Source: a virus
Length of the DNA stretch: 64,000 bases
Direction: 5' to 3' (one strand)
Virus record (IMG/VR): IMGVR_UViG_3300022539_000610
Span: 50,032-114,031 of that record
The notes below the pieces were generated by a model. The model did not search any database. It worked only from the letters and a program-made list of their open reading frames with translations, and was not told where the DNA came from. Made by a program: the position numbers and the translations under genes. This document shows, piece after piece, positions 1 through 64,000 of the stretch; the stretch's first letter is position 1, and each line of letters begins with the position of its first letter.

Positions 1-269
1 GCATGCAACAAAGAAATACATGTATAGCTAGGCACAATCACATCAAATCTCTCATCTACACCGAGTGCAATTAATGAAAGATGTAATGCAGACATTCCAG
101 TATTCACAGCAACAGCGTACTTCCGACTAACATAGCTACACATCTCGTATTCAAATTGGCGAACCTTACTGCCCCATCCAAGATATTCACTTTGAATAAC
201 AGCCTCAACTGATTCCATTTCAGCTTGGGCTAAAGTAGGACGTGAATGGGGTATTATTTTATCACCCAT
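1..269 (-). CDS. DegT/DnrJ/EryC1/StrS sugar aminotransferase, N-terminal part (runs off the window)
   Basis: Manual translation from ATG 269: MGDKIIPHSRPTL...GSKVRQFEYEMCSYVSRKYAVAVNTGMSALHLSLIALGV...VIVPSYTC, a typical DegT N-terminus. Not in the ORF track. Confidence 0.9.
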   Translation of the reverse strand, partial: MGDKIIPHSRPTLAQAEMESVEAVIQSEYLGWGSKVRQFEYEMCSYVSRKYAVAVNTGMSALHLSLIALGVDERFDVIVPSYTCISLLH

Positions 270-853
270 CTAACCACCTCGAAAGCTTCGGCATATCTAA
301 TTCCAATTTGCATTCCTCTATTAATTGCTAAACTTCTTATACACTCTTCTGATAAATATCGCTTTCCTTGCTGAGAACTATAACACAATACGGCCTCTAC
401 CTTTTTTACAAGATGCCGTTCCTCAATAGGCACAAATGCTCCAGCATTGAATATATAATTATTGTAAGGAACCTCATATCCTAAAATGCTCGCTTTTTTA
501 AAGGCCCTAAAACCCTCCTGAGAAACTACTTGATGATCTTGATGTGTATCATAAGTAGATGGTAAGAGAACTAAATCTGGCTTGATGTCCTCTTCCAACT
601 TAGTCATATTATCCAATATCTTTTGACGATGAATGGGGAAGTTTCTTACTTCGTATGTAAACAAAATCAAGTCAGCCCCTAAAACTTTCATAGCCTTCTT
701 TACTTCCTCTCTCAAAATATAATGCGGGGAGCCAGCAGGGAATGAAAACCCCACATAGGTAACTTGGTCATTTCTTTCCATAAATTTAAAGATTGTCCCT
801 CCACAGCTAATTTCTCCATCATCAGTATGTGGGGCTAAAACAAGTACCTTCAT
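254..853 (-). CDS. PIG-L/LmbE family deacetylase
   Basis: VLAPHTDDGEISCGG, DTHQDHQVV and YAEAFE motifs; likely start MKVLVL at 853. Confidence 0.9.
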   Translation of the reverse strand: MKVLVLAPHTDDGEISCGGTIFKFMERNDQVTYVGFSFPAGSPHYILREEVKKAMKVLGADLILFTYEVRNFPIHRQKILDNMTKLEEDIKPDLVLLPSTYDTHQDHQVVSQEGFRAFKKASILGYEVPYNNYIFNAGAFVPIEERHLVKKVEAVLCYSSQQGKRYLSEECIRSLAINRGMQIGIRYAEAFEVVRWVIK

Positions 854-1401
854 TTTCTCACTCCATATCCCAGCCAAAAACAAGAAGATTTTTGTCGGGG
901 AATCTTAATAACTTTATCAAAAGCCACTACTGTTCTATAACGTCGAATGACATCCTTAACTGTTTTGAACTTCCTAACATGTCCTCTTCCTCCCGCATTG
1001 GGTACAGATAATATAACTAATTTCCCTACTGGTATTGCATTAAGTATAGCAATATCCTGTATGAGATGTTCAAGAACTTCTAAGATAACAAAAGCATCAT
1101 ATTTAATAAATTCCTTTTGTACCCTCTTATCATAAAGACTTCCCACAGTAAATGTAAATTCAGGAACTGCCTTTTTAGCTATTCCTACAAGAACTCCAGC
1201 AAAATCTATTCCCCAGTAGGTCTTATATTTCTTCGCATGTAAAATTCTAGCCATATGTCCAGGGCCACAACCTAAGTCTGCTATAGCAGCACTTGATGGA
1301 AGAAGACTTGCCACCATATCATACATCTTTCTCCAGTAAGGATTGAGGGTTAAGTCTTTCGGTATATCAGCATTATAGTATCCTGGTCCTTCTTCTTTCA
1401 T
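850..1401 (-). CDS. class I SAM-dependent methyltransferase
   Basis: IADLGCGPG, GIDF, LEVLEHL, LSVPN. Confidence 0.9.
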   Translation of the reverse strand: MKEEGPGYYNADIPKDLTLNPYWRKMYDMVASLLPSSAAIADLGCGPGHMARILHAKKYKTYWGIDFAGVLVGIAKKAVPEFTFTVGSLYDKRVQKEFIKYDAFVILEVLEHLIQDIAILNAIPVGKLVILSVPNAGGRGHVRKFKTVKDVIRRYRTVVAFDKVIKIPRQKSSCFWLGYGVRK

Positions 1402-1424
1402 TTCTTATTCGCCTTTGTAAACAT

Positions 1425-2045
1425 TTACCATACGTACCCAAACTTTTCAAGTTCTTCACCCATCCACTTTTTAGCTATATCAACTTGGTTTTCATCCCAT
1501 TCTGTCCAGTGAGGAAACCAGAGGTTCTTTGTTAGATGATCATGGGGTAAAGTTATTTCGTTGTACTTCAGTCCCAACTTTTCTACAAACCAACCAATAG
1601 GCCCTTTGATCAAATCTTCGAGCCTAACTATCTCAGAAGGGCATTTAGATATCGTTCTTTGCCCCAGTGCCCATAGCTTACAAATCTCTGAAAACTGATT
1701 TTTGTCTTTCTTGAACCATGGTCTTCCCATTCCAGACCTTACATAGTCTCGTCCATCCCTAACAAGATGCACTATGGTACAATCAGGATAATCCTCAGTC
1801 AAATCTTCTAAATGACAACGAGTACAAACAGAGCACTCGACATAGTGATAGCCTGCGTCTAAGGTAGCTGTTATCAAATTCAAGCGCCTCTTCTTTACTT
1901 CTTTTAAACTTTCAAGATACTTTTTACATATATAATTTTCCTCATGCATATCATGGAAGGCTTGCACTTCAAACACCTCTCCTAAAGCCGTAGCTAATGA
2001 TTGTGATCCAGACCTTCCTGAAGAAGCAATGAATATAATTTTCAT
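1425..2045 (-). CDS. sulfotransferase-like P-loop protein
   Basis: SSGRSGSQSL (5'-PSB-like), VHLVRDGRDYVRS, VRLEDL, C-terminal LEKFGY. Confidence 0.8.
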   Translation of the reverse strand: MKIIFIASSGRSGSQSLATALGEVFEVQAFHDMHEENYICKKYLESLKEVKKRRLNLITATLDAGYHYVECSVCTRCHLEDLTEDYPDCTIVHLVRDGRDYVRSGMGRPWFKKDKNQFSEICKLWALGQRTISKCPSEIVRLEDLIKGPIGWFVEKLGLKYNEITLPHDHLTKNLWFPHWTEWDENQVDIAKKWMGEELEKFGYVW

Positions 2046-2049
2046 ATTT

Positions 2050-2982
2050 CTATTTTCTCCCCCCTTTCTTCTTTTGTCCTTCTGGCCCTATCTTCTCCAT
2101 CCTATTCCACTCCACTTGGCCCTCCTCAGAAGCTAAGGCATTTTTGTAATGTTCTTTTATCTCGTAGCCTGATCCATGGTAGTATTCATCAGGATGTCTA
2201 GTATAACCTCCTCGCATTCTCAAACTTTCAAATTTACTTATCTTTGCATACGCACCATCATTCCTTCCTCGTCTACCTCGACCACTAAGTACCTGCTTGT
2301 AGTACTCCTCATATTCGGGATTTGCAAATTCAGCGTCTTGTTCTAAAATACAAGGTTTCCCTAGCTCCACATACTTCAAACCTAATTTGCGCAGCCTAAT
2401 ACAGAGGTATGAGTAAATACTTCCTACTTTCTTCCCTGTACCTATACTCCAGGGACTACGATGACCAGTCAAAAATTGAATATTATACTCATCAACAAGT
2501 TCTTTCTTAATAGCTAGGCCCCCACCAAATGGGATGTTCTTTCTCCATTTCTTTTCTACCAGTACACAACCACCTCTTTCTGTCTCTAAAGAATTTTCCT
2601 TCACAAAGCCCGGCATGCGAAGGACACAAAAAATATAATCAGGACAAACCTCACTACTAACTACGAGCTTGAAGTTATCGAACCAGCCTTCCATACAGAA
2701 ATGATCATTACTAAGCACTAACAACCAATTTGCTTTAGGATTCGCCAACTTCCAAGCATCGTTGATAGCAAGCCCTAAATTATTATAGTGATCTAACACA
2801 AGATGATCGACAACATTTGCTGCACGATATTCTTTTAACATTTCGACTGTGCCATCAGTGGAGCCATTATCAACCACAATAAACTCATGTTCCCCTCTCG
2901 GAGCCCCCTCATGAACAGAGTCAATACAAAATTTAGAAAACTTTTTCCTGTTATAAGTTGTTAAACTTATGGATACGAACAT
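2050..2982 (-). CDS. glycosyltransferase family 2
   Basis: VSISLTTYNR, FIVVDNGSTDGT. Confidence 0.9.
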   Translation of the reverse strand: MFVSISLTTYNRKKFSKFCIDSVHEGAPRGEHEFIVVDNGSTDGTVEMLKEYRAANVVDHLVLDHYNNLGLAINDAWKLANPKANWLLVLSNDHFCMEGWFDNFKLVVSSEVCPDYIFCVLRMPGFVKENSLETERGGCVLVEKKWRKNIPFGGGLAIKKELVDEYNIQFLTGHRSPWSIGTGKKVGSIYSYLCIRLRKLGLKYVELGKPCILEQDAEFANPEYEEYYKQVLSGRGRRGRNDGAYAKISKFESLRMRGGYTRHPDEYYHGSGYEIKEHYKNALASEEGQVEWNRMEKIGPEGQKKKGGRK

Positions 2983-3022
2983 AGCAGCCCCTTACCTCCA
3001 TCATTGCATCTTTAAATCCCAG

Positions 3023-3640
3023 TCATGGCATTTCAGCCCTCTTAAGAATCTTAGGCCACAAATCCCCTGCTTTGCCGCACCGACTTCCCAACCAAGTCTT
3101 TTGACCTTTTGCAGATTGATCAAGGGTACCAAACTTTTCAACTCTCCAATTATCATGACCAGGTTTCTCTATTTTCCAATCCTTACCATAATGTGTTTCC
3201 ATATATTCCTCAAGATGGTTGGGCATTGGATACACGCTACCCAGAAACTTCACTAGTTGAGGTTCCTCATACCATCTAACCCTCTCTACAAATTTCAGTC
3301 CAGGAGTCGAGCGTGGGAAGGATTCATAATACTCACCATTCTTGCGAAAAAACCACATATTAAGTTTAGAAAGCCTTCTCCCCCATGCAAAATAACTCCC
3401 GGGTCTCTTTATTTTAAAACCACATGTTCGTAAGGATTCATAAAGTTGTATCCGTCGTTTAGCAGAAACCTCAATGAAAATCCCCATGTCCACATCTGTA
3501 TCCCACGGCACAATTGCCTTATTTCTAACATAACCTAGTACAATACCATCTATGACCACCCAGGGAATTCCAACATTATCAAAAGCAGTTTTACAAGCCG
3601 CTAAATCTAATGCTATATTTTGAGACCTCGACTTTTTCAC
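3023..3640 (-). CDS. LicD family phosphotransferase
   Basis: GIVLGYVRNKAIVPWDTDVDMG and EEYMETHYGKDWK, the LicD/fukutin signature. Confidence 0.85.
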   Translation of the reverse strand: MKKSRSQNIALDLAACKTAFDNVGIPWVVIDGIVLGYVRNKAIVPWDTDVDMGIFIEVSAKRRIQLYESLRTCGFKIKRPGSYFAWGRRLSKLNMWFFRKNGEYYESFPRSTPGLKFVERVRWYEEPQLVKFLGSVYPMPNHLEEYMETHYGKDWKIEKPGHDNWRVEKFGTLDQSAKGQKTWLGSRCGKAGDLWPKILKRAEMP

Positions 3641-4596
3641 AACCCGAACACCTCCTTTAATCGAAGACCTACAGCCTTTAACCCATGTGTAGTTGCTGCC
3701 CAGTCTCTCGTGAGATGTTTTAATTCGATCAAGTTATTCTTAGACATAGATAATAATTTGTCCATAACTTTAACAAGCTCTTCTTCAGTATTTGCCACTT
3801 GTAAGGAGTGACCCCCATATACTTGTTTATATCGTTCCTCACCAAACTTGAAATTGGTTATCACAATATCACCTAACGCTGCTGCTTCCAATGCAGCGAT
3901 ACTCCAATCATGCTTATTTACACTGATAGAGGCATTATTTAACGATTCTATGTAAATATCACATTCGTTCACCCTCTTCAGATTCTCAACCCATCCAACC
4001 CCATCTTTAGAAAACCTATATTGCACCTTATTCTTATATCTTTTCATGACCTTGTTTATTATGTATGAACCTTTAAGCGTAAGATCTTTCCCACTGCCTC
4101 CACTCAAGTCGACCACCTCTTTCCCATGGGCATCTGGAGCACTGGGAAAGTGCCCCACTATCACTTTGCTGCCCACCGAAAAATCAGGTTCCATATCTCC
4201 TATATAAGCAGCCGGAAGCATCCATACCTCATTTCTAGCACCTAATCCAAGCATCTCTGCTGTTTGAATAAGAGAAACGCTCATATATCTAAACGCTTTA
4301 TTTGCCTTTCCAGAGTGCAAACGATACCTAGTTCCCCCATGAAACACCACTCTTTTCTTCCCTGAAAGACTAATAGTTAATGGTATTTGCTTTGAATGCA
4401 TCCACACTATCACATCAGCCCGTTCTACCATTCTCTCAAGTTCTCTACGATTTTTGTATATAATTGCCCGGCAAGAAGGACTGTACGAGGTAGGCCTTTT
4501 AGAAACTGCTTGGGCTTCTACTCCTACTTCATTTAAACACTTAGCAAAGATTGCTCCTACAGCTGCATAATCACGAACACTTAAAAATAGCACCAT
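3637..4596 (-). CDS. glycosyltransferase (GT-B, GT4-like)
   Basis: VGHFPS...KGSYII, ECDIYIE, IAALEAAALG. Confidence 0.7.
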   Translation of the reverse strand: MVLFLSVRDYAAVGAIFAKCLNEVGVEAQAVSKRPTSYSPSCRAIIYKNRRELERMVERADVIVWMHSKQIPLTISLSGKKRVVFHGGTRYRLHSGKANKAFRYMSVSLIQTAEMLGLGARNEVWMLPAAYIGDMEPDFSVGSKVIVGHFPSAPDAHGKEVVDLSGGSGKDLTLKGSYIINKVMKRYKNKVQYRFSKDGVGWVENLKRVNECDIYIESLNNASISVNKHDWSIAALEAAALGDIVITNFKFGEERYKQVYGGHSLQVANTEEELVKVMDKLLSMSKNNLIELKHLTRDWAATTHGLKAVGLRLKEVFGL

Positions 4597-4617
4597 AGTT
4601 GATTCCCTTTAGTCTAT

Positions 4618-5775
4618 TCACACGCTTATTTTAACCTCACTTTTAACCAAATGTTCGCAAATGGCCGCTTTAACATATTCACACATTGAATTACAGCACC
4701 CACTAATTATGTAATGCTTTTTTGTAGGGACGGGCATACGTTTAAACGTCTTAGCCCACCATGAAACCTTAACCTTATGTGTTATATTTTCTGTAACGGC
4801 ACCACTAACTCTGAAGAACTCCCCTGGCCGACCAGAGTGCCTCCCAAGTTTTAATAGTCCAGGATCTATAAGTTCCATTAGTTGTACTTTAAGACGACCT
4901 TTCCCTTTTTTACTCATAACAAAATTCATCATTGTATCCATTACATCAAGTGAAGTAAACGGGACGATTATTGCCCCAAACTCATTTTTGATGTCTAAAG
5001 AACCAGAAAAATAATTACGAAGCAAATTCCCCACACTCCAATTCCTAAGAAAAGTTTCATCAAAGCGAGTAGCAGTCACAAATTGGATGTCACTAAGTTT
5101 CAATCTCAGATTTTTAACTATATTTTCGATTGTTGCATAGATTAACATCTCACTTACAATACATCGACTCACTTCACTCCAATGTGCTCCTATGTAATCA
5201 AAATCTAATACATCAGCAAAATAATCCCTAGGCCTATCTTGCACACTTACTATACTTTTCTTAGACCAATCCATGTAATCTGCAATTTTTAAAAACTCAT
5301 CGACTTCTGGCTCGATACAAATATAGTAAATTTCTCCCTTTAAACCAAGCTTTTTTATAATACCTGAAATAACTCTACTATCATATCCAGAACTATGAGG
5401 CATCACATGGACTTTAGAATCATCCCAATATTCCACCAAATAATTACAAATATCCTTGTAGACTCGCCCGGCCAAAGAGCCCCCGGGCTTAGGGCAGGAA
5501 GGGGATTCAAGCATAGTATAAAGCCTAGGATGTAGCTCCGGCAGTACAGCACTGATTTCATTAAACATTGTAGCTTGGGAATAAGTTTCTACAGAATTTT
5601 GATCTAAAGAGCCTTCGAGTACATTTCTTTTAGGCCACCCCGTCCAATTTCTCGAAATGTAGGTTTTATTAATTGAGACTTCACCTATACTTTTAGCTGC
5701 TTCTTGAATCGACTTAAATACTTCCTGCCCAGCCTTGTAGTGAGCCATTGCATATGGTATCTGAGGTAATATCAC
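4618..5775 (-). CDS. asparagine-synthase-like (PP-loop) amidotransferase
   Basis: HSSGYDSRVISGII PP-loop (SGGxDS variant) and IIVPFTS; lies in the glycan cluster. Confidence 0.55.
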   Translation of the reverse strand: MILPQIPYAMAHYKAGQEVFKSIQEAAKSIGEVSINKTYISRNWTGWPKRNVLEGSLDQNSVETYSQATMFNEISAVLPELHPRLYTMLESPSCPKPGGSLAGRVYKDICNYLVEYWDDSKVHVMPHSSGYDSRVISGIIKKLGLKGEIYYICIEPEVDEFLKIADYMDWSKKSIVSVQDRPRDYFADVLDFDYIGAHWSEVSRCIVSEMLIYATIENIVKNLRLKLSDIQFVTATRFDETFLRNWSVGNLLRNYFSGSLDIKNEFGAIIVPFTSLDVMDTMMNFVMSKKGKGRLKVQLMELIDPGLLKLGRHSGRPGEFFRVSGAVTENITHKVKVSWWAKTFKRMPVPTKKHYIISGCCNSMCEYVKAAICEHLVKSEVKISV

Positions 5776-6311
5776 TTCAACTCCTTTACAACGAGTTCTC
5801 CTGCTCCCCCACTATCGTAGATATCATAGTTTAATTTTGCCTGCTGAAAAACCTCATTTGGAGAATTTCCAGTAACGTTACATCTTTTTTCTAATTGAGA
5901 CTTGATTTCATCTGCATCAAGTCTCAAACCAATATCTTTAGCTGGGTTCCCTACGACAACATGAAACGGTTCTACATTCTTAACAACAACTGCTCCCATA
6001 CCCACTATAGCAAAGTCCCCTATAGTCACTCCACCCTTAATCAAAGCCCACCAACCAATCCAAACATTGTCACAAATAACAATGGGCTTTGTTCTTTCAT
6101 CACAAGCACTACCTATAAGTTTGCTACCATATTTAGTTTGAAGACAAACTCTATAGCTGATCCGACAATGTTTACCAATTGTGATGTTCGCTCCAACTGC
6201 TCGAAGCCATGAATCAGGGTTTATATAAGTACCAGTTCCAACTCTCACTTTACCACCGTGACGCTCGAAAATGTACGCTTCAATTGATTTCGGGAATCTA
6301 CTTTTTCCCAT
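5772..6311 (-). CDS. hexapeptide-repeat O-acyltransferase
   Basis: PIVICDNVWIGWWALIKGGVTIGDFAIVGMGAVVVKNV...VGNPAK. Confidence 0.9.
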   Translation of the reverse strand: MGKSRFPKSIEAYIFERHGGKVRVGTGTYINPDSWLRAVGANITIGKHCRISYRVCLQTKYGSKLIGSACDERTKPIVICDNVWIGWWALIKGGVTIGDFAIVGMGAVVVKNVEPFHVVVGNPAKDIGLRLDADEIKSQLEKRCNVTGNSPNEVFQQAKLNYDIYDSGGAGELVVKELK

Positions 6312-6312
6312 A

Positions 6313-7530
6313 TCAAAACCTTGCTAAATAATCGTTAGGGTTATCAGACTTTTTGCTATGCATCTTAAGTATTGATCCCCTATGATATGACTTGATACCT
6401 TTTGATCCAATCAAATCATTCTTAACACAATAATCATACATACCCGTCCCAGGGAATGGATAAAACCATGTCACTTGCCGAATCCCTGGGGATATTATCC
6501 GATTTATCTCCACTGTAGATTTGCAAAGCTCATCGTCATTAACAAAAGGCCACCCTATCACGTTGAATGAAGTAGTTGAAATCCCCGCAGCCCTCAACAA
6601 CTTGAATGCATTTATAATCTGCTCATTCGTCATACTTCGCCTAAGATGTTTCTTTCTAAAGTTTTCATCCCCACATTCTATCCCCAGCGCTACGTATCTA
6701 CAATCAGTGCTCTTCATAAAGTTCACAAGATCAGCATTAATATATTCAACTCGTCCCATACAACCATAAGGCCTGCCTACTTCTTCCTTTATAGCAGAAA
6801 ATAACCTTTTCACATAATCCAAATCCGTAAACATCATATCATCGCCAAAATAAAACAATTTGAATTCAAACTTGGTTTTCAAATATTTAAGTTCTTCGAT
6901 AACCTGATTGACCGGCCTACTTCTAACATAGCCACTCTTATATAGCTTCAAATACACTCCATTGCAGCAATATGGACAGTTAAATGGACAGCCTCGGGTA
7001 GCATTTACATAGATGTACTTTCCGGCAACCTTGTAAGGAAAAATACCCCATGGAAATCTAGGAAGTGTAGATAAATCCTCTGGAGGTCTGATCGGATTTG
7101 TATACACCTTTCCATCACTACGATAAATTAAGTTAGGTACTTCAAACAAAGAATCTTTTCCATAACTTACCAAAAACTCCTTGACGAACGATTCACCTTC
7201 TCCCACACAAACATAATCAATATATGGAAACTGCTCTAAAATTTGCAACTTCATTATTGTAGGATGAACTCCCCCAACCAAAACAGGAATATCACAACTA
7301 GCTTTAACTCCCTTAATAATACTAATCGCCTGAGACCAAAGAGTAGTCATACTTGATACCATTAAGATGTCAAAACTCCCCCCAACAATTTTTCTGATCA
7401 CCGCAGCTGGTTTAATACCTCTAGTATCGTAAAACTTTACTCTATGCTCTTTAGGGATCGAAGACACAATATAACCCGCCCCTCTACCAATATTCTTAGC
7501 TGTACTTGTATGCACAAAAGCTATATTCAT
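6313..7530 (-). CDS. B12-binding radical SAM enzyme (class B methylase-like)
   Basis: VGGVHPT, GEGE, TRGCPFNCPYC (CxxxCxxC), GIECG, PFPGT. Confidence 0.92.
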   Translation of the reverse strand: MNIAFVHTSTAKNIGRGAGYIVSSIPKEHRVKFYDTRGIKPAAVIRKIVGGSFDILMVSSMTTLWSQAISIIKGVKASCDIPVLVGGVHPTIMKLQILEQFPYIDYVCVGEGESFVKEFLVSYGKDSLFEVPNLIYRSDGKVYTNPIRPPEDLSTLPRFPWGIFPYKVAGKYIYVNATRGCPFNCPYCCNGVYLKLYKSGYVRSRPVNQVIEELKYLKTKFEFKLFYFGDDMMFTDLDYVKRLFSAIKEEVGRPYGCMGRVEYINADLVNFMKSTDCRYVALGIECGDENFRKKHLRRSMTNEQIINAFKLLRAAGISTTSFNVIGWPFVNDDELCKSTVEINRIISPGIRQVTWFYPFPGTGMYDYCVKNDLIGSKGIKSYHRGSILKMHSKKSDNPNDYLARF

Positions 7531-7531
7531 C

Positions 7532-8671
7532 TTATTCCCCTTGTTGTATCCGTAAAGTATACATTAATAAAACTATCATTAGAGAACAACCTGCCCATGC
7601 TCCGAATACTACTCCCCAACTGATGTCAATAAGTGTTGGCATGATTACCCCAGTCAACATAGCACCGATATACCCTACTCCATCTATAAACCCTGTTGCT
7701 GATGCTACTGTCTGTTTCTCTATATTTCTACCTGGGACTGTGGTTACTAAAAATACATGTGGCCCATACAAAAAGAATCCACTCATTACAAGCAATGCGG
7801 TTAAAGTAATCCCTTTCGAAACCGAACATAACAGAATAATAATCGCAAGAATCACCATATAGATAGAAGTCAAAGTCTCACGGGCAAAACGATCTGAGAG
7901 CCAATTATAGACTAAAGTTCCTAAACAACCTGCTATAGGGATTAGAAAGATCTTCAACCCAACTTTATCAATCGACTGACTATGAATTTGGTATAGATAT
8001 ACTGGAATCCATACTATTACGCCATAACGTACAAAATTAAGGATTCCTAAAGCTACTCCTGACACAATAGTATTCCTAGTTAATGTCCCCTTTATTTGTC
8101 CTAAAGGACTACGCGATGATACGCTTATATAAGGTCTACTAATTATTAAAGTAATACCTCTTACTGCCATTATAATAGCAGCACCCCAAAAACCCCACTC
8201 CCAACCAAAATTGTGAATTACAAAACCAGTCACAAGCCAAGCTACTGAATTGCCAACCTGGTATGATGTGCCCAAAATACAAGTGGCATTATCTGATTTA
8301 TGCAGAGCAGCAGTAGCCCGTACACAAGAGGACCATCCCATTGATTGGAAAAAACCATCAAATACCTCTCCAAGAAATAGTAAAAAGAAGAACCCTCCAG
8401 CAAAACCAAGAAAAGTATTCATAACTGCTGAGAGAATTAAACCCACACCTATGTAGGTAAAAGGGTTAAATCTTTCAGAATAATGGCCGTGAATAAATTG
8501 CCCTGCTGCGTATGCTAATAGGAATCCACTTACTACACCTCCAAGTTGTCCTTTTGTCATACCCATTGTTGCTATAAGAATTGGTATGATTAAAGATAAA
8601 TTCACTTTTCCAAAATAAGACAGTGCATAAGATGTCCATAAATTTATGAACTGCTTGTTAAAAATTTTCAT
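7532..8671 (-). CDS. MFS transporter, organophosphate:Pi antiporter (GlpT/UhpT)-like
   Basis: About 12 hydrophobic segments; YALSYFGKVNLS, AYAAGQF, GFFQSMGW, WLSDRF, GFFLYGP, ATGFIDGVGYIG. Confidence 0.85.
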   Translation of the reverse strand: MKIFNKQFINLWTSYALSYFGKVNLSLIIPILIATMGMTKGQLGGVVSGFLLAYAAGQFIHGHYSERFNPFTYIGVGLILSAVMNTFLGFAGGFFFLLFLGEVFDGFFQSMGWSSCVRATAALHKSDNATCILGTSYQVGNSVAWLVTGFVIHNFGWEWGFWGAAIIMAVRGITLIISRPYISVSSRSPLGQIKGTLTRNTIVSGVALGILNFVRYGVIVWIPVYLYQIHSQSIDKVGLKIFLIPIAGCLGTLVYNWLSDRFARETLTSIYMVILAIIILLCSVSKGITLTALLVMSGFFLYGPHVFLVTTVPGRNIEKQTVASATGFIDGVGYIGAMLTGVIMPTLIDISWGVVFGAWAGCSLMIVLLMYTLRIQQGE

Positions 8672-9068
8672 GTTTAATCTCCTCTTTAATTTTGGTTGAA
8701 GATTGTCCCTGGTAGTATGGCATTACTACCATCCGTCCACCTAGGGCTTTCATTAACGATTTACCATGAGCACGAAGTTTTTCGCTGTGGCTCGTACTCT
8801 CCATTAAAATATCTGCACCTACCATCTTAATATTATCATGTGGTGCATACTTCTCCTGTGGGATAGCCAAATCAACGCACTCTAACGCACTAATCAATGC
8901 TAATCGTTCCGTAAAGGGAATAACAGGACGGGGTTTCTTTTCCATCACTGCCTCGTCCGTGAGAACCCCAACAATTAACTTATCGCCTAATGCTTTAGCA
9001 TTAAGCAGATGCCTTAAATGTCCGTAGTGCAGAATATCCCCAACTATATAAGCGTAGACAATAATCAT
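8658..9068 (-). CDS. cytidylyltransferase (TagD/RfaE-like HxGH family)
   Basis: GDILHYGH, LIVGVLTDE, ER, QSSTKIKEEI; likely start MIIVYA. Confidence 0.9.
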   Translation of the reverse strand: MIIVYAYIVGDILHYGHLRHLLNAKALGDKLIVGVLTDEAVMEKKPRPVIPFTERLALISALECVDLAIPQEKYAPHDNIKMVGADILMESTSHSEKLRAHGKSLMKALGGRMVVMPYYQGQSSTKIKEEIKHENF

Positions 9069-9105
9069 ATCAATATGCCTCCTCTCTCTTGCCATTCCTT
9101 AATCT

Positions 9106-9894
9106 TCACTTTTTCCCTATTCCTCGTTTATGTTCTGGAAGATATTTCTTCAATGCAGCTACTCGGTCCAAAATCTCCGATGGTATATTGGCTTTCCAAT
9201 CAAATGGGACATCTCTCCATTTATTGTGGCCATCTCGTATCCATCCCGTCCTTGCTAAGGTGCAGTTGTTGAAACCATCAGTATTAAATGCATGCTTCCA
9301 ATTCTCATGATCAACATGCTCAACAAGCGGATGTCCTAGTACCCGAACATATGATTTTAAAAACCATTGATCACAAACTCGTCTTCGCCCTCCACCATCT
9401 TGAACCTGCCGAGCAACACTTAATTTAACACCTCGACCAGAGCCCTTCGTCCCATTAAGAGCCATCTTTGCAATCCCGGAACCAATCTCATAAAATATAG
9501 TACGAGGCCTACATGTAAACCAATCAATCTTAGGATCTTGAAAAGCTTTGTGTTGATCCCTTAGTATAAATGGAGATGAGTAATAATCCGCCGATTGAAA
9601 CATAACTACCTTAGATTCCTCACTACAATTGTTAATCAATAAAACCATCTTGTCTGCAAGAGGAATCCAATTCTCAACAGGTACATAGGTGATTTTAACG
9701 CAGCCCACTTGCTTTAATCGATCAGCATAATGCATAGCGGCATCTTGACCAAACATCTCAGGGTCATCCTGCTCTTCAGCACATACCAACTCCCATTCAA
9801 AATCAATCCCTTGCTGTCTACAAAGAGATTCAAGGGCTAACCAAGCAATATACTTTGCCCGAAATAATGGCATTCGAACGCTATGTTCAATCAT
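9106..9894 (-). CDS. putative GT2-like glycosyltransferase
   Basis: SVRMPLFRA...LESLCRQ...WELVC, ADYYS; glycan-cluster context. Confidence 0.5.
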   Translation of the reverse strand: MIEHSVRMPLFRAKYIAWLALESLCRQQGIDFEWELVCAEEQDDPEMFGQDAAMHYADRLKQVGCVKITYVPVENWIPLADKMVLLINNCSEESKVVMFQSADYYSSPFILRDQHKAFQDPKIDWFTCRPRTIFYEIGSGIAKMALNGTKGSGRGVKLSVARQVQDGGGRRRVCDQWFLKSYVRVLGHPLVEHVDHENWKHAFNTDGFNNCTLARTGWIRDGHNKWRDVPFDWKANIPSEILDRVAALKKYLPEHKRGIGKK

Positions 9895-9895
9895 C

Positions 9896-10927
9896 CTAAA
9901 CCTTTCCTGTAATCAATTTCATAATGGTATCAAACTTCTCCGCAAAGACCTTATTGTCCCAGGCATTAACTAAAGTAGTAAAAGCCTGATTAGTAATATG
10001 ATGATATTCCTTGTAATTAGTAACTACTTCTATGAGGGTGGATTCTAAATCACCCCAATCCCACTTAACAGGAACGTATGTCTTCCATGGTTGATAAATG
10101 TCAGGCCAAGTCTCCAGATGTGACATATCTGGTTTAACAAGAATTGCTCCTTGTGAAATTGCTTCGAAGTCACGAAAAGAAATTTCTCCTAAACCCCAAG
10201 GACTCAAACAAACCTTTGAACGTGACATCTTCTCATGGTAGTCTGAACCACGGCACTTTCCAGAGACAGTGAAATTGTTCCTTTGTACAATCTCATCTAA
10301 AATAGTCTCACAGGAGGCACGATGAAAGGCATAATGATCATCTATCTTTCCTAAGTTCTCGCGCTCAACTTTCGTTGAGTGCTTCGTCTTAATACTAAAA
10401 TGAATGTCAATGTCACGAGCCTTCTTCCGGTCAGACTTAGTTCGGATGTCAACCCCTTCTCGTTCCATCAAACCAAGATTCCACCCCAGATGAACTTTAC
10501 TCAATACTTGATCATCTACATTATGATCTACTTCAGTAGTATTAGCCAACTGAGGACTCAACTTACTCAATTGAAAATAGTGCCATCGTGACCTTGGATA
10601 CTTTGTCTTATAAAGATTTCTATCGATTAGGAGTTGCTTCTTAACATAACCAATAATTTTTTCAGGGTACTGCTTCACAAGCCGCATTTTAGCCGTTCCA
10701 GTACTGGCCGCATCGTCAAAAAAAACAATAGGTTTACCCAATTCTAAAAACCAATCAAAATCGATCTCCTTCTTAATACCAGTCATCTGAATGAAAATAT
10801 AGTCAGCACTATCTGGAGTTTGTATAAACTCATATCCCAACTGCTTGAGTTCCTTAGAGGCTCGGTAAATGGGATGTATCTGCCCTCTCGCAATCTTTCT
10901 AGAACACGCTGCAATATATATCTTCAT
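9896..10927 (-). CDS. glycosyltransferase (GT-B C-terminal domain)
   Basis: YHEKMSRSKVCLSPWGLGEISFRDFEAISQGAILVKPD. Confidence 0.8.
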   Translation of the reverse strand: MKIYIAACSRKIARGQIHPIYRASKELKQLGYEFIQTPDSADYIFIQMTGIKKEIDFDWFLELGKPIVFFDDAASTGTAKMRLVKQYPEKIIGYVKKQLLIDRNLYKTKYPRSRWHYFQLSKLSPQLANTTEVDHNVDDQVLSKVHLGWNLGLMEREGVDIRTKSDRKKARDIDIHFSIKTKHSTKVERENLGKIDDHYAFHRASCETILDEIVQRNNFTVSGKCRGSDYHEKMSRSKVCLSPWGLGEISFRDFEAISQGAILVKPDMSHLETWPDIYQPWKTYVPVKWDWGDLESTLIEVVTNYKEYHHITNQAFTTLVNAWDNKVFAEKFDTIMKLITGKV

Positions 10928-11574
10928 CTTTTCACCATAAATCCAAAGTTAGAAACCTTAAGCCAAACAGCAAACTCTGATTTCTCAAAATCTGTCAGCC
11001 CCTTGTCATCCATTCTATACTTAGATGCAACAAAGTCTAAGAAGGAAGTATTATAATCCACATCATGCGAACACAGCACCCCACCTTTATTAAGTTTAGA
11101 CCAAAATGTTTCAAACTCCCACAACTGATGGCCGCGTCTATGTGTCGAATCATGTAAGAAAAGATCAAGTTTTAGTCTCTTAAACTCATCAGACTCAATA
11201 TAGTCCTGTATCGATATGTGCATTTGACGACACCATTTCCTGAGATGCTTTGGAATTAAATCCCCTGTTTTCTTATTGTCACGCTCAATTGTAATTAATA
11301 ATGGTGGAGCATTATCATTAGCTTGGACATTCTTTGATAATGCCTCTAAAATGAAACTAGAGGATTTCCCCAGCCCGGTACCAGTTTCTAAGCAAACTTG
11401 AGGCTTGAAGAATCTCACTACAGCATAAAGCATAAAGCAATCATCACTCCCCATCAAACCTTTGGGATCTTCTATCCTTGTTGAAAGATCTTGAAAAAAC
11501 CCACTCCCTTTTACTTCCTGCATATAATCATAAAGTTCTTGCCACTTTATCCTAATTCTGCCTAACGCACCCAT
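10924..11574 (-). CDS. class I SAM methyltransferase (Methyltransf_24-like)
   Basis: LETGTGLGKSS, LDLFLHDSTH, LNKGGVLCSHD. Confidence 0.85.
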   Translation of the reverse strand: MGALGRIRIKWQELYDYMQEVKGSGFFQDLSTRIEDPKGLMGSDDCFMLYAVVRFFKPQVCLETGTGLGKSSSFILEALSKNVQANDNAPPLLITIERDNKKTGDLIPKHLRKWCRQMHISIQDYIESDEFKRLKLDLFLHDSTHRRGHQLWEFETFWSKLNKGGVLCSHDVDYNTSFLDFVASKYRMDDKGLTDFEKSEFAVWLKVSNFGFMVKR

Positions 11575-12454
11575 TTGCCCTTCCCCCTTGTGTTAGATAG
11601 ACAGTAAACAAAACATGTAACTCCGCACTATGAAAAGTATAAGAATCAAGGAAATCTTTCAACTCATTAAGAATAACAGAGATTTCAAGTTGAGTCAGTT
11701 TCTTTTTCCATAAATTTACAGATTCAACATATATACCTTCTTTAGATTCTAATTCTTGATATGAAGTATAAGGACTACTGATCTCCTCCAACATTCCAGA
11801 AACTACTTCCTTACTACTATCAACCTTCAACTTCCTGAGAATAACCTTTAAGGTCGCCATAGGATGGGTAACAAGCTCTTCATAAGAGACGATACCTACT
11901 GTACTATCTGCAGAGCTTTCTACATCTATTATTTGTAAGGATTGAAAGAATCGACGAAGCAGTTGACTAACATAAGCGGCTGTCTTCTCTAACTGTTGTA
12001 ACCTAATATTTTCCTCTATACTTACCCATGCATCTCCCACATTACTCCAGTATTTTCTAGAAGCACATACAGCAAAAGGATTCCTCATCATATAAATAAA
12101 TCTACCACTTAACTCCTGATCATCGTAAGGAAAAGCCAATTTGTATAATTTAAGATCATGTTCACCTTTAGGAGTCTTATGAAGTCTAACAACGCACTCA
12201 CTATCTTCAAAATGGGAAAGAATAGCCTGTCTGACAACCATAGAATTGGAACAATCCTTATGTCCAATCTTTTCCCAGAAGCTATCTACCTTCCACTCCA
12301 TAAATTTTTTGATTTGCTTTATATCATACTTTCCATGAATAATACGCATAAGATCAAAATCATTAGGGGTAACATCTATCTCCGGATGAGCTCCGAGTAA
12401 CCTCTGAAGTAGAGTTGTACCTGTTCTCTGTTCACCAAAAATAAAAACGTTCAT
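11552..12454 (-). CDS. sulfotransferase family protein
   Basis: FIFGEQRTGTTLLQRLLGAHP, KTP, MRNPFAVCAS, YEELVTHP; likely start MNVFIF. Confidence 0.88.
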   Translation of the reverse strand: MNVFIFGEQRTGTTLLQRLLGAHPEIDVTPNDFDLMRIIHGKYDIKQIKKFMEWKVDSFWEKIGHKDCSNSMVVRQAILSHFEDSECVVRLHKTPKGEHDLKLYKLAFPYDDQELSGRFIYMMRNPFAVCASRKYWSNVGDAWVSIEENIRLQQLEKTAAYVSQLLRRFFQSLQIIDVESSADSTVGIVSYEELVTHPMATLKVILRKLKVDSSKEVVSGMLEEISSPYTSYQELESKEGIYVESVNLWKKKLTQLEISVILNELKDFLDSYTFHSAELHVLFTVYLTQGGRANGCVRQN

Positions 12455-13422
12455 ATCACACCCTCGATCCACTTATACCAGTAAGGAACTACATTATCCC
12501 ATGAGAAGTCTTCCACTATTTCTCTACATCTTCGTTTCATCTTTAAAAGGAGATCAGGATGTCTATTTAAAAAGTCGATAGCATCTACCAACGCAGGCAC
12601 TGTCCGGTCAATAATGAGTCCGTTGTAATTGTGTACAACAAGCTCATTGATGGCTCCGCAATCTGTACTCACAATAGCACATCCACTCGCCATTGCTTCA
12701 AGTACAGAACGACAGCTTCCTTCTTCACGCGAAAGGCACAAATATGAGTCAATTCCTTTATAGAACTCAGGCATCTGTTCATAATGTCTATACGTTCTGC
12801 CCCTTGTTCCTGTTTTTCTTTCTAATCTGAAATCACACAAAGCTTGCACCAAAGTGACTTTGTTTACCCTTTTCAATGCCTGTTCAATAATACTCCTATT
12901 TCCCTTCTTCTGATCAGTATCTCTTCCAGCATATCCACAGACCAACGCTCCATCAGTAATTTGTGCATAGTTAGGAGTGAATAAATCAATAGGTACAGCA
13001 TTAGGTGTATAAGCAACATGGCTAAGCCCACATGCTCGAAATAGGAGCTGAAGGCGATAAGAGACAGCACTCACACCTCTAAACTGTTTTAGGTAGGTAA
13101 TTGTTTCTTTATTAGGCTTGACTTGATTGGTGGGGGTTGTTTCTAAGTTATCCCAACTTTCATGGCTGGCGATGGAGACAAGTGTTTTGGCAGGATCTAC
13201 ACCATAACGTTTATGGCAATGGTTGAAGGTTTGAAAACCAAGGAAAAGATACAGATCACACTGTTCAAACAAAGGAGCAACCTGTTTAGGGTCCTCTTTT
13301 CCTCCTATAATCTCAAAGGAAAGGAGTCTCCCTTTATACTTGTTTGCTATTTGGGTTGCTTTCGTTTCATATGCCCATCCCCTCCTATCAAGGACAAGAA
13401 GGACTTTCACAGGAGTATTCAA
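12451..13422 (-). CDS. glycosyltransferase family 4
   Basis: PNAVPIDLF, KKG, EEGSCRSVLEAMASGCAIVSTDCG (Ex7E motif). Confidence 0.92.
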   Translation of the reverse strand: MNTPVKVLLVLDRRGWAYETKATQIANKYKGRLLSFEIIGGKEDPKQVAPLFEQCDLYLFLGFQTFNHCHKRYGVDPAKTLVSIASHESWDNLETTPTNQVKPNKETITYLKQFRGVSAVSYRLQLLFRACGLSHVAYTPNAVPIDLFTPNYAQITDGALVCGYAGRDTDQKKGNRSIIEQALKRVNKVTLVQALCDFRLERKTGTRGRTYRHYEQMPEFYKGIDSYLCLSREEGSCRSVLEAMASGCAIVSTDCGAINELVVHNYNGLIIDRTVPALVDAIDFLNRHPDLLLKMKRRCREIVEDFSWDNVVPYWYKWIEGVI

Positions 13423-13466
13423 TCGTTTAAACCTCTTTTAGTTTTATCATTCAACTAAATACATGG

Positions 13467-14204
13467 TCATATCGACACTTTGGCAATCTTCCTTACCAGA
13501 CCAACCTTCGGGTATTGACGTACAATATTAATTGCCTTCTGTCGTTTTAAATGAGTATGGAAAATCTTTATCAATGGTAATATCCTGCTCAACTCTTCCG
13601 GACAGGCGTGGAAGTCTAATAATAGGTCAACCCGAAAATTCCAATAATAGGACAATGGGTAAATCCCTACATCATCAAACTTACTTAGAAGTCGTGAAAA
13701 AACAAAACGAGTAGGACCTTGAGAATCTTTTGAGCAAACTGTCTTATACCACCGGGAGAATAATTTTAACGTTTTCTCAGTTTTTCTAACAAACATCACA
13801 CCGTTTTGAAAATGAGAAATAACATTTCCTTTAATTTCTATTTCCTGTCGTGGGGCAAAAGACAGAGCTATCTGACGTTGGCCCCTTATAAAATCAAACC
13901 CTCTAAGTACATTCCCAACCGGCAAGGTGTCATTGTCGAGTATCAAAGTATGTTCATAAGGTGAGTAAGCTAAAGCAAGAATCTTAGAAACCATCCCAGG
14001 TGCCTGGTGTTCCTTACTTAGAGCCTTATAACTGTCAAAGGACTTTGTAATCTCTTTATTTACTCTTTCACCAAAAACAATAGTCTGGGATAAATGGGGA
14101 TGGAAGTGTCTCAATAAACTAGAAGAACGAAGAACCTCAATTTCCATTTGGGCGATTGACTCAGAATTGGTGCCTGTGACAACATACACAACACCGGATG
14201 TCAC
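13467..14204 (-). CDS. GT-A fold glycosyltransferase
   Basis: GVVYVVTG, SPYEHTLILDNDT (DxD), FQNGVMF, YWNFR. Confidence 0.8.
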   Translation of the reverse strand: MTSGVVYVVTGTNSESIAQMEIEVLRSSSLLRHFHPHLSQTIVFGERVNKEITKSFDSYKALSKEHQAPGMVSKILALAYSPYEHTLILDNDTLPVGNVLRGFDFIRGQRQIALSFAPRQEIEIKGNVISHFQNGVMFVRKTEKTLKLFSRWYKTVCSKDSQGPTRFVFSRLLSKFDDVGIYPLSYYWNFRVDLLLDFHACPEELSRILPLIKIFHTHLKRQKAINIVRQYPKVGLVRKIAKVSI

Positions 14205-14755
14205 TTCTTTTCTTCTTCTTCTTTTTTAGGTTGAAGCTGATCACATTTTTCCAGTAAGGTTTTCCTTTGTTCATCTGTGAGCTTTTTATCTCCTTCAATC
14301 TGAGAAACCAAACTAGTTACATTCAGCCCAATCTCCCACTTCTCTGCCTTTTCTAACTTATCCTCATAGTTCCCCTGAGTTTCCTGAATCTCCTTGTAGA
14401 TCTGAGACCTTTGTCGTTCAAACTCAATTGCATCATTGATCTCACTATCATTAACAAGGTTTTTGTCAGTAACTACTTTGAATAAAGCGGCCATCATAAG
14501 TTCCGTTCTACTTAAACGAGATTCTAGTCCTTTAATCATTGCATTTACAGCATTCACCCATCCTAAGATCTCTCTCTTAGGTACAGTAGAATTCATGTCT
14601 TTTTCAAGCTGACGGTTCTTCTTTCCTTGACTTCCTTGCTCCCGTTGTTGATTTCGCTGCACCTGCCGTCGCTGCTGCCTGTTCAAAGGAGAAGCAGTAT
14701 GTTGCTGACGCAGGTCTTCCAAATTAATAACATTATTTTTCTTTTTATCATCCAT
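14201..14755 (-). CDS. hypothetical coiled-coil protein
   Basis: Good RBS (AGGAGG), LNRQQRR motif, helical and charged. Confidence 0.6.
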   Translation of the reverse strand: MDDKKKNNVINLEDLRQQHTASPLNRQQRRQVQRNQQREQGSQGKKNRQLEKDMNSTVPKREILGWVNAVNAMIKGLESRLSRTELMMAALFKVVTDKNLVNDSEINDAIEFERQRSQIYKEIQETQGNYEDKLEKAEKWEIGLNVTSLVSQIEGDKKLTDEQRKTLLEKCDQLQPKKEEEEKK

Positions 14756-14771
14756 CTTTTACCTCCTTCCT

Positions 14772-14841
14772 GTATAAAGGTATACCCTAATGGGAGATCA
14801 TTGAAATTAGACGGTGTTTTACTAATCTGAGGGGGTTTTAA
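14772..14841 (-). repeat. dispersed intergenic element, copy 1 (inverted relative to copies 2 and 3)
   Basis: Reverse complement reads TTAAAACCCCCTCAGATTAGTAAAACACCGTCTAATTTCAATGATCTCCCATTAGGGTA, matching 36335 and 57257. Confidence 0.85.
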
Positions 14842-14882
14842 TAGGTAGGTCTCACCCCAGTCCTCAATTGTATTATAATGAC

Positions 14883-15923
14883 TTAGTTCACTGATCTTGA
14901 AACTTCATACCAGCCCACCCCAGTTATGTATATTAACTTCATGGTGTCATCAGCAGTAGCGTTAAAATTTGCACCCCCCTGTAAGAATAAATTAGCATTA
15001 TCTTGAATCATTGTAACGTTGTCCCCAAAAACAATAGTAACTTCTTTCCCATCATCTGCTCCAGGGAAGTTCGTTATCACAGTAGCCCCAGTATTAGCTG
15101 TTAACCAAGTTCTATACCCAGCCACAGATGGGGTTGTCTCTCCATCAACAAAAATACCATGTCCAGTCCCCAATCCAACCCAAGTAGGCTCAGTTCTAAG
15201 ATCAGTAGTATTTCCTACTGTTATATTGTTGTTACCAGCAGGTCGAACTACTGTACATATCGGCATACCATAGACCTTTCCATCAACAATGGAGTAGCTC
15301 AAATCATCTGTGTCTGCTATATAAACCTGATCAGTTGCATCGTAAACGAAATTGAAAGTTCCAACCGTTGTTCTTGATCCCTGAGCAAAAACAGTTAAAG
15401 CATCAACTTGTACTGCATCCTCTGTCACCCTCGTCCTGTATCTAATCTGAATTCTGCGGGTACACTCAAATCCAACTGCAGGGTCCACTATGTCATTGGT
15501 AGGGTTAGTTCCATAATAATCCTCATTCCCATACATGTAGATCGTACCATTCTCATCTACCTCCTCCAACCAAATTTCAACCCAGACCAAATCGTTCCTT
15601 CCAACACCAGGATCAGCATCAGTGAATGTAATTAGGTTATCTGCGTTGTTAACACCATCCCACACACAACTAAACCCATTAGCGATGAGTTCACTTGCAT
15701 TGATTTCTACAACATTCACTCCGTGGTCATGAAAGCCCCCAGCCACAATCCATCCACTGGTAGAGATTGCCCCCATGAGTTTCTGAAGTCTGTCAGCAGA
15801 AATCCGCTGTTGTAAGTTAATATCCTGATCAAGGATAGGAACACCTGACATGATCGTAGCACCATAGAAGTTCCTATTCTCAGTAGGTAGAGCGAATGGT
15901 ATGTTACCTCTTGAATATGACAT
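14883..15923 (-). CDS. baseplate-distal / tail fibre-like structural protein
   Basis: N-terminal RNFYGATIMSGVPILDQDINLQQ and RNDLVWVEIW...RRIQIRY as in phage fibre-attachment proteins; beta-rich C-terminus. Confidence 0.65.
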   Translation of the reverse strand: MSYSRGNIPFALPTENRNFYGATIMSGVPILDQDINLQQRISADRLQKLMGAISTSGWIVAGGFHDHGVNVVEINASELIANGFSCVWDGVNNADNLITFTDADPGVGRNDLVWVEIWLEEVDENGTIYMYGNEDYYGTNPTNDIVDPAVGFECTRRIQIRYRTRVTEDAVQVDALTVFAQGSRTTVGTFNFVYDATDQVYIADTDDLSYSIVDGKVYGMPICTVVRPAGNNNITVGNTTDLRTEPTWVGLGTGHGIFVDGETTPSVAGYRTWLTANTGATVITNFPGADDGKEVTIVFGDNVTMIQDNANLFLQGGANFNATADDTMKLIYITGVGWYEVSRSVN

Positions 15924-15951
15924 TTATCTTACTCCCAAAATTAAGTTAAAA

Positions 15952-16557
15952 TTACAAAGTCAACCACAAGGTTCGGGTTAGAACCAATGTGTCTACACCA
16001 ATATTCAAACCAATAACTGCATGGGCTCTGTGGTTAACCATAACGCCCGAGTTAATGGCCACAGAAGCATTCGCTCCATAAAGTCCAAACTCCCTAAGAT
16101 ACCCTGAAACAGCTGCCCCGAACGTTGCTGTCACCTCCAACTTTCCCGTTACAGTAGTAGTAACATTGTCATAGGCATCTAAATAATTTAAACCCGCAAC
16201 CACGCGAGTTATCTCATTATATAGTGCTGTCAAGCTTGAAACCGATTTTGCTTGTCTCTGGGTGGTTGTTAGTGAGTCCCAAGACACCCCTTCACCTTGC
16301 CCTACGGCCCAGTAAGTGATTCCAGCATACCCACCTTCTCCACTCAAAAGACCGGCAATCAGTTTTGAAAAGTCTGAAACAATTATATTCTTGCCATGAA
16401 AAACCTGTTGTTCTCCTGTTCGTATATTGGTAAGGATATCTAAATACTCACCTTCTACTGCTCCTTGATATCTCTCTTTACCGCTACTAGTTGGTGGAGA
16501 TAATCGCTTCAGTTCTCTTGCTTCGTTTCTTAAATCAATAACTTCTTTTCTATTCAT
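15952..16557 (-). CDS. baseplate / tail-fibre-associated structural protein
   Basis: KNIIV...ITYWAVGQG...LYNEITR...LREFGLY pattern; follows the wedge genes. Confidence 0.65.
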   Translation of the reverse strand: MNRKEVIDLRNEARELKRLSPPTSSGKERYQGAVEGEYLDILTNIRTGEQQVFHGKNIIVSDFSKLIAGLLSGEGGYAGITYWAVGQGEGVSWDSLTTTQRQAKSVSSLTALYNEITRVVAGLNYLDAYDNVTTTVTGKLEVTATFGAAVSGYLREFGLYGANASVAINSGVMVNHRAHAVIGLNIGVDTLVLTRTLWLTL

Positions 16558-17969
16558 TAGTAATCTCCCAGGAGTTTCGAGTAAAAATTACTCCATCTGT
16601 TGTCTTCATGAGGGAAAATTTCAGTCCTGTATGGTACACTGTCACCAGGGTGATAGTATTTCACAGTATCGTCAAAGGGGACATCAACAACAGCCATCCC
16701 GGCAAACTCCGTCCAAGTTGCCCTAAATGGCGTCCCATGTTCAATACAATTTGTGTAGCTTGGATTATCATTCGTGTAGAAGAGGATGTCTAAAACTTTA
16801 TCGTCCTCATCAGGAAATGTTATTGTCCCTACGACATCTTCCTCTGCCACTTCTGATGCTATAAGATATTCCTCTGCGTAATATAGAATCCAGAAAAGAT
16901 TTGCCTCCACTCCAAACAACAGGTAACGTTCCATATTCCAAGCTAACTTAGCTGCTAAAACATCACGGAATGATGAGTTGAACCATAGCCAAAGATCAAC
17001 TTCATCAGAAATTTGAAGGTACAAACTGATCTTTTTCTTTTCTAAACAAGTACCTCCATGAATTCCATATGCCTCTCCCATACATGTTTCGATCTGATCT
17101 GTTGCTCCTGACCAAGTATTGGTTTTACAATACAACAAGTTGCCTGGAGCCACATTGTCAGGGTAACTATCACCCCAAACATTAGTTCTAAAAACATCCT
17201 TCCAATGCTCCCTTATACACACTCGGAACCCCGTGAGGGTAGTAATCATCTCAGATAAATTCGACATACTACCCTTGCGTTTGTATAAGGAAGTACCAGC
17301 TGCTATCTCTCTTCTGGAAAACTCCTCTGGAATATCATAATTAAATTTTACTCCAACAATGTCAGATAGAAATGGGAGAATAGGATAAGGGCAAACATAA
17401 GGGTCTAACCAATTAAGGCATGATTCAAGTAAGTACCTAAATTCTGACATTACACAATCTATAGCTTGAAGATAATTGCGGTACTTAGTTGCAGAAGCTG
17501 GAGATAACTCCTTAGACCGTATGGACTCCTTATATACCAGTGGGTGGATCAACCAGAGAAACTCAAGGCAATCACATAACTCATACGCCGGCTTTAGTGG
17601 AATACCATTGATATCACGCGTCAAAGTCGTTTCAGTGTAGTAAATTCCAACACCAGGATAGGCGTAGATTTCTAACCTTTCACCTGTTGAGATCGCCACA
17701 GGTGTTCCAGCAGGGGACCCTGGAGAACCCACTGAACCTGGAGAACCTACTGAACCTACTGATCCTGGAGAAGCTACCCCATTTGATTCTTCAGAAGGAG
17801 CGTATAGTTTAAACCAAGGCATCCAACCAACGTACAAGAGACGACCCTGAGAATCAGTTTTTTGGCAAAGCACAGACTCAGGTAACAGGTCAATAATCGA
17901 CCTGACACTACCATAAAGAATGAAAGTTCTTGGATAGACAACATATTCACTGGGAGGAGTAACAGTCAT
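16557..17969 (-). CDS. baseplate wedge protein (P2 gpI / T4 gp7-like)
   Basis: LDPYVCPYPILPFLSDIVG...RREIA...LYKRKGS; follows the gpJ-like gene. Confidence 0.75.
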   Translation of the reverse strand: MTVTPPSEYVVYPRTFILYGSVRSIIDLLPESVLCQKTDSQGRLLYVGWMPWFKLYAPSEESNGVASPGSVGSVGSPGSVGSPGSPAGTPVAISTGERLEIYAYPGVGIYYTETTLTRDINGIPLKPAYELCDCLEFLWLIHPLVYKESIRSKELSPASATKYRNYLQAIDCVMSEFRYLLESCLNWLDPYVCPYPILPFLSDIVGVKFNYDIPEEFSRREIAAGTSLYKRKGSMSNLSEMITTLTGFRVCIREHWKDVFRTNVWGDSYPDNVAPGNLLYCKTNTWSGATDQIETCMGEAYGIHGGTCLEKKKISLYLQISDEVDLWLWFNSSFRDVLAAKLAWNMERYLLFGVEANLFWILYYAEEYLIASEVAEEDVVGTITFPDEDDKVLDILFYTNDNPSYTNCIEHGTPFRATWTEFAGMAVVDVPFDDTVKYYHPGDSVPYRTEIFPHEDNRWSNFYSKLLGDY

Positions 17970-19405
17970 TAAGTTGCCTCAACGTAAGTGATGGTGGCTG
18001 TTCCCTCTACTAAAAACTCATCTGCGTCAACTGTCACATTAGCCGTGGGGACAGTTATATCAACCCACTCAACCCCATCAGCACCCATAATCGTTTGGTA
18101 AATTTCAGCAAGTGTTATTCCCTCTCCAATAGATCGACCGGCATAATCATACATAGCCTGCAATGCTAAGTTAACATTTGCTTGAACAATATTACTCCTC
18201 TGATTTCTGGAGTAATGAACAGTAGCCGTGATGTCCAGAGAAGTAAGTGAACCAGCTTCAACAGACGTAGTGGTGGTGGGGAGTTTATGTTCCTCCACCC
18301 ACTCCTGCACAGCACTAATCAATCCAGCCCCAGGAGTAGCAGGCAACCCATCTGCATCGGTTGCAAGTATGTAAATTGTTATTACATGTTCTGACCAGGT
18401 GTACTTGACAGTAGCAGCAGATTTATACACTGTCCCATAAGTAGCGCTTGAAAAAAAGGAGGAGATTGAGTTAAAATCTTCCTCACTGACAAGACGCTCC
18501 ATTGACCGAACAGATAAGGGAATACTTAATCTGGCTGCATCTAAGGTTTCCTCATCTGAACCTCCCGAAGCAGGACTCTCATTCGTAACACTTAAATCTG
18601 TGACAATAACACCATTGGCGTCAGAGGCTTCATCAACAAGTTCAGTAATTGCCCCTACCCCCACATTCCCTTCCAGACCTCCCCCATGCCGGTAGCTCAT
18701 CTGAATCTGGGCACCAATAGGAGGGACCATTCCAAAATCACCGTTGCCAAAAGTAATAACTAACTCATACTTCTCATTGTACTCACTCGTGTAGCCCTTA
18801 TCCGAAGAAGTTATATCAACTGTACTTTCAAAGCTTGTCCACTCAACTCCATCTATGGTTACAACAAGGCTATCTTTCAAACCACTCTCAGTAGACGTGT
18901 AAGTTTGATTATTTGAACCATCAGAAACTCCTATGATTTCAGTCACTGTGTATCCCTGAGTAGCAGCAGCTTCTTCCTCAGTATCACCCGCGAAGAGGGT
19001 TATTGCAGAGGTAAGTTCAAAAATCACTCCTCCTGATGACTGGGCACGAAACCCCTTCGAGAGCGTGATGTCTGCCATATGAGCAGCTTCCAACTCGAAC
19101 AACAAAGTAACAGAGGAAGCAGTGGAACTACCTAGTTCATAATCGACAAGTTTCCCCAGGAGAAACATTGACTTTCTAATCTGTGTCGTTGAAAGGAACC
19201 ACTGCTTAAAGTTAATATTAACCATATAAGCCAACAAGGACAGTTCCCATCCAACAGCATCAACTAGGACCCTGGCGGCATTATCCTCCAAAAAATCCTG
19301 ATATGTATCTGGTAAGTTGTGCTGGAGATAACTGATTAAGCTATCAACATAACGCTCAAAATCATATGGGACTAATTGCACTGATTGCTGTGTGGTTGTG
19401 GGCAT
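17969..19405 (-). CDS. baseplate wedge protein (T4 gp6 / P2 gpJ-like)
   Basis: YDFERY...YQDFLE, ITFGNGDFGMVP, YRHGGGLEGNVG, ASGGSDEET, RLVSEEDF. Confidence 0.92.
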   Translation of the reverse strand: MPTTTQQSVQLVPYDFERYVDSLISYLQHNLPDTYQDFLEDNAARVLVDAVGWELSLLAYMVNINFKQWFLSTTQIRKSMFLLGKLVDYELGSSTASSVTLLFELEAAHMADITLSKGFRAQSSGGVIFELTSAITLFAGDTEEEAAATQGYTVTEIIGVSDGSNNQTYTSTESGLKDSLVVTIDGVEWTSFESTVDITSSDKGYTSEYNEKYELVITFGNGDFGMVPPIGAQIQMSYRHGGGLEGNVGVGAITELVDEASDANGVIVTDLSVTNESPASGGSDEETLDAARLSIPLSVRSMERLVSEEDFNSISSFFSSATYGTVYKSAATVKYTWSEHVITIYILATDADGLPATPGAGLISAVQEWVEEHKLPTTTTSVEAGSLTSLDITATVHYSRNQRSNIVQANVNLALQAMYDYAGRSIGEGITLAEIYQTIMGADGVEWVDITVPTANVTVDADEFLVEGTATITYVEAT

Positions 19406-19411
19406 AAATTA

Positions 19412-19822
19412 TCATCCTGTTGCAATGGGTATGGTTGTTACTAAAGTACTTGATGGGTTGTTCTTTAATCTGAAGCTGACCGAAACTTCAGCTATATTAT
19501 TATTTTTTCTCACATCTGAAGTCACCAATTTTGCTGATTCAAAAAGGACTCTTGGTTCCCAACGATTGATAGCATCACCAATACAAAACTCTATATCCTG
19601 AGCCAGGAACTGATCATTGGGGTCAAACACTAAATACTTTAATCTACTACCAAAAGTGGGATACATAACTCGTTCACCTATCCCCGTGTTTAGTAACTGA
19701 AGTAAGGCCACTCGTATTAATTCTGCTTCCCCCATGATAGTAGTGGCCTTCCCAGTCTTCACGAGAGGGAACCCACCTCCTTTCCAGTATTCAGCAGTAT
19801 GATATTTTCGTAGTAGTTTCAT
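19412..19822 (-). CDS. baseplate gp25/gpW-like protein
   Basis: LLNTGIGERVMYPTFGSRL...AINRWEPRV. Confidence 0.93.
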   Translation of the reverse strand: MKLLRKYHTAEYWKGGGFPLVKTGKATTIMGEAELIRVALLQLLNTGIGERVMYPTFGSRLKYLVFDPNDQFLAQDIEFCIGDAINRWEPRVLFESAKLVTSDVRKNNNIAEVSVSFRLKNNPSSTLVTTIPIATG

Positions 19823-20517
19823 TTCACAATCTCATTCAAATCCTTAAAAGGAATCAGATCGTTTAACTTCGACACAGGTGAACATGAATACACTCTTACC
19901 AACTTCTCCCTAAGAGCTTTGATTGTTGCCTCAAATGCCTGATAAAATTGTTGGTATCTAACAATGGAGGTTGCAGCAACTCGATGCCCACTATAATCAT
20001 TGTGAAAGTGAGTCCTACCCTCCTCATCATGCATGTACATATCAAAACCTACAAGATACAAAGGCTTCAACCCCATAATGTGAGCTATCCTTAGTGCTGA
20101 TACTCCTGAGTTGTTCCAAAAAGACACAAGAGAACCAAGAGACTCAGGCACCACCCGAATATGGCATCCTTGACCTGAGTCACGCTTGACCACATGGATA
20201 TCAGGGTATTTAACACAATCAATCTTAGCCTTCCGAGCAACGTTATCGGGACAAAACTTAACACAATTTACTTCAACAATCTCATCCTTAAAATGCTTCC
20301 AAAACCAGGCATCTCCAAAAAACAGATACGTCGGAGTCAAGAGGTTGTAAGCTTTGTTGACTCCAATAGTAATCTCACCTTCAAGATTTGAAAAATCAAA
20401 CCCATTGTCCTGCAACTTAGCAATCGAAGGCCCTCCACCTATAATAAAACCTCTTCTTCTGCCACTATACAGGTCATCAAACTCCTTTGTGGCATAGTGG
20501 ACTCGTGGGCCTTTCAT
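19819..20517 (-). CDS. MptE/Maf (DUF115)-like, GT29-related fold protein
   Basis: FIIGGGPSI, TIGVNKA, NSGVSALRIAHIMG, LYLVGFDM. Confidence 0.75.
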   Translation of the reverse strand: MKGPRVHYATKEFDDLYSGRRRGFIIGGGPSIAKLQDNGFDFSNLEGEITIGVNKAYNLLTPTYLFFGDAWFWKHFKDEIVEVNCVKFCPDNVARKAKIDCVKYPDIHVVKRDSGQGCHIRVVPESLGSLVSFWNNSGVSALRIAHIMGLKPLYLVGFDMYMHDEEGRTHFHNDYSGHRVAATSIVRYQQFYQAFEATIKALREKLVRVYSCSPVSKLNDLIPFKDLNEIVK

Positions 20518-20519
20518 CT

Positions 20520-20708
20520 CTACACATGAGTAGGTGAAGGTGGGGTGCCTGCAGTGTCTGATAGAGCTTGCATTCCAGCATACACACCTTCAGCAATCGC
20601 ATTAATAAAACACTGGAGTTGACTTTGTTCACTACCTAAATCTACATCACAATTAGCCTCCAACTGAGCAATAATAGCAGCTTCAATAGCTGCAGCACTT
20701 GTTGCCAT
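20520..20708 (-). CDS. small baseplate/spike-associated hypothetical protein
   Basis: RBS GGAGG; lies downstream of the spike gene. Confidence 0.55.
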   Translation of the reverse strand: MATSAAAIEAAIIAQLEANCDVDLGSEQSQLQCFINAIAEGVYAGMQALSDTAGTPPSPTHV

Positions 20709-20726
20709 AATACAAACCTCCTCTCT

Positions 20727-21416
20727 TTAGAAACTTAAAGCATCAATAATCGCTTCCTTCACATCTAAGGCATCATTTACCTGATTCAACTGAGTTACTA
20801 CAATAGGATCTCCATTCCAAACGCCAAATATAGCTGTGTCAAAAGTGTTATCTGATCTCAGGTTTAGTAAAGTACGAGCATCATCTCCACAATCGGTTAC
20901 ACCAACATGACCACAGATTGCAGTCAAACACTGATAAGTATAATCAAGCACATCCAAAGCCTCTCCCAGTCCTGAGCGTTGGATAAATCCATTGTACTCA
21001 GAAACATGTCCAGCAGCAATCCCAGCTAAAATGGAATTCAAAGCATCCCTTGAAACTGTCTTAAGTCCAGACTTTATTGACTTTAGAAGTTTACCAGTTA
21101 GGACAACAGGCAGTTCCGTTACACTTGTAAACTGAGCTATCCTATCCTGAACAGCTGGAGGGATTAGTGGACGAAAGCACTCTTGCTGCATTAAATACTT
21201 CAAATTATCAGGAAGGGTATCATCTATGCCAGTGTCCACAGCATTTAAAGCGTTAATGGCATTATCTATTGCTGCCTGTGGCACTGCAATTACGGCAGCA
21301 ATCCCCGCCTGTAGAGCTGCAAGTAAGCCAGTAAACCGAGTACGCATACCCACAACCTTATTGCAAAAAGAGTTGTGCCTTACAGTTAAATAATCACAGC
21401 CTTCGTTTAGATCCAT
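20727..21416 (-). CDS. hypothetical protein (baseplate region)
   Basis: 229-aa ORF tiled within the operon. Confidence 0.6.
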   Translation of the reverse strand: MDLNEGCDYLTVRHNSFCNKVVGMRTRFTGLLAALQAGIAAVIAVPQAAIDNAINALNAVDTGIDDTLPDNLKYLMQQECFRPLIPPAVQDRIAQFTSVTELPVVLTGKLLKSIKSGLKTVSRDALNSILAGIAAGHVSEYNGFIQRSGLGEALDVLDYTYQCLTAICGHVGVTDCGDDARTLLNLRSDNTFDTAIFGVWNGDPIVVTQLNQVNDALDVKEAIIDALSF

Positions 21417-21422
21417 CCTCTA

Positions 21423-22097
21423 TCACCCTTTACTGCATTCCACATCTGCGGAGGGATCACCATGAGGACTTCCCGTGAAGTGACAAGCACTCAACGCAGT
21501 TATAACCCCCGCTAAAGTACCACTCCCTCCATCTAGTTTAATCTTGTTACCCGCTTCTATTGTAACTGATCCTCCAACCATGATATTCCAATTATTGGCT
21601 ATTTCTTTAGTTTCATCATTACTAACTTGTTCTTCTCGATTTTTTGTCTCAGAATCAATCTTGATATAGTCACCATTGACGTCAGTGAACTTAATATACT
21701 TTGCTCCATCTACATCAGAAAACTCTAACATATGTCCTTCCGGAGTTTTGATTACATAATTTAATGGTGGAGTCTTCTGTCCCTCTGTTGGCACTTCTCC
21801 TTCAAACCAATGCACCCCAGTCCAAAGGGGAAACCAAGGATGTCCTCTAAATAACTTTACCCTTACCTTTGCCCCAACTTTCGGAATCATAAAAATACCA
21901 TAGCCACTACCTCCAAAAGGCATACTTGGATTAGCCCAAGGGAGCTTGTCTTTTGCAATACTCCCATATAACTCTGGAATTAGAACCCTAAGTCTTCCTA
22001 CTTTGTGAGGGTCTTCGTTGTCTTTAACTGTACCCACGTAGTCCTCACTAAACTTAGGTTTCAACAGTCCTTCTACTAATTCAAATACTTTAATCAT
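21423..22097 (-). CDS. baseplate spike (gp5/gpV/VgrG OB-fold)
   Basis: GTVKDNEDPHKVGRLRVLIP, PWANP, IPKVGAKVRV, KTPEGHMLEFSD; C-terminal CHFTGSPH. Confidence 0.92.
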   Translation of the reverse strand: MIKVFELVEGLLKPKFSEDYVGTVKDNEDPHKVGRLRVLIPELYGSIAKDKLPWANPSMPFGGSGYGIFMIPKVGAKVRVKLFRGHPWFPLWTGVHWFEGEVPTEGQKTPPLNYVIKTPEGHMLEFSDVDGAKYIKFTDVNGDYIKIDSETKNREEQVSNDETKEIANNWNIMVGGSVTIEAGNKIKLDGGSGTLAGVITALSACHFTGSPHGDPSADVECSKG

Positions 22098-22111
22098 AAA
22101 GCCACCAAACC

Positions 22112-22306
22112 CTAAAACTTCAATTTTCCTTTCCTTATCTCATCATATGCAATCTTTGATGCTTCTTCTTTTGAATAACCTGCCTTGACAAGCTCCTCCA
22201 TTCTAGTCTGGTGTACCTTTAGTTTTCTTGTAGCAAGGTTATGTCGAGTTTTATAATCTTTACCGCCACCCAAAGCGGCCTCTATTAGATATCTAGCTCT
22301 ACTCAT
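22112..22306 (-). CDS. small leader-tagged protein
   Basis: Starts MSRARYLIE. Confidence 0.7.
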   Translation of the reverse strand: MSRARYLIEAALGGGKDYKTRHNLATRKLKVHQTRMEELVKAGYSKEEASKIAYDEIRKGKLKF

Positions 22307-23377
22307 TTAAACCTCCACCAAATTCTTAAAGACCGCGTTACTGACCAAATGTAGATGGGAGAGGAACAAATCATGTTCAAAAGTATGAGCAACTCCAAAT
22401 AAGTAATAATCACTAGAATACTCAGCTAACTCACCACTGGCAAAAGGAAGAGAGAACCTGGTGACTTGACCAGGCATCAAACTTAAATCACCATCAACAA
22501 TAGCCTCAGCATCCACAATGAATTTACTTCTTGCAAGCTCACTCCTAGTATGAGCTTCTACCATCCACTTTCTATCGTAAGGGAGTAGACTGATTCGTTC
22601 ATAATCAGATGAGTACGAAAATTTACTTGTCGTGGAAGAGGTAACCTCCTCCATTGTATCTGAATAAGAGATAAGTCCCTTAGCTACATGATCGTAGCCA
22701 TAGCCCTTGTGGGATGCCCCTTCTAGGAAATCAACAATACTTCCCTGGTTTCTAATGGTAAACCTTTTAACAGAAGTAATAGCATTTGGAGCAACTATGT
22801 ATTCACGTTGTGGGTTGCCTACAAGAAGTGGAGGTTTAAACAAAACAGTCCCAGCATCAATCGTGAAAAAGAAAGGAACTTCACCCCCTGTACCTACAGC
22901 AATCGGCTGCAAATAGTTTACTATGAATTGAAGATCCGTCAGATTTGGTTGGACATACTCCGCTGTGCCTTTAGTCCCAGTTATATCAGACTCAAGCCCG
23001 GCGCCATCTGCAACTTGAGACACTACTGAGCTAATAACTCCACTCGAATGACACTTAGCCCTTGGTGAGGCGGTTAGAAGGGTAAAACCTGGCTCCACAC
23101 CTACTAATTTCACAGATATATCATTAAAAGATACTCTATTTCTGGATGCTAATACCTTCATCTCATACAAATCAGAATTATCAACATCATGACCATATCG
23201 AATCTTAAACTTACTATAATTCATCTTCTCAAAAAGAATTTCTTGATCAGTATGTTCCAATATTACAACGCAATAAGAAGTGCAAAGGCGAAACCCTCTT
23301 ACATGAATAAGTTGCTTGAGTCCAGTTTCAAACCCAATTATGTCATCACCGACTTCAATAAAAGCCTGGACTCCCAT
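22307..23377 (-). CDS. baseplate hub (gp27 / Mu gp44 / gpD-like)
   Basis: YVQPNLTDLQFI, VDGDLSLMPGQV, YYLFGVAHTF; sits between gp53-like and spike genes. Confidence 0.8.
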   Translation of the reverse strand: MGVQAFIEVGDDIIGFETGLKQLIHVRGFRLCTSYCVVILEHTDQEILFEKMNYSKFKIRYGHDVDNSDLYEMKVLASRNRVSFNDISVKLVGVEPGFTLLTASPRAKCHSSGVISSVVSQVADGAGLESDITGTKGTAEYVQPNLTDLQFIVNYLQPIAVGTGGEVPFFFTIDAGTVLFKPPLLVGNPQREYIVAPNAITSVKRFTIRNQGSIVDFLEGASHKGYGYDHVAKGLISYSDTMEEVTSSTTSKFSYSSDYERISLLPYDRKWMVEAHTRSELARSKFIVDAEAIVDGDLSLMPGQVTRFSLPFASGELAEYSSDYYLFGVAHTFEHDLFLSHLHLVSNAVFKNLVEV

Positions 23378-23719
23378 TTACTGCAACCACTTTGTGAAAA
23401 TTATCGAGGGACTTGGAATTCTTAAAACATCCCCTGTTTTGATATTAAATGGATTGTAAATACTGTTTGCTAACAGAATAATCCACCAATAACTAACCGT
23501 CCTATAGTACTTGTAGCTAATCAAATCAAGTCGGTTCTCATCCTGCCGCTCTACAGTATGATAGATGTCTTCTTCCGACAAAAACTCCTCTTTGCTTTCC
23601 AAGAACATTGGTATAATTGCCGTTTCATCTGTTTTGTATAACGACATAGCCGTAGCCATAGAGTAATTCGGAATTTCCATGGTCGGCTTCGTTATTTTAA
23701 CAAACTCACCCATCACCAT
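23378..23719 (-). CDS. baseplate gp53 / LysM-like protein
   Basis: ENRLDLISYKYY...YWWIILLANSIYNPF.IKTGDVLRIP. Confidence 0.9.
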   Translation of the reverse strand: MVMGEFVKITKPTMEIPNYSMATAMSLYKTDETAIIPMFLESKEEFLSEEDIYHTVERQDENRLDLISYKYYRTVSYWWIILLANSIYNPFNIKTGDVLRIPSPSIIFTKWLQ

Positions 23720-24369
23720 GCCCCGCTGAGAGATTTATCTTCAACACGCTTAGGCCAACCACTTGTATAAAATGCCTGCCCATCTCGAACCGAACCATGA
23801 GTATAATAATCAAAAATTTCAACTCCTAAATTAATATCAGCCCCCATTGGTTTCCCTTCAGACATACTCCAGAGGTTAGACCAGGTAGTAGAAACTTGTG
23901 TTACCAAAACCCTCAAATCATATAGTTGAGCAATAACAAGACGACACAATGGAAAACTTCTTCCAGCAGCAGTTAGAGCAATGCCAATAAAAGCTTCTCC
24001 CACACTATTCGACCCAATAATAGGACAACACAATGACTGTAATTGTGCTATGTTTCTTTGAATATCTTCAATTATCAACCCAGTTGAATATTTTCCAGTT
24101 CTGGTTTTACTAGCACGCCATTCAATGTTGAAAGATAAAGTTTTAGGTTGTACTCCTTCGTTCTTTCTTGCTAAACCAGCTATTTTTGTAGCCCCAGCAA
24201 GTTTTTGAAACGCAAGCTTCACAATAGGATTACCACCAGGTAAAGAGTAAGAAGTGGCAATCGAATCACTTATCCCTTCTCCTTTAACTACGAACTCAAT
24301 TTTAACAGGGGGGTCGATACCGATTGTCTCGATTTTTCCATTAGGTGCTGGTGAAGTTCTCGCAGGCAT
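23713..24369 (-). CDS. tube initiator / baseplate-tube junction protein
   Basis: Position after tape measure; KTLSFNIEW, PLCRLVI, VTQVSTTWS, PMGADINL. Confidence 0.6.
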   Translation of the reverse strand: MPARTSPAPNGKIETIGIDPPVKIEFVVKGEGISDSIATSYSLPGGNPIVKLAFQKLAGATKIAGLARKNEGVQPKTLSFNIEWRASKTRTGKYSTGLIIEDIQRNIAQLQSLCCPIIGSNSVGEAFIGIALTAAGRSFPLCRLVIAQLYDLRVLVTQVSTTWSNLWSMSEGKPMGADINLGVEIFDYYTHGSVRDGQAFYTSGWPKRVEDKSLSGAW

Positions 24370-24370
24370 A

Positions 24371-25525
24371 TTACAGACTCCCTGAACCTAGAAAGGCTAC
24401 TAAAGGATCGTCACGAAAATCTCGCATAGTCTCTGGCTCCCTTGTTCCCACTACTCTAGTTAACAAGTCTTTGATAGAACCCAATAGTCCCACTGTCTCT
24501 TTGTTATCTGTAGTGACATTCACTTTCGTATCTATACTTTTATCTTTCATAGATCGGGCAGGCTGGGTTAGTTTAGTAGCTTCAGCCCTAACAAGGATAG
24601 GTTTAGCCACTACTGACGCAGCCTGTGTTATCCCAACTTCTTCCCTTTTCTTTTGTTTCACCAATACATCTGCCTGTCTTTGAATAATAGGTTTACGAGT
24701 CTCTTGCTCCTTCGCCAGCTTTTCAACTTGTACTTCTCCCTTCTTAGCTCTTCCTAACCCAAAAAGTCCACCAAGCCAGCCACCCACCTTACCAGCAGAT
24801 TTCTTTATTGCATCTATAATACTACCAAGACTAAATGTCTCACCCAACCACTTTATAAAGTCAGAAAACCCTTTGACTATATTCCCCCAACTTATTGCTT
24901 CTTTAATCTTAGCTAAACCTTCATTAATCCAGCCCCATACAGCACTACCAATATTGACAACACCCTCCCAACTCAATGCGTCACCTATCACTTTCAAACC
25001 ACTAGTTATCCATTCACCAACTTTAGTTGAGACGTTGACTATATTTTCCCAGCTTATCTTCTCTTTGATCTTAGCTACTCCTTCATTAATCCAATCATTA
25101 ATTTTACTACTCACGTTAACTATGTTTTCCCAACTAAGCTTTTCCTTAATCTTAGTTAACCCTTCACTGATCCACTCTCCAATCTTAGTTGAAACATTAA
25201 TTACATTTTCCCAACTAATCTTCTCTTTAATTTTACTTACACCTTCATTTATCCAGTCATTAATCTTGGCAGAAATGTTGACTATGTTTTCCCAACTAAG
25301 CTTTTCCTTAATCTTAGTTAACCCTTCACTGATCCACTCTCCAATCCTGCCACTTACATTCACTATGTTTTCCCAGCTTAAAGTATCACTTATCACTTTC
25401 AAACCACTTGTTATCCAACCCCCCACAGTCTTAGCAACATTTACTATCTCTCCCCAATCCTTACTAATCTTCTCTCCTATTATTTTCAAACCCCCAGTTA
25501 TCCAACCCCCCACAGTTCCAGCAAC
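24371..25525 (-). CDS. tape-measure-like protein, C-terminal part
   Basis: Trp-periodic amphipathic repeats; frame opens near 25525, overlapping the upstream ORF. Confidence 0.75.
   Translation of the reverse strand, partial: VAGTVGGWITGGLKIIGEKISKDWGEIVNVAKTVGGWITSGLKVISDTLSWENIVNVSGRIGEWISEGLTKIKEKLSWENIVNISAKINDWINEGVSKIKEKISWENVINVSTKIGEWISEGLTKIKEKLSWENIVNVSSKINDWINEGVAKIKEKISWENIVNVSTKVGEWITSGLKVIGDALSWEGVVNIGSAVWGWINEGLAKIKEAISWGNIVKGFSDFIKWLGETFSLGSIIDAIKKSAGKVGGWLGGLFGLGRAKKGEVQVEKLAKEQETRKPIIQRQADVLVKQKKREEVGITQAASVVAKPILVRAEATKLTQPARSMKDKSIDTKVNVTTDNKETVGLLGSIKDLLTRVVGTREPETMRDFRDDPLVAFLGSGSL
24870..25525 (-). repeat. about 8 tandem 81-bp (27-aa) repeats with a 162-bp higher-order unit
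   Basis: Unit LSWENIVNVSxKIGEWISEGLTKIKEK alternating with a KINDWINEGV variant. Confidence 0.9.
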
Positions 25526-26408
25526 ATACTAACGACTTTACTCCTGCCCATGCATCCCCAAATAACTTTCCAACTCTGGGAAAAATACCAGTCTCCGGAT
25601 CATGTAAGAAGTCATATACCCACTTACCTAACCCACCTGTCTCTCCAAAAGCTTTGTCAATCAATTTATTCAAAAAAGTTCCTATTGCAAAACCAATAGC
25701 ACCAGCTGCAGCTAAAGCTATCGCAGGAGCAGCAACAGCCAAAGCAGATCCCAACATAGGAACAATACTCATAACCATTGATCCAATTGCCTTTGCACCT
25801 ATCCCAATGCCCTTACCAGCAACCCCCAAAAGTGGGGCCAATCCTTTTCCTGCTACCTTTGCTACAGTACCAAAACCCTTGGCGGCACCACTTATTATAG
25901 TACCAAAACCTCTTGCAGCTGTTCCTAACACCTTGCCCATTCCACTAAAAAATTTTCCAATCCTACTTTGCTTACCAAAAATCCGACCAAAGAATCCTTC
26001 TCCTCCATCCATGTCACCACGGAGCTTCTTAAGTTGAAACTCAGATTGTTCACCTGATACCATTACTACTTCTCTGAGGTCATCTATGGATTCCTTCACT
26101 TCTCCAATTGATTGAACCATTCGGTAAGTCGATTCATCTTGAGACTTCTCGATTTGTCCACCTAAACTCGAAGCTGATTTAGCCTGAGCTTCACCTATCT
26201 GTCCACCAATAGCAGACATAGATGCGCTCTGAGACCTCTCCATCTGCTTGCCTATTCCAGAGCTAACTTTGGAAAAAACATCTCCCATTGTTCTAACAAC
26301 CCCTGGACCTAAGAACTCCTGAGCAGTCCCAATAGCAGCACCCTTAGCAGCTGAAACCCCAGCACTCACTTGAGCCTTAATTGTTTTGCCAACAAATTCA
26401 AATGCCAC
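25464..26408 (-). CDS. tape-measure-like protein, N-terminal part
   Basis: Gly/Ala-rich helical protein with hydrophobic stretch; C-terminus after VKSLV is out-of-frame text. Confidence 0.75.
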   Translation of the reverse strand: MAFEFVGKTIKAQVSAGVSAAKGAAIGTAQEFLGPGVVRTMGDVFSKVSSGIGKQMERSQSASMSAIGGQIGEAQAKSASSLGGQIEKSQDESTYRMVQSIGEVKESIDDLREVVMVSGEQSEFQLKKLRGDMDGGEGFFGRIFGKQSRIGKFFSGMGKVLGTAARGFGTIISGAAKGFGTVAKVAGKGLAPLLGVAGKGIGIGAKAIGSMVMSIVPMLGSALAVAAPAIALAAAGAIGFAIGTFLNKLIDKAFGETGGLGKWVYDFLHDPETGIFPRVGKLFGDAWAGVKSLVCCWNCGGLDNWGFENNRRED

Positions 26409-26422
26409 TTATTTCTCCTAAA

Positions 26423-26611
26423 TTACCCAATATCAAGTATCGGTGTCTCCTTCGAGTCTATCTTCTTTTTTACCATCTGTACTAACACTCTCCGATCCCT
26501 CGGACTCAGTGTCTTCAAGTACAGACTGTCCAACCTGCCGCGTATCGATAAGTCCAAAATCTCCTGAAGCATTGCTATCTTTAGATCCCTGGACGTATCG
26601 ACTGGGACGAA
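26423..26611 (-). CDS. hidden +1-frame extension (gp51/gpGT-like) of tail assembly chaperone
   Basis: 62 open codons FVPVDTSRDLKIAMLQEILDLSIRGRLDSLYLKTLSPRDRRVLVQMVKKKIDSKETPILDIG*, starting within GAA TTT TTT C. Confidence 0.55.
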   Translation of the reverse strand, partial: FVPVDTSRDLKIAMLQEILDLSIRGRLDSLYLKTLSPRDRRVLVQMVKKKIDSKETPILDIG

Positions 26612-27368
26612 AAAATTCTATAGATGGTGGGAGAACAGTTGAAAACTTCTTACTGCACATCTTACATACAATCTCAACATTAGGGTCAATGCCATGAGCA
26701 AACTGTTTCAACTGCTCATCAATGAACAAAGAGTCTTTACTTGGTAGATAAGAAAGACACAAATTCTCAATAGACAATCGGTCAGTAATCTCAGTGCCAT
26801 CAGGGTGTTCTATTCTGGCAATAGAATACGATCTCCTCAACAAACCAGAAGGGTCTCCCTTAACACCTTTATACTTTCGCACTTCCCCAACACGCTCCTG
26901 AGCCTTAACTTCATCACTCCGTCTTACAGCTTTCAAACTAACTTTCAACTTCGTCTTAGGTAAAGTGACAGCAAATGGTTCTGTAACATCAGCTTCTAAA
27001 TACTTCACTTCAAGACTAGCAAGATTAATAACATAAGGGACAGTGGATTCAGGGCTACAGTTAGGGCAAGCAATCTCTATATCATAATCAGGTGAGTAGC
27101 TATTGGCCCTAAGCCATACTAAAAGATAATAGGAATCCTCAGCAGTGAGGACTCCTATGTCCCAATCTCCCTTAATGCAACTATCAAGAACAGAGCTGAT
27201 TACCCTTTGCATGTTATCCCTGTTAGCACTAGCAAGTAAGCTCTCCTCTGGTGCTGCATATTCACGGATATCAACAAATCCTGCCTTCAACTCCTCTTGA
27301 GTGTAAAGTTTGCCCTGCGAGGGTAGCCTAACAGGGACATACGGTGGTAAAAGTGTTGTCCAGTCCAT
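26433..27368 (-). CDS. T4 gp26-like baseplate hub / tail assembly chaperone
   Basis: VRLPSQG, IREYAAPEESLL, DSYYLLVWLRANS, two CxxC motifs, IEFFRP. Confidence 0.85.
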   Translation of the reverse strand: MDWTTLLPPYVPVRLPSQGKLYTQEELKAGFVDIREYAAPEESLLASANRDNMQRVISSVLDSCIKGDWDIGVLTAEDSYYLLVWLRANSYSPDYDIEIACPNCSPESTVPYVINLASLEVKYLEADVTEPFAVTLPKTKLKVSLKAVRRSDEVKAQERVGEVRKYKGVKGDPSGLLRRSYSIARIEHPDGTEITDRLSIENLCLSYLPSKDSLFIDEQLKQFAHGIDPNVEIVCKMCSKKFSTVLPPSIEFFRPSRYVQGSKDSNASGDFGLIDTRQVGQSVLEDTESEGSESVSTDGKKEDRLEGDTDT

Positions 27369-27408
27369 CGTTTAGTACCTCCTTTAGTTTTAGATTTTCA
27401 ACTAATAC

Positions 27409-27915
27409 TTAGATATTCTGTGGAATTATCTTATCCACTGAAAACGTTACCGACCTCGTTTCATTTGCTGTATTGGCCCAGGCCCATGCTCCGTCACCAG
27501 GATTCTCAGGATAACACCCCTTAATCAGATATGACCTATGAACAGAGAGATCAGGCTTAAGAACAATCAAAACACTATCTGCTTTGTAGTCCTCCGCGAA
27601 ACCTATCTCTTCTGTCTCAGGGTTGTAGATCCTGTTCATCCACTTTTCTATCTCTGTAATCGCATCTTTGTTATACGCAGAGAGAAAAGTAACTGTCATA
27701 GGGCCAAGAATAGGCCTCCCCGCAAACTTCACATCTTGATTCAAATGACTTATAATCACAGAGGTGAAGTTAAATGTAGGATGGGTAACGTCAGAAGCAT
27801 TCACGTTGAGAATTTCATCAGTCAGAAATGTAGTTGCAAACTCCAACCGATACAACCAGTTTCTAATTGGGTCCATCTGACTAGTGTTCCCAAAGTATGG
27901 ATTCAAATAAGGCAT
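27409..27915 (-). CDS. tail tube protein (gp19-like)
   Basis: DPIRNWLYRLEF, KFAGR, IEKWMNRIYNPET, YKAD, IKGCYP, VTFSVD. Confidence 0.9.
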   Translation of the reverse strand: MPYLNPYFGNTSQMDPIRNWLYRLEFATTFLTDEILNVNASDVTHPTFNFTSVIISHLNQDVKFAGRPILGPMTVTFLSAYNKDAITEIEKWMNRIYNPETEEIGFAEDYKADSVLIVLKPDLSVHRSYLIKGCYPENPGDGAWAWANTANETRSVTFSVDKIIPQNI

Positions 27916-27955
27916 AATATATTTCCTCCTATTATTATTTTAATGCGTGCCAAAA

Positions 27956-28933
27956 TTAACTTATTTTTTCTTCAATATCTTTAAACATAATCAACATCTC
28001 ATCCCAATTTTGTTCAGTCATTATAAAAAGCGATTCATCATACTTATCAAGAAGATAATTTTTATTGTGCCTTATATGATCATCAACAAAACATGAGGGT
28101 TTTATCTCTACATAGATTCCATTAAGAATGAATAAATAAAAATCAGGAGTGTACCTCCATGATGAACCATTTTGACTAATCAGAAATGTTTTAGGTTCAT
28201 ACTGCCAATTGATCTTTAGATGATCAAGAGATTTAGCAAAAGCAACTTCCCAAGATGAACGCATCCTGATATTATTATAGAATGCTTCCTTGGCTTTAGT
28301 GTAGCCAAATTCATTATTTGGGTCCCTAAGCCTTCTAACTGCAGATTCAGAAACAGCTTCTTTCACTTTATTAGAAAACTCAAGATTTTGCCAATGCCTA
28401 GTCATATTTGCCGATTGCACTATCTTCATCATTGATCTAAAATCTGAATCTTGCCATCTAGCTACCATCATCTTAGAAACTGCAAGTCCCTGTTTTTCAA
28501 TAAATGTAGGATCTTGCCATTGCTTCTTATTTAACTGCTTCATTCTATCAGATGACTCTTTATCCAATTTCTTACGAAACTCAGGATCTTTATTCAATTG
28601 GATCATTGTATTAGATGATCTCTTAACATGCCTTTTCCTGAATTCAGGATCTTGCCACTGTTTCTCATGTAACTTAGCCATGCTTTTAGATGCTGCTTTA
28701 TCCCTCTTTATGCAAAAATCAGGGTCTTGATTAAGTTTAGTTGTGTTAGCAGAATACAAGCTTCTTAACTGATCACAGACAAGTTTAGATCCAGGATATT
28801 TACATAGAAAATCCTCATAAGTCAATTCATGAAAACACTTAACATGCTTATGAAGCAGCTTCATCTTACGTTCACAAATTGGGCAAACTACATAAGAAGT
28901 AGGGTCATTCATATTAATCAATACTTTGAGCAT
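27956..28933 (-). CDS. free-standing homing endonuclease (Zn finger + WQDPEFR repeats + PD-(D/E)XK)
   Basis: CPIC..HVKCFH; repeats QDPDF, WQDPEFR, KDPEFR, WQDPTF, WQDSDFR; MRSSWE...WQYEPKTF...YTPDFYL...VEIKP; AT-rich. Confidence 0.85.
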   Translation of the reverse strand: MLKVLINMNDPTSYVVCPICERKMKLLHKHVKCFHELTYEDFLCKYPGSKLVCDQLRSLYSANTTKLNQDPDFCIKRDKAASKSMAKLHEKQWQDPEFRKRHVKRSSNTMIQLNKDPEFRKKLDKESSDRMKQLNKKQWQDPTFIEKQGLAVSKMMVARWQDSDFRSMMKIVQSANMTRHWQNLEFSNKVKEAVSESAVRRLRDPNNEFGYTKAKEAFYNNIRMRSSWEVAFAKSLDHLKINWQYEPKTFLISQNGSSWRYTPDFYLFILNGIYVEIKPSCFVDDHIRHNKNYLLDKYDESLFIMTEQNWDEMLIMFKDIEEKIS

Positions 28934-28947
28934 TAATATTCCTCTAC

Positions 28948-30462
28948 CTATTCAAGAGAAGCACCATGAGGATGTATAATGTACTTATTGATAATCTTCT
29001 CAGCCACAGTTGTCGGAATCATGTGAAGCTCCGCAACCATCTCATTGTTATTAATACGATATGGAGTGTTGGTATCACTATCACACTTCACCTTAAAAGT
29101 AGTGATCCCTCGATTAGACGCAATCCACTCCAAAAATGGATTAACCAAATTCTCATACTGCCTCCAGGTGATCTCATCATGAGGCTCCCACTGCAAGTAT
29201 CGAACTGCAGTAGCGATTGCTTTTTCAGCATACATCAACATCCTAATGATATTCACATTCTGGAGCAGGGAGGGCTTCCTCTGAAGATTTTTGTTTCCAT
29301 CCACCAGAATTCCATCAACCGTCGAACGGATGGGATTAATGTTATTCATACTACCATAGGTAACCTCAATGTCCCCAACAGTCATATCGAATCTGACATC
29401 AAGTGTATCGTAGAGGATACCACGGTTAGGTCCCGCCGCTGCATACCATGGAAAGGCCACGCTATCAGAGAAAGCAAATATTCCTAACACTCTCACTGAG
29501 GGTGGCACCCAGATCTTTTCCTCATTGTAGGGATCATTAATCTGAATCCAAGGCCCATATATGGCAGCACGATTAGCCGAGGCCACAGGTGTAGTATATG
29601 CCCCAGTGCCCCTAACATAATTAACCATAGTGGCAGCTGTAGTAAGATCTGGGGTATCAAGAACAGCAAGACAATCTGCCCTTGCAACAGCAGTGACAAT
29701 CAAGTAAGCTGCAACAACATCATCATGGTTAAACCCTGGTGCCGATAACAGATTAACATCAACTGTGGTGGCATCAGCAAACAAATCAATACCTCCCGTT
29801 ATGTCAGAGGTACCGAGGGTGTCTGTTCCATCATCTCCCCCAGCCAAAAGCCAAGTAGTGGAAGCATCAGGCACAGCCTCTCCTGTCATTGCAAACTCAA
29901 TATACAGGGAGTTTTCATTGATAATCTTCTCTACATAACGACTGTCTGAGCTTTCATCAAAAACTATGTCTTCCCAGATCTCAAGTGGATCATCTTCATC
30001 TACGTCAGCCCCCAAAGCAAACACCTTTATATTATATACAGTCTCAGTGACTGCTGGGTCGGCTGTAGGCACAGTGTCTGTCTCCATAGTCACCTGAACA
30101 CCGTCTGCCCAGGTCCCTTCTGAAATTGCCCTAACCACCCCTATCTTCTGTGTTACAGAGTCTGCTGAGTAAATATCATCTTCAGCTTTATCTGCATTAC
30201 TGTCTCCAACTCTAACTATCTTTAGTTGGTTACCAAACCTCAAGAAATATAAAGCTGCATGAGCAGCTACCCCGTCATCTCCACTCAAAGGTTCTCCGAA
30301 GTCCTCAAGAAACTGAGGTCGACTAGTTACAAGCGTCACCTCATCCATTGGGCCTTTCGCAAAAGGACCAGTAATACCGCAGATTGAGGTTGAAATCATT
30401 GGTATATACAGACTTCGGTCTATCTCTTCTGAATACACACCAGGTGCAATGTATACAGCCAT
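28948..30462 (-). CDS. tail sheath protein (gp18-like)
   Basis: YIAPGVYSEEIDRS, GPFAKGP, WVPPS, PWYAAAGPNRG, INPI, VKCDSDTNTP. Confidence 0.96.
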   Translation of the reverse strand: MAVYIAPGVYSEEIDRSLYIPMISTSICGITGPFAKGPMDEVTLVTSRPQFLEDFGEPLSGDDGVAAHAALYFLRFGNQLKIVRVGDSNADKAEDDIYSADSVTQKIGVVRAISEGTWADGVQVTMETDTVPTADPAVTETVYNIKVFALGADVDEDDPLEIWEDIVFDESSDSRYVEKIINENSLYIEFAMTGEAVPDASTTWLLAGGDDGTDTLGTSDITGGIDLFADATTVDVNLLSAPGFNHDDVVAAYLIVTAVARADCLAVLDTPDLTTAATMVNYVRGTGAYTTPVASANRAAIYGPWIQINDPYNEEKIWVPPSVRVLGIFAFSDSVAFPWYAAAGPNRGILYDTLDVRFDMTVGDIEVTYGSMNNINPIRSTVDGILVDGNKNLQRKPSLLQNVNIIRMLMYAEKAIATAVRYLQWEPHDEITWRQYENLVNPFLEWIASNRGITTFKVKCDSDTNTPYRINNNEMVAELHMIPTTVAEKIINKYIIHPHGASLE

Positions 30463-30608
30463 AATCACTATCCTCCATTAAGCAACGTTCTCTCCGTCCA
30501 AAATTCAAACGTATACCTAATCCTTCACAGGTAGTGCTGTGGCAGTGATATACTTAAGATCATCCGGCTCAACAAACGTCTCAGGTTAAACTATTATCAA
30601 ATCTCCTT

Positions 30609-30809
30609 TCACAAACTAAAAAGTTCAATGTTTGAACTGCTAATAACGTTTCTATCGTAGACCTTCCTTGTCATCGGTAAAGGTCCTATCTCCCCTTTAC
30701 CAGTAATCCTTTTGTAAACACCTTTGCCTTCCTGATCTATAGCGACAAGGACTCGTACTGGGTACATCATTTTGTTTCTCACAAAAACTCGATTTAAGTT
30801 TATTTTCAT
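30609..30809 (-). CDS. hypothetical protein
   Basis: RBS GGAGG, basic 66-aa ORF. Confidence 0.5.
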   Translation of the reverse strand: MKINLNRVFVRNKMMYPVRVLVAIDQEGKGVYKRITGKGEIGPLPMTRKVYDRNVISSSNIELFSL

Positions 30810-30844
30810 TTCCCCCTCCTTCTTCTCTTATAGACTAAGTTATA

Positions 30845-31135
30845 CTACTCTTCCTCCACCCAGATATAATGAGCTCCGGCCACCCCTTTTGTGACATTAA
30901 AACCTTCATCTTCTAAAGTACGAGATATTATTCCAATATCAGTTCTAGTTAATACTGCCTCAAATGTAATCTCGTACCTCTTCTTCTTCTTATCATAGTC
31001 GATATCATCATAGAGTGCTTTCGCTTTCCTCAACGCATTCTGAATATCCTTAACCCGATCCTGCCCACCAGTTTTCCGAAGATGGGCAACTTCGTCACCA
31101 GTAAGTTTCTCTAGTAAGTTACTTGCTCTACTCAT
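30845..31135 (-). CDS. leader-tagged small protein
   Basis: MSRASNLLE. Confidence 0.75.
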   Translation of the reverse strand: MSRASNLLEKLTGDEVAHLRKTGGQDRVKDIQNALRKAKALYDDIDYDKKKKRYEITFEAVLTRTDIGIISRTLEDEGFNVTKGVAGAHYIWVEEE

Positions 31136-31167
31136 CTCTTAATCCTCCTCTGGAAAATCAATCTCTT

Positions 31168-31356
31168 TTATTTACGATTCATCTCCTTGGCCTTCTTCTC
31201 AGCTTCTTTCTTATCAGTAAAAGATGCAAAGGCCTTACCTTCACCTTTATCAGTATGAAATACACACCAGGTATCAGTTTTCTTATCATGGTCAACATAA
31301 TACTCACCAACTTCTTTTTTCTCAATTAAATTCAGTAATTCTTTTGCTCTACTCAT
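31168..31356 (-). CDS. leader-tagged small protein
   Basis: MSRAKELLNLIE. Confidence 0.75.
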   Translation of the reverse strand: MSRAKELLNLIEKKEVGEYYVDHDKKTDTWCVFHTDKGEGKAFASFTDKKEAEKKAKEMNRK

Positions 31357-31380
31357 TTTTCATTCTCCTTAATTGAATGG

Positions 31381-31848
31381 TTAATCCTCTGGAAAGTCAA
31401 TCTTTCTTATAGCTAAAGTGATAGTTGCCCTTTGCCTTCCTGTTGTCCGGTCTTTTGAGCCTTCAGCAACTGTCACCGGCCAAACTCCTCGTAACTTTGC
31501 CTCCGTAACAGTGTCTCCATCATCATTAACCCCAACCAGGGAACAGTCCTTAACGTTAGCTGTGTAGTCTATCTGTGCATCCTCCCTCCACTGTCGAAAA
31601 AACTGAATGACTTCCTTCTCCCAAAAAACAGAAAGACCAATCGACAAGTCAGCATAGATGTCCCTTCCTGGATACTTTACTGGAGGTCCACCAGGTCCCC
31701 AGACAACTTCAAACCCAGGAGAACTAACCTCTGGCAGTGGAAAGTCATCAAAGGATAAAATTAAACTATCCTTATCATCCCTATTAGTTACTGGGATCTC
31801 AAGTCTCCACTGTGAAGCTAAACTATATCCTGGAAACGCTATTGGCAT
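31381..31848 (-). CDS. second tail-tube-like (gp19/gp54-like) protein
   Basis: VKYPGRDIYADLSI, FFRQW, LRGVWP, ATITL. Confidence 0.75.
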   Translation of the reverse strand: MPIAFPGYSLASQWRLEIPVTNRDDKDSLILSFDDFPLPEVSSPGFEVVWGPGGPPVKYPGRDIYADLSIGLSVFWEKEVIQFFRQWREDAQIDYTANVKDCSLVGVNDDGDTVTEAKLRGVWPVTVAEGSKDRTTGRQRATITLAIRKIDFPED

Positions 31849-31850
31849 TA

Positions 31851-32036
31851 TTAAATAATCCGTGACCTTGTAAGTTGTCCCACTATAGAATCTACAAGAA
31901 TTTTAACATCCTTCTTCTCAAGTTTAACTCCACTCTGTATAGCTATCTTAATACCCTCTCTAATAGCGTCGGAGGTTCTCACATCCTTTACTAAACTTCC
32001 TTCAGTCTTTAACAACATATCACCTGCTTTGCTCAT
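31851..32036 (-). CDS. leader-tagged small protein
   Basis: MSKAGDMLLKTE, start after a GGAG RBS. Confidence 0.65.
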   Translation of the reverse strand: MSKAGDMLLKTEGSLVKDVRTSDAIREGIKIAIQSGVKLEKKDVKILVDSIVGQLTRSRII

Positions 32037-32064
32037 CTCACTCTCCATCATTTAGATTAAAATC

Positions 32065-32499
32065 TCAAAAATCCTTACTTAACCTTACATCTGACTCAAA
32101 CTTTTTCTTATCAACTTCATCCGAGGCAGTTAACTCTTTAAACCCAAAATCTTTATGTGAATCAATCGACTCTTTATTAGTTTTCTCTATATCGACATAA
32201 ACTTTTTTAAATCCATACTTCTTAGCCAGTGCTTCATAAGCCTTAGCAAGATACCCCTTACCACGAAATTCTTTAATTATACTTACTATTAGAAATGGTT
32301 CTTCCTTACCATGAATAAACCCAACTATTCCAACATTTTCACCATTGTCAACAACTGTATGAAATGTTCCTTCCTTCTCCCTAAGAAACATATGTTCATT
32401 CCCTCCAATAGAATTAAAAACAGATCTATCAAAAGGCATAAGAGTAATGGACTCAAACAAACTGTGAATTAAGGAAATCACTTGTTGAGCATGGTTCAT
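32065..32499 (-). CDS. GNAT acetyltransferase with leader
   Basis: EFRGKGYLAKA, NKESIDSHKDFGF; leader MNHAQQVISLIHSLFE. Confidence 0.8.
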   Translation of the reverse strand: MNHAQQVISLIHSLFESITLMPFDRSVFNSIGGNEHMFLREKEGTFHTVVDNGENVGIVGFIHGKEEPFLIVSIIKEFRGKGYLAKAYEALAKKYGFKKVYVDIEKTNKESIDSHKDFGFKELTASDEVDKKKFESDVRLSKDF

Positions 32500-32500
32500 G

Positions 32501-33172
32501 TTAGCTGCTCTCTACTGTCTCCCATAATTCACCCTCTTCCTCAAAATCTACATCATCCGCATCATGCCCATAAATCTTTGAAGAAGATGTAATGATAATC
32601 TGCCCTGTACTAGAGTCTACCAGAACAGGAACAAACAATCTTGCCACCCAATCAATCTTAAAAGCCGTGCCCACATCCTTTACATTATAAGCGCCAAAGG
32701 AGCCCAGGATTTCGTGAATAACTCTGGACTTAAACTCTATAAGTTGGTAAGTAAAGAGGACAGACCTGATCTTATACAAGTTCAAATAGTACAAACCTTC
32801 ACAAGCTTCAATGGTTGCAGCGTTGTTTGCAATGAGGTGGAAGTTACACTCACACGCTCCAAATCCAAAAGCTTTAACATCATAGGTGCCAGCAGTCTCA
32901 TTAATATCTCGTTCAATCAGTTCTCGAAACTCGTCATCTGGCTCTATCATCAATGGGCCTCGATTCCATTGAATTAGACACCAATTATCATCTAAGCTGC
33001 CTCCCTCTCTAAACCGAGCAACATCTCTCTTAAATCTTTCATCCCCTGGAGCGTCAGTGACAAATTCAACTGGAGTTAATACCCTATTCCTGATCCGTAC
33101 ATTTTCAGGCAGATAAGCACTAAAAGCAGATTTAATAGAATCTAAGTAAGGCTCTATTGCAAGGGAAAGCAT
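32501..33172 (-). CDS. tail completion / terminator-like protein
   Basis: Position in the neck cluster upstream of sheath; size. Confidence 0.45.
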   Translation of the reverse strand: MLSLAIEPYLDSIKSAFSAYLPENVRIRNRVLTPVEFVTDAPGDERFKRDVARFREGGSLDDNWCLIQWNRGPLMIEPDDEFRELIERDINETAGTYDVKAFGFGACECNFHLIANNAATIEACEGLYYLNLYKIRSVLFTYQLIEFKSRVIHEILGSFGAYNVKDVGTAFKIDWVARLFVPVLVDSSTGQIIITSSSKIYGHDADDVDFEEEGELWETVESS

Positions 33173-33579
33173 TAGTTATACCCTACCAACTCAAACTGGT
33201 GAACTAATTCTAAATGTTGTCCCGTAGTGGTTCTCCTGTTTAAGACTCTCAAGGTAAATTGATTATCATTCTCATTTACTACAATCTTAGCGTTCTCCTG
33301 CGGTATGTAACCCAAAGAGGCATCGATGGGAGTGAACAACTTGATTTCTCCAGGAGACCAATCGTCTTCAGCAGCAAATCTCAACTCATTCAACCCTGTT
33401 ATTAATAACTTACCTGAGTAGTCAGGAGTAGAGCCATAGTCAAAGGCTTGATCTTCCTCCCCATACAATGATGAGCTCCCATTGGGAGAATATACTTCAC
33501 TGTTAACCCCAAAGAGAGTTATGAAGATACCAAGGATCTTCCCATTTGATATTCTAAGGGCTTGTTCAATGCTTCGCAC
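33172..33579 (-). CDS. head-closure / neck protein
   Basis: SLYGEE motif as in gp14-like neck proteins; position. Confidence 0.5.
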   Translation of the reverse strand: MRSIEQALRISNGKILGIFITLFGVNSEVYSPNGSSSLYGEEDQAFDYGSTPDYSGKLLITGLNELRFAAEDDWSPGEIKLFTPIDASLGYIPQENAKIVVNENDNQFTLRVLNRRTTTGQHLELVHQFELVGYN

Positions 33580-33582
33580 TAA

Positions 33583-33873
33583 CTACTTCTCCTCGTGGCC
33601 ATAGGCATCATAACGATCAGCAGGACCTTCTACCTTGTCATCATCATTATTATTGTCACCAGAAGATTTCTTTCTCTCCCCGGGTGCACCTTTGCCAGTT
33701 AAAGGTTTCCCACATTCAGGACATTCTTTTTGATTACAAGGAGCACCCCTCTCGTGTTCCTCTTCGTAAGAACATTCAGGACAGACACACACATCTGTTC
33801 CTCCAGCTCCCAGTCTGGGGCCACCTTGTCCCTGTTGTTCTATTATTCCTAACACCTCTCTTGCTGTTACCAT
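33583..33873 (-). CDS. leader-tagged Cys-rich zinc-ribbon protein
   Basis: MVTAREVLGIIE, then GAGGTDVCVCPECSYEEEHERGAPCNQKECPECG. Confidence 0.75.
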   Translation of the reverse strand: MVTAREVLGIIEQQGQGGPRLGAGGTDVCVCPECSYEEEHERGAPCNQKECPECGKPLTGKGAPGERKKSSGDNNNDDDKVEGPADRYDAYGHEEK

Positions 33874-33894
33874 AAAGATCTCCTTTATTTCATA

Positions 33895-34464
33895 TTACTT
33901 CAAAAACCCTCGTGCCCTCATCGTCAAGGCCAGCATATACGTATGTTTGCAAGCTCCGGGCAATTTTCTCGGATTGACCGATGGCCTTGTTGTCGTCTTA
34001 CGAGCGTAAGGTCGTGGCTTTCTTCCCGCTGCTAAACTCCCGAATTGCCTTAGATACCACTCCGATCTATAATGAAAGCTGTCACAAGAACACCACACTG
34101 CTGCAGGATGTTTGTCTGCATCAAGTGGTTCCATCCAAACAGTCTTTCCAGGTTGTCCTTTCAATTCTACAGCAACAGGGATGGAATGCTTAGGGTCTCT
34201 TGTGTCTGCAAAGTCTACTCCATAAAAAATTATAGTCAAATCATATGCCGTACCCTCAGCACCGGTAGATCTTGCATCAAACCTCACCCATTTTGTTCCA
34301 GCATATGGTCTAACACTACGAATCTTTACATCTCGATCCTGCTTGAGTTCTCCCTTTAAGACCTTCTCAGTATTATTTAGAATCTGACGCAAAGTAAGCT
34401 TTGCTTTCCTTCTAAGCCTTCCTTCTCCTGCTTCCATTAATATTCTCTCCGCTCTTGATGTCAT
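33895..34464 (-). CDS. leader-tagged SWIM zinc-finger protein
   Basis: MTSRAERILME; VWCSCDSFHYR...NP..PGACKH. Confidence 0.8.
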   Translation of the reverse strand: MTSRAERILMEAGEGRLRRKAKLTLRQILNNTEKVLKGELKQDRDVKIRSVRPYAGTKWVRFDARSTGAEGTAYDLTIIFYGVDFADTRDPKHSIPVAVELKGQPGKTVWMEPLDADKHPAAVWCSCDSFHYRSEWYLRQFGSLAAGRKPRPYARKTTTRPSVNPRKLPGACKHTYMLALTMRARGFLK

Positions 34465-34478
34465 TAGATCTCCACAAG

Positions 34479-35108
34479 TTACTTAACCAGACCACCGTCA
34501 GCAAACACCTCAGCCGACCCCGACATAGTAGGAATAATGTTTTTCCCGATAGTTTCAAATCCTCTTACAGTCTCACCAAACCGTTTAGCATAACTACTAG
34601 CCTGTACCTTACTGAGGAAAAAACTTGTAAAGCCACTCTGTACTGTTCCTGCCCTGTAAAGTTTAATCTTCGCCTTCTCAAAATCACTCAAGGTCTTAAA
34701 TTTCCACTTCATAGTTGTAATCAAATCAGCCCATAGATAATTGCGAAGATCCCTAAAATTATTAAACAAGTAAGCTGCTTCTTCCCTTCCTTCTGGATCT
34801 ACACCACGAGTCCATTTATCAACTGACTGCGCAAACCCCCCTAATCTATCTGGTTCCTTTGTCAGATACCTCCCCTCTAAATCTTCCAAACTCTTCTTAG
34901 CTAGTTTAAATGCCTTCTTCACCTCCAATGAAGCTTCCTTATTAGTATCAGTAGCCATTCGGGCCATACCACTCACTGCATCCTTAACCCATCGTTCACT
35001 TTTTCCTTTATCAAACATATCTGCAATGAAACCAGGAAGCTGCTCTAATGCCCTCTTTTTCTGCTGTGCTGTGTCTACCGATGAAAGTATTACTCTGGCC
35101 CTGGACAT
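34479..35108 (-). CDS. leader-tagged protein with C-terminal ADP-ribosyltransferase-like motifs
   Basis: MSRARVIL; KLYRAG...FTSFFLSKVQASSYA...SAEVF (R-S-E layout). Confidence 0.5.
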   Translation of the reverse strand: MSRARVILSSVDTAQQKKRALEQLPGFIADMFDKGKSERWVKDAVSGMARMATDTNKEASLEVKKAFKLAKKSLEDLEGRYLTKEPDRLGGFAQSVDKWTRGVDPEGREEAAYLFNNFRDLRNYLWADLITTMKWKFKTLSDFEKAKIKLYRAGTVQSGFTSFFLSKVQASSYAKRFGETVRGFETIGKNIIPTMSGSAEVFADGGLVK

Positions 35109-35806
35109 TAAATATTCCCTAAAGCATCCCACCAACGACTTGCTCCACCTTCTTCGAGTTTGGTGATAGTCTCATTCCAAAGATCGGTTCCTTCAGACAC
35201 TAACTCAGTGGCATCCATATTGATAGGTAACTCCTCCAAAGTAAACGCTCGACGACTTCTTCCAAGAGCCTGGAGGAACTTTGCAACCACGAGATCAATA
35301 AACAACTTATCCTCTCCAAGGTCAAGAGTGGGGAGAGTAACCTCTTCTACAAGCCCAGGGCTGTCTTCAATCACTGTATAGGAGTGTTCATAATGTTCAA
35401 TGACCTCCATTAGTCCGTTCTCAGTCACGTAGAGAGTGGGCTTATCATAGCGCCATTGAAAGGCACGAGGGATTTCAAGAAGAGTAAACTCGTCTATCCT
35501 CTCCGACACCTCTCGCTGGGCAAACTGATATATACCAACAGCTCCAGCGACTTCAACAGGAGTCACACTAGAAACCCAATCAGGAATTCCATAAGGAAGT
35601 GCTACCGTATATATGTACTTTCTACTACTGACAGTAACGTTTCGAGTCGCAGTAAAAGTTCGGTACTGATCGTAGGTCTTGAGAACTCTCTTAGTCATCT
35701 TCCAGAACTTATCCGTATCAAGCAAGGTGTTAGATAGATCACCAAGAATAAACTCCCCACTCTCTATCATCACCAAATCTATGAGTTCTGTAAGTGTTGT
35801 GCTCAT
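35108..35806 (-). CDS. neck / head-tail adaptor (gp13-like)
   Basis: C-terminal ALGRSRRAF..ELPINMDATELVSEG resembles the gp13 pattern; position after MCP. Confidence 0.7.
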   Translation of the reverse strand: MSTTLTELIDLVMIESGEFILGDLSNTLLDTDKFWKMTKRVLKTYDQYRTFTATRNVTVSSRKYIYTVALPYGIPDWVSSVTPVEVAGAVGIYQFAQREVSERIDEFTLLEIPRAFQWRYDKPTLYVTENGLMEVIEHYEHSYTVIEDSPGLVEEVTLPTLDLGEDKLFIDLVVAKFLQALGRSRRAFTLEELPINMDATELVSEGTDLWNETITKLEEGGASRWWDALGNI

Positions 35807-36246
35807 TTATCAGTAGCACCCTGTAACAACCGCTTGATTAAGGTGTCTCTGTTTCCACTCACTAACAAGTTATGTTGACGACAAAAGGAGCGAAGTTCAG
35901 CTGCTGTTTTTCCATCAAGGTCTTCTTTAGTGAATGATGATACAAACTCCTCAGCAACAGGCTCCTCCCTCAACTCCTCCTCCACAATCTCCTGACCTGG
36001 GATAATAGAAGGTGTAGTCTCCACTTTCTTCGGTTTCTCCGCCTTAGGAGCTACAAACGTCTTCTCCTTTTTACCTTCCTTCACCGTTAGTTTAAAGGCG
36101 ACAAGATGTGGGTTAATAGAATTAATTTGCTCTCTTGTAAGTGGTTTAGACTCCTGCCCCCGTTTAAGAAAAATATCTTCCTGAAGTAGATTGTCTTCCT
36201 CTTTAGGTATCCTTATCCTGCCCTTAGTGTTGTTAACAATTATCAT
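35803..36246 (-). CDS. SAP-domain protein
   Basis: LDGKTAAELRSFCRQHNLLVSGNRDTLIKRL. Confidence 0.8.
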   Translation of the reverse strand: MIIVNNTKGRIRIPKEEDNLLQEDIFLKRGQESKPLTREQINSINPHLVAFKLTVKEGKKEKTFVAPKAEKPKKVETTPSIIPGQEIVEEELREEPVAEEFVSSFTKEDLDGKTAAELRSFCRQHNLLVSGNRDTLIKRLLQGATDK

Positions 36247-36334
36247 GACTTCTCTCCTTTAGTTGAAGTTTACAAAATCCACCTACTTTTAGGTGGCACA
36301 TATCTTCAAGTACATATTCATTCTAATCCTAACC

Positions 36335-36418
36335 TTTAAAACCTTGTCAGGACAGCAAAACACTGTCTAATTTCAATGATCTCCCTTAAACCTATACCTT
36401 TTGTATAGGCTTAAGGGA
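36335..36418 (+). repeat. dispersed intergenic element, copy 2, followed by a hairpin
   Basis: TTTAAAACCTTGTCAGGACAGCAAAACACTGTCTAATTTCAATGATCTCCC, then CCCTTAAACCTATAC-CTTTT-GTATAGGCTTAAGGG. Confidence 0.85.
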
Positions 36419-36449
36419 AAACTAGGGAGAAAGGTAAATCTCTCCCTAT
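36418..36449 (-). terminator. rho-independent terminator, duplicate of the MCP terminator
   Basis: Minus strand TAGGGAGAGATTTACCTTTCTCCCTAG followed by TTTT. Confidence 0.7.
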
Positions 36450-36493
36450 CATCATTTTCTTAGTTGCAGTTTAGTTTAAGAAACCAACTTAAG

Positions 36494-36892
36494 TTAAGTA
36501 CTCAAAAGATTAAGCCACCGCTCAGCCCTAAAACCTTCCTTTGAATACTCACCATCAGCATACATACAATACCGAAAAATTCTAGGGAGGAGCGTTCTCC
36601 TCACTTCTCGAATTCCATAATGATAATAAATTGCCGAACGTTCAAACTCTGTCCTGTTAGCAAGCTTCTCCGCAACCAATCTGACTTTACTATATCTCTT
36701 CATATTCTCAAGTAAAGTGCTTCCCAATCTCACAGCCCATCTCCACTTCGGATCAAACCGGGCTATTTCTAGTTTCACTTCTATTGAATAAAGCTCCTCG
36801 ATCATAAATCCAATCGGCCCAAGTCGATCAAGGGGTACTTTCTTATTTGGTCTACATAACAAACTAGGTAAATACTTTTTTATATTAAACAT
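36494..36892 (-). CDS. hypothetical protein between duplicated terminators
   Basis: 132-aa ORF with GGGAGG RBS. Confidence 0.65.
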   Translation of the reverse strand: MFNIKKYLPSLLCRPNKKVPLDRLGPIGFMIEELYSIEVKLEIARFDPKWRWAVRLGSTLLENMKRYSKVRLVAEKLANRTEFERSAIYYHYGIREVRRTLLPRIFRYCMYADGEYSKEGFRAERWLNLLST

Positions 36893-36909
36893 TTTTCTCC
36901 TCCCATTTT

Positions 36910-36942
36910 AAAAACTAGGGAGAAAAGTAAATCTCTCCCTAG
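36910..36942 (-). terminator. rho-independent terminator of the MCP gene
   Basis: Minus strand CTAGGGAGAGATTTACTTTTCTCCCTAG followed by TTTTT, 25 nt after the MCP stop. Confidence 0.85.
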
Positions 36943-36966
36943 TTCGCAATTCTCTCAAAGACTCTA

Positions 36967-37106
36967 TTAGCTGAAGTTAGTTACAACAATCCTAACTACG
37001 AAGTTAGGAACCACAACCTTCTGTGCTGCCCAAACTGCCGCAGCCTTCTGACTCAGGAGCGGGTTAGCTCCCGTGGGAAGTGCTGAAGTTACAACAAGCG
37101 GCATAT
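36967..37106 (-). CDS. major capsid protein, exon 3
   Basis: (Y)MPLVVTSALPTGANPLLSQKAAAVWAAQKVVVPNFVVRIVVTNFS*; continues the gp23-type YAPY-x-P motif. Confidence 0.9.
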
Positions 37107-37481
37107 CATTATCTTCATTAAAGTTCGTCACACTTTAATCGTAGCCAATTATACACTGACTACTGCTGCATCTTTTTGTATACATGCAGATGGGACTATC
37201 TCACAATCTATGGTATCAGCAACTTTCCATAGATCCTCACCGTTACTTCCTCCATTTAGAGCTTTACACTCTTTGACTAGAGGCTTTCTTACATCAGAAA
37301 TAGTAAACAACTTCTTCTAATGTTTTTAGTCTCTCAACCTTACAACTGTAGCCCTCATTTGCTTGAGGTTTAGCTACAGGATTTCGGCTCTTGTATTACC
37401 CCTACGCAGCCATACGAAGGGGTTCCACAGATTTAGGTAAGTTTTCCATTGAAGATTGCTCTTCAACGCCGCATATTTCAT
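37107..37481 (-). ncRNA. group I intron 2 in MCP (375 nt, no ORF)
   Basis: P1 CCGU|AU-GAAAU-AUGCGG with U.G at the junction; P2 UUGAAGA-GCAA-UCUUCAA; P3 CUUACC/GGUGAG; R GUUGAGAGACUA; S GAGAUAGUCC; terminal G; splicing restores CCG TAT ATG. Confidence 0.92.
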
Positions 37482-38540
37482 ACGGGGCGTACACTGCTGC
37501 AGCCTCGAAGGGGCTCGTGCCCTTGTAGAGACACAGCACGTGGTTGGCAGTAAGCACAGAATTACTAGGCACTCTCACTACTGTAATACCATCGAGGGTA
37601 CCATAGATGTGAGGACCAAGGGTGTTGCCATCAGAAATCTTGGTCCACCCAGGCAGCGTACCTATAATAGAAGCAGCACTTCGACCAGCAATCATTACAG
37701 AGATGGTTCCTCGGCCTGCAAGACCTAACATCAGGTTCTCAGCCCGCATTACAGCATCTTTAAATGACTGTTTATGCTCGAAATAGCTAACACCAGTTCC
37801 AGCAGTATTAGTCCAGTTGTAGCTATTAGTGGCTCCCCAAGTTGCATGGGCATTTACCAAGTTATAGATCAACGTGTTCATAACCTCAGCATTGATAGCA
37901 GAGATCAAATCCGACGCCAACTCATCCTCAGCAATCATCCCAAACCTACGCCGCAGGGCATAGGAGGCCTCTAAGCCAATGGTTTCCTTCAAAGCATACA
38001 CACATGCCATGATGGAATCAGACTCAAGATTCATATAAATCTGGGGTATATCAGTAGCAGCTGCCAGGTCCTGCTGGTAGTCAACATAAATCGTGTTGCC
38101 ATCACCAGGATCATTTTCCAACTCTACAACCAGGATACCAGTGGCGTAACCAACTGTTCCCTGGATATCGTAGCCTACCAGAACTCCTGCACCATTGTCT
38201 GTGGCGGTATACGTTGTGCCACCGTACGTTACAGTAACCGTGACCGTATAAGGTCGAATTGGCCTCAGTGCGAGAGGTATTGTATGGGTGTAACTCAGAT
38301 CACCATACTCTGTGGTCTCGTCAAACGCTACCTGGGTCTGACACGCACTGGCAAACTCCCTCGGGTACGCTTCTGCATGGGCACGAGGATCAAAGATCTT
38401 CTGCCCAGTAGTTACATTACCCTTGGTTGTTTGGGATAAAATGTTTTTGAAGTAGATGGTTCCCCTTTCCTCTGGGATCGCCTGAATACTAGCGCAAACC
38501 CCTATTGGGCTTGTTCCATATGCTACTGATATGACATCGA
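37482..38540 (-). CDS. major capsid protein (T4 gp23-like), exon 2
   Basis: DVISVAYGTSPIGVCASIQAIPEERGTIYF...DELASDLISAINAEVM...GTLDG.TV...LYKGTSPFEAAAVYAP; frame open upstream of the ORF-track start. Confidence 0.92.
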
Positions 38541-39955
38541 CATTTATCTTCGCTACAGTTCGCTACTCTGTAACCGTTAAGCCTTTGCTTAACTGCTGCA
38601 TGTCTCCATGCAAGGTGTGACTATCTCATCACCTCTTCTAATGAAGAGGGCCTACCGCTTCGTTAGAAAGTGATCGTCACTTCACTCCCTAATCCGTTTT
38701 CACGGAACCCGCTTGGGCCTACTCCCTTCCGGGATAGTCGATGAACTTTCCACACTTAGCACATCTAAGTGAGTATTAGCTGCTGGTTGCCTTAACAAAT
38801 CCTCAATCCTCGAAGTTACATCAACAAATCGTTCTTTGACAACGAAAATTTGATAATCCAGTAATTTCAATTCCTCAAACTTACTTTTCTTACTTGACTT
38901 CATGTAGTAACTATGAGTTTCTTTCAACCTATTCAAAACATCCAAATGCGCTTGATAATCAACCTTAGCAATAAATAAGTTACGTATCCAGTTTACTACT
39001 TTTTTAAACCGAACCCTTCCACTTCCTGGATTTTCTATCTGTAATAATGTTGGATTCGGAATCCGAATAATGCAAATATTATAGTTTTCCTTAATATACC
39101 TATCTCTACTAACATCGTATTTAAACTGACGTTTATCCACAACGTGATGAAATCCATCCACTTCCACGCCAAGTCGCAAGAAAGGTATATAGAAATCAAG
39201 CAAATAAAAACTACGAGGAGTAAACATAACCTTTTGAAGTTGGACTGAGTTACCCTTTCTGAGATTTTTACAGATCTTCTCACGCCTATTCCTAACCATT
39301 GTCCCTACTCCACGATACTCAAATGGAAAAGATCCAAACTTAGGCTGGGTACGTAAAAGACCTACAAGGGCATTAACAACATAATCAAATATATCTTCAT
39401 ACTTAGTAGAAACCAACAAATTTTCATAACGAAACTGCGCTATTCTATCTACCCTTCTCCCACCAACCTTTATATTATCTATCCTAACATTCCTATAGTC
39501 ACTATCAATTAACTCAAACTTAAACTCATCATCAAATACACCGACGAATGATGACACAAGTAAAGGTAAAAAGTTCAAGTTAATACTACGAATCCCAACA
39601 ATCTCAAACTTAACCCTCCTGACTTTCCTTTTAGTATCATTATAAAGACTAAACTTCCAAGAATCAAGAACATGAGGGTTCCTTACCTTACTTGGGTTCA
39701 AACGAACATTCCCATAACTACTAACCTGAAATCTATCCAAGTACTTTTTATCGCCAGAATAGATATCTGCATCTATATTAACCCAATATTCCATCTTCAA
39801 AACTCCTTTGCTTCATATCCGATAAGGAAAGAGTGAAGCTTTCTTCTCTTACTAACTATCCTTACCTCGTATAGTAAAACTAAAGTCTACTATTGGTCTT
39901 CCAGCAATTCAATAGGTTTAAACTTAGGATTACTCCTAAGCCGCTCTCGATGCGA
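38541..39955 (-). ncRNA. group I intron 1 in MCP (1415 nt, contains an endonuclease ORF)
   Basis: P1 GCUU|UCG-CAU-CGAGAGC with U.G at the junction; P AAUUGCUGGAA; Q AACCAGCAG; R GUUCAUCGACUA; S GAGAUAGUC; terminal G; splicing restores GCT TTC GAT. Confidence 0.92.
38700..39800 (-). CDS. intron-encoded homing endonuclease (NUMOD4-like N-terminus, Vsr/DUF559-like nuclease)
   Basis: EYWVNI...FQVSSYGNVR; YLLDFYIPFLRLGVEVDGFHH...DVSRDRYI...IIRIPN; AGGAG RBS and TTG start. Confidence 0.85.
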   Translation of the reverse strand: MKMEYWVNIDADIYSGDKKYLDRFQVSSYGNVRLNPSKVRNPHVLDSWKFSLYNDTKRKVRRVKFEIVGIRSINLNFLPLLVSSFVGVFDDEFKFELIDSDYRNVRIDNIKVGGRRVDRIAQFRYENLLVSTKYEDIFDYVVNALVGLLRTQPKFGSFPFEYRGVGTMVRNRREKICKNLRKGNSVQLQKVMFTPRSFYLLDFYIPFLRLGVEVDGFHHVVDKRQFKYDVSRDRYIKENYNICIIRIPNPTLLQIENPGSGRVRFKKVVNWIRNLFIAKVDYQAHLDVLNRLKETHSYYMKSSKKSKFEELKLLDYQIFVVKERFVDVTSRIEDLLRQPAANTHLDVLSVESSSTIPEGSRPKRVP

Positions 39956-40196
39956 AAGCTACATCAGGAATCTTACCCAGTTGAGTCAGGGTTCCATCGT
40001 CCTCACAGATAGACCTGTAAATTTCAAAGGCCTCCAACTGCTTGCCTAACTGATAGTAGTCATACGGAGTGATAGATCTCACTTTAGAAAGAGGACTCTT
40101 TTCTAAAAGCTCCATCTGCCCTTTATACCGCTTGAGGTAACCATCAGCATCTCGCTCTACGTTCTTTCCTAGAGCTTCTTCCGTTATGCTAATCAT
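39956..40196 (-). CDS. major capsid protein, exon 1
   Basis: GGAGG then ATG 40196 (MISITEE...IPDVA); directly follows the protease/scaffold gene; spliced product is 479 aa. Confidence 0.88.
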
Positions 40197-40295
40197 AATT
40201 TCCTCCAAAAATAGCATTGTTTACGGTTTACAGCCTGGAGTGCAGACTTCGCTTCTAGCCTAAATGATCCCACTAAAAATAGGATCGGTAATTCC

Positions 40296-41858
40296 TCATC
40301 TTGAAAACTGACCTAACATTCTCTCACCACGACTTGTACTAGAGATAGACTTTTTTGACTCAGAGATCTCTTCACCCTCACCAGGCTCATCCTTGTCTTC
40401 CTTCATCTCATAACTTTTGGAGACAGAAAGTCCGAAGTTCTCTCTCATGATGTTACCAGTTTCAATAGCAGCGTCCTTGGAACCAGTGTTGTCAAGTAAT
40501 TTCCCAGCCTTTTCATCATCGATCCCAAGGGCCTCTGCGACATCTTTTACATCCCGGGTTCGTTTGCTTTTTCTCATATCTTCAACAATTGTCTCCGTGA
40601 GTTCCAAGAGTCTCTCAATTTCCTCTGGGGTACCGAGTTCCAGGAATGACTCAGCCAAATCCATCACCCCTTCGATGTCTTCTGGGGTACCGAGCTCAGA
40701 GATCTTCTCAACAAAGTCCTTTGTCTTTTCAAATGCCTCGTTGATCTCACCAGGGGCACCAAGATCTGTATACTGCTGAAGCACATCCAGAGCCTCATTC
40801 AACTCTGCGATTGAGCCTAGTTCTTTGATGGACTCAGCAAGTTTCTTTGCTCCCTCTAAGGCCTGCTCAACCTCTTCCGCTGATCCTATATCCTTATAAG
40901 ACTCAGTGGCAGCAGTAAGATCCGTAACTTGCTCCTTGGCTGCTTTAAGATCCTTCTGAGTGCCCTCAACTGCCTCTAACACCTTAGAGAGCTCTGAGAC
41001 AGTTCCCAGCTCCTTATACTCCTTCAGGGATTCCTCAGAAGCACTTACCCTATCCTTGGCAACTGCGAGTTTGCCTTTTAAGTCTTCGTTGTCTGCCAGT
41101 ACCTTGTCCAGATCAGCTTGAATGTTGTTCTTCTCTGTCACAAGATTTTCCAGCATTTTAGTTTCTTTCTCTTTAGCTTCCATAATGAAAACCTCCTCAT
41201 TGGTTTCTTGTTCTTGTTCTTGTTTATTATCAGCAGTAGAATCTTCATCTACTACTAGTTCTTCTTTTACTATCTCAGGATCAATTCCATCCTCAACTAA
41301 CTCAGGAATTGCCCCTTTAACTCCTCCAATCTTCACAAAGTCAAACGTTTCCAACCTGAAAGTGTCAGGATCTATAGCTTGTGCTTCGCCTGTCGGAGTA
41401 TTAACCTTACCTTTAAACTTCCCATAAGCACGAGAGGAGGTTGCAAGTCTAACTCCTCCTCGAAAATATGTATTCAACACCTGCCCTGTTGGTGTGTTAA
41501 GAATAAGAGCTTCAATCATCCCTATGTGTGGATCGCCCTCATCCATCCAGAGCTTGACTATTCTATGAGAGGCTTTACCTTCACGAAGGGCCTTGTCATC
41601 CAGCTCCTGATCATGTCCAATGGTGCCAAGCATGAGGCCATTGTCCATATTTTTCTGATTCTCAGTAATCACTTTCGACCAAAGCTTCTTCTTGTAGTAC
41701 CTCCCATTTTCGCTTGCTCCATCAACAATGAAGCCCTGCCCACGAACACGGGCTAAGATATGCTTCCCATCTATAATAGGGTCACCCTTGGCCTCACAAA
41801 GTTGCCAGGCCGTTTCAAACATAAATTGGTCTCTAATAAGTTCTAATCCATTTTCCAT
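40296..41858 (-). CDS. prohead protease (T4 gp21-like) fused to scaffold/core domain
   Basis: NGRYY, GTIGH, ASHRI, ILNTPTGQ, SSRAYG, FRLETFDFV; then acidic coiled coil with repeats. Confidence 0.92.
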   Translation of the reverse strand: MENGLELIRDQFMFETAWQLCEAKGDPIIDGKHILARVRGQGFIVDGASENGRYYKKKLWSKVITENQKNMDNGLMLGTIGHDQELDDKALREGKASHRIVKLWMDEGDPHIGMIEALILNTPTGQVLNTYFRGGVRLATSSRAYGKFKGKVNTPTGEAQAIDPDTFRLETFDFVKIGGVKGAIPELVEDGIDPEIVKEELVVDEDSTADNKQEQEQETNEEVFIMEAKEKETKMLENLVTEKNNIQADLDKVLADNEDLKGKLAVAKDRVSASEESLKEYKELGTVSELSKVLEAVEGTQKDLKAAKEQVTDLTAATESYKDIGSAEEVEQALEGAKKLAESIKELGSIAELNEALDVLQQYTDLGAPGEINEAFEKTKDFVEKISELGTPEDIEGVMDLAESFLELGTPEEIERLLELTETIVEDMRKSKRTRDVKDVAEALGIDDEKAGKLLDNTGSKDAAIETGNIMRENFGLSVSKSYEMKEDKDEPGEGEEISESKKSISSTSRGERMLGQFSR

Positions 41859-41901
41859 TGTTTAACTCCCAATAAATCAAAGTTTCTTAACAAAACAATT
41901 C

Positions 41902-42150
41902 TCAATAATTAGACCATAAAGGTTTTCCAACATCTCCCCACACCCCTTTTTCTTTCTTCCAAACCTCAATATAAAACTTAGCCTTCGAATACTGTTGTAC
42001 CAAATCCTTTGCAGCCTTTATTGCTTCCTTTGAATCTTTATAGTAAGATGACATATCCTCTAATACTTCATCAGAACTACGATCATATACAAAAACCCCA
42101 TAATCATCTTTAGCTTCAATAAGATCTAATATATCTCTTGCTTTACTCAT
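41902..42150 (-). CDS. leader-tagged small protein
   Basis: MSKARDILDLIE. Confidence 0.75.
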   Translation of the reverse strand: MSKARDILDLIEAKDDYGVFVYDRSSDEVLEDMSSYYKDSKEAIKAAKDLVQQYSKAKFYIEVWKKEKGVWGDVGKPLWSNY

Positions 42151-42860
42151 CTCTTTTCCTCCAATAGTTTTTGTTTCATGTGCTCAAACTTCTCAGTCAG
42201 AAAATAAGTATTCTCTTCATCGCCTTCATGTTGAGCCCAAATGCTTTCAACCTCTTTAGTTTCTATATCTAATACTTCCGCGATCAACTTATGAACCTCT
42301 CCTATCTCTACAAGCCGAAGTAGAAGTTCAAATTCATCCTCATTAAACTTATATCCTATATCTTCATAAAGCTCTGACTCGACAGTTCTCAAAATAGGAA
42401 GGGCATAGTCAGTAAACATTTCAAACTCCACCTGCTCACTCAGAGGCATATAATATCCTTGCTCAATATACATGTGAGTACGCATAGAGGAGATTGCCTT
42501 CAATGCTAAATCTCTACTAAGTATAAGGGCCTCACTCTTTCCCCTCTTCTTCTCTTTAGGTGGGGCAAGGAAGTAACGAGTTGCTAAGAACCTTCCCATT
42601 GAGCGATGCAACCTCTTGCCCTTGATTGAACGGTGAAATTTCTGAATCCCTTTCATGTACCGCCACCGATACTTTCGCCAGTCAGACTTTGCTATCTGGG
42701 CACGTCGAAAGTTCTTCAACCGTGGTACTACATGCTTACGTCTCTTAATGAACTCTTCAAAAAGGGCAGATGAGTAATCATCAGGATCTTGATCAATAAG
42801 ATCTATCCTGCCTACTTCGGACAAGAAATTTAGTTTGTCTTCTGATGATTGGAGTTTCAC
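42147..42860 (-). CDS. hypothetical head-region protein with a basic central segment
   Basis: WRKYRWRYMKGIQKFHRSIKGKRLHR; tiled in the operon. Confidence 0.65.
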   Translation of the reverse strand: MKLQSSEDKLNFLSEVGRIDLIDQDPDDYSSALFEEFIKRRKHVVPRLKNFRRAQIAKSDWRKYRWRYMKGIQKFHRSIKGKRLHRSMGRFLATRYFLAPPKEKKRGKSEALILSRDLALKAISSMRTHMYIEQGYYMPLSEQVEFEMFTDYALPILRTVESELYEDIGYKFNEDEFELLLRLVEIGEVHKLIAEVLDIETKEVESIWAQHEGDEENTYFLTEKFEHMKQKLLEEKR

Positions 42861-43316
42861 CTACTTAACCCTCTCAAACTTCTGAACCACTCTATGTGAA
42901 AAAACACGCATTTCTCCAATTTTACCCTTCATGATCGTGTAGTACCCATCATGCCCTATTGAATGTATAGCTTTACTCATATCATCCACATCAGCCCTCG
43001 TAGGGTCTATACCAGAATCCTTCAACCAATCATACACCTCTTTATGCTTAGGTTTTTTACTCTTACCCTGCCAAAAATTGTAATCGACTACTAGTGGGTT
43101 CTTTAAACTTATCCATACTTTGAAAAGGTCATCACCATAATCTAATGCATACTCAGGGTCCTCTGTAAATGAAATCCCAAGGTATCCATCAGCTTCATCC
43201 CGAGACAAGTGAAATCTTCCTGCCTTCTCAATCTCATCACCCTGACGAGTTCCATGATAAAAAATAAAAGCCTTTGCCTCCACTAAACTCAAAATCTTTG
43301 AAGCTCTACTCACCAT
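42861..43316 (-). CDS. leader-tagged ADP-ribosyltransferase-fold (ART-PolyVal-like) protein
   Basis: MVSRASKILSLVE; FYHGT, GISFTEDPEYALDYG, ISLKNPL, GHDGY, EMRVF. Confidence 0.75.
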   Translation of the reverse strand: MVSRASKILSLVEAKAFIFYHGTRQGDEIEKAGRFHLSRDEADGYLGISFTEDPEYALDYGDDLFKVWISLKNPLVVDYNFWQGKSKKPKHKEVYDWLKDSGIDPTRADVDDMSKAIHSIGHDGYYTIMKGKIGEMRVFSHRVVQKFERVK

Positions 43317-43904
43317 CTATCCTTTAATCTTTTTTGCAAATTTCTTATTTGTGTCAGTTTTTAAACCAAGATCCTTCATCTTATCAACACGTGATCTATC
43401 CTTGTCACTCATACTGTCTTTTTTCATAATAATAGGAAGTTTTTGTTTTCCCTTCCCTCGCATCACGGAGACCTGAGCAATAGTCTCTTCAACTTCTCCA
43501 CTATCTACCTCACCAGCCATAAGCAAAGCATTAAGGACGCTTTTGTTCAACCACGACAAATCTGCCAAATCCAATATCAAGTCATCTCCAATCTCAATGA
43601 TACCTGGATCAAAGGGATCAAGGAGAATCGTTATTTGTTCATCGTCATCACTTACAACTGAAGCCAAAGGACCTTGATCATCTTCAATACCAAACCAGAC
43701 CGTCACTTCATCCCCTTCCTCATCATAGAAGGTGACAAAGGGGCCTTCATCCAAATCTAACACTACAGAGACACCAATATTGGAATAACCAAAACTATCA
43801 AGTTTATCGAGGAACTCATCTTCAATCTCTTTCGCAGAAGAGGCTCCGTAATGTGATAAAGATAGGAATTCATTAATTTTATTCGTTACGTCAATCGCTT
43901 TCAT
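43317..43904 (-). CDS. acidic hypothetical protein with leader-like N-terminus
   Basis: MKAIDVTNKINE. Confidence 0.65.
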   Translation of the reverse strand: MKAIDVTNKINEFLSLSHYGASSAKEIEDEFLDKLDSFGYSNIGVSVVLDLDEGPFVTFYDEEGDEVTVWFGIEDDQGPLASVVSDDDEQITILLDPFDPGIIEIGDDLILDLADLSWLNKSVLNALLMAGEVDSGEVEETIAQVSVMRGKGKQKLPIIMKKDSMSDKDRSRVDKMKDLGLKTDTNKKFAKKIKG

Positions 43905-44293
43905 TACTTACCCCCCGCATAGATTTCTCGTCCCTTCTTAATCACTTCCTTATCATAACCTATCTGTCTAGTGATCCAATCCTCTATCTCACTCCACTCT
44001 TTCCCTTCTTTCTTCATTTTAAGAATCTGTTTCTCCATACCTTCCACTTTCTTTGATTGAGCTTCATCTAAAATGACCCTGGCACGAGACATGTTTAGAG
44101 GTTTCTCAATACATACTCTGTCAACAAGACGTAAAGGGAACATAGCACTAACGTCTTCTAAGTCCTTGTCAATCTGTTCAGTGGTTTCTCTATCCATCAT
44201 AACCTTATGCTCCCCTTTCGGGAGGTCAGGTCCGGGTAGACTAACTCGTACATTTCTCAAACTTTCGCTTACTTTCGTTCTACGTCTTCTCAT
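43904..44293 (-). CDS. hypothetical protein with an internal leader at 44092
   Basis: Internal MSRARVILDE at residue 68. Confidence 0.6.
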   Translation of the reverse strand: MRRRRTKVSESLRNVRVSLPGPDLPKGEHKVMMDRETTEQIDKDLEDVSAMFPLRLVDRVCIEKPLNMSRARVILDEAQSKKVEGMEKQILKMKKEGKEWSEIEDWITRQIGYDKEVIKKGREIYAGGK

Positions 44294-44520
44294 TTCAAAT
44301 CCCCCTTCTTTACAATGTAGAATACTCGAGTCTTTTCATTGCTTATAACCATATACTTCAGGTCCTCTTCATCAGGTCCTAGTACAGTGTAAGTGCCAGC
44401 AGGAACAGTTTCAGGCTTCCTTGTAGTATAGTGAAGCCCTTTTATTGGCTTTTGAAAAGTTACAGTATCACTCTTCTCCAACACTTGCGTTAATAGAGTA
44501 GTTATTTCTGTTGCTTTCAT
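44290..44520 (-). CDS. small protein with leader-like N-terminus
   Basis: MKATEITTLLTQVLE. Confidence 0.65.
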   Translation of the reverse strand: MKATEITTLLTQVLEKSDTVTFQKPIKGLHYTTRKPETVPAGTYTVLGPDEEDLKYMVISNEKTRVFYIVKKGDLK

Positions 44521-44939
44521 TGTCTCTCCTTTTCCTGACGATACTTTTTCAAATAATCAGTAACTTTAATATACTTATCTACCCAAGTCCAATCCTTCCA
44601 AGACCAAGTGGGGAATGGTTGATCATGTATCGAAGGTCGTAAATGACCATACCTCAAAACATGAGAATCAGTCATTACACCATTAGTAGCAGAACCCATC
44701 AATAATGTTGGTTCACGATAATCTCTACTATCTCCAATCCTTCTCCAAACATGGCCATGATTAGCCTTGCTAGCATCAAAAGCATACACTTTCTTACTTT
44801 TAATATCTGCTATAAACCTAACTTCCGTCCCAAGCTCTCTAAGTTCACCTTTAGAAGGATTAATGAAAATATCAACCATTCCAAGGGCTGACCTAAAACT
44901 TGTAAAATACTTCTCTAAGATGTTCCTTGCTCTACTCAT
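44517..44939 (-). CDS. leader-tagged protein, distant paralog of 52951-53388
   Basis: MSRARNILE; VDIFINPS...RFIAD..KVYAFDASKANH. Confidence 0.75.
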   Translation of the reverse strand: MSRARNILEKYFTSFRSALGMVDIFINPSKGELRELGTEVRFIADIKSKKVYAFDASKANHGHVWRRIGDSRDYREPTLLMGSATNGVMTDSHVLRYGHLRPSIHDQPFPTWSWKDWTWVDKYIKVTDYLKKYRQEKERQ

Positions 44940-44955
44940 ATCAAGTTCTTACTTA

Positions 44956-45192
44956 CTATTTCCCGAGATATTTTGTTTTAAGAGAGGCGCAAAATCCTTC
45001 TGGACTTTCAAGACCTTCACCCTTCATCTTAGCCACACACTCACGGAAAAATCCCTTGGGGTCACCCTTAGTCTTACCAGTTAACTCCTTGGCAAATTTA
45101 TCTAAGGACTCTTTTGTCCATCCTTTAGGGAGATCTTCCCATTCTTCACTCAAACTGTCAATCATTTCTAAAATATCTCTTGCTTTACTCAT
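44956..45192 (-). CDS. leader-tagged small protein
   Basis: MSKARDILEMIDSLSE. Confidence 0.75.
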   Translation of the reverse strand: MSKARDILEMIDSLSEEWEDLPKGWTKESLDKFAKELTGKTKGDPKGFFRECVAKMKGEGLESPEGFCASLKTKYLGK

Positions 45193-45196
45193 ATTA

Positions 45197-45898
45197 CTAC
45201 TCCTTAATTGTCAAGGCATCACAGAATCCATACTTTCGACGCTCTATAACTTCTTTAAGGATTTTTCCTTCAGCTAACTTAACCATCATCTTCTTTCTAC
45301 ACACAGAATCCACCTTCTCGCTAATAGGAATTTGAGATAAAAGAGAAACTAACTCAGGATCAAGATAAGGAAGATAAACTTTAATATCCCCACTGTTTCT
45401 GTCAAGAGGAGCCAAATGCTCTTCTTGAAGTCGTTGAACATAATCAAAGTACATTTCCTCACTCGGATCTTTCTGATGGGCATAATAACCACACATATAC
45501 TCATCTATACCATCACAAGAAATAATCTCAGAAACCCCTAGTTTAGCTAAATTATCATAAAAAGCTTTAACGATCTCGTCGCCAGGAAACCCATCCTGTA
45601 CCGGAGGAATATCATCAGGAATATAGGTATGAAGTGTTGCTGCCCTAAAACGGTTTGCAATTAAATTAGCATGTATATAATCGGGGTGTTCGGTATTCTT
45701 CGCAATCACATAACAGTTTATTTCTTCTCTTTCACAAAGCACAGCTAAATACCACAGAATCAAAGATGAATCCAACCCCCCTGACAAGGCCAAGTTGTTA
45801 CAATCAATCATAGACAAGGCATTCAATATTCCCCTATCTATATCATCAATAGTTATTTTTCGACCTACACGATGCCACCATAAAGGAAATTCAATCAT
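45197..45898 (-). CDS. asparagine synthase C-terminal domain protein (no glutaminase domain)
   Basis: LALSGGLDSS, DGIDEYMCGY, LPYLD, ERRKYGF. Confidence 0.88.
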   Translation of the reverse strand: MIEFPLWWHRVGRKITIDDIDRGILNALSMIDCNNLALSGGLDSSLILWYLAVLCEREEINCYVIAKNTEHPDYIHANLIANRFRAATLHTYIPDDIPPVQDGFPGDEIVKAFYDNLAKLGVSEIISCDGIDEYMCGYYAHQKDPSEEMYFDYVQRLQEEHLAPLDRNSGDIKVYLPYLDPELVSLLSQIPISEKVDSVCRKKMMVKLAEGKILKEVIERRKYGFCDALTIKE

Positions 45899-46626
45899 AA
45901 CTCCTCTCCTTTGTAATTTTGTTTTATTCTATCCACAATCATATCAAAATGCTTACTGTTGAATTCAAATGCAACTACATCCATATCGTTCATCAAAGCC
46001 ACAACTATGTCTGTACCAGATCCACCAAACAAACTTAACAACTTTCCTCCTGGCACAGCGACTGGCTTTACACAGTAATCGACCACCTCCACGGGCTTGG
46101 CACCATCCTTGAACTTGTTGTCCTCAATCTTTAGTATGGGAAAAGGAAAGACATCAGGATATTTCCCATGGAAAGCAGACTCAAATCCGTAATAAAGAAT
46201 GGTCTCATGAGACCGTTGGAAATTGGTCCCGTCATCGAAATCGAAATGGTTTTCATATGTCCAGCTTATCCACCTCCTGAAGGGAATATCATAGTTATCA
46301 TCAAGCACCGATTTTATGATACTTGCCCCCTCCGGATAGTTGAAGATGAACAATGATCCATTGTTCCTCAGCTTAGACAAACAAGAAGTGAACAGTCTTA
46401 TGTAACACGATCGAAAATCCAGCCTCCCTTGCAGCTGGCCCAAATCGAAATCGTCCCAATCAGCATCTGCCCATCCATACTCAGGCCAGTTGCCGTAAGG
46501 CCCGTCACATATGATTACATCGAACATCTCATCTAATGTAGAAACCGAAAGATTGTTCTCAAGATACAACTGTACTTTACAAATTCGATTTTTCCCTTGA
46601 ATACAAAAGTCTCTTTCCGTTACCAT
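45895..46626 (-). CDS. N4/N6 DNA methyltransferase (beta-class order)
   Basis: FDVIICDGPY (DPPY variant), HETILYY, KPVEV, LFGGSGT. Confidence 0.85.
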   Translation of the reverse strand: MVTERDFCIQGKNRICKVQLYLENNLSVSTLDEMFDVIICDGPYGNWPEYGWADADWDDFDLGQLQGRLDFRSCYIRLFTSCLSKLRNNGSLFIFNYPEGASIIKSVLDDNYDIPFRRWISWTYENHFDFDDGTNFQRSHETILYYGFESAFHGKYPDVFPFPILKIEDNKFKDGAKPVEVVDYCVKPVAVPGGKLLSLFGGSGTDIVVALMNDMDVVAFEFNSKHFDMIVDRIKQNYKGEEL

Positions 46627-46967
46627 ATCTTCCCTTTCTCTTTATTCTTCATACCAGGGCTTAGTATCTTTGGTTTTATCCCACTCTTAGTAGCTTCTTC
46701 ATCTGACCAGTTAATGTCCTGAGTAGGCTCCAGTCCGGCTACTATATGGTAGGTACCATCCTTTACTACTTTTCCATTAACATAAGCTTTACCATCCTTC
46801 ACAACCAAGTGTTCTTGAGTAAATAGATTGCACAAATGGTCATACAAATTGCAATGATGCAGTTCCTCAGTACCTTTCTTATCCTCTCCTGGATGTAAAT
46901 GATGAAGTAGATACTCATAATCTTTAATGATCCCTAAAGCTTCTAATACATTTCGTGCTTTTGACAT
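46620..46967 (-). CDS. leader-tagged His-rich protein
   Basis: MSKARNVLE after a GAGG RBS. Confidence 0.7.
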   Translation of the reverse strand: MSKARNVLEALGIIKDYEYLLHHLHPGEDKKGTEELHHCNLYDHLCNLFTQEHLVVKDGKAYVNGKVVKDGTYHIVAGLEPTQDINWSDEEATKSGIKPKILSPGMKNKEKGKIW

Positions 46968-46980
46968 AACTATTTCCTCT

Positions 46981-48852
46981 TTACCCACTTATGCCTCGAA
47001 TGGCCATGTACGCATGCGCTCGAAATCGTGGGTCCTCTATCGCACTCACAGCCCCAATGGCGGCGAGGGCAGCAGTGGCTTTTGCTCGTTCCTCCTCCGT
47101 CGCATCTGCCTTCCTCAATATCTTCACTGATCGAAGAACATCACGAAGAACCCTCTGATCAATTCCTTTTTCATGAATAGCAATTTTACGTTCAAAACCA
47201 ACTTCATGCAGTAACGAATCTAAAAGAGATTCCTTCTCAGGTTCTTCTCCTTCAGGTGGAGTTTCCTCCTCCTCTTCCTCTTCACCACCTTTTTTGGGCT
47301 CTGGAGGTTCCTCTTTCTTCTTCGGTTTTGGTTTCACCTTTGGTTTTGGCTCCGGTTCAGGCTCTGGTTCTTCCTCACCCTCTTCTGGAGGTTCTTTAAT
47401 AAAGTTCGTCGCCCCACCAAAAATACTCACTTGCCTGTAGAGCCAAGCCTGGAACTTATTCATATCAATAAGCTTCGCAAGATGTTCATCCTCCTTAAAC
47501 TCAGAAATTACTCGCTTAACTGTATCTACAACCCCGATAACCGCATCGAATAACTCCACTTTATCCAACTCATCAACTCTTACTAACTCATTCCTAAAAG
47601 AAACATCAATATCTCTGGGAACAACACTAGGGAAACCTTTATTTACAAGATGAATGAGGGCTATTTGTTTTGCCCCCATAGCAATAGAAGTTTGAATGTT
47701 CTTCAACACTCGCACATAACGGGCATAACGTTTAAGAGTTTCTGTCCTCGTCCCTTCACCTCCAAACAACAACTCAGGCGGGTAGCCAATAGTCGAGCAA
47801 ATAACTTTCCTATTATCTTCTATTCTATCAGATAGTGCTTCAAGAGATCTATCCTCCTTCACATCAGATAGACTTCGAAGTTCTCCCTTATCACTAAAGA
47901 TTGGAAGAATCTTAAGGGAGCCAGCAAGGTTAACAATATCTGCTACTGAAAACTCATCAGTACTTTTATTGATTCCTACCTTTTTATTAAGAAAACGCTC
48001 ATACTTCCTACATGCCTCAAAAGCATCCTTGGGGTTAGTTGCTGGAGGCATCTGAAGACCAACTAAATTTCCCTTCAAAATATCATTCAACTTCTTTGTT
48101 GGTACCAGGAGCTCAATCAACATGAGCTCCTTAATCTTAGAGAGAACCCCATAGAAAACACTCCTCCCTACTCGGGTGTACGTGGGAAGAGTCTTTCCTT
48201 CAAAGTCTTTCTTATCAGTAAGATCAACACCAATTTTACTTGTTACAAACTCAGTGCCAACCTGTATCCGAAGCTTGTACTTATTAATTGCAAAATGGGC
48301 AAACTCGTAAGGACGCTTCACTGCTATGTCCTTCTGAACCCCAGGAGTGAGAAAGACATAAGGGAAACCATGTTTGTAGAAAGCCACTACGTTCTTCTGA
48401 TCAACGTCGTCCAGGAGGTCGACAACCCCTTCTCCTTTCTCAAGCTTTACCCGCAGGACGTGCTCTCCTTGTCGAACTAGGTCCAGAGCTAAGTCACCAA
48501 TGAATTGATCAAAATCAAACTTATCTTGCAGGTGCTGAAGCTCCTCATTGATAGCATCATCCCCGGAGCTCAACTGAATCACCTCTCCAGTGGTAACATC
48601 TGGAGTGAGTGCATCCTCAACTATATTTCTTGCAAGAGCATCTACGAGATAAAAAGACTTTATCTTTTCCATCTCCTGGAGGAATTCTTTCTTTGTAGAA
48701 ATAGCTTTTTGGTAAGTAGTCATCCATGCCTGAGCAATCTCGAAGTCAGGGATGAAATCTGTAATTCCCTCTTCCTTCTTCTGAGGCTCAGATTGGGTAG
48801 TGGGTTGACCACCGAAACCAAAGAATTTAATTTTTGAAAACAGTCCTGCCAT
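46981..48852 (-). CDS. portal protein (gp20-like) with acidic/Pro linker and extra C-terminal domain
   Basis: Between terminase and protease; IVEDALTPD, GRSVFYG, GYPPELL; 623 aa. Confidence 0.85.
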   Translation of the reverse strand: MAGLFSKIKFFGFGGQPTTQSEPQKKEEGITDFIPDFEIAQAWMTTYQKAISTKKEFLQEMEKIKSFYLVDALARNIVEDALTPDVTTGEVIQLSSGDDAINEELQHLQDKFDFDQFIGDLALDLVRQGEHVLRVKLEKGEGVVDLLDDVDQKNVVAFYKHGFPYVFLTPGVQKDIAVKRPYEFAHFAINKYKLRIQVGTEFVTSKIGVDLTDKKDFEGKTLPTYTRVGRSVFYGVLSKIKELMLIELLVPTKKLNDILKGNLVGLQMPPATNPKDAFEACRKYERFLNKKVGINKSTDEFSVADIVNLAGSLKILPIFSDKGELRSLSDVKEDRSLEALSDRIEDNRKVICSTIGYPPELLFGGEGTRTETLKRYARYVRVLKNIQTSIAMGAKQIALIHLVNKGFPSVVPRDIDVSFRNELVRVDELDKVELFDAVIGVVDTVKRVISEFKEDEHLAKLIDMNKFQAWLYRQVSIFGGATNFIKEPPEEGEEEPEPEPEPKPKVKPKPKKKEEPPEPKKGGEEEEEEETPPEGEEPEKESLLDSLLHEVGFERKIAIHEKGIDQRVLRDVLRSVKILRKADATEEERAKATAALAAIGAVSAIEDPRFRAHAYMAIRGISG

Positions 48853-48891
48853 TTAACTCCTTCACTTATTTCAACTATACCACGATAACAG

Positions 48892-49107
48892 TCATATGGC
48901 ACCTAAATACCTTCGTAAGGCCATCGCTAATGGATCAGTCTCTTTAAACCAATCTTTCAATGTCCACTTCCTCTTCAAAGCAGACTTAAATCTATCCTCT
49001 ATGTTCTGAACTACCTCTTTCTTAACACGGTCATAGGTTTCTTTCTTAAGAGGTTCACCCCCCACCTCCACTTCCATAGTTCTCAAAAGTTCAGTTGCTT
49101 TGCTCAT
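48892..49107 (-). CDS. leader-tagged small protein
   Basis: MSKATELLRTME. Confidence 0.75.
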   Translation of the reverse strand: MSKATELLRTMEVEVGGEPLKKETYDRVKKEVVQNIEDRFKSALKRKWTLKDWFKETDPLAMALRRYLGAI

Positions 49108-49121
49108 CTTATTATCCTCCT

Positions 49122-51023
49122 CTAAACTTGCTCAACCTTGATAACGGCTGAATTAAAAATTGACTCATACAAATCAGCCTGTGTACTTCCTTCATCAATA
49201 ATTTCTTTCATATATGCTTCATGAAACTCTTCTTTTCCGTAGAACTTTTCCATTTGCTCATAAGCATTCCAAAGACTCCCAGTTACAGCGTCAGCAATAT
49301 CCTTACTACCTCGACGTTGGCCTTGGGACTTATCCTCATCTCCTTCCGTGTCACTTGCATAGAGGGGGTGGTCTATCTTATCCCCCAAGTCAAGAAGGTT
49401 CTTGAGTTCAGTCCTCAATCTCGGGTGCTTTACCCCGTTATATCTTCCCTCAAGCAAGACATTTTTAAAATGATCATATGGAGCACGGTTCTTATCAACA
49501 GATATAATCTTTGAATCTACTCCCATAAGCCAGAGATCCTGTTTAAGGTTCTCAGACTGGTACCCATCAGCAGTCACCGAAGCCACAGTCACTCCAGCTT
49601 GCATAAGATCCCTAACAAAGTTCTTTATCTTATAGATCGGAACATCTTGTCCTGCCTTCGACTTGAGGGCCATCACAAAGTCAGTCCAGAATATTGGTTC
49701 CTTAGTAGTAAGAAACTCTCCTGTACCTGTGTCCCGCCTCGTAACAGTAACAAACCCTATGATGCACGACATCGCTATACCCGCTAAGTCATGCCTAATA
49801 CCCAAGTCAACATGGATGAACCGTGGCCTTTTATGCTTCAATACCTCTTGGATGAGAAGGTACTTAATCAGCACATCACTCTGGTCATAGAAATCAAGAG
49901 CGATAATGTCCTTCGTGACAGGATTTCTTCTAATCAAGCCTTCTTCTATTTTCTCCACTGACGAGATGAACTTATGAGTAGAAAATACTGCTTTACCAGC
50001 CAATTCTCTGATTGCACTGTAAGGATCATCAAGGAAATCGTCATAGTGAATAACAGGTACTTCTATTACTCGTGACTCATCAAGTCCCCGCATTTGTCGA
50101 GCATGTGAGATAATCGCCGGATCATGAGTATCGTCTCCAATGAACATCTTAAACATCTCACAGTTCTGATACTGAACATCAGGCTTCGCCACCCAAATAG
50201 GATAATCAAAAACTCGAACCCTGGGTTTCCTCTGTACCTGCTTGATATGCATCTCCAGGAATGCCGCTTCATCTGCCTTCGAGGAGTCAAGCCACATGTG
50301 TCCAGGCCACTTAGTGAGAAACCTTGTCTGCATTCTTCTCTTGTTTGCCGTATAGTTCAGATATGCCTGATTATTTACACGATTCTGAAAGTTAAGCTCA
50401 GACAGTACCACCCCACCTACAGCCTGTCCAATGGTGTGAGTAAATCTAGAACCTTCAACGAGGTCAAGATTCTTTTGAAACATAGACTTCCTTGCCCCAC
50501 CTTCATTCAAACGAGACTTCAAGAAAGGTGAGGATTGAATCCACTCTATTAGCTCATCAAATAGAGCTCCTTTTGCTGTCTTCAATGTCTCACAATAGAT
50601 ACCATAGAGAATCCTTGTTGTTTTCCCAAGATTAGGAAAATGAAGCTGTGGACTCCTAAGAAACAACATCTTTGTCCAATCATACAAGACCCCTATCTTT
50701 GCCTTCCAGGTTTTCCCACCCCCTAGACTTCCAGTTAATACAATTTCATCGTAAGGGCTATAGAAAGGATTTGGATAAATCTCCCTCAATCCAGCTCGAC
50801 GAATGGGGAAAACAGCTGTCTTGTCCTCCATGTCATTCCAGAGGACATTCTTGAGATAGTCCGCTCCATCCATGAACTCATCAATGGTGGGTGGGACTTC
50901 CTCGTATCCTGCAACCTTTGCCAGAGACTTTACAGTATCATTGTAGCCATGGGCAGAGACCATCTGAGTAAGGAGTTGTGTACCAGGATCAGTTTTCTCC
51001 TGTTTAGGTTTTCGACGGGCCAT
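49122..51023 (-). CDS. terL: terminase large subunit
   Basis: VLTGSLGGGKT Walker A, VLSELNF Walker B, FIHVDLG, ADGYQS, KIDHP, SKDIADAV nuclease motifs. Confidence 0.93.
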   Translation of the reverse strand: MARRKPKQEKTDPGTQLLTQMVSAHGYNDTVKSLAKVAGYEEVPPTIDEFMDGADYLKNVLWNDMEDKTAVFPIRRAGLREIYPNPFYSPYDEIVLTGSLGGGKTWKAKIGVLYDWTKMLFLRSPQLHFPNLGKTTRILYGIYCETLKTAKGALFDELIEWIQSSPFLKSRLNEGGARKSMFQKNLDLVEGSRFTHTIGQAVGGVVLSELNFQNRVNNQAYLNYTANKRRMQTRFLTKWPGHMWLDSSKADEAAFLEMHIKQVQRKPRVRVFDYPIWVAKPDVQYQNCEMFKMFIGDDTHDPAIISHARQMRGLDESRVIEVPVIHYDDFLDDPYSAIRELAGKAVFSTHKFISSVEKIEEGLIRRNPVTKDIIALDFYDQSDVLIKYLLIQEVLKHKRPRFIHVDLGIRHDLAGIAMSCIIGFVTVTRRDTGTGEFLTTKEPIFWTDFVMALKSKAGQDVPIYKIKNFVRDLMQAGVTVASVTADGYQSENLKQDLWLMGVDSKIISVDKNRAPYDHFKNVLLEGRYNGVKHPRLRTELKNLLDLGDKIDHPLYASDTEGDEDKSQGQRRGSKDIADAVTGSLWNAYEQMEKFYGKEEFHEAYMKEIIDEGSTQADLYESIFNSAVIKVEQV

Positions 51024-51041
51024 TTCATTTACTTGTCGTCC

Positions 51042-51308
51042 TTACTTCGGGTCAGGTTTGACGTCTTCGATGTCAACTATGGTTTTAACCTGCTCGATAC
51101 CCACAGCTACATTCCCAGGGCCTTTGAGATTCGTAACCCCGGTGTCATCGACAGTAAAAGTCTTTCCTACATCAAGTCCAAAAGTCTCTGCGTGTCCCTT
51201 GTCTTTAAGGGCAACTACTTTCACCTTCTTAAATTTTGTTACTTTATCACCCTTCGCTGGGGTGATCACCTCTTCCAGTTTCTTTACCATTTCACTTGCT
51301 CTACTCAT
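51042..51308 (-). CDS. leader-tagged small protein
   Basis: MSRASEMVKKLEE. Confidence 0.75.
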   Translation of the reverse strand: MSRASEMVKKLEEVITPAKGDKVTKFKKVKVVALKDKGHAETFGLDVGKTFTVDDTGVTNLKGPGNVAVGIEQVKTIVDIEDVKPDPK

Positions 51309-51458
51309 TTGCTTTTCCTCCTAATAGGTTTGTTTTTACATCCTTTAAATAATACATTCGCGGAACTCTTCTTATTATTTTATCTGCCTTTATCCTCTCT
51401 ATAAAATCTATAGCTTTAGCTTTCGTATCGGCGTCAACCATATCCCAAAATTTTGACA

Positions 51459-51506
51459 TCATACTTTCTTAATAAAAATGTTTAATCCTCCTAATGCTCT
51501 ACTCAT
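51459..51506 (-). CDS. leader-only mini-ORF or remnant
   Basis: MSRALGGLNIFIKKV*, with ATGAGTAGAGCA start after a purine-rich RBS. Confidence 0.35.
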   Translation of the reverse strand: MSRALGGLNIFIKKV

Positions 51507-51515
51507 TTCTTCCCC

Positions 51516-51929
51516 TTATATCTTTTGTAAAATAGCCTGTGCTTTCTTTAATTGTTCAAGCTCAGGAAGTTTCTCTTTCGTTGCAACCTTCATTGCTTTA
51601 TCTAATGATTCAATAGCCTGGTTAAGATAAAGTTTAATTGTATACTTCTTCTCCCTACCCAGTTTAAGCGCTGCTAGTGCCCACTTGTCTTGCAGCATTG
51701 GTGATACCTCAACCAACAGACCAATCAAATACAATGCCTCTACTGCCTTTGAAAACTTTTCTCCAAAAGAAAGTTCTGTTCCGCAATTACTGCACCGTAA
51801 GGGATAACGACCCTGATACGAAGGAATAACTAATCCACAACCTGAACACTTCCTTCCGCTTGGTGGAAGCTTAGCCATTGCATTTTTCATTCCAGGACTA
51901 ACAGTAACTCCACTTGCTTTACCCATCAT
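51516..51929 (-). CDS. zinc-ribbon protein
   Basis: CSGC...CSNC; ends LKKAQAILQKI. Confidence 0.7.
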   Translation of the reverse strand: MMGKASGVTVSPGMKNAMAKLPPSGRKCSGCGLVIPSYQGRYPLRCSNCGTELSFGEKFSKAVEALYLIGLLVEVSPMLQDKWALAALKLGREKKYTIKLYLNQAIESLDKAMKVATKEKLPELEQLKKAQAILQKI

Positions 51930-52383
51930 TACTCTCCTTGATAAGTGGTTTCCCTCCTGCTATCATTCCAGGGATTTGCCTTTTATCCTTAACATTCAAA
52001 ACCACCTCATTTAATCCAGACTTACGGTCACAGTTACTTAAAAGCCAGTGTCCACAGTCAAGTTGAATAGCAAGCTCACAGTGTTCATTTGGATCTCGTA
52101 TAGTAGGTTTACGAATTGTTTTCACAGAAGCAGTGACATCCTTCCCATCCCAAGGACAAGTGTACTTTGGTCCCACTCGACCTATTTTTTTCAAGGCCGC
52201 TCCTGCTCGGGTCACTCTTTTCCTTTTACCAAGGACTTTCCAGAAAACTTCATCCAGAATAGTAATAGTGACTGGCTTTCCTGTAACACTTCGAAAGGCA
52301 ACCTGAATCTCACTCATGAAGGTATTCCAAGAAGATGGATCTAGTTCACTCAGGGCTTTATGTATGTCAATGACTTTTGTCAT
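51919..52383 (-). CDS. hypothetical protein, untagged paralog of 54624-54824
   Basis: MTKVIDIHKALSELDPSSWNTFMSEIQ. Confidence 0.75.
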   Translation of the reverse strand: MTKVIDIHKALSELDPSSWNTFMSEIQVAFRSVTGKPVTITILDEVFWKVLGKRKRVTRAGAALKKIGRVGPKYTCPWDGKDVTASVKTIRKPTIRDPNEHCELAIQLDCGHWLLSNCDRKSGLNEVVLNVKDKRQIPGMIAGGKPLIKESNDG

Positions 52384-52805
52384 CTTCTTCCAACCTCTCT
52401 TAACAGGCTCTCAGTAAGTTCTTTATACACCTCACTTGGAGATTTATTAACTAAAGCCATTAAAGTTTTAAGTCGGTTAACCTTAATCACAGGGACATCC
52501 AATCCAAGTTCCTGATATGCCAAGGCTCTAGTATTCCCATCCACTATTCTAGAGGGATTAGACAGTCTAACAAAAACTGGAATAATTCCCTTTCCCTGTT
52601 TAATCCTATTCTTATAATAATCCACCCTCTCTCTGGCAGAAGGCAGCTCTACCTCGATCTTTAGTTTACTTGGCTTTGTAGTATAAACACTACCAGAAGG
52701 ACCTTCTCCTACTTTCTCTTTCAACGACTTGTTAAGCATCGCTTGCCATATATGATCGACAAGTTCCACAAAAACATGGCTCATCATAATCTTCAGTGTG
52801 TTCAT
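52380..52805 (-). CDS. ParB/Srx-like domain protein
   Basis: PVFV...IVDGNTRALAYQELG. Confidence 0.75.
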   Translation of the reverse strand: MNTLKIMMSHVFVELVDHIWQAMLNKSLKEKVGEGPSGSVYTTKPSKLKIEVELPSARERVDYYKNRIKQGKGIIPVFVRLSNPSRIVDGNTRALAYQELGLDVPVIKVNRLKTLMALVNKSPSEVYKELTESLLREVGRR

Positions 52806-52950
52806 CCCAGCTTAAGGTGTGATAATACCTAGGATAATGTTTTTTCACATCCTGCTTATATCCCTTCCAATCATTCCCGTAATATTTATCCATTTTATCC
52901 TCCATTTAAGTAGACGCCTAACAGTATACTTACTTTAATCCTCCTACTTA

Positions 52951-53388
52951 TCATACGTTTCTAACTTCATTATAAAAATCAGTAAGTCTCTTGATATGAG
53001 TATTTTTATTGAATACATCTCCTGGACCTGTACTTTGATCAGTATCAACATTAAATTTCTTTCTTATCGCAGGTTCAATATAAGCGTGCATTGCCTTATC
53101 AGCTCTCCAAATATATGTACTTCCTTTAGAATCGTAAACAGATCTTGTTTTCGGCTCCCCACGAAGCATATTCGGATATTCAGCTCTCATCTCCCTTGCT
53201 ATACTTTGATAATCGCTTGATGATGGATTCTTTATGACTTCAACTTTCCGTCCAGATACATTAACATAGAAATAATCAGTTTCAAATTGACTCTTAACAA
53301 ACTCTTCTGCGCTCTTATACTTCCTTGCTTCTTTAGCAAGATATTCAAACTCTTTACCTTTCTTTAGAATAGAGGAAGCTCTACTCAT
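52951..53388 (-). CDS. leader-tagged protein
   Basis: MSRASSILKKGKE; VEVIKNPS...YIWRADKAMH. Confidence 0.75.
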   Translation of the reverse strand: MSRASSILKKGKEFEYLAKEARKYKSAEEFVKSQFETDYFYVNVSGRKVEVIKNPSSSDYQSIAREMRAEYPNMLRGEPKTRSVYDSKGSTYIWRADKAMHAYIEPAIRKKFNVDTDQSTGPGDVFNKNTHIKRLTDFYNEVRNV

Positions 53389-53447
53389 CTATTACTCCTC
53401 CTATATCCTCTTGAATGATACCTTCTTATGATTTTCTTCCTTGATGT

Positions 53448-53894
53448 TCATTTATAATAATTCAAATAAACCTTTTTATCTAATTTCAATAAAAACTTAC
53501 TAAACTCATACCTCACATTAGACTTAACTTTAGTTATTGGCAACCAACTACTACCATCATAAAACTCAATATCTTCTGGAGGTACATTCCTCTTTACCCA
53601 GAATTCTTTAGCATCAAGATTGTCAGCATCTTTTAGCTTATCTTTAGATACTCTTAGCAATAACACTTCAGGTTTATCTTTCTTTTGAGCAACATTTTGT
53701 GAAACATAGTACCAAGACTCATTAGGAGAAAATGCAAAATATACCCTGTCAGTATAACTCCCAAACCATGAAGCCGATCTTGGTGTTAACCCTTTTGATT
53801 TTATTGCATCGGCATTACCAGAATATGACACATGATAGCCATATCCTGTATCTATCTCATTTACCTTCTTAATTATCTTCTGAGCCCTATTCAC
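53448..53894 (-). CDS. leader-tagged Tpt1/KptA-like ADP-ribosyltransferase-fold protein
   Basis: MNRAQKIIKKVNE; YHVS...IKSKGLTP, RVYFA, LLLRV, EFWV..VPPEDI. Confidence 0.7.
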   Translation of the reverse strand: MNRAQKIIKKVNEIDTGYGYHVSYSGNADAIKSKGLTPRSASWFGSYTDRVYFAFSPNESWYYVSQNVAQKKDKPEVLLLRVSKDKLKDADNLDAKEFWVKRNVPPEDIEFYDGSSWLPITKVKSNVRYEFSKFLLKLDKKVYLNYYK

Positions 53895-53900
53895 TTTACT

Positions 53901-54245
53901 CTACTCATCTTTTATTACTCCACCAATGTCCTGCCTGACAATATCATCTTCCGCATAGGAAACAAACATTTCCTCGATTACTACAGCCTTTTCGTATACC
54001 CGAAATTCGTGTTTCCACTCTTCACCTGGTGCAGTAGTGAATTCTTGCCCCTTCGTCAAAACTACTTCTCCATACTTTGTGCGGATTCCAATCTTTCCTT
54101 CTAAAACAACAAACAAGTTATACTTAGCTTGATGGTAATGAAAAGAGCATCTTGTTCCTTTTTTTAGAAAGAGTACAGAAGTGGCGTGAGTTGAGTCGCT
54201 ACGCAAGAGCCACCGTTCTCCCCAAATTTGTAAGGTACGTTGCAT
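53901..54245 (-). CDS. cupin domain protein
   Basis: IWGER, CSFHYHQAK, FVVLEGKI, HEFR. Confidence 0.85.
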   Translation of the reverse strand: MQRTLQIWGERWLLRSDSTHATSVLFLKKGTRCSFHYHQAKYNLFVVLEGKIGIRTKYGEVVLTKGQEFTTAPGEEWKHEFRVYEKAVVIEEMFVSYAEDDIVRQDIGGVIKDE

Positions 54246-54526
54246 TACTTCCCGCTTTCTCTCTCCTTAACTGCTTTCTTGATACTATCAGGAATGGAAG
54301 ATAATTTCTTACCCAAATGCTTTCCAATTTTCACATCAACACCAACAGTCCCTGAATACTGATTAAATCCTTGAGGAGAATCAGGGTTATCACTCATCCC
54401 ATAAACATCATCCCCTATGATAACAGTGTACCTGTCCGCAGTCTTCCCACCATTATCGTAAACCACAACTTTACCTTTCTCAAAAACATTACCAATAATT
54501 TCCAATATCTCTTTCGCTCTACTCAT
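54245..54526 (-). CDS. leader-tagged protein
   Basis: MSRAKEILEIIGNVFE; YDNGGKTADRYTV...PQGF...HLGKK. Confidence 0.75.
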   Translation of the reverse strand: MSRAKEILEIIGNVFEKGKVVVYDNGGKTADRYTVIIGDDVYGMSDNPDSPQGFNQYSGTVGVDVKIGKHLGKKLSSIPDSIKKAVKERESGK

Positions 54527-54623
54527 CTCTATTCTCCTCATTGTATTGTTACAGTCTTAACCTTACCAGGTGCAAATCGTCCCATATACCCCTTGACTTT
54601 CTTATGGGCCTTCGTTATTACAT

Positions 54624-54824
54624 TTACCTTTTACCAATCAACCTTTTAAAAGATTTATCTAACTTAATAGTAGGAACTGTCACTCCCGCTGTGTCTTGAA
54701 TAGCCGATTGAATTTCACTCATGAAAGTATTCCAAGATGATGGGTCTAGATCACTTAAGGCCTTATGGATGTCGGCGACTTTAGTTTCCTTCAAACCATA
54801 GATTAAATTACTTGCCTTGCTCAT
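54624..54824 (-). CDS. leader-tagged paralog of 51919-52383 (possibly frameshifted)
   Basis: MSKASNLIYGLKE|TKVADIHKALSDLDPSSWNTFMSEIQ. Confidence 0.75.
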   Translation of the reverse strand: MSKASNLIYGLKETKVADIHKALSDLDPSSWNTFMSEIQSAIQDTAGVTVPTIKLDKSFKRLIGKR

Positions 54825-55774
54825 CTTATCCTCCTTAAAATCTTGGACACCTTCGTCTTATTCAACGCTCTATCTAACTTCCTATTCAGTAACTCCTCAG
54901 TCAGGAAGCTCTCATCTATTCCATTCCTCACCCTATCCACAGCCTTATCCACAGAGGAGCCTAAACAATAAACACTCACAAGAAACTCCCGAAGCTGAGC
55001 AAACGAGAAACCGTCAGTCTTATCAGCCAGATCCTCAAGGGTCTTCTCATCTTCATGCATCCCAAGTTTATGCTTCAAATACGCCAACCTTCCTTCAGCG
55101 GGTGGGTTCTTGATCTCAATAATCTTATCAATTCTTCCTGGTCTCCGAATCCTCTCCGACAACTTGTTATAGTAATTAGTTGTAAAGAGGAAAAGTACTC
55201 CATCAGTCTGAGCATCCCCATCCAGTAGTTCCAAAATGGGATGTTCACCCCCATAGTCAAACACACGGTCAATGTCCTCCATAACAATTAAGACATGCCG
55301 GTCGGGCTCTACATCTCGATACACTGCCAGGGCTTCCTTCAATATGTAGGAGTCCTTGACGATGAATACTACATCCCCTCTGGCAACACAGTCTTCCATT
55401 ACTAGCTTTAGCAAACAACTTTTTCCTACACCAGGTTCACCTCGGAGCAATACTCCTCTCTTATGGGTAAAGCCAAGTTTGACATACTCGTTCTTCCGTT
55501 GCCAGAAGTCCTTAATCTCCCCTAAGACTTCTTTGTGCCTAGAATCATCAAAGCGAAGCAGTTCATCAGTATTGAGTTCATGAAACTCAAACAAGATCCC
55601 AGCCATTGTGCTCTTCACCTGATACATCCCAGGGTCAAGTTTTTCCTGAGTCACTATAGCACCCATAGGTAAAAAGGAATTCTTTTGAACTCTAAACTGA
55701 GTGTAGACTCGTTCTCTTTTTCTGGCATTTTCGATCGTCTTGACTACTTCTTTTGCTTCTCTTCTCATCTTCAA
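54821..55774 (-). CDS. AAA+ ATPase
   Basis: KRGVLLRGEPGVGKS, VMEDID, FTTNY, RRPGRIDK. Confidence 0.93.
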   Translation of the reverse strand: MKMRREAKEVVKTIENARKRERVYTQFRVQKNSFLPMGAIVTQEKLDPGMYQVKSTMAGILFEFHELNTDELLRFDDSRHKEVLGEIKDFWQRKNEYVKLGFTHKRGVLLRGEPGVGKSCLLKLVMEDCVARGDVVFIVKDSYILKEALAVYRDVEPDRHVLIVMEDIDRVFDYGGEHPILELLDGDAQTDGVLFLFTTNYYNKLSERIRRPGRIDKIIEIKNPPAEGRLAYLKHKLGMHEDEKTLEDLADKTDGFSFAQLREFLVSVYCLGSSVDKAVDRVRNGIDESFLTEELLNRKLDRALNKTKVSKILRRIR

Positions 55775-56013
55775 CTCCTACCGTAGGCAGCTCTGGGGAG
55801 GGCTGCTCCTTTAAACTGTTTATATGCCTGTTCCAATTGGTTCATGTCAAGAGCTACACCAAAGATGCTTTTAAACCTCTCTGCCTCATGCTTTACTTTT
55901 GCAAAACTAGCACGGGGATCGTCAATCATCTGTGCGATTGCAACGACGATCTCGTAATAATTTATTCTTTTCTCTGTGGTAAGTAAAAGTAAAGTCAGAT
56001 GTCCAGCTCTCAT
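55771..56013 (-). CDS. hypothetical protein
   Basis: Tiled 80-aa ORF. Confidence 0.55.
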   Translation of the reverse strand: MRAGHLTLLLLTTEKRINYYEIVVAIAQMIDDPRASFAKVKHEAERFKSIFGVALDMNQLEQAYKQFKGAALPRAAYGRS

Positions 56014-56225
56014 TTACCTTTCTCCTTTTTCATTCTTCTGGCCTCGTTGATATAGAAGTCGATTCTCCCAGCAGCCCCTTCAAGCTCAGCACTCATCTTT
56101 AACAACGTGTCCTGGATCGCTTCACAAATATCTAAGAAGCTAAGAGGAGCCTCAGCAACAGGCTCCGAACATTGCTCACATCCCTCCTCGTTGACAGAGG
56201 AGAGAATCTTTTTTGCTTTGCTCAT
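56010..56225 (-). CDS. leader-tagged small protein
   Basis: MSKAKKILSSVNE. Confidence 0.75.
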   Translation of the reverse strand: MSKAKKILSSVNEEGCEQCSEPVAEAPLSFLDICEAIQDTLLKMSAELEGAAGRIDFYINEARRMKKEKGK

Positions 56226-56229
56226 TGCC

Positions 56230-56457
56230 TTAACTCTTAAAGTCATCAGCTTTTAGGCCTGATGTGAACTTGTCCAGGGCCTTCATGAAAGAATTGCTCT
56301 CCGGTGCATCAGAAAACGCAAGGCCACGAAGCAGCTGGATTGCCTTTCCCTGCTCTTCATTAGACCCACTCCAGGATGTGTCGATCAATTCCTTGATAAT
56401 TGCCATAGCATCGACTGCTTCTTTTACTAAACTTAAAATTTCATTTGCTTTGTTCAT
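56230..56457 (-). CDS. leader-tagged small protein
   Basis: MNKANEILSLVKE. Confidence 0.75.
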   Translation of the reverse strand: MNKANEILSLVKEAVDAMAIIKELIDTSWSGSNEEQGKAIQLLRGLAFSDAPESNSFMKALDKFTSGLKADDFKS

Positions 56458-56504
56458 AATATCCTCACACTATCTTAATAGTTTCTATACCTCATTGCCT
56501 ATGT

Positions 56505-56711
56505 CTACTTTGACAATTTAGATAGTTCTGATGCCATCTTCACAGCATCCTCCTTAGTAAGAAAATATAGTTCCGCAGAATTCATGGGTTTAATACCTAT
56601 GAAACCATCTTTAGTTTCTGCAATAGAGAACTTCGTAGGACCCTTCCTACTGTCCACATTAATCATAGTTACTTCACTAATCTTATTCAATACTTCTGTT
56701 GCTTTTGTCAT
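56505..56711 (-). CDS. leader-tagged small protein
   Basis: MTKATEVLNKISE. Confidence 0.75.
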   Translation of the reverse strand: MTKATEVLNKISEVTMINVDSRKGPTKFSIAETKDGFIGIKPMNSAELYFLTKEDAVKMASELSKLSK

Positions 56712-56896
56712 TGTAGTTTTACCCCCAAAACTCGATTGATTAAATCCTTAAAAGATTCCCAGTCCCCTTTGCCAATAACTATTTCCATCTCCTTAATCTG
56801 CTTAGGAGATGCCTGGCGATAGAACTTCACAAGCTCTACAAAACCAATGTTTCCTTTGTAGGCAAACTCACTTAAAATCTGCTCAGCTCTATTCAC
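56708..56896 (-). CDS. leader-tagged small protein
   Basis: MNRAEQILSE (GTG start). Confidence 0.7.
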   Translation of the reverse strand: MNRAEQILSEFAYKGNIGFVELVKFYRQASPKQIKEMEIVIGKGDWESFKDLINRVLGVKLQ

Positions 56897-56897
56897 T

Positions 56898-57218
56898 TTA
56901 CTTGAAAGGAACTCCCTTCTTTACCACATCAAGAATCGGGGTCCATGCCTTATAATCCTTTAAATCAAACGTTGCCTCTGGAGCAGTATGTATCACTTTA
57001 CCTGAATAAGTAAACGTGAGGTTTGCCCCTACCCGGTCTATCACCAGAGGTTTGTCTCCATACTGAAACACCATGTGGTTTGCATTGTTCTCAGTAGTGT
57101 CGATAGGATTAAATTCAAGCTCACGAGCACAATTACGCACCGCAGCGTCCACCAATGATAACTTTTGCATTTCTTGCAATCCTTCAATTTCCTTAATAAG
57201 TTTTGATGCTTTGCTCAT
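56898..57218 (-). CDS. leader-tagged protein
   Basis: MSKASKLIKEIEGLQE. Confidence 0.75.
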   Translation of the reverse strand: MSKASKLIKEIEGLQEMQKLSLVDAAVRNCARELEFNPIDTTENNANHMVFQYGDKPLVIDRVGANLTFTYSGKVIHTAPEATFDLKDYKAWTPILDVVKKGVPFK

Positions 57219-57256
57219 TTTCCTTTTCCTCCTCGATAGTAAGTCTATTTACCTTA

Positions 57257-57320
57257 TTTAAAACCTTGTTAGATTAGTAAAACACCCGCTAATTTCAATG
57301 ATCTCCTGTTAGGGTACCAT
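57257..57320 (+). repeat. dispersed intergenic element, copy 3
   Basis: TTTAAAACCTTGTTAGATTAGTAAAACACCCGCTAATTTCAATGATCTCCTGTTAGGGTA. Confidence 0.85.
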
Positions 57321-57326
57321 ATAAGC

Positions 57327-57488
57327 CTAAGCAGCTTCGTCCTCTTCTTCCCTTGTATTTGAAAGGTCTGTCCTGTTGAATTGGAGAACTTTAAAATTCC
57401 CACTTCTCTCCAACCACTTGATAAACTCAGATTGAATTACTTCATATTCTCCTTCCTCTAAAATCAGAATAGAAACAAGTCTTGACAT
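57327..57488 (-). CDS. small ORF with a weak leader-like start
   Basis: Manual translation MSRLVSILILEE... (53 aa). Confidence 0.45.
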   Translation of the reverse strand: MSRLVSILILEEGEYEVIQSEFIKWLERSGNFKVLQFNRTDLSNTREEEDEAA

Positions 57489-57492
57489 TCCA

Positions 57493-57705
57493 TCACCCCA
57501 TACTTAAAGACTGAACTACATCATACAAATCATCAAAAGAGATCTCTGTCCCTGCAGCATATTCTCTGGTCAAGTACTCTAAATCAACATTTGGTGAACC
57601 TCTATGCAAAGTAAGAATCTCCTGAGCTGCTAATTCAAGTTCAGCTGTGATTCTTGGTTTTCTTAATTCATCAAGAGTGTTAATTATTTCTTTTGCTTTA
57701 TTCAT
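57493..57705 (-). CDS. leader-tagged small protein
   Basis: MNKAKEIINTLDE. Confidence 0.75.
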   Translation of the reverse strand: MNKAKEIINTLDELRKPRITAELELAAQEILTLHRGSPNVDLEYLTREYAAGTEISFDDLYDVVQSLSMG

Positions 57706-58006
57706 TCTCATCTCCTTTGGTTAGCCTCCCCCGGAAGCTGTATTACTAACATCAGCCCCCTCTACCAATTTGTCGCTTTATTCTCTCCTGTTCTTCCTTA
57801 GTCATGTAGCGATGGGGGCGTTTAGCTCTCATCTCTCGCTTTAGTCGAGTTAATCTTTTGCTTCTGCCTAGAAGTTTTCTTGCCACCTCAACCTCTCCTC
57901 CTTCCCCACTCAGTGCTGGTAAAGACTTTACGTTGCTCCTCCCGCTTTAAATATCGAACATGTCCTCGAACCCGCCCCATCAGTTTTCCTACCCTACTAC
58001 ATCACA

Positions 58007-58270
58007 CTATTTCCAAGTTCGACGTCGCATAGACCTTGCTCTCTTTTGGATAGACCGAGCACGAGTTGCTTTCCTTTTCCTGGCACCCATGCGTTGGCCA
58101 AGTTTTCTCTTACGTTGTTCTTGTGGGGTGATCCTAACACATCTTCCCTTAGAAGCCTTGAAGCCAGGTCTGCATTGAAGCTTCCTGACAGTCTTCCCAC
58201 CCCGAACTACACGTTTGAACTTTTGTTCGCCGAGATCTTTTAATGATAATATAAGATCAGAAATTTTCAT
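58007..58270 (-). CDS. basic prohead core protein (gp68-like)
   Basis: KRVVRGGK..RKLQCRPGFK..KGRCVRI...RKRKLGQR..ARKRK...KRARSMRRR pattern of T4-like core proteins. Confidence 0.65.
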   Translation of the reverse strand: MKISDLILSLKDLGEQKFKRVVRGGKTVRKLQCRPGFKASKGRCVRITPQEQRKRKLGQRMGARKRKATRARSIQKRARSMRRRTWK

Positions 58271-58587
58271 CCTTCTTTCTCCACTGTCAGCTCGGTTCTT
58301 AACTTGTCTAACTCCACCTGACACTCATCCGCTAATCCAGCCAATCCCTCAGCACTTGCAGCGTCCTTACGTACCCGTGTGTCTGCTATGATGCGCTCAA
58401 TGTTTCTTATCTTTCTCTGCTTTTGGATGGTAAGCTCTTCTGCTGTGAACTCAGGATCAGGCTTGTTGGTTTCTACCTTCAGCCATTCCTGATATTTGCG
58501 CCAATCACGGTTGGTAGCGGTAGCAGGGATGAATGCCCCTCTTTCTGTGTCTTGAACGCCACTGCTTGTTAGTTTATATTTTGCCAT
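58267..58587 (-). CDS. fibre-associated chaperone-like protein
   Basis: GAFIPATATNRDWRKYQEWL; directly follows the fibre gene. Confidence 0.6.
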   Translation of the reverse strand: MAKYKLTSSGVQDTERGAFIPATATNRDWRKYQEWLKVETNKPDPEFTAEELTIQKQRKIRNIERIIADTRVRKDAASAEGLAGLADECQVELDKLRTELTVEKEG

Positions 58588-58595
58588 AATATCTC

Positions 58596-60017
58596 CTATA
58601 GTTCGGCATCGGCTGTATATTGAAACTTTAACGTTTTTGAGGTTTGGCCAGCCCCCCTTACCGCACTAACTGATACTCTACTTTCGCCTTCAGCAACAAG
58701 AGCGGGTACAATGCCATCTAATCCACAAACCTGTACTTTCCCTATTGCCTCTAACAAATCCCATGTAACAATTGTCGGTACAGCCCTCATTACTACAGGA
58801 TGAACAACATTCAATTGTACTGTCGAATCAGCATTAGCGAGGTCAGAACATGACCATTGACAGCGGCCGTTAACTACATTAGCTCCTGGAACTGTTCCTT
58901 GATCATAACTCTTACAAAAATATCTCTGGCACAAAGCTAATTCATCCGGAATCAACCTGTATTCAAACGGTGTGGTAACATTCCCAAGCTCAAACTGAAC
59001 TTGGGAGAGCCAAAAATTATTAGCTACATTATCGCAAGCATTAACTTGGTTAACAGTAGCACGCTTATTTCCAACCACCCAAGCATTAGCAACAGCATGA
59101 AAATTTGTGCCGGCAGCCAAAGACCACATCATCTGTACGCCCGTGCCATTAATATAATCCCAAGTACCTCCAGAATCAGAAAACGTGAGAGTAATTGTTT
59201 TTTTCTCCCATGTATTTGTCGTATTAACTGTATATTCGGCTACATAACTTCTATCGTTTCCACTATTTGTAAAACCAATGCAATAGATTCCGGTTTTCGT
59301 GGCTTTCACCCAAAAAGATAACGTTACAGTATTACCCATAAATGGTGCTAAATTATATCCTTCTATTTTCTGTCTAATAGAACAATGGTCCCCAGCTGCA
59401 ATAGCCGCATCTATGGTGGTACAATCTACTTTAAGGGAATAATTACTCTTATGCCCCGATTCAGCCTGAGTAGGGACATCATTATCACGAGATACCGTAT
59501 GAACCATAGCCCCTGTCTTATAATAGACAAATCTATCAACATTATAAGTAGCATTTGTTATAGCCGCAAAACTCGTCCCTCTCTGCCAGATGTTGAAATC
59601 GCCGTTGATAATGGCATTCTTACGCCTCAAATCTGCAAGGGCTATACTTGAGTCAAGAGCAACCCAATTCGTAGGATCATAAATTGCCGTGCCATGGATA
59701 GTCACCGCTCCAGTCCCATCCCAGTCAAATATCGTATATGGACCTGTTCGCAGCGTGCCGTTAACAGTAAAGTCAGGGTTGGAGGCTCCATCTTCAATAC
59801 TTACCCCACGCCTAATAATAAGCTCAGTGGTTGCAGCAGTTGTTATACTGGTATCAAAATCGTAGGTTCCAGGAAGAAGCTCAACAACCCCAGCACCCAC
59901 CAATTCATTTTCAGCCCAAGCAATAGAACCACTTTCAGCAACATCACCATGGTTAACTACTCCTGCTCCCTCTACTAAAATATGATTAGCTGCTAATCGT
60001 CTTACTTGTAATGCCAT
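58596..60017 (-). CDS. tail/head fibre protein with carbohydrate-binding-like domain
   Basis: KNAIINGDFNIWQRGTSF, VTLSFWVK, QVQFELG..TPFEYR, ELALCQRYF, ADAEL terminus. Confidence 0.85.
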   Translation of the reverse strand: MALQVRRLAANHILVEGAGVVNHGDVAESGSIAWAENELVGAGVVELLPGTYDFDTSITTAATTELIIRRGVSIEDGASNPDFTVNGTLRTGPYTIFDWDGTGAVTIHGTAIYDPTNWVALDSSIALADLRRKNAIINGDFNIWQRGTSFAAITNATYNVDRFVYYKTGAMVHTVSRDNDVPTQAESGHKSNYSLKVDCTTIDAAIAAGDHCSIRQKIEGYNLAPFMGNTVTLSFWVKATKTGIYCIGFTNSGNDRSYVAEYTVNTTNTWEKKTITLTFSDSGGTWDYINGTGVQMMWSLAAGTNFHAVANAWVVGNKRATVNQVNACDNVANNFWLSQVQFELGNVTTPFEYRLIPDELALCQRYFCKSYDQGTVPGANVVNGRCQWSCSDLANADSTVQLNVVHPVVMRAVPTIVTWDLLEAIGKVQVCGLDGIVPALVAEGESRVSVSAVRGAGQTSKTLKFQYTADAEL

Positions 60018-60019
60018 TT

Positions 60020-60328
60020 TTACTTTCCTCCACTAACATTAGTACTTTTTTCAACTTGTTCTTGAACCTTAAACAAATCATTAAAATCCAGAAATAAATT
60101 TAAAGATCCCTTATCTGCAAACATTTGATGCCGTTGACAACAGTTTACTTGAAGAGTGAAAGTTAAAGGTTCCACCACAACATCTTTGCCTATCGTGTTT
60201 GCTATGAAAGTTTGCCCACCATCCATGTTAACAATTAAGATGTCTCGGAATGCAGCACACTTATCCCCTAGACAAGGCCCTCCTGCATCTGGACAGAACT
60301 CAACTATTTTTGCATTAATGGGTATCAT
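60020..60328 (-). CDS. Cys-containing hypothetical protein
   Basis: FCP..PCLGDKCAAF. Confidence 0.55.
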   Translation of the reverse strand: MIPINAKIVEFCPDAGGPCLGDKCAAFRDILIVNMDGGQTFIANTIGKDVVVEPLTFTLQVNCCQRHQMFADKGSLNLFLDFNDLFKVQEQVEKSTNVSGGK

Positions 60329-60362
60329 TCGACCGCCTCCGGCACCTCAAGATCACGTCTAG

Positions 60363-60956
60363 TTAACTATGTGGGTGATACCAAAGTTTAACTTTTAATG
60401 TATCAGCAGAAGCATCATTGCTACTTGCAAGCTTTGCCTGAATTTGGGAATTAGCAGGGCAGTGAGCTGTTCTTACATCTAAACCTTCCACATCGTCCTT
60501 TTTATCTGTCCTACTAAACGAAACTCTCATGAGTTCTGTAGTTGCTACATAGAGTACTAATTCATATTCACCATTCGCACTGGGCGCAACTATGTGTACG
60601 TGATGAATGTGAAACTCTGATGAGATAGCATTCACAGCAACTATCTCAGCATAATTACCTAGTACCCAGTCATCTGCATGAGCAGTTACTAAAATAGAAT
60701 CAGCAAGAGTTGGCCATATCAACTGTTCGTGATGATCACCTTCCCAAAGATCATGCAAGTTAGAAAATATTGTATCCCCACCATGATCATCATTCCGATT
60801 ACCAAGCAATTGGTTTATCGTTGTATTTCCATCACCATTTGGCTCAGCAACCTGTAAAGCTGCAACAGCAGCTTGTGTTTCAATAAGTACTGTTTGTATC
60901 GCTGCCAGTATGTCAGTATCAGCCTCCTCTACAGGAGTTGGTATTATTTGTCTCAC
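60363..60956 (-). CDS. putative virion structural protein
   Basis: Acidic, beta-rich, in the fibre region. Confidence 0.5.
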   Translation of the reverse strand: MRQIIPTPVEEADTDILAAIQTVLIETQAAVAALQVAEPNGDGNTTINQLLGNRNDDHGGDTIFSNLHDLWEGDHHEQLIWPTLADSILVTAHADDWVLGNYAEIVAVNAISSEFHIHHVHIVAPSANGEYELVLYVATTELMRVSFSRTDKKDDVEGLDVRTAHCPANSQIQAKLASSNDASADTLKVKLWYHPHS

Positions 60957-61070
60957 GTTACATTCTCCCGATGATTAATTCTGATTGACAATACCAGAGC
61001 CACTTACAACTCGATCGTGCAATTTTATTCGTGCTATATGCACCGATGGGTACAGCAAATTCCACCTCCC

Positions 61071-61526
61071 CTATCCCACCTCGTCGTCACCGGGCGCCTC
61101 CAGATCGTTCCCGAGCCAGTCATGGGCCTTCTGCCATGCCGACAGCCTTGTCGGTTTTCCTGCTATTATCCACTCCTTCAGTTTTCCTTTGTGGGTTATC
61201 CTCGGTGGGCCTTCTTCTGGATATGCAGGATTATCAATTTCCCAGTTGGTGAAGACTATCTGACCCAATACTTGAGCACAGGTGGTATTCCCTGCCTTCG
61301 CCTTCTGAGCGATCTCCCTGTAGTCACGGCCAAGGTATTCCACTTTCTGAACCAGCCTGCTGGCCTTATCCATGTCCTGGATGATGACGTGAACGACGAT
61401 CTGATCATTGATGGTTGCTATGACCTGGGGATCTCGCACCCGCTCTCCGAGATTGGGGAAGCGCTCAAGGAATCCCTCGATCTCCTCCTCGGTCCAGATT
61501 GTCAGGAAGAAGGCTTGTTTGATCAT
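61071..61526 (-). CDS. hypothetical protein
   Basis: GGAGG then ATG MIKQAFF; GC-richer codons. Confidence 0.6.
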   Translation of the reverse strand: MIKQAFFLTIWTEEEIEGFLERFPNLGERVRDPQVIATINDQIVVHVIIQDMDKASRLVQKVEYLGRDYREIAQKAKAGNTTCAQVLGQIVFTNWEIDNPAYPEEGPPRITHKGKLKEWIIAGKPTRLSAWQKAHDWLGNDLEAPGDDEVG

Positions 61527-61732
61527 TTCTTCCTCCAGACAAAAATGTAGAGAAGAAGCATCAACCACAAACTGATTGCCAAACCGACAGCGTAAGGAAC
61601 TGGCGAACCATAATATTCAGGATCAATACCCGAAATCACACCAAAGACAATCCCGTAGACGAACATAAAGGAAAGATTCAGAAGAGCTAAAAGATGTATT
61701 ACTACTCCAGATATTAACCAGAATTTCTTCAT
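61523..61732 (-). CDS. small membrane protein (2 TM)
   Basis: Two hydrophobic stretches, basic C-terminus. Confidence 0.55.
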   Translation of the reverse strand: MKKFWLISGVVIHLLALLNLSFMFVYGIVFGVISGIDPEYYGSPVPYAVGLAISLWLMLLLYIFVWRKK

Positions 61733-61965
61733 ATTTTCTCCTTATATCTCTTCCAAGCGTCAATCATGAAATTGGCAAGCTCCTTTTTGTGCTTAGACGG
61801 CATTTCATTACTGCAAAAGATCTCTTCATCCCCATTACTAAGATCACTGTCAAAACCCCCACTGATATACAAATCAGGTGAGATTCCTATGACGCCATTG
61901 TAGGCACCTTCATACACAGTACCGTCACTCATGATAACTTTGAAACTTTCTTTTTCAATTTTCAT
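61729..61965 (-). CDS. hypothetical protein
   Basis: Tiled 78-aa ORF. Confidence 0.55.
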   Translation of the reverse strand: MKIEKESFKVIMSDGTVYEGAYNGVIGISPDLYISGGFDSDLSNGDEEIFCSNEMPSKHKKELANFMIDAWKRYKEKI

Positions 61966-62318
61966 TATGGACTACCTCCATCCCATGTAGGATAGCCAGC
62001 TTCTGATATCCTTTCAAATCCGCATTCTCTTTTCTCTTCAGCACACCTTTCCAAATTTCCAGCAACCTCCTGAGCATGTTCCTTGTCTTTCGGAATGAAA
62101 TGCCCAAATCCAACATCATCAAGTTTTGCAGTAAATTCCGGCCTGAAGTTCCTTAACCGACTTATCTGAACCCATTTCATCACAGTCCTCCCACCTTTGG
62201 ATAGACCACGAACCTGGAGGCTTTCCTTGCTACCAGGGATATCCAAAATGAGGACTTTGGCATCATCCCTAAAAACTTTGTCCCGGATTATATTAGCTTT
62301 GACTATCCATTTTTCCAT
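61965..62318 (-). CDS. hypothetical protein
   Basis: GAGG RBS, 117 aa. Confidence 0.6.
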   Translation of the reverse strand: MEKWIVKANIIRDKVFRDDAKVLILDIPGSKESLQVRGLSKGGRTVMKWVQISRLRNFRPEFTAKLDDVGFGHFIPKDKEHAQEVAGNLERCAEEKRECGFERISEAGYPTWDGGSP

Positions 62319-62498
62319 TTTAGAACCTCACAAACTTATTTCCCAATGTCAGCAACCACAAACAAAGAGCGCTGCCGAGTCCATATGCCATAGCTTCAGG
62401 ATCTGTTTCAGCCCTGACTCCCATAATTATGCCAATCACGAATAAGTAGCATAAACCGGCATTTACCACGGAGTAAACTATTTTCTTATGTATCTTCA

Positions 62499-63770
62499 TT
62501 ATGGTGATCCCATGGAATTTATTTCACTGTCTGAAGGAATTCTATCATACAACCTCAAATCCCTCAACCACATCGGGCCAAACAATCCAAAAGCAAGCCT
62601 CAGTGAAGTTCCGAGAGTATACGAGCCATCAAACGCTACTTCCGCACCCCAGACAATCCCCGCCCCGATGTCATATCCAACCCTCATTTTGCTGGTTGCT
62701 GACGACCACTTTACGACGAACTTGTACCAAGTATTGGCTGGCCAATTAAGCAGCGTTTTCTGAGCCTCATTGACTGCATCATCACTATATACCATTGCGT
62801 TAGTCCCATCATAGTAAGCAGTTAACAAAGAATTAATATTATTGCTTGTTGCTATAAGCCCACTTCCATGACCACCAACTGAATGACTAGTATATGGATA
62901 CCCAAACCTCACCCAAACGCTCGCAGTCCCCTCCGCATCGAACAACCCCAGGGGCAGATCGTAGAGAGGATACCCACTTTCCGTCGCCCTGCTTGCCGTT
63001 GCACCGGAGGTGGGGACATAAGAGGTCGGCACGGGGAATTCTTCTACTTGTGCGCCCCAAGCGTAGATACCGGAAGTGGAGTCGCCGTCTATTACTCTGT
63101 CTCCATCACCCTCTGCAAGATAGATTCCAAATGCAGGATTATTTGCACCAATACCAATATCGTGCGTTATCCAAAATCTCCAAAACCCATTGGCAGCTTC
63201 CTCACTTCCATAATTATCGACACCTTCTCCACCAACTGCACCTGTTGAAAGGTTGAAGTATGCTGCCACTGTTGCTGCCGCTTTAGTTGAAAGCTCCAAC
63301 TGCACCCATGTCAATTCTCCTAGTTTGAGATAAACCGAAAATGTAACACTTGCGTTATCTGTGAATGTCGCCTGAGCTATAGTGCTGTAAACAATGTGGG
63401 TAGATGCACCCGTACCATCCAGAACAATCTTATCAGCGGTAACATTTCCATCTGGTGCAGTTGTAACATTGCTAGTAACTGTGCATCTTACATCAGTCCA
63501 CCACCCCCCACTGGCAACATTTCCAAGTTCGTGGCTATATTGGATGAGGTTGGTTCCGGCGGGTTCGTCGAGGATCGCCAGATGTCCACCCTGGCGCTCA
63601 AAACGAGGAATGTTGTTGCCAACAGTTGTTATGAGCTCTGTGGTTGGATTAGTGTAAAGCCCGTTGGAGTTGCGGACATGCGTTCCCAGCAACCCTCCAA
63701 GATCCGAGTCGATGCTCTGCCCCAGGTCCCACCAGTACTTCGGCCTTCTGCCTGCTACACCCAATAACAT
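62499..63770 (-). CDS. head spike/fibre-like protein with LamG/ConA-like domain
   Basis: PRFE...ILDEPAGTNLIQYS, WGAQVEE..PTSYVPTSGATASRA, NTWYKF, LRLYDR..SDSEI. Confidence 0.8.
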   Translation of the reverse strand: MLLGVAGRRPKYWWDLGQSIDSDLGGLLGTHVRNSNGLYTNPTTELITTVGNNIPRFERQGGHLAILDEPAGTNLIQYSHELGNVASGGWWTDVRCTVTSNVTTAPDGNVTADKIVLDGTGASTHIVYSTIAQATFTDNASVTFSVYLKLGELTWVQLELSTKAAATVAAYFNLSTGAVGGEGVDNYGSEEAANGFWRFWITHDIGIGANNPAFGIYLAEGDGDRVIDGDSTSGIYAWGAQVEEFPVPTSYVPTSGATASRATESGYPLYDLPLGLFDAEGTASVWVRFGYPYTSHSVGGHGSGLIATSNNINSLLTAYYDGTNAMVYSDDAVNEAQKTLLNWPANTWYKFVVKWSSATSKMRVGYDIGAGIVWGAEVAFDGSYTLGTSLRLAFGLFGPMWLRDLRLYDRIPSDSEINSMGSP

Positions 63771-64000
63771 CAGTTACTCACCATTCTTGTAAATTCAATC
63801 TCAACCCACGCCACACCAATCTTCTGCTCATAGGTGTCAGCAGCCTGGTTCCTGATAAGCTGTGTCATCACATCTCTACTTGCAGCGAGATCAGTGATTG
63901 TGACATCTCCACTCCATCCAGTTTCCCAATAGTCATACTGTACATATGTTGCATCCGCTGTGAACGTGGCTGCAACTGCCACTCCCATCGCTGTGTTCAA
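63770..64000 (-). CDS. C-terminal fragment of a virion structural protein
   Basis: Frame open from the window edge, beta-rich. Confidence 0.5.
   Translation of the reverse strand: MNTAMGVAVAATFTADATYVQYDYWETGWSGDVTITDLAASRDVMTQLIRNQAADTYEQKIGVAWVEIEFTRMVSN

Follow-up and report, generated by a model that had tools for sequence, protein, structure and literature searches.

A common N-terminal leader on some 29 unrelated proteins of a T4-type phage is probably a capsid-targeting propeptide

About 29 otherwise unrelated proteins of an uncultured T4-type phage with a 114-kb genome start with a common leader of 9-16 residues, which is probably a capsid-targeting propeptide of the T4 type, greatly expanded. 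The leader ends in the motif expected for a T4-like head protease, and this makes it a likely capsid-loading tag like that of T4. It would be a short amphipathic helix at the N-terminus, M-S-[KR]-A-x-x-hydrophobic-hydrophobic, followed by zero to seven more residues and a closing Glu. We infer that the tagged proteins are docked to the core, cleaved, packaged and ejected. By means of the helix, a freshly synthesised protein would dock onto the prohead core during assembly. This core would be composed of a protease-scaffold fusion protein and conserved acidic core proteins, and the shell of major capsid protein would then close round it. The gp21-family protease would cut after the Glu of [LIV]-x-E, freeing the mature cargo inside the head, from which it would probably exit with the DNA at infection.

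Results

The tagged genes comprise 28 within the window, which is the whole 64,000-nucleotide stretch analysed here, and one outside it; every gene given below as a coordinate range lies on the minus strand. A position-specific leader profile (consensus M-S-[KR]-A-x-x-[ILV]-[LI], threshold of 8 bits or more) had 25 matches in the six-frame translation of the complete genome, exclusively on the coding strand and with 24 coinciding with gene starts; none was found on the opposite strand or out of frame. The total of about 29 adds to the profile matches two copies with GTG start codons (53894 and 56896) and some looser variants, which occur at four of the genes listed in the preliminary description (32065, 33583, 43317 and 44290). 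A six-frame search of the complete genome for the pattern M[STN][RK]A gave 27 occurrences; 24 fall on the minus strand, and 22 lie at most 21 codons downstream of a stop. In six cases the longest ORF begins too far upstream, the true start being a Met codon within it (32036, 35108, 46967, 54526, 56225 and 57705). All 27 tagged N-termini of the preliminary description were recovered at their genes on the minus strand, and two more copies turned up.

Tagged genes are located in and around the head module. They make up roughly 45% of the called genes between 22112 and 57711, versus one of some 128 elsewhere in the genome, and the tag is indeed missing from the N-termini of the glycan-cluster, tail, baseplate, terminase, portal and methyltransferase proteins. 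A strong ribosome-binding site precedes the copy at genome position 37738, the one beyond the window. Some locations count against capsid targeting: one tagged gene is in an early-type region, one is in the baseplate module, and an extra copy (44092) starts at residue 68 of a 129-aa ORF (43904..44293), where it is complete and has no ribosome-binding site.

Compared with one another, leader copies have an identity of 0.67 over the first two codon positions, of 0.41 at the third and of 0.34 in the upstream DNA, and the Ser, Arg and Ala codons differ among copies. Since conservation is found at the first two codon positions and not at the third or upstream, the leader is selected as a peptide: it is a peptide-level signal, not a DNA-level one. 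The bodies behind it are unrelated, as had been proposed, with every E-value >0.1 in an all-against-all BLASTP after removal of the first 18 residues. The shared start might alternatively be a by-product of DNA or translation, such as a cassette boundary or start-codon context, or the relic of a small-protein family with diverged paralogues. Bacteria generally favour M-S-K as a protein start, and the tagged genes occupy variable slots between core genes, which would suit such an origin. It is nevertheless highly improbable, and largely refuted by the unrelated bodies and the codon-position conservation. Moreover, leader conservation extends to residues 7-13 plus the closing Glu, the same peptide is kept across genomes of 30-46% G+C, and the bodies are distinct folds or enzymes (ADP-ribosyltransferase, GNAT, SWIM, zinc ribbon and AAA).

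That most leaders end in [LIV]-x-E also holds: the motif falls within residues 6-17 in 24 of the 28 tagged genes, compared with 28 of 160 (17.5%) untagged minus-strand genes (Fisher p = 3e-12). The residue most often following the closing Glu is Ala, which also follows the motif in T4 gp23 (L-T-E, Ala) and gp22 (I-A-E, Ala). The gp21 cleavage motif is L/I-x-E, and in T4 an Asp at the Glu position stops processing but not targeting (PMC9026906). It counts against capsid targeting that [LIV]-x-E is missing from four leaders and that Asp closes one. Structure models predict, at low confidence, a helix for leader residues 3-13 in front of the folded body.

The presumed remover of the leader is a prohead protease of the T4 gp21 family (40296..41858; phrog_207, 6.6e-17; PF03420, weak), whose protease domain (about residues 37-183) is joined to a scaffold part that is coiled and bears repeats. 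The claim that the phage encodes a gp21-like protease was supported by hhalign against T4 gp21 (probability 95.7%, E 9.8e-9). The His and the V-S-S-R Ser of T4 gp21 are kept, PF03420 is listed for most of 65 homologues, and the annotation of the Rhizobium phage homologues reads prohead core scaffolding and protease protein. At least two group I introns split the gp23-type major capsid protein gene (36967..40196; PF07068, 1.4e-16). In the N-terminus of its product, I-x-E occupies residues 4-6 and a hydrophobic-x-E site near residue 33 is conserved in the clade; the maturation site could not be fixed, another point against capsid targeting. The portal protein (46981..48852; 37% identical to the Rhizobium phage Y65 portal, E 1e-111) and the large terminase (49122..51023; 40% identical to Y65 TerL, E 7e-118) are untagged. 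So is a conserved 237-aa protein (42147..42860), a candidate prohead core protein whose gene immediately precedes that of the protease in every relative.

Many tagged genes are short. Left of the capsid gene they encode products of 64 aa (22112..22306; within the baseplate/tail module, leader ending L-I-E at residue 9), 96 aa (30845..31135), 62 aa (31168..31356), 61 aa from an internal Met (31851..32036; without [LIV]-x-E) and 209 aa (34479..35108; basic, leader closing with Asp and not Glu, start overlapping the stop of the upstream gene). Between protease and terminase are genes for 82 aa (41902..42150), 76 aa (44290..44520; variant leader, canonical in the L002 orthologue), 140 aa (44517..44939; basic), 78 aa (44956..45192), 115 aa from an internal Met (46620..46967) and, between terminase and portal, 71 aa (48892..49107). 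Further right are genes for 88 aa (51042..51308), 145 aa (52951..53388; without [LIV]-x-E), 93 aa from an internal Met (54245..54526; body matching phrog_4496, function unknown), 66 aa (54624..54824), 71 aa from an internal Met (56010..56225), 75 aa (56230..56457), 68 aa (56505..56711), 62 aa with a GTG start (56708..56896), 106 aa (56898..57218) and 70 aa from an internal Met (57493..57705).

Two tagged products are enzymes. The 151-aa ADP-ribosyltransferase (42861..43316; ART-PolyVal, PF18760, 2.2e-7, above the curated cut-off) has a sole homologue, 60% identical, with a shortened leader ending L-L-E; the 144-aa GNAT acetyltransferase (32065..32499; Pfam PF00583, 4.6e-8; phrog_1249, 1.2e-9) has a variant leader of 16 aa. 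A 148-aa orphan with a GTG start (53448..53894) offers a weak lead to an ADP-ribosyltransferase-like fold. Other tagged proteins are conserved. The 96-aa Cys-rich zinc-ribbon protein (33583..33873) has orthologues in relatives L001, L002 and L010, all with the leader and with Ala4 and Glu12 invariant. An acidic 195-aa protein with a variant leader (43317..43904) is encoded between portal and protease, the slot of T4 gp67/gp68, and most of the 110 representatives of its family carry the leader or a loose form. The 189-aa SWIM-type zinc-finger protein (33895..34464) is conserved in the head module of all relatives, and its leader is an N-terminal extension absent from the more distant orthologues in L005, L008, L015 and L016. 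An AAA ATPase (54821..55768), an unusual cargo that counts against capsid targeting, has a degenerate 13-residue leader; its L001 orthologue (54% identical) has a canonical leader ahead of the conserved body. Because the SWIM and ATPase orthologues vary in the presence or form of the leader before a conserved body, the leader is modular, a removable N-terminal extension on conserved head-module proteins.

Six distant uncultured relatives (L001, L002, L004, L006, L010 and L011) have the same leader and other cargo sets, with proteases 32-39% identical, and only 4 of the 28 tagged bodies have homologues in them. Cultured phages of Ralstonia, Vibrio, Acinetobacter and Rhizobium carry one to five copies each. 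[quoted passage not shown] Leader use is a trait of a whole uncultured clade and not peculiar to the phage studied here. We found no virion proteome or N-terminal sequence in the literature for this phage or any tagged relative.

Leader similarity is 0.20 between genomes and 0.21 within them, so the leaders of the tag-positive clade do not clearly co-vary with a receptor specific to each genome, which counts against capsid targeting. This absence of within-genome homogenisation would suit a widely conserved reader outside the capsid: a phage AAA ATPase, a chaperone or unfoldase, or a host protease for which the leader is a timed-degradation signal. AAA+ unfoldases recognise short N-terminal peptides, and the conserved AAA ATPase lies within the tagged array. 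Yet such a hub is decidedly unlikely. The ATPase is itself tagged in L001, and such a reading leaves no role for the gp21-type protease, for the [LIV]-x-E that closes the leader or for the leader-like start of capsid and core proteins. The occurrence of the leader in phages of very different hosts also argues for a phage-encoded reader.

Discussion

The cargo consists of fast-turning-over, mostly small orphan proteins and a few enzymes, which plausibly points to a role in host takeover or counter-defence. The leader might instead target proteins to the prohead and be cut there, the proteins acting inside the head rather than as injected effectors: as extra core, DNA-condensing or size-determining proteins, or as proteins degraded and expelled like scaffold fragments. 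Those tagged proteins that are conserved (the acidic 195-aa, SWIM and zinc-ribbon proteins) belong to the core genes of the head module, 16 of the 28 mature bodies are basic, like DNA-associated internal proteins, and most T4 core proteins are fragmented and exit the head (PMC9026906). We still find this unlikely, since the rapid turnover of cargo among relatives resembles the arms-race pattern of T-even internal proteins (PMC3012670), and ADP-ribosyltransferase and GNAT bodies make poor sense as inert filler.

Capsid targeting followed by ejection, our preferred reading, has its closest parallel in T4, where gp21 removes the leaders of Alt, gp24, gp67 and gp68 beside the capsid targeting sequence of IPI, IPII and IPIII (PMC9026906, PMC3012670), and where Alt is a packaged ADP-ribosyltransferase (PMC9026906). 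In both systems leaders of 10-19 residues stand on otherwise unrelated, fast-evolving proteins and close with hydrophobic-x-Glu, the motif that gp21 cuts; a gp21-family protease is encoded beside a scaffold and a gp23-type capsid gene; and the cargo includes an ADP-ribosyltransferase (ART-PolyVal here, Alt in T4). The targeting sequence of the T4 internal proteins was reportedly described by Mullaney and Black in 1996. The tag had been called different in sequence, which is true of IPII and IPIII, whose leader differs from the consensus here (Ser2, basic residue 3, Ala4), but less so of the T4 head proteins. The gp24, gp21, gp22 and gp67 N-termini have the same layout, two hydrophobics at positions 7-8 and then x-Glu, and the gp24 leader in the T4 record is close, matching common copies here at Met1, Lys3, Glu6, Leu7, Leu8 and the closing Glu. 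Unlike in T4, the Glu can lie anywhere from residue 9 to residue 16, about 29 genes are tagged (roughly 14% of the genome) instead of a handful, protease and scaffold form one polypeptide, and one consensus spans a deep, mostly uncultured clade with proteases 30-40% identical.

Other systems share fewer traits. The phiKZ-like giant phages (phiKZ, 201phi2-1, SPN3US) also have many virion-internal or ejected proteins matured after Glu by a T4-related protease (PMC9026906, PMC5694885, PMC10052503). Their head and inner-body proteins are cut at S/A/G-x-Glu, P3 favouring small residues and not Leu/Ile/Val, and the propeptides are long and diverse, with no common short N-terminal address peptide defined. 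In P1, an N-terminal peptide of DarB suffices to bring a protein or reporter into the capsid, from which it is delivered to the next host (PMC9024508). Unlike the leader here, it has a single known client, about 30 residues and no consensus in common with other proteins, and the head-assembly system differs. Finally, the ART-PolyVal domain of 42861-43316 recalls the polyvalent proteins of phages and conjugative elements from which PF18760 originates. Domains of these proteins are presumed to be delivered along with the DNA; here, in contrast, the domain is not a module of a giant multidomain protein but a stand-alone protein of 151 aa with its own leader.

The virus and its head module

The virus record is a single sequence of 114,031 bp with 40% G+C. 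The window makes up its right-hand 64 kb, and almost all genes of the window lie on the minus strand. No close relative was found among deposited phages when 18 kb were compared with the phage collection by megablast. Gene content and order assign the virus to the T4 superfamily, as one of its distant members. The genes behind this assignment are those of a tail sheath (28948-30468), a gp23-type major capsid protein, a protease-scaffold protein, and the portal and large terminase, the last two identified by comparison with Rhizobium phage RHph_Y65. Following transcription from the first tagged gene (57705), one meets an array of small genes, the terminase, the portal, a variable block and a protease-scaffold gene, then the capsid gene, a second variable block, the sheath, the tube and the baseplate. 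The T4 late-promoter motif TATAAATA showed no enrichment within the window.

The gene of the gp23-type major capsid protein (36967-40196, minus strand; PF07068) is in at least three pieces, split by two or more group I introns. At 37172-37492 and 38596-38856 on the minus strand there are matches to group I introns (44 and 37 bits, just below the Rfam cut-off). One of the introns carries an HNH endonuclease ORF (38700-39800, minus), and a further ORF follows the last capsid-gene exon (36494-36892, minus). The capsid protein has two candidate maturation sites, neither of them confirmed.

A recurrent leader at the N-terminus of many genes

About 29 genes, roughly 14% of those of the phage, begin with a short leader of the form M-S-[KR]-A-x-x-[ILV]-[LI]. 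The preliminary description had listed such N-termini on unrelated proteins, and all of them were found in the sequence. Several of these genes start at an internal methionine of the longest ORF, directly after a ribosome-binding site, and two use GTG. The whole genome, read in six frames, contains 27 instances of the core M-[STN]-[RK]-A, 24 of them on the minus strand, nearly all a few codons past a stop. A genome scan with a profile of the leader gave 25 matches of at least 8 bits, plus variants; all but one of the matches mark the start of a gene, and at this threshold there were none on the opposite strand or out of frame. The tag might have been no more frequent here than at other N-termini; it is in fact strongly concentrated, being carried by about 45% of the called genes between 22112 and 57711 and by about 1 in 128 elsewhere. 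Two neighbours of tagged genes in the stretch from portal to protease (45197-46626, minus) are untagged; they encode an asparagine-synthase-like (PP-loop) protein and a DNA methyltransferase.

Outside the window a single gene carries the tag (genome position 37421-37738, minus strand, 12.3 kb before the window). It encodes a zinc-ribbon protein of 105 aa from an in-frame start inside a longer ORF, with a strong ribosome-binding site of its own. There is also one complete extra copy of the leader at 44092 (minus), at residue 68 of a 129-aa ORF (43904-44293), with no ribosome-binding site before it. This copy might have arisen when two genes recently fused, or it might mark an internal start or a processing site within the protein.

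Repetition of a short motif at so many gene starts might be caused by a repeated DNA cassette or boundary, or by a mere effect of start context on translation. Over leader residues 2-8, copies are 67% identical at codon positions 1 and 2 and 41% at third positions, and identity over the preceding 30 bases is 34%, the random level being 26%. The codons are varied as well, with five for Ser, three for Arg (AGA, AGG, CGT) and four for Ala. Conservation of the peptide without matching conservation of synonymous sites or of the upstream DNA excludes the cassette, and the same codon patterns exclude the start-context effect; the leader is thus a signal in the peptide, not in the DNA. Nor are the tagged genes a diverged family of paralogues, since their bodies are of different kinds and, once the first 18 residues are removed, no two of them are similar (all E > 0.1). 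Sec, Tat and lipoprotein signal peptides have a hydrophobic core of about 10-15 residues after a basic start. Read directly, the leaders lack such a core and have just 2-4 hydrophobic residues interspersed with charged ones, ending in Glu, and for this reason a secretion signal was rejected. The bodies show a weak, non-significant excess of basic charge.

A cleavage-like motif and a candidate protease

Most leaders end in a motif resembling a protease site: [LIV]-x-Glu closes 24 of 28, against 28 of 160 untagged N-termini (p = 3e-12). The closing Glu is at residue 9, 10, 12 or 13 in most leaders, and the residue that most commonly follows is Ala. The remaining four lack the motif, one of them having Asp.

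That the phage encodes a gp21-like protease, as had been proposed, was borne out. The protein at 40296-41858 (minus strand, 520 residues) matches phrog_207 (6.6e-17), and a profile of 15 homologues aligned with T4 gp21 in hhalign (probability 95.7%, E 9.8e-9), including the conserved His and the Ser motif V-S-S-R. Its own match to PF03420 (Peptidase_S77) is weak (E 0.0017) and under the Pfam cut-off; this domain is listed for most of its 65 database homologues, and relatives 77-78% identical were seen among the database matches. The family match to the head-maturation protease covers the N-terminal 190 residues. The C-terminal 330 are helical, with about six copies of LG(T/S)xxE(I/L) (40296-41300, minus) that are kept in the consensus of the 15 homologues, and in Rhizobium phages the annotation of the homologues combines core scaffold with protease. 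These repeats are candidates for a surface on which leaders dock, or for a ruler of head length.

Relatives keep the leader and change the cargo

Searching viral contigs for relatives with a single protein gave no match; an alignment-based search succeeded. A protease 29-41% identical is encoded on 21 viral contigs, and in six of them (G+C 30-46%) the same leader is found on many genes around the head module. Contig L002 has at least 14 of these genes in 20 kb, L010 has about 16, and L001, L004 and L011 have 5-8. Homologues of only 4 of the 28 bodies occur in these stretches, so the cargo is replaced rapidly behind a leader that is retained. Profile searches of the whole records of three complete relatives also placed leader copies far from head genes. 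Among cultured relatives, Ralstonia phage RP13 has five tagged genes, namely ORF65-67, 79 and 80. Vibrio phage 150E35-1 has three or four, from the set P0010, P0011, P0014 and P0015. There is one in Acinetobacter phage Ab1-TPeters, CDS0153, and one in Rhizobium phage Y65, gp286. The capsid protein of RP13 itself starts with a leader-like peptide ending in I-N-E, and four of its five tagged proteins have the same ending. In the more distant contigs L016 and L021, proteins start with amphipathic peptides of different flavours, which likewise close with hydrophobic-x-Glu.

Comparison of leaders within and between genomes revealed no general co-variation inside the tag-positive clade, and some homogenisation within the genomes L004 and L010. 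The latter, a 60.8 kb IMG/VR contig, bears two flavours side by side (1394-17117), one like that of the window and the other built on T-K-A-Q-E-M-L-x-F-L.

Orthologous proteins show how the leader is added to or altered on a given body. A protein with a SWIM zinc finger (CxC...CxH; 33895-34464, minus) is conserved beside the gene of the capsid protein in every relative, cultured phages of Rhizobium, Acinetobacter and E. coli among them. In the nearer relatives the leader forms an extra 10-25 residues, and the farther orthologues begin at the conserved body. Within the tagged array that lies upstream of the terminase is the gene of an AAA ATPase (54821-55768, minus), 54-57% identical in L001 and L002. 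Its leader is canonical in L001 and degenerate here, in each case ahead of the start of similarity. In the family of the zinc-ribbon protein at 33583-33873 (minus), Met1, Ala4 and Glu12 are invariant and the remaining leader positions drift, the orthologue in L010 bearing that contig's own flavour.

The leader is also tied to the head by an acidic protein of 195 aa (43317-43904, minus), which lies between portal and protease, where T4 has its core proteins gp67 and gp68. The family of the acidic protein has 110 cluster representatives, of which 30 have a strict leader at the start and another 29 a loose one. In the predicted structure (pLDDT 84, pTM 0.80), a low-confidence helix at residues 4-13 precedes a confidently modelled body. 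The modelled fold may be undescribed, because this confident model had no match in PDB or BFVD.

The identifiable bodies are a GNAT acetyltransferase, an ART-PolyVal ADP-ribosyltransferase, the SWIM zinc finger, the zinc ribbon and the conserved acidic protein. Pfam and PHROGs, applied to nearly all tagged proteins, gave GNAT, ART-PolyVal, one family of unknown function and nothing more. The ART-PolyVal protein is not a polyvalent protein, very large and with many effector domains, since it has 151 aa and a single domain. For the gene at 53448-53894 the homologue search found none and the single-sequence model was too poor for a structure search (pLDDT 52); the ESM Atlas gave only ADP-ribosyltransferase-like leads (0.93).

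Discussion

Our results suggest a process like that of T4. The leader would dock proteins onto the core of the prohead, the shell would then close over them, and the protease would next remove the leader after the Glu. This is the simplest account, and on the sequence evidence it is probably right. Several observations count against it: the four leaders without the motif, the Asp ending, the internal copy, an AAA ATPase as a client, and the lack of co-variation between leader and genome within the clade. Whether the cargo would then be ejected to act in the next host is close to an even call, leaning slightly to the negative. Ejection is suggested by analogy with IPI* and Alt of T4, by the enzymes among the bodies and by a turnover of cargo reminiscent of an arms race.

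A broader proposal is more tentative. A single capsid address, readable from sequence, might be common to a deep and largely uncultured clade of the T4 superfamily with fused protease and scaffold, so that the packaged and injected proteome, here mostly small orphan proteins, could be listed from the genome alone. If true, the list for this phage would amount to a large untapped pool of first-strike factors for host takeover and counter-defence. Were the leader to act as its T4 counterpart does, the proteins that enter the cell before any gene expression could be read from sequence. The candidates under this T4-like reading, about 29 here and dozens in relatives, have a known function in almost no case. 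Since T4 keeps the anti-restriction factor IPI* and the ADP-ribosyltransferase Alt among its pre-made proteins, the list is a focused place to search for new activities in counter-defence and host takeover. A working leader would also offer an existing tag with which to bring foreign proteins into the capsids of phages that infect hosts other than E. coli. The idea can be put to a direct test in the cultured members, which grow on Ralstonia, Vibrio, Acinetobacter and Rhizobium and have one to five tagged genes.

In the literature we found no paper that describes the consensus, the clade or an expansion of the leader on this scale, and no published virion data showing tagged proteins packaged with the leader removed. 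The kind of mechanism is already known; what stands out is the scale, the conservation of the leader across a deep uncultured clade and the existence of cultured members. Short N-terminal capsid-targeting peptides, removed by a protease from diverse internal proteins, are established in T4 and its close relatives (PMC3012670, PMC9026906). In T4 the cut made by gp21 falls behind the Glu of L/I-x-E. The ten N-terminal residues of IPIII are enough for targeting to the capsid, residues 4 and 7 mattering for targeting and 8 and 10 for processing (PMC9026906). An N-terminal signal is likewise known for DarB of phage P1. The N-termini of head proteins in the T4 record have the same layout as the leaders of this phage. 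The leader of T4 gp24 has 6 of 10 positions in common with frequent copies here, in peptides too short for statistics, and the consensus here differs from the leader of IPII and IPIII.

Follow-up and report, generated by a model that had tools for sequence, protein, structure and literature searches.

A single major capsid gene of the Gp23 type, very probably split by two mobile group I introns and spliced to a frame of 479 codons, is located on the minus strand of the window, i.e., the 64,000-nt stretch of virus DNA that was analyzed (IMG/VR record IMGVR_UViG_3300022539_000610). This reading is directly supported by the colinearity of the exons, the RNA family of the inserts, their covarying structure, the fold family of the endonuclease, and the existence of natural empty-site alleles. 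The three minus-strand exons (Table 1), proposed in a preliminary description of this DNA to encode a gp23-like protein and confirmed in the sequence at the same coordinates, were joined in frame into a CDS of 1440 nt, encoding 479 aa and a stop codon (36969-36967). The ATG start codon (40196) is preceded by GGAGGA, 5 nt upstream. At the first junction, GCT T ends exon 1 (39956) and TC GAT opens exon 2 (38540); similarly, CCG T ends exon 2 (37482) and AT ATG opens exon 3 (37106) at the second one. These junctions are the only choices that satisfy the U.G and terminal G rules of group I introns while keeping the reading frame.

Table 1. Coordinates of the predicted capsid gene, its introns, and associated genes in the window.
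Feature	Position	Strand	Remarks
Capsid gene exon 1	39956..40196	-	80 codons and first base of codon F81
Capsid gene exon 2	37482..38540	-	1059 nt, from codon 81 (bases 2-3) to codon 434 (base 1)
Capsid gene exon 3	36967..37106	-	Codon 434 bases 2-3 to stop
Group I intron 1	38541..39955	-	1415 nt, after first base of codon F81
Predicted homing endonuclease ORF	38700..39794	-	364 aa, in P5 loop of intron 1
Group I intron 2	37107..37481	-	375 nt, no ORF, after first base of codon Y434
Predicted head-maturation protease/scaffold gene	40296..41858	-	phrog_207, E 6.6e-17; just upstream of capsid gene

The gene is assigned to the Gp23 major capsid family by its match with Pfam PF07068, which amounted to 52.8 bits on exon 2 (cut-off of 24.4) and to 60.4 bits in the genome search, being the sole match on the 114-kb contig; the capsid homologues carry PF07068 too and are named major capsid protein. 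The spliced protein was gapless and colinear with 15 uninterrupted homologues, both junctions included, and the junction peptides expected earlier (PDVAFDVI and YAPYMPLV) were identical in all of them; its identity with the intact homologue P0004 was 81%. In addition, DNA alleles with empty sites were retrieved among metagenome loci, both for site 81 (L029, L053, and L009) and for site 434 (L054, L029, and L030). The nearest cultured relatives were ~200-kb Rhizobium phages (53% capsid identity), and the locus itself had no megablast match among cultured phages. Exon 1 carries a putative propeptide, of which residues 63-65 read I-C-E in the spliced protein, as announced beforehand. E65 is a plausible maturation site for the prohead protease, since the motif [ILM]-x-E-[ED]-[DEQ]-G was kept in 15/15 capsid homologues and a protease gene lies just upstream; the product of this protease/scaffold gene would cut the capsid propeptide. 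A second candidate [IL]-x-E site in the capsid N-terminus is L30-L31-E32.

As foreseen in the preliminary description, gene callers fragment the capsid gene (ORFs of 93, 239, and 54 aa were reported), so that it is missed or truncated in capsid phylogeny and marker-gene surveys. These separate ORFs would also be obtained from a genuinely split gene, with a free-standing endonuclease gene and a spacer between pieces that are translated apart and assemble as fragments, and split DNA polymerase genes indeed occur in some T4 relatives. However, a start codon and a ribosome-binding site are lacking at the true 5' ends of exons 2 and 3, both junctions fall within codons, the ORF-less second insert carries a complete group I fold, and exon 3 comprises only 45 codons, which makes a split gene very improbable.

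The identification of both inserts as group I introns is supported by splice-site signatures, covariance models, and covariation. The U.G pair of P1 at the 5' splice site, the GACUA/UAGUC P7, and the terminal G, all claimed before, were present in both introns. The comparison with group I covariance models that had been proposed yielded full-model matches with RF00028 of 37.1 bits for intron 1 (E 4.9e-7) and 44 bits for intron 2 (E 4.3e-9), both in a 4.2-kb search. As these scores are under the gathering cut-off, a default Rfam scan misses both introns; indeed, no match was found in the whole window at this threshold (50 bits) and the E-value mode was needed, in which RF00028 matched the 114-kb contig at the two introns only. 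For the related introns of L024 and L026, the scores amounted to 99.3 and 82.6 bits, respectively. A covariance model (R1) of 10 capsid-gene introns of other phages, covering the 3' 141 positions with P3-P7 outside the model, matched intron 1 at 38684-38541 (75.2 bits, E 1.6e-21), ending exactly at the predicted 3' splice site, and intron 2 at 37269-37106 (52.4 bits, E 1.6e-14), ending one base past it; no third match occurred in the whole window and none in the rest of the contig.

Among 26 family members, both window introns included, 96% of the cells pair, a share that dropped to 65% upon shuffling and to 29-46% upon sliding; 23 of the 25 pairs displayed changes on both sides. RNAalifold, applied to 11 introns including intron 2, recovered P3-P6, P8, P9, P9.1, and P9.2, with compensation in 36/46 pairs. 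Some relatives carry a compensated P7 pair, GACCA/UGGUC, versus GACUA/UAGUC in both window introns; alignment A2 was left out of the P7 counts, as MAFFT had misaligned the 5' strand of the intron 2 P7. Helices P3-P9 of the core, and with them the P3/P7 pseudoknot, are thus present and supported by covariation. Both introns are further assigned to the phage IA type by the P7.1/P7.2-type hairpins that separate P7 from the 3' strand of P3. Inteins or group II introns would account for an interrupted gene, but for nothing more. The inserts are out of frame with the exons and contain many stop codons, read-through ending after 6 and 26 codons; Rfam matched no group II or other RNA family in the region, and the ORF gave no intein or reverse-transcriptase match in Pfam or PHROGs. 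Both readings were refuted by the sequence, and their probability is negligible.

Intron 1 (3' end ...GAAGAUAAAUG at 38541) contains the splice-site pair U39956.G39946 in P1 and ends with G38541. Its helices were derived from folding and from reading against an ORF-less homologue; P3 and P4 were placed manually and by homology, as both pair wrongly with ORF sequence in the minimum-energy fold of the 1.4-kb RNA. They comprise P1 (39959-39953/39949-39943), P2 (39942-34/39929-21), P3 (39916-11/38656-51), P4 (39906-01/38786-81), P6a (38771-65/38759-53), P7 (38739-35/38623-19), P8 (38649-43/38638-32), P9 (38612-07/38602-597), P9.1 (38593-87/38582-76), and P9.2 (38574-68/38558-52), with extra hairpins at 38734-38723, 38718-38693, and 38692-38663. 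The homologue, a 383-nt intron of L030, is inserted at the same position of a capsid gene whose protein is 86-97% identical, and its ribozyme parts are ~93-95% identical to those of intron 1 by inspection (83% over all aligned columns). The alignment with this ORF-less intron shows that the intron 1 ORF is an insert in P5. The same comparison places the true 5' strands of P1-P4 upstream of the ORF; the Rfam placement of P1-P6 inside the ORF end was rejected accordingly.

The ORF in intron 1, preceded by AAGGAG 8 nt upstream of its ATG, is assigned to the Vsr/DUF559-like (EDxHD-type) homing endonucleases by its domain and its conserved acidic and histidine residues, an assignment that covers the nuclease domain (~residues 165-255), the N- and C-terminal regions being outside any assigned family. 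A word-based homologue search returned no protein but the ORF product itself; an exhaustive HMMER search retrieved 152 relatives. DUF559 matched the 364-aa ORF alone with an E-value of 0.0024 and 27 of its 30 top relatives with a best E-value of 1e-35. Invariant residues of the family are D200, E211, D213, G214, H217, D227, and N247. The family profile also matched PDB 3HRL (2.9e-10) and 3R3P ('mobile intron protein'; 8e-4), as well as the nuclease domains of PvuRts1I and AbaSI. The last ~87 nt of the ORF overlap P4', P6, P7, and P7.1, with the stop codon in a hairpin loop. The endonuclease may cut intron-less capsid alleles of co-infecting relatives, whereafter repair would copy the intron into the empty allele.

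Intron 2 (3' end ...GAAGAUAAUG at 37107) displays the splice-site pair U37482.G in P1, which has one C-C mismatch, and the terminal G37107. Its minimum-energy fold contained P1, P2, P3, P4-P6b, P7.1, P7.2, P8, P9, P9.1, and P9.2, with two hairpins between GACUA and GGUGAG, and its folding z-score was -8.29; with this value and the E-values of RF00028 and R1, the observation lies well outside the range of chance. A distant blastn search with this intron gave no match. Intron 2 is related to an intron with an endonuclease gene that lies 8 nt further downstream in a capsid gene of 94% identity, but has no ORF itself. The core of the L064 intron is ~85% identical to that of intron 2 (by inspection), with a distance of 8 nt between the two sites and one transition between the two guide sequences (GCGGCG in intron 2 versus GUGGCG in L064). 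It is conceivable, albeit doubtful, that this pair documents in nature the move of an intron to a new insertion site.

Catalysis and splicing efficiency, as well as the activity and target of the endonuclease, are inferred. The late pre-mRNA would fold into the ribozyme core, external guanosine would attack after the U of the P1 U.G pair, and the freed 5' exon would attack after the terminal G, ligating the three exons into the 479-codon frame. Alternatively, the introns could be genuine in origin, with one or both no longer splicing, the gene being a capsid pseudogene on a defective or chimeric metagenomic contig or the phage depending on a further capsid gene in the genome half not sequenced. 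Indeed, neither RF00028 score attains the gathering cut-off, and the contig is ~53% complete according to CheckV, so that a second intact capsid gene may occur elsewhere. Loss of splicing is nevertheless improbable, as all three exons are without stops or frameshifts, the identity with an intact homologue is high and the junction motifs are perfectly conserved, and the introns retain all their core helices intact, as well as the U.G pair and the terminal G. In addition, related introns keep their structure through compensatory changes, indicating selection on the RNA, and the available 114 kb contain no other Gp23-family gene. Related introns were found in ~14 of ~46 related metagenomic capsid genes, roughly one third of this Gp23-type clade as sampled, with ~14-16 insertion sites in all and a maximum of five introns in one gene; the junction calls are uncertain for L052 (site 109) and for the second break of L067 (site 404). 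In L055, L057, and L058, the capsid-gene breaks are adjacent frame changes without an insert; they were rejected as introns and treated as sequencing or assembly frameshifts. The clade offers a good natural system for intron spread, loss of endonuclease ORFs, and change of insertion site, and also suits the study of how phages tolerate splicing in a capsid gene, the product of which is needed in hundreds of copies per virion.

Compared with known systems, the introns of the T4 genes td, nrdB, and nrdD (sunY) (IA2, RF00028) also possess the phage group I core with P7.1/P7.2, a U.G pair at the 5' site, a terminal G, an endonuclease ORF looped from a peripheral helix, and ORF-less variants in relatives. 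In contrast, the T4 host genes function in nucleotide metabolism and the one described here is a late major capsid gene, the present endonuclease is Vsr/DUF559-like and not GIY-YIG or HNH, its ORF lies in P5 and overlaps P4'-P7.1, and the RF00028 scores are sub-gathering. Similarly, I-Bth0305I (3R3P), a Vsr-like intron endonuclease of Bacillus phage 0305phi8-36, is encoded in a phage group I intron, its likeness to the intron 1 ORF being distant and at profile level only. The unusual character ascribed earlier to capsid-gene introns was overstated, as such introns are common in the clade itself and have been published for crAss-like phages and mycobacteriophage LittleE. The crAss-like phages of the Delta and Zeta groups harbor group I introns in their capsid genes, one gene consisting of five fragments (Yutin et al. 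2021, PMC7886860); these too are uncultured-phage capsid genes that contain multiple group I introns, part of which carry endonuclease genes, and that are fragmented by gene callers, although they belong to another phage lineage and another capsid protein family than the Gp23-type gene of this study. For the capsid-gene intron of LittleE, most likely group I according to its authors, RT-PCR and protein sequencing demonstrated splicing (Pope et al. 2013, PMC3706429). This intron also carries an endonuclease gene and interrupts a highly expressed capsid gene, but it is the only one there, its endonuclease is of the HNH type and encoded on the opposite strand, and the phage is a siphovirus. A capsid intron of lactococcal phage Tuc2009 is cited in the same paper (PMC3706429). 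Finally, three group I introns, together with exon skipping, are reported for the tail tube gene orf142 of Staphylococcus phage Twort (Landthaler and Shub 1999, as cited in PMC11878797), which shares with the present locus the presence of several group I introns in one virion-structure gene, although it concerns another gene and a phage with a Gram-positive host. Intron-split capsid genes are thus already published, and the locus adds another example, as well as evidence that group I introns colonize the most heavily expressed late phage genes, beyond those of DNA metabolism.

A last feature concerns the exon frame read into the intron, which stops directly after Ala-Ala in the two introns of the window as well as in four relatives. 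These tails (...SRAA*, ...LRMAA*, ...RLAA*, ...RRAA*, and ...AKAA*) resemble the C-terminus of the bacterial ssrA degradation tag. It is conceivable, albeit doubtful, that the capsid introns are adapted to limit harm from unspliced mRNA through such ssrA-like tails; if so, truncated capsid fragments, which could poison assembly, would be passed to host proteases such as ClpXP. The Ala-Ala tails span about four lineages.

Two inserts (intron 1 and intron 2) interrupt the Gp23-type capsid gene of this virus, and ordinary group I self-splicing combined with endonuclease-driven homing would very probably account for them. A first line of evidence is the capsid gene itself. All exons of the preliminary description were found at their coordinates on the minus strand, a GGAGGA sequence is located 5 nt before the ATG, and the joined coding sequence comprises 1440 nt, i.e. 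479 amino acids and a stop codon. The proposed gp23-like identity holds, as exon 2 alone matches the Pfam family Gp23 (PF07068) with 52.8 bits (cut-off 24.4), this gene being the single match of that family across the 114-kb contig. A search with exon 2 retrieved 110 relatives, mostly of 460-490 aa, the top one (486 aa) being 81% identical; relatives with a source name are annotated as major capsid proteins, e.g. that of Rhizobium phage RHph_TM39. The fragmentation foreseen for gene callers was encountered too, since, in the stretch separating the protease gene from the genes that follow, ORF finding yielded a 366-aa ORF and three separate capsid-like fragments. Intronless homologues, the alignment of which had been suggested as a check, are colinear over both junctions. 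Indeed, when the spliced protein was aligned with 15 uninterrupted relatives (MAFFT), both junctions were gap-free, and each fell within a motif that is among the most conserved (...GKIPDVA-FDVI... and ...VYAP-YMPLVVT...). Similarly, uninterrupted DNA alleles cross both sites, as in the related capsid locus L029 (GTGGCTT/TCGATGT and CTCCGT/ATATGCC, junctions marked by slashes), and the intron 2 site (codon 434 of the spliced protein) is also covered by uninterrupted DNA in loci L054 and L030. For each intron, the junctions originally proposed are the only ones that combine a U before the 5' site, a terminal G and an intact frame. The T4 prohead protease cleaves after [IL]-x-E, gp23 being cleaved after E65. 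In the present protein I63-C64-E65 occurs, all aligned homologues sharing the motif [ILM]-x-E-[ED]-[DEQ]-G; I-C-E65 is thus a plausible candidate maturation site, L30-L31-E32 being another candidate. The genes of this region, all encoded on the minus strand, constitute a late module of myovirus type. The source is a single IMG/VR virus contig of 114,031 bp, rated about 53% complete by CheckV, of which the window makes up the right-hand 64 kb.

Coordinates of the capsid gene, its introns and neighbouring genes (window positions)
Feature	Position	Strand	Remarks
Head-maturation protease/scaffold gene	41858-40296	-	phrog_207, E 6.6e-17
Capsid exon 1	40196-39956	-	ATG at 40196; 3' end ...GCT T
Intron 1	39955-38541	-	1415 nt
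Intron 1 ORF	39794-38700	-	364 aa; AAGGAG 8 nt before ATG
Capsid exon 2	38540-37482	-	from TC GAT... to ...CCG T
Intron 2	37481-37107	-	375 nt
Capsid exon 3	37106-36967	-	from AT ATG...; stop at 36969-36967
132-aa ORF	36494-36892	-	directly downstream of capsid gene; without Pfam or PHROG match
Tail sheath gene	30468-28948	-	late-module member

A second line of evidence concerns the group I nature of both inserts, which is supported by covariance models, base pairing and helices. The covariance model search proposed at the outset was positive in E-value mode, but nothing in the whole window reached the Rfam gathering threshold. Two matches to the Rfam group I intron model RF00028 (full model, E-value mode) were the only ones on the contig, namely 37492-37172 (44.0 bits, E 4.3e-9) and 38856-38596 (37.1 bits, E 4.9e-7). 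In addition, about 46 distinct related capsid loci were collected by capsid-protein scans of IMG/VR and JGI metagenomes, and a script called introns in them wherever U/...G/ junctions brought the exons back into the capsid frame. A model independent of Rfam (R1) was trained on the 3'-terminal 140 nt of ten of these introns, leaving out the window introns and their two closest intron relatives. It matched the 64-kb window exactly twice, at 38684-38541 (75.2 bits, E 1.6e-21; its last base is the predicted terminal G) and at 37269-37106 (52.4 bits, E 1.6e-14), and had no match on the remaining 50 kb of the contig. Among the 26 best family matches, both window introns included, standard pairs occupy 96.2% of cells (65% in shuffled controls and 29-46% with partners slid) and both partners vary in 23 of the 25 pairs, this alignment favouring structure because it was fitted to the model. 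MAFFT and RNAalifold applied to 11 short introns, including intron 2, are free of this model-fitting bias and recovered P3, P4, P5, P6, P8, P9, P9.1 and P9.2, 36 of the 46 pairs carrying compensatory changes.

Intron 2, which contains no ORF of note, showed all expected helices when folded alone (z = -8.29): P1, which includes U37482 paired to G; P2 with a GCAA cap; P3 (CUUACC/GGUGAG), enclosing P4-P6b and the hairpins P7.1 and P7.2; and P8, P9, P9.1 and P9.2. Its P7, as found with RF00028, is GACUA/UAGUC. For intron 1, P1 is formed by 39959-39953/39949-39943, with the wobble U39956.G39946, and a full-RNA fold also shows P2, P8, P9, P9.1 and P9.2. The Rfam model assigned P1-P6 to the final part of the ORF, an assignment corrected by alignment with the intron of locus L030, a 383-nt ORF-less intron at the same site in a gene whose capsid protein is 86-97% identical. 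Over its initial 67 nt and its final ~230 nt, this ORF-less intron shares about 93-95% identity with intron 1 by inspection, the identity over all aligned columns being 83%. According to this alignment and hand reading, the 5' strands of P3 (39916-39911, pairing with 38656-38651) and P4 (39906-39901, pairing with 38786-38781) are both upstream of the ORF, so that the ORF has been inserted into the loop of P5. Both window introns carry hairpins in the segment that separates P7 from the 3' strand of P3, an arrangement as in T4-type IA introns.

The intron 1 ORF is in a different reading frame from exon 1. Its final ~87 nt (38700-38786) overlap P4', P6, P7 and P7.1 of the ribozyme core, its UGA stop occupying the hairpin loop of UCCGU-GAAA-ACGGA, and this stretch is nearly unchanged in the ORF-less L030 intron. 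The ORF alone matches DUF559 weakly (E 0.0024) and the structure PDB 3HRL with E 0.44, and a word-based homologue search found nothing beyond the protein itself. An exhaustive HMMER search retrieved 152 relatives, nearly all sharing residues ~165-255, and 27 of the 30 top ones match DUF559 (best E 1e-35), residues D200, E211, D213, G214, H217, D227 and N247 being invariant. The family profile matches 3HRL (E 2.9e-10), the 'mobile intron protein' 3R3P (E 8e-4), which is I-Bth0305I of Bacillus phage 0305phi8-36, and the Vsr-like domains of PvuRts1I and AbaSI. We interpret the ORF as a Vsr/DUF559-like homing endonuclease, with predicted activity and target.

Related introns are present in at least 14 of the ~46 capsid loci (intron-bearing loci L001, L024, L026, L028, L030, L036, L051-L054, L059, L060, L063, L064 and L067). 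The 16 called positions, in window codon numbering, are 81, 88, 102 (two phases), 109, 110, 270, 278, 287, 337, 392, 404, 429, 431, 434 and 437; as 109 and 404 are uncertain, this represents about 14-16 sites. All clade introns share the tail ...ACGA(A/C)C-hairpin-GAAnnUAA(A)UG. Site 337 (FEH/KQS) is filled in seven loci and site 81 in the window, L030, L036 and L059, probably also in L010, where the R1 match stops just short of the exon. The most heavily interrupted gene described here, L059:2318-7195 (L059 = L062; Ga0233437_1008549, Ga0233431_1003145), consists of six exons and five group I introns at codons 81, 110, 270, 337 and 392, three of them with ORFs and all five with R1 matches. Some relatives exceed the RF00028 gathering cut-off (L024, 99.3 bits; L026, 82.6 bits), and ORFs of related introns encode GIY-YIG with NUMOD3, LAGLIDADG or proteins without an assigned family. 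Breaks in the capsid genes of L055, L057 and L058 were rejected as introns, as the frame changes at adjacent coordinates are insert-free and resemble sequencing or assembly frameshifts.

Among related loci, site 434 is filled in the window alone. The nearest relative of intron 2 is a 1251-nt ORF-bearing intron (L064:225-1475) in a gene whose capsid protein is 94% identical, inserted at codon 437, 8 nt downstream of the intron 2 site. Inspection gives about 85% identity between the two cores (73% when all aligned columns are counted), and the P1 guides, GCGGCG in intron 2 and GUGGCG in L064, are one transition apart; the window's own codon-437 site is UGCCGC and lacks a U at -1. These features would fit an intron that changed its insertion site, by reverse splicing or by repair, which would look the same in sequence.

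Contrary to the earlier view, introns of this kind can no longer be regarded as unusual for capsid genes. Group I introns have been published for capsid genes of crAss-like Delta and Zeta phages, one such gene being in five fragments with intron-type domains in three of four gaps (PMC7886860), and for mycobacteriophage LittleE, whose intron its authors consider most likely group I, with splicing demonstrated by RT-PCR and protein sequencing (PMC3706429), where a Tuc2009 capsid intron is cited as well. Other structural or packaging genes are split too, such as the tail tube gene orf142 of Twort, with three introns (as cited in PMC11878797), and terL of rV5 (PMC3606486) and of Jug phages (PMC12880540). 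The present gene is therefore a further, clean example of a phenomenon already described, the intron load across the capsid clade being striking. Furthermore, a ~40-nt patch of intron 1 (38705-38751; J6/7, P7 and P7.1) recurs with 85-97% identity in 98 cultured-phage records, including Pectobacterium, Yersinia, Pseudomonas KIL, Campylobacter, Klebsiella and Escherichia phages, indicating that this ribozyme type is widespread. In KIL phages, the patch overlaps the annotated portal gene, where unannotated introns of the same type may thus exist.

Lastly, without splicing, the exon frame would stop after 6 codons in intron 1 (...FASRAA*, 39955-39935) and after 26 codons in intron 2 (...PLRMAA*, 37481-37402). 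Read-through ends in Ala-Ala in 6 of 27 family introns but in none of the 54 peptides that the two alternative frames give up to their first stop (Fisher p = 0.0009). These six, namely both window introns, L030:948, L024:3725, L053:1153 and L064:225, represent about four independent lineages. A literature search on such tails found no paper. Across all forward frames, the family introns contain 1308 stops, and none of them besides the six follows Ala-Ala; such a tail might serve as an ssrA-like degradation signal.

Follow-up and report, generated by a model that had tools for sequence, protein, structure and literature searches.

In phages P22 and 80alpha and in herpesviruses, a helix at the C terminus of the scaffold binds capsid protein, and the SaPI1 protein CpmB shares the C-terminal motif of the 80alpha scaffold and competes for the same site. 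The capsid-targeting sequence of phage T4 has been in use for 30 years for loading foreign proteins into heads, and to our knowledge its receptor is still unknown. This sequence, MKTYQEFIAE, is carried by IPII and IPIII and also by IPI and Alt, and is removed by the gp21 protease, whose cleavage rule is L/I-x-E (PMC9026906). In P22, T7, SPP1 and 80alpha the capsid protein makes contact with the scaffold through N-terminal regions (PMC9546572), and encapsulin cargo bears targeting peptides such as the PLTVGSLRRGG of Myxococcus (M. xanthus) cargo (PMC7925596). Here we analyse a stretch of 64,000 nucleotides of DNA from a large uncultured phage (the window, in whose numbering all coordinates are given) that holds a protease–scaffold gene ending in a short conserved helix, together with a set of small genes whose products open with a similar peptide. 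Judged from these sequences, cargo probably gains entry to the capsid under assembly by copying the anchor of the scaffold.

A protease–scaffold fusion with a nested scaffold

P0001 (520 residues; 40296..41858, on the minus strand, as are all features below) joins a prohead protease of the T4 gp21 type to a helical scaffold, an assignment made from the open reading frame and its translation, from homologues and from a match to the phrog_207 head maturation protease family (E = 6.6e-17). Sixty-three homologues were gathered, and 574 cluster representatives match P0001 at E ≤ 1e-30. The serine protease domain (residues 1–177; 41328..41858) is modelled by AlphaFold2 with a pLDDT of about 90, and Foldseek aligns the model with T4 gp21 (5JBL; TM(target) 0.80, E = 5e-10), giving the domain the gp21/herpesvirus-assemblin fold. 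At the level of Pfam profiles the match to PF03420 (E = 0.0017, 18.3 bits) falls under the 27-bit cut-off, and most homologues of P0001 carry this family. As candidates for the catalytic histidine and serine, H82, S97, H98, S141 and S142 do not vary across 28 homologues. The scaffold domain follows (residues 227–483; 40410..41180), with six or seven ELGTPEEI-type repeats that can be seen directly in the translation and AlphaFold2 helices spanning 219–483. A profile search of solved structures returned just T4 gp21 and helical-repeat proteins, the latter matching the scaffold domain, and found no scaffold–shell complex. Beyond the repeats lies an acidic linker (residues 484–508; 40335..40409), the least conserved part of P0001 (1.22 bits), with a pLDDT below 50 for residues 484–506.

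Inside the gene, a GAGGAGG Shine–Dalgarno sequence (41192..41198) stands 8 nt 5' of an in-frame ATG that encodes Met226 (41181..41183), and 26 of the 28 homologues have methionine in this alignment column. At the sequence level this is the layout of a nested gene, with an in-frame internal start and a shared C terminus; the predicted product is a 295-residue scaffold with the same tail, and the Met226 start probably yields scaffold alone beside the fusion protein. No promoter- or terminator-like site was found within 40100–40500.

A conserved C-terminal tail behind a predicted cleavage site

The final 12 residues of P0001, S509–R520 (SRGERMLGQFSR; 40299..40334), form a conserved, anchor-like and tag-like helix (510–519 in the AlphaFold2 model) that follows the disordered linker. 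The protein ends ...GEGEEISESKKSISSTSRGERMLGQFSR, in the context ...EEISE|SKKSISST-SRGERMLGQFSR. A preliminary description had placed this ending after an I-x-E site, and there it stands: I-S-E occupies residues 498–500 (40359..40367), a predicted gp21-type site by the T4 rule, cutting at which would free the last 20 residues, and the two closest homologues, P0003 and P0004, retain EEISESKK. That description had also named, in advance, conservation of the C-terminal motif in orthologous scaffolds as one test on which it might fail; the motif spans hundreds of 50%-identity clusters of them.

The tail is an island of conservation (mean 2.27 bits), with R510 present in 28/28 homologues and R513 in 24/28, and its strict pattern recurs in 33 of the 63 homologues. 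More distantly, 52 of 129 new cluster representatives (40%) have x-R-x-x-[RKQS]-hydrophobic-hydrophobic in their last 22 residues, as against 0.7% of random windows, and in 35 of these 52 the motif starts 11–12 residues from the C terminus. The family consensus reads (E)-S-R-[AG]-x-R-[LM]-hydrophobic-(E)-x-[FM]-[SG]-[KR]-COOH. Lineages with separate gp21 and gp22 genes have a comparable peptide, E|S-N-...-R-F-K-K-L-A-G, which ends the scaffold and not the protease. Scoring any [LIVM]xE within 28 residues was uninformative (30/32 observed against 78% expected), and position-specific tests were used instead: cleavage-type sites are enriched exactly at the tail start (19/89 against 6.5%, p = 3e-6) and likewise at columns 7–9 (45/89).

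N-terminal tags on small proteins

About 25 small, unrelated proteins open with the pattern M-[STN]-[KR]-A-x-x-[ILVM]-[LIVM]. Strict tags number 24 in the genome, 23 of them within window positions 22112–57711 and one lying ahead of the window on its upstream side, and most have [LIVM]-x-E at columns 7–9 or 10–13; like T4 targeting sequences, they are short N-terminal peptides on unrelated proteins, with an aliphatic-x-Glu end. One of the 24 opens a small ORF directly upstream of the scaffold gene (41902..42150, starting MSKARDILDLIE). Another tagged ORF (42861..43316), starting M(V)SRASKILSLVE, encodes an ART-PolyVal ADP-ribosyltransferase (PF18760, E = 2e-7, above Pfam's cut-off) and is a candidate cargo. 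The codons for the tag serine, arginine, alanine and leucine vary, with both serine codon families in use, so selection acts on the peptide; a nucleotide-level signal, also considered, is ruled out by this variety.

Tag families recur on the scaffold strand in relatives, and the cultured Rhizobium phage RHph_TM30 has the same tag/tail system. In other lineages the tags are quite different (MGK[IF]xxLL and MRLVDxx, for example) while the tails stay SR-type. In our searches of the literature neither this tag nor this tail turned up. An origin of the tags from the tail, as the preliminary description suggested, would call for a C-terminal peptide being reinvented at N termini.

Tail and tags are alike at the family level

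The likeness between tail and tags is statistical and lies at the family level. In the preliminary description the tail was said to be close to the leader MTSRAERILME of ORF 33895–34464 (P0002, starting MTSRAERILMEAGE; leader at 34432..34464), and by translation, pattern scan and matrix rank this is the tag closest to it. The identity, six of eight residues, is real, and the pair is the only one in the window: [ST]xRxER[ILMV][LIVM] occurs at just two places in the six-frame translation, the P0001 tail and this leader. It is not kept in the orthologue P0065, which has an ordinary tag (starting MSRARGILVEAD), and a second homologue, P0066, has no clear tag. A special relation between the two was rejected, and we read the six-of-eight identity as chance on top of the family likeness.

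The further expectation, that the tail family scores above background against a tag model, is borne out. Of 186 homologous tails, 18 contain the pattern that defines the tags, compared with 0.39% of random windows (25-fold, p = 1e-19), where tails were taken simply as the last 14–22 residues and controls were drawn from elsewhere in these mostly helical proteins. Scored by the tag matrix, tails exceed control windows (Mann–Whitney p = 1.4e-24), and a profile–profile column permutation on the local score without Met gives p of about 0.005. An earlier version that retained the Met column gave p = 0.53; its design was faulty, in that shuffling could move the Met penalty outside the overlap. A matrix made from the tails of 29 homologues in other phages, run over this proteome, gives its highest rank to the 33895 leader and the next to the phage's own tail, with tags at ranks 3, 4, 6, 8, 9, 15 and 27. 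Tags also exceed control positions on columns free of tail selection (p = 4e-15), and p = 0.003 on columns free in both tag and tail selections.

The score of this phage's own tail against the tags is above background yet modest. Using a matrix of the 24 own-genome tags, it ranks from 117th to 411th among about 36,000 proteome positions (top 0.3–1%). The tail departs from the tag consensus by G for A at column 4, R at column 6 and G at column 9, and its score is lowered because of these residues (G511, R513 and G516). Across the family, tails have a near-fixed arginine at column 6 and an [SG]-[KR]-COOH end, and tags have neither. The loci of 18 relatives replicate the likeness more weakly, N termini holding 10 of 108 top matches against a background of 2.2%. 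Judged by eye, tag type and tail type show no matching change across lineages (S-K-A, S-R-A, MGKF and MRLVD tags; SR..RL-like tails).

A candidate receptor and a proposed mechanism

Beyond the scaffold stop comes the first exon (39956..40196, limits taken as given) of the gene for a gp23-like major capsid protein, which is the candidate receptor. Its ATG at 40196, preceded by GGAGGAA at 40200–40206, is in frame with P0001 and 33 codons past the scaffold stop, and the later exon belongs to the gp23 family (PF07068, E = 1.4e-16).

[quoted passage not shown] At maturation the protease would free the tail by a cut in the linker, at I-S-E500 in this phage; in relatives the predicted cut falls directly before the serine in about a fifth, and within the helix at hydrophobic-x-E in about half. 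The preliminary description likewise let cargo enter by the scaffold's site on the capsid protein. The tags share the first two thirds of the tail helix, S-[RK]-A-x-x-[IL]-L-(E)-x-hydrophobic, with a putative cleavage site of the same type at their end, and most likely fill the tail's receptor, load as cargo and are then trimmed. Taken whole, with the tail as a releasable anchor on a capsid-protein receptor and the tags sharing that receptor, loading cargo and being trimmed, this is a tentative reading that may well be right but falls a little short of probable.

The receptor may instead be the core. The tail and the N-terminal helix of the nested scaffold would then pack on other scaffold molecules, in helix bundles or in a groove of the ELGTPEEI helical repeats, polymerising the core, and the tags would co-assemble with it, as T4 tags might with gp22; we regard this as possible though on balance unlikely. 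In T4, internal proteins and gp22 co-purify, and the propeptides of the former are said to have affinity for the core and not the shell (PMC9026906). The scaffold domain here is moreover a helical-repeat array, a kind that often binds peptides. Docking of the tail on the capsid protein was not seen in a tethered single-chain AlphaFold2 run (the tail of the relative L015, a 28-residue intergenic translation with stops read as Gly, and the L015 capsid protein, in frame): the tail had a pLDDT of about 51 beside a well-folded capsid protein, without confident docking, in what was a monomer model with a shallow alignment, an artificial tether and no contacts in its output. The nested scaffold also begins K-hydrophobic-L-E-x-L-T, which fits tag columns 6–11 (p = 9e-4) and so shares the tag core, but this hydrophobic-hydrophobic-E-x-hydrophobic core is common in coiled coils, and random scaffold windows already score fairly high against it. 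No co-variation was found between the N- and C-terminal helices of the scaffold (permutation p = 0.88), a comparison in which the pattern used to anchor the N-terminal helices also biases the raw similarity. Against the core as receptor there is, finally, the precedent that every well-studied scaffold known to us (P22, 80alpha and the herpesviruses) binds capsid protein by its extreme C terminus.

Tail and tags might alternatively have no functional link, both being generic N-capped amphipathic helices (a serine cap, a basic residue, alanine, and hydrophobics at positions 4, 7, 8 and 11) that are alike by convergence or chance, with M-S-K/R-A favoured in well-translated genes. The modest score of the phage's own tail fits this explanation, as do the 33895 match that is not conserved, the A/G-rich AGY-AAA/AGA-GCA after the ATG, which is good for initiation, the lack of S-R-A in the tags of other lineages and the p value of the Met-column permutation. 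We consider it improbable: the exact tag pattern is enriched in tails over other windows of the very same proteins, tags top the ranking when a tail matrix is run over the proteome, and the agreement extends to columns not used in selection.

The weakest candidate, and quite improbable, is that the pattern is a recognition helix of the protease, presenting an adjacent hydrophobic-x-Glu bond, and that the likeness stems from the common enzyme: cleavage-type sites are tightly tied to both peptides ([LIV]-x-E closes the tags, and tails have such a site ahead of them or within) and the protease is physically joined to the scaffold. The bond to be cut, however, would follow the helix in tags but precede it or fall inside it in tails, which makes one common mode of docking unlikely; T4 gp21 requires just L/I-x-E, with the targeting residues of the T4 tag (4 and 7) separate from its processing residues (8 and 10) (PMC9026906), and the fixed distance of the tail from the free C terminus would be left unexplained.

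The sequence link between tag and tail yields a concrete hypothesis, that tags and scaffold tail are competitors for a single site. In its most general form, which we think doubtful and rather unlikely to hold, the proposal takes in a very large set of phages of the gp21/gp23 type, spread over hundreds of clusters at 50% identity and with cultured Rhizobium phages among them. The detachable 12-mer at the scaffold's C terminus would in all of them be the key that fits a pocket in the inner surface of the HK97-fold shell, with N-terminal copies on dozens of injected cargo proteins per phage. Encapsulin cargo-loading peptides would then have in the tags their phage counterpart, and possibly a relative, and the receptor of capsid-targeting sequences would be the capsid protein's scaffold-binding site. 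Annotation gains a family-wide hallmark of the scaffold in the combination of nested gene, acidic linker and terminal SR..RL.E.FSK helix, and the system suggests that about 12 added codons could make almost any small protein an injected cargo.

Comparison with known systems

T4 offers the closest likeness for the tags: in both phages a short N-terminal peptide with an aliphatic-x-Glu end stands on unrelated proteins, in the company of a gp21-fold protease and a gp23-like capsid protein, and the tagged ADP-ribosyltransferase recalls the packaged Alt of T4 (PMC9026906). The peptides themselves differ (M-S-[KR]-A-x-x-I-L here, MKTYQEFIAE in T4), as does their number, with about 25 tagged genes in half a genome here and a handful in T4. 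The tag here resembles the C-terminal tail of the scaffold; for T4, comparing MKTYQEFIAE with the C termini of gp21 (...ALAEAMKKAL), gp22 (...VYAKVASRF), gp67 and gp68 gave no convincing match. Protease and scaffold are separate genes in T4.

With encapsulins the tags have in common a short terminal peptide on unrelated cargo, which in encapsulins binds within a shell of the HK97 fold. Among the scaffolds of the present family, one sub-lineage ends [LM]-T-V-G-[GS]-L-F-E-S-C-N, whose six-residue match to the encapsulin peptide may be chance. Encapsulin peptides are C-terminal, extended and uncleaved, and neither a scaffold nor a protease is involved.

For the gene itself the nearest are the herpesvirus UL26/UL26.5 and lambda C/Nu3 systems, nested protease–scaffold genes in which a capsid-binding tail at the C terminus comes off at a maturation site. 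They share with P0001 the fusion of an N-terminal protease to a scaffold, the in-frame internal start with its ribosome-binding site and the common C terminus, as well as a cleavage site, here predicted, a few residues ahead of the terminal helix. The comparison with herpesviruses in the preliminary description in fact fits better than was claimed, extending to the conserved internal start, the disordered linker with its predicted protease site and the short terminal helix. The cleavage code differs (aliphatic-x-Glu here, Ala|Ser there), and nested expression, cleavage and capsid binding are predictions for P0001. We know of no herpesvirus or lambda system in which other proteins are loaded by means of copies of the tail.

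P22 and 80alpha, finally, likewise have a short C-terminal helix as shell anchor, the role that is proposed here for the tail, although their helices and that of CpmB have no sequence similarity to it. CpmB is a precedent for a second protein that copies such a helix; its copy is C-terminal and redirects capsid size, whereas the copies described here are N-terminal, are predicted to be cut off and stand on many unrelated proteins.

Architecture of the protease–scaffold gene

The window covers the right-hand half of an IMG/VR virus record of 114 kb (completeness estimate 53%); the genes considered here, for head, neck and tail, lie on its minus strand. P0001, the 520-aa protease–scaffold fusion (ORF translation; 41858–40296, minus strand), is modular. 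Residues 1–177 match the T4 gp21-type prohead protease (phrog_207, E = 6.6e-17; AlphaFold2 model against 5JBL, TM 0.80; a Pfam S77 match scores under the Pfam cut-off), followed in the AlphaFold2 model by a disordered stretch (178–224), helices with six or seven ELGTPEEI-type repeats (219–483), an acidic disordered linker (484–506, pLDDT <50) and a final short helix (510–519). Translation gives the C-terminus of the preliminary description, ...EEISE/SKKSISST-SRGERMLGQFSR, with its I-x-E site at I-S-E500 in the linker, retained in the two closest homologues.

Met226, where the helical domain begins, is kept in 26/28 homologues and follows a GAGGAGG ribosome-binding site 8 nt upstream of its codon (both within 41181–41198, minus strand), which argues that an internal start probably yields a protease-less, 295-aa scaffold sharing the same tail. 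The nested arrangement, read here from sequence only, is that of lambda C/Nu3 and herpesvirus UL26/UL26.5.

An intron-split, gp23-like capsid gene begins 33 codons past the P0001 stop in the same frame; an ORF in its intron region (38700–39800, minus strand) weakly matches HNH/DUF559 endonucleases (phrog_559, E = 6e-5; PF04480, E = 0.0025), compatible with a homing endonuclease within the previously noted intron. A 237-aa gene (42147–42860, minus strand) immediately upstream of the scaffold gene has a same-position counterpart of similar N-terminal sequence in Rhizobium phage RHph_TM30 (gp280) and at several loci of related phages (for example L009, 9076–10017), and may encode another core protein. 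The head/neck module also holds a 147-aa protein (35803–36246, minus strand) with a SAP DNA-binding domain at its C-terminal end (PF02037, E = 2e-8).

Conservation and predicted cleavage of the tail

The tail, S509–R520, is a conservation island: across 28 aligned homologues (mean identity about 30%) it holds 2.27 bits per column versus 1.22 in the preceding linker, with R513 present in 24/28 and R510 in all 28; beyond the protease domain, only one other residue is invariant. In consensus the tail reads (E)-S-R-[AG]-x-R-[LM]-hydrophobic-(E)-x-[FM]-[SG]-[KR]-COOH. The family extends to 574 representatives of 50%-identity clusters (E <= 1e-30), and x-R-x-x-[RKQS]-hydrophobic-hydrophobic lies within the last 22 residues of 52/129 new representatives (0.7% of random windows), starting 11–12 residues ahead of the C-terminus in 35 of the 52; many of the remainder end in a looser ...R-L-M-E-S-F-S-K. 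The C-terminal motif is thus conserved in orthologous scaffolds. In those marine T4-like phages whose gp21 and gp22 genes are separate, a comparable ending, ..I-I-E/S-N-x-x-F-A-R-M-Q-R-L-A-G-L-K-K, closes the scaffold and the protease ends differently, which marks the tail as belonging to the scaffold.

Four homologues of Pseudoalteromonas/Aestuariibacter type (P0012, P0014, P0017 and P0018) have two tail-like motifs per scaffold, one internal (RSRAGSLTE.LMKQF) and one terminal ([LM]TVG[GS]LFESCN); the latter has LTVGSL in common with the Myxococcus xanthus encapsulin targeting peptide PLTVGSLRRGG (PMC7925596), an overlap that may be chance.

T4 gp21 cleaves after L/I-x-E (PMC9026906). Of 89 tails, 19 have a hydrophobic-x-E site whose last residue directly precedes the tail serine (background 6.5%, p = 3e-6), and 45 have hydrophobic-x-E at helix columns 7–9; with such sites flanking or within it, the tail looks designed for removal, or for internal cleavage, during maturation.

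N-terminal tags

The genome has 24 ORFs that start M-[STN]-[KR]-A-x-x-[ILVM]-[LIVM], usually with an aliphatic-x-E site next. Tag codons vary, with both Ser codon families used, so selection is on the peptide. Scaffold-strand tag families recur in relatives (for example, L015 n = 12, L033 n = 8). In RHph_TM30 (NC_070966, 207 kb; loci L002 and L085–L092), MS[KR]A..[LIV][LI] opens at least 8 ORFs (8 pattern matches, every one at an ORF start, versus 1 in the control), and the scaffold, of 36% identity, ends ...T-S-R-L-M-E-S-F-S-K; as this phage is cultured, the system is amenable to bench testing. At L009, L011, L016 and L022, many small ORFs near head genes bear other leaders (MGK[IF]xxLL[ED], MRLVDxxKxLLE and MxxxxLLxLLE), so the tag code varies by lineage; tails stay SR..RL-like, so tags evolve faster. 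By inspection, no tracking of tag type with tail type across lineages was apparent, which complicates a link between the two.

One tagged 150-aa protein (42861–43316, minus strand) is an ART-PolyVal ADP-ribosyltransferase (PF18760, E = 2e-7), likely an injected effector by analogy with T4 Alt, the packaged ADP-ribosyltransferase that it recalls. Another, P0002 (33895–34464, minus strand), has a SWIM-zinc-finger-like CxC...CxH pattern near its C-terminus and no Pfam match; RHph_TM30 gp284, with a similar C-terminal end, is its apparent, untagged counterpart.

Resemblance between tails and tags

The preliminary description likened the tail to the tags, and to the P0002 leader MTSRAERILME in particular. 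The likeness is clear at family level, above background: the exact tag-defining pattern occurs in 18/186 tails against 0.39% of random windows from the same proteins (p = 1e-19), and a matrix built from the 24 tags gives p = 1.4e-24 on the tails. The P0001 tail alone is modest, ranking 117th to 411th among about 36,000 proteome positions against a tag matrix, and the leader's 6/8 identity to it in this phage is not kept in the leader gene's orthologue, which starts MSRARGILVEAD. A scan of this proteome with a matrix derived from other phages' tails (n = 29) ranks the P0002 leader first, the phage's own tail second and tags 3, 4, 6, 8, 9, 15 and 27. Columns outside tail selection (Ser2, Ala4, 5, 9, 10 and 11) separate tags from control positions (p = 4e-15). 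Replication at 18 relatives' loci is weaker (10/108 top matches at N-termini versus 2.2% background); part of the reason is that S-K-A predominates among their tags and the tails have Arg. Tails and tags have in common Ser2, basic residue 3, Ala4, hydrophobic 7, 8 and 11 and frequent Glu9; Arg6 and the [SG]-[KR]-COOH end are tail-only, an acidic end tag-only.

A candidate shared anchor

Our preferred, still tentative reading, drawn by analogy, keeps the proposal that cargo enters the prohead through the scaffold's site on the capsid protein: scaffold and tagged cargo would share one anchor helix, released by the protease, with the inner face or N-terminal region of the capsid protein as its most likely receptor. 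This receptor is preferred because of precedent in P22, 80alpha, SPP1, T7 and herpesviruses (PMC9546572). A single-chain tether model (the C-terminal 40 residues of the L015 scaffold, in-frame intergenic read-through and L015 capsid protein; paired and unpaired homologues, A2) gave pLDDT 80–90 for the capsid protein, about 51 for the tail helix and no sign of docking, which is weak negative evidence.

That tags and tail instead co-assemble into the scaffold core is possible, if unlikely. In T4, targeting-sequence affinity is assigned to the core (PMC9026906), and the nested scaffold N-terminus, M-x(2-8)-K-hydrophobic-L-E-x-L-T-x-E-K, matches the tag core (columns 6–11, p = 9e-4) but not its S-R-A half (p = 0.08); for the tail, the match covers columns 2–9 (p = 3e-7). 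The N- and C-terminal helices within the scaffold showed no co-variation. Comparison of T4 protein ends gave no convincing parallel to tail or tags, a further complication for the preferred reading. Generic helix features or chance would be an improbable source of the likeness: tags differ from control positions even in columns free in both selections (p = 0.003), and the local profile–profile score of tails taken without motif selection stands out against column permutations (p about 0.005). A protease-docking element, for all the neighbouring cleavage sites, is quite improbable.

Relation to known systems

Our literature search found no published description of the tail/tag arrangement. Three findings are new: a 12-residue scaffold tail conserved family-wide, the statistical resemblance of that tail to a large group of putative N-terminal cargo tags, and the fact that cultured phages have the complete arrangement. 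The individual parts are familiar: the T4 capsid-targeting sequence, nested protease–scaffold genes, scaffold C-terminal anchors and anchor mimicry. For the last, SaPI1 CpmB, which mimics the scaffold C-terminal anchor, is a precedent for what is proposed here for the tags.

Follow-up and report, generated by a model that had tools for sequence, protein, structure and literature searches.

Two ORFs on the minus strand of the window (the whole stretch of 64,000 nt analysed here) are related in an unusual way. One comprises 66 aa (54624-54824), is preceded by the ribosome-binding site AGGAGG and opens with a short peptide, here called tag or leader, which recurs at the start of many genes of this phage. 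The other comprises 154 aa (51919-52383), has GAGG upstream and is ATGA-coupled to the preceding gene. The features of this region are:

54821..55774, minus strand: AAA ATPase gene directly upstream of the tagged 66-aa gene (Pfam AAA, 41.6 bits)
54786..54824, minus strand: aa 1-13 of the 66-aa protein, the tag MSKASNLIYGLKE with L-K-E at its end
54624..54785, minus strand: aa 14-66 and TAA stop of the tagged paralog, its body (N-module), aligning with aa 2-54 of the 154-aa ORF
52226..53425, minus strand: block of about 1.2 kb absent from the relative L001 (blastn of the window against L001)
52222..52383, minus strand: untagged N-module copy (Met1 and aa 2-54), 5' end of the 154-aa ORF, own stop absent
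52177..52215, minus strand: internal tag copy V-TRAGAALKKIGR, aa 57-69, without Glu
51919..52176, minus strand: Cys/His-rich C-module (CPWDGKD...HC...CGHW...C), aa 70-154 and stop

When all 763 ORFs of the 114-kb genome were compared with one another by BLASTP, this was the sole paralog pair to include a tagged gene. The two proteins share a single ungapped segment with 33 of 53 residues identical (62%, E 3e-21), in which aa 14-66 of the 66-aa protein lie opposite aa 2-54 of the 154-aa protein; the junction in the former reads MSKASNLIYGLKE-TKVADIH. In the DNA, homology sets in with ACT/ACA, directly after GAA (Glu13) in the 66-aa gene and directly after ATG (Met1) in the 154-aa gene. It ends with GGT AAA AGG, followed by TAA in the former and AAA in the latter. 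The original observation, that homology begins right behind L-K-E, is borne out by the protein and DNA alignments, which place the boundary between Glu13 and Thr14 to within one residue. An extension of the homology at the 5' junction by about 12 nt into the last tag codons was too short for judgement and was dropped. With dS of about 1.4 and dN/dS of about 0.2 over 53 codons, the duplication of the N-module is old and both copies are under purifying selection. The leader thus proved to be a separable unit, as had been proposed, since the same body is maintained by selection (dN/dS 0.2) with and without it. A hidden tag further upstream of 51919-52383 was considered and rejected: an in-frame stop lies nine codons 5' of the ATG, with no start codon between. 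The AlphaFold2 model of the 66-aa protein, usable for secondary structure alone (pLDDT 62.6, low confidence), contains one helix at aa 3-13, corresponding to the tag, and a break at 14-15; that of the 154-aa protein (pLDDT 45.7) was too poor for use. Homologs of the N-module were found neither outside this genome in a search of 5.8 billion proteins nor in the relatives L001-L003 by blastn, and the pair therefore cannot tell gain of the tag from its loss.

The view of the 154-aa ORF as a simple untagged paralog had to be abandoned. Its residues 57-154 represent a second module, which begins with the internal tag at aa 57-69 and resulted from an in-frame fusion. The C-module shares 61-67% identity with the proteins P0002-P0004 and with the loci L001-L003, in which it forms a tagged gene of its own. 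A metagenome scan recovered the gene contexts of these three relatives (L001-L003), which are syntenic with the present phage, and the stand-alone gene opens there with the tag (MTRAGDLLKKIGR / MSRAGDLLRKIGR). Its ATG start aligns with GTG 52215 of the present phage, and the ribosome-binding site is the same (AAGGnnAAGA). The tag of this gene lacks Glu and reads MSRAGDLLRKIGRGGPKY in the relatives and VTRAGAALKKIGR in this phage. By comparison with the relatives, the "untagged" paralog is an in-frame fusion to a gene that is tagged at its start in these relatives, and from the retained GTG and Shine-Dalgarno sequence the C-module can probably still be made separately, as a product of 98 aa. 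No close relatives turned up in IMG/VR when it was queried with the 154-aa protein and the terminase.

The surroundings of the fusion were compared with L001. In blastn, positions 53900-53426 of the window match L001 1-475 at 94% and positions 52225-51742 match L001 484-961. The intervening block of about 1.2 kb carries, besides the N-module copy, two genes of 145 aa (tagged) and 141 aa and a 57-aa ORF; its 3' junction coincides with the ribosome-binding site in front of the C-module gene. The untagged N-module duplicate sits at the 3' end of the block, in front of the neighbouring tagged gene; as the duplicate has no stop codon, it is fused in frame to the neighbour's ribosome-binding site, start codon and tag. 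Three such in-frame fusions with internal tags were found (51919-52383, 43904-44293 and L002 1188-1706).

The consensus of the tag is M-S-[KR]-A-x-x-[IL]-[LI]-x-x-[LIV]-x-E, with a leader length of 9-13 residues. Strict tags number 25, each located at an ORF start on the coding strand, so that about 25 genes or roughly 12% of the ORFs are tagged. Position 4 is Ala without exception, and I, L, V or M occupies positions 7-8 throughout; the position of the Glu varies (9, 10, 12 or 13). An [LIVM]xE motif ending at aa 9-13 is present in 21 of 25 tags, compared with 20 of 175 other N-termini (11%) and 10-20% of internal controls; the remaining four tags lack it. By our own count, the residue right after the Glu is Ala in 7 of the 21, as in T4. 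Codons 2-4 are mostly AGY-ARA-GCA. The tag codons vary synonymously, however, with Ser encoded by AGY and TCN, Ala by four and Leu by five codons, and the tag is therefore selected as a peptide. About 14 tags are situated within the head-tail module, and another ten or so tagged genes are found upstream of the terminase, in the company of genes for the AAA ATPase, a cupin and a zinc-ribbon protein. Apart from the one paralog pair, the tagged bodies gave no BLASTP matches among themselves, and most of them hit no family in Pfam and PHROGs. For a tagged 148-aa protein, homologs were limited to the genome's own copy, and tblastn against known phages yielded no matches for this protein or for a tagged ADP-ribosyltransferase. 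Judged from these comparisons, the leader is an N-terminal peptide unit complete in itself, which precedes folded bodies that are unrelated to one another. The T4 late promoter TATAAATA was tried as a clue to timing and discarded, since there was just one match, in the wrong orientation, a number below chance expectation.

Two further tagged proteins permitted a look at the boundary independent of the paralog pair (a slash marks the end of the tag):

42861..43313, minus strand: tagged ADP-ribosyltransferase, MSRASKILSLVE/AKAFIFYHGT... (Pfam ART-PolyVal, 32.2 bits, domain from aa 16)
33895..34464, minus strand: tagged 189-aa protein, MTSRAERILME/AGE..., with CxC...CxH C-terminus, homolog of gp284 of Rhizobium phage TM30

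As anticipated for other tagged ORFs, their homologs begin near the boundary, P0023 in the case of the ADP-ribosyltransferase and TM30 gp284 in that of the 189-aa protein. The best HMMER matches of the ADP-ribosyltransferase begin at query aa 16-18, and Met1 of the untagged P0023 (MKVIAYHGT) aligns with Lys14, one residue past L-V-E; domain and untagged homolog hence begin 1-5 residues past the tag Glu. TM30 gp284 (168 aa) is likewise untagged, and its N-terminus is 14 residues shorter than that of the 189-aa protein. In both cases the alignments point to approximately the same boundary, so that one paralog pair and two approximate cases speak for its exact position. By the same comparisons the tag is located outside the folded body, given the purifying selection on the untagged paralog and the start of P0023 and of the domain past the Glu. 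The RimK-like tagged protein of L003 was set aside as a boundary test, as its PDB alignments begin too far into the protein.

The genome also encodes the head proteins with which such a peptide might interact:

40296..41858, minus strand: prohead protease fused to scaffold, 520 aa, gp21 family (phrog_207 at 6.6e-17)
40314..40334, minus strand: tag-like SRGERML, five residues from the C-terminus of the protease-scaffold protein

Against Pfam Peptidase_S77 the fusion protein scores 18.3 bits, below the curated cut-off of 27. In tblastn it matched 315 phage records, including T4-like cyanophages and a Rhizobium phage "prohead core scaffolding and protease"; a PDB sequence search gave only coiled-coil noise. 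A pairwise alignment to T4 gp21 (209 aa) places LGTIGH and ATSSRA opposite LGELNH and GVSSRG, so that they line up with what we take to be the catalytic pair of T4 gp21, the His of the former T4 motif and the first Ser of the latter (position 140 by alignment count). Many [LIVM]xE sites crowd the scaffold part; in the alignment with the TM30 protein, SRGERML falls opposite the C-terminal ...LTSRLMESFSK. A gp23-type major capsid protein is present as well (Pfam Gp23, 61.3 bits on the middle exon). The nearest sequenced phages are the Rhizobium phage RHph_TM30 group (Kleczkowskaviridae), which has the same gene order and to which the terminase is 41%, the portal protein 36%, the protease-scaffold 35% and the capsid protein 57-64% identical. 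In contrast to the present phage, the head-tail module of TM30 lacks a tag array and has one tag-like start only (MSRSSELLNKV).

The modularity of the leader, the position of its boundary, its selection as a peptide, the motif enrichment and the families of the protease and the capsid protein are direct observations. With a probability of about one half, we propose that the leader module is a capsid-targeting sequence of the T4 type. Through the leader, its protein would bind the scaffold or shell while the prohead assembles. Cleavage after [LIVM]-x-Glu by the gp21-family protease would follow, and the body, now free, would be carried in the head and delivered to the host along with the DNA. 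In the 66-aa protein, the leader ends at Glu13, and cleavage there would free a helical body of about 53 residues beginning with Thr14. The proposal is favoured by the ADP-ribosyltransferase among the tagged proteins, which resembles the packaged T4 Alt (PMC9026906), and by the tag-like SRGERML on the scaffold C-terminus. Speaking against it, 25 cargo species appear to be many for a 114-kb phage, and the roughly ten tagged genes upstream of the terminase would be in an atypical setting for head genes. The claim that the tag ends at a gp21-type site stood in part: [LIVM]xE belongs to the consensus and a gp21-family protease is encoded, but the C-module tag is without Glu and, as given above, four of 25 tags are without the motif.

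In T4, too, an N-terminal peptide of about ten residues is common to otherwise unrelated, fast-changing proteins (PMC9026906, PMC3012670). The T4 record gives MKTYQEFIAE/A for ipII and ipIII, MAKINELLRE/S for gp24 and MKTFKEF for ipI. Both systems have a hydrophobic pair at 7-8, with [L/I]-x-Glu at 8-10 in T4; mutagenesis in T4 assigned targeting to residues 4 and 7 and processing to residues 8 and 10 (PMC9026906). Further parallels are that one genome encodes both a gp21-family protease and a capsid protein of the gp23 type, and that an ADP-ribosyltransferase like Alt is among the putative cargo. The agreement with the T4 capsid-targeting sequence is one of layout (hydrophobic 7-8, Glu10), and sequence similarity was not found. 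The T4 gp24 leader MAKINELLRE comes closer to the tag (M-x-K-x-N-E-L-L-x-E), although ten residues cannot prove homology. Differences from T4 include the consensus MS[KR]AxxIL with invariant Ala4 where T4 has Tyr4, about 25 tagged genes instead of a handful, the variable leader length, some Glu-less tags, internal tags in in-frame fusions and the fusion of protease and scaffold. The leader is most likely a new variant of the T4 capsid-targeting sequence, for which cleavage and capsid loading are predicted by analogy. The propeptides of phiKZ-like phages and of SPN3US are long and mutually dissimilar, with the motif [S/A/G]-x-E, whereas the leader of the present phage is short and shared. Many head-internal proteins of these giant phages are cut after Glu by a diverged gp21 homolog (PMC9026906). 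In DarB of phage P1, an N-terminal segment also suffices to send cargo into the capsid (PMC9024508), but this signal has about 30 residues, occurs on one very large protein rather than on many, and is not linked to a Glu-specific protease site.

Other readings of the leader have to be weighed against capsid targeting. It might be a transferable helix for docking that stays uncleaved and serves a partner other than the prohead, such as the AAA ATPase upstream of the array of tagged genes, a factor of the host or a common partner in oligomerisation. On this view, the Glu would simply mark the end of an amphipathic helix. We regard this as a less likely alternative. It would fit the conserved order of AAA ATPase and tagged gene in L002, the clustering of many tagged genes by the ATPase outside the head-tail genes, the C-module tag without any Glu and the tolerance of internal tags in fusions. 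It is at odds with the 14 or so tags inside the head-tail module, with the resemblance of the tag to the propeptides of T4 gp24 and internal proteins and to the phage's own scaffold C-terminus, with the [LIVM]xE enrichment, which agrees with gp21 specificity, and with the frequent Ala after Glu, as in T4; the link between ATPase and tag consists in adjacency, and none was found beyond it. A more far-reaching version of capsid targeting, in which the products of about one gene in eight would be loaded into the head by a leader copying the scaffold's C-terminal shell-binding helix (SRGERML) and tagged modules would be the beads of small polyproteins, seems unlikely. It would account for the three in-frame fusions with internal tags: if the protease trims after the leader Glu, stop codons between genes can go and the cargo still becomes separate.

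That the leader works mainly as nucleic acid, as a ribosome-binding site with an A-rich start context and/or a recombination patch for cassette swaps with the peptide as a by-product, is quite improbable. DNA identity between the window and L002 does extend from the end of the ATPase gene across the ribosome-binding site and into the tag as far as its fifth codon, before a different tagged body follows, and the preference for AGY-ARA-GCA would suit this idea. The synonymous variation at Ser and Ala, the many codons used for the hydrophobic positions 7, 8 and 11, the Glu motif 9-13 codons past the start and the junction of the paralogs at the 3' end of the tag, not within it, argue against it, and a role in recombination is compatible with a peptide function, as proposed for T-even internal protein genes. 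Highly improbable is an accident of decay, in which the N-module of 51919-52383 would be a dead remnant, the real gene would start at GTG 52215 and the pair would be uninformative on tag function. The retained ribosome-binding site and GTG, which correspond to the relatives' start, and an N-module without homologs outside this genome would fit such decay, but it is contradicted by the open frame, the GAGG upstream, the ATGA-coupled ATG and, across the 53 codons, a dN/dS of 0.2 with dS near 1.4.

If the leader is a signal for loading and cleavage, the ready-made proteins that this lineage brings into its host would form an unusually large set, quickly reshuffled, with an ADP-ribosyltransferase and, in one relative, a RimK-like ligase among them. 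Natural deletion and insertion experiments are provided by the paralog pair, by the untagged homolog of the ADP-ribosyltransferase and by the fusions, and they put the cut point of the tag after Glu13 in the 66-aa protein. The layout is common to the T4 leaders despite a very distant relationship of protease and capsid protein, which suggests that the loading of cargo by short leaders may be ancient and common among gp21/gp23-type heads rather than a speciality of the T-even phages.

The 66-aa ORF at 54624-54824 reads MSKASNLIYGLKE-TKVADIHKALSDLDPSSWNTFMSEIQ... and begins with the tag, the short N-terminal leader common to about 25 otherwise unrelated proteins of this phage, and the 154-aa ORF at 51919-52383 reads M-TKVIDIHKALSELDPSSWNTFMSEIQ.... 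By BLASTP, the two proteins share a single ungapped segment covering residues 14-66 of the former and 2-54 of the latter, with 33 of 53 positions identical (E 3e-21). Homology at the DNA level begins one codon past the GAA of Glu13 in the short gene and past the ATG in the long gene, and ends with GGT AAA AGG; the next codon is TAA in the short gene and AAA in its longer paralog. Both alignments agree with the original observation that homology begins right after Glu13 and Met1, respectively. An upstream tag was searched for in the 154-aa ORF, but a stop lies in frame nine codons 5′ of the ATG and there is no alternative start, so the ORF neither begins further upstream nor hides a tag of its own. 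The 53 codons that the copies have in common give a dS of ~1.4 and a dN/dS of ~0.2; the duplication is therefore old and selection keeps both copies, and the idea that the untagged copy is debris was rejected on the same dN/dS value. No other paralog pair with a tagged gene was found in the genome. The observation made on this pair is correct and beyond chance.

A search with the 154-aa protein yielded three metagenome proteins matching residues 57-154 only, and these start with a tag (MTRAGDLLKKIGRGGPKY... or MSRAGDLLRKIGRGGPKY...). Their contigs (L001-L003) are syntenic with window positions 51042-55774 and have in common with them the genes for an AAA ATPase, a cupin, a 148-aa tagged protein, a zinc-ribbon protein and an 88-aa tagged protein. 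In the window, one reading frame runs from the ~53-residue body present in both paralogs (N-module) through Lys-Arg and V-TRAGAALKKIGR into the Cys/His-rich C-module. The GTG at 52215 aligns with the ATG of the relatives, and an identical ribosome-binding site, AAGGnnAAGA, lies ahead of both. Compared with L001, the window carries an extra block of ~1.2 kb (53425-52226), whose final element is an N-module without a stop and whose 3′ junction lies on the ribosome-binding site of the C-module. The 154-aa ORF is therefore composed of an untagged N-module, an internal tag and the C-module. Accordingly, the description of this paralog as untagged holds for its N-terminus, but the protein is not simply tagless, as it carries an internal tag through the fusion. 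It is the stand-alone tagged form in the relatives, rather than the paralog pair, that points to the window's fusion as the derived arrangement, and a separate 98-aa tagged product initiated at GTG 52215 would be possible. The 141-aa gene located 5′ of the fusion (52380-52805, minus strand) contains a ParB/Srx-like stretch, IVDGNTRALA, recognized by eye, and has only a weak PHROG match to a family of unknown function. Internal tags in fused reading frames were found at two more loci:

Window 43904-44293, minus strand: 129-aa ORF consisting of module, tag and module like 51919-52383, with the internal tag MSRARVILDE at 44092
L002 1188-1706, plus strand: C-module gene of a metagenome relative reading without a stop into a further tagged module (..LIQEVKN-MGKARELLEKIG..)

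The internal tag at 44092 has 67 residues of open frame ahead of it and lacks a Shine-Dalgarno sequence.

The end of the tag could also be located in two other proteins:

42861-43313, minus strand: tagged ADP-ribosyltransferase, MSRASKILSLVE/AKAFIFYHGT, with Pfam ART-PolyVal from residue 16
33895-34464, minus strand: tagged 189-aa protein, MTSRAERILME..., homolog of the untagged gp284 of Rhizobium phage RHph_TM30 (TM30)

In an exhaustive HMMER search with the ADP-ribosyltransferase, the five best foreign matches start at query residues 16-18. An untagged homolog of 190 aa (P0023) begins with MKVIAYHGT, which places its Met1 on Lys14, one residue past Glu12-Ala13 of the tag; another homolog (P0009) has the tag-like start MNRNTEMIINE. 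The closest homologs of this enzyme are domains within very large polyvalent proteins. The 189-aa protein aligns with gp284 at a constant offset of 14 residues; since the alignment leaves out the first 30 residues, this boundary is an approximation. It carries a CxC...CxH motif at its C-terminus, SWIM-like by eye, and its homolog lies in the structural module of TM30; both may be virion proteins. In the AlphaFold2 model of the 66-aa protein, of low confidence (pLDDT 62.6), residues 3-13 form a helix, followed by a break at 14-15. Downstream of the AAA ATPase gene, the DNA of the window and L002 is alike up to and including the fifth codon of the tag, with a common ribosome-binding site, and the bodies then differ, so that the tag also marks a cassette boundary. 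With one exact case (the paralogs) and two approximate ones, the view of the tag as a modular unit ending at the Glu is supported.

The strict pattern M[STN][KR]Axx[ILVM][ILVM] opens 25 ORFs of the coding strand, of which 24 belong to the window (from 22112 to 57705), and occurs only five further times in the three frames of that strand combined. An [LIVM]-x-Glu ending at residue 9-13 is present in 21 of the 25 tags compared with 20 of 175 other N-termini, 10% of internal five-residue windows and 20% of positions after internal hydrophobic doublets. Ala is the commonest residue after the Glu (7/21, counted by hand). The codons vary, with AGY as well as TCN used for Ser2, all four Ala codons for Ala4 and five Leu codons for Leu8, from which it follows that the peptide is under selection and not a DNA repeat. 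In three genomes, the products of the zinc-ribbon gene 3′ of the C-module (window 51516-51929, minus strand; L001 783-1181; L002 1710-1952) start with MMGKASGVTV, MTKAAKITPG and MSEPAKITVG, which may be a degenerate tag.

The phage genome is a single contig of 114,031 bp with 40% G+C, the window being its right-hand 64 kb, in which all ORFs taken as genes lie on the minus strand. Two of its proteins were placed by similarity:

49122-51023, minus strand: terminase, 41% identity to the RHph_TM30 group (Rhizobium phages, Kleczkowskaviridae)
40296-41858, minus strand: prohead protease fused to scaffold, 520 aa, phrog_207 at 6.6e-17

The head module is T4-like, with a capsid protein that matches Pfam Gp23 with 61 bits. 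Against Pfam Peptidase_S77, the protease-scaffold protein scores 18 bits, below the cut-off. In tblastn it matched 315 phages, including T4-like cyanophages and a Rhizobium phage "prohead core scaffolding and protease protein", and in pairwise alignment with gp21, the T4 prohead protease, the catalytic His (in LGELNH) and Ser (in GVSSRG) of the latter line up. An ORF matching an HNH endonuclease (phrog_559; 38700-39800, minus strand) lies between capsid protein gene segments, and a DNA methyltransferase gene (45895-46626, minus strand) between the portal and protease genes. The latter belongs to a ~5-kb insertion relative to the TM30 head module, made up of small genes of which most are tagged.

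Given the motif enrichment and a protease of this family in the genome, it is reasonable to read the tag end, by analogy, as a putative site of protease cleavage; cleavage at Glu could not apply to every tag, since the C-module tag lacks this residue in the window and in the relatives. Alternatively, the tag may serve as an address helix that stays uncleaved and is read by a different partner, for instance the adjoining AAA ATPase. In a third reading, it would mainly be a cassette at the nucleic acid level; the synonymous codons at Ser2, Ala4 and Leu8 weaken this reading.

Of the systems known, the T4 capsid-targeting sequence (CTS) comes closest. In IPIII it occupies residues 1-10, of which 4 and 7 determine targeting and 8 and 10 processing; it is the only common part of the diverse T-even internal proteins, and gp21 cleaves at L/I-x-E (PMC9026906; PMC3012670). 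According to the T4 record, the first residues are MKTYQEFIAE/A in ipII and ipIII, MKTFKEF... in ipI and MAKINELLRE/S in gp24. The phage tags resemble the CTS in layout: position 4 is invariant (Ala), positions 7 and 8 are hydrophobic, and in most tags a Glu stands at 9, 10, 12 or 13. Positions 2-6 carry other residues than the internal protein leaders; gp24 (M-x-K-x-N-E-L-L-x-E) is nearer. The scaffold C-terminus, ...STSRGERMLGQFSR, which aligns with ...LTSRLMESFSK of TM30, contains the tag-like heptad SRGERML (40314-40334, minus strand), a hint that cargo leader and scaffold tail may bind the same site. The tag array is absent from TM30, the nearest sequenced relative, and its expansion is therefore specific to the lineage of the present phage. 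Like T4 Alt, which is packaged, one of the tagged proteins is an ADP-ribosyltransferase, a functional parallel between the two phages. In L003, candidate cargo would include a large enzyme, a tagged protein of 459 aa (582-1961, plus strand; MNKATKLLLALNE...) that combines a RimK-like ATP-grasp ligase (Pfam RimK, 140 bits) with a domain of the Zn_protease type. In practical terms, the tag is now precisely delimited.
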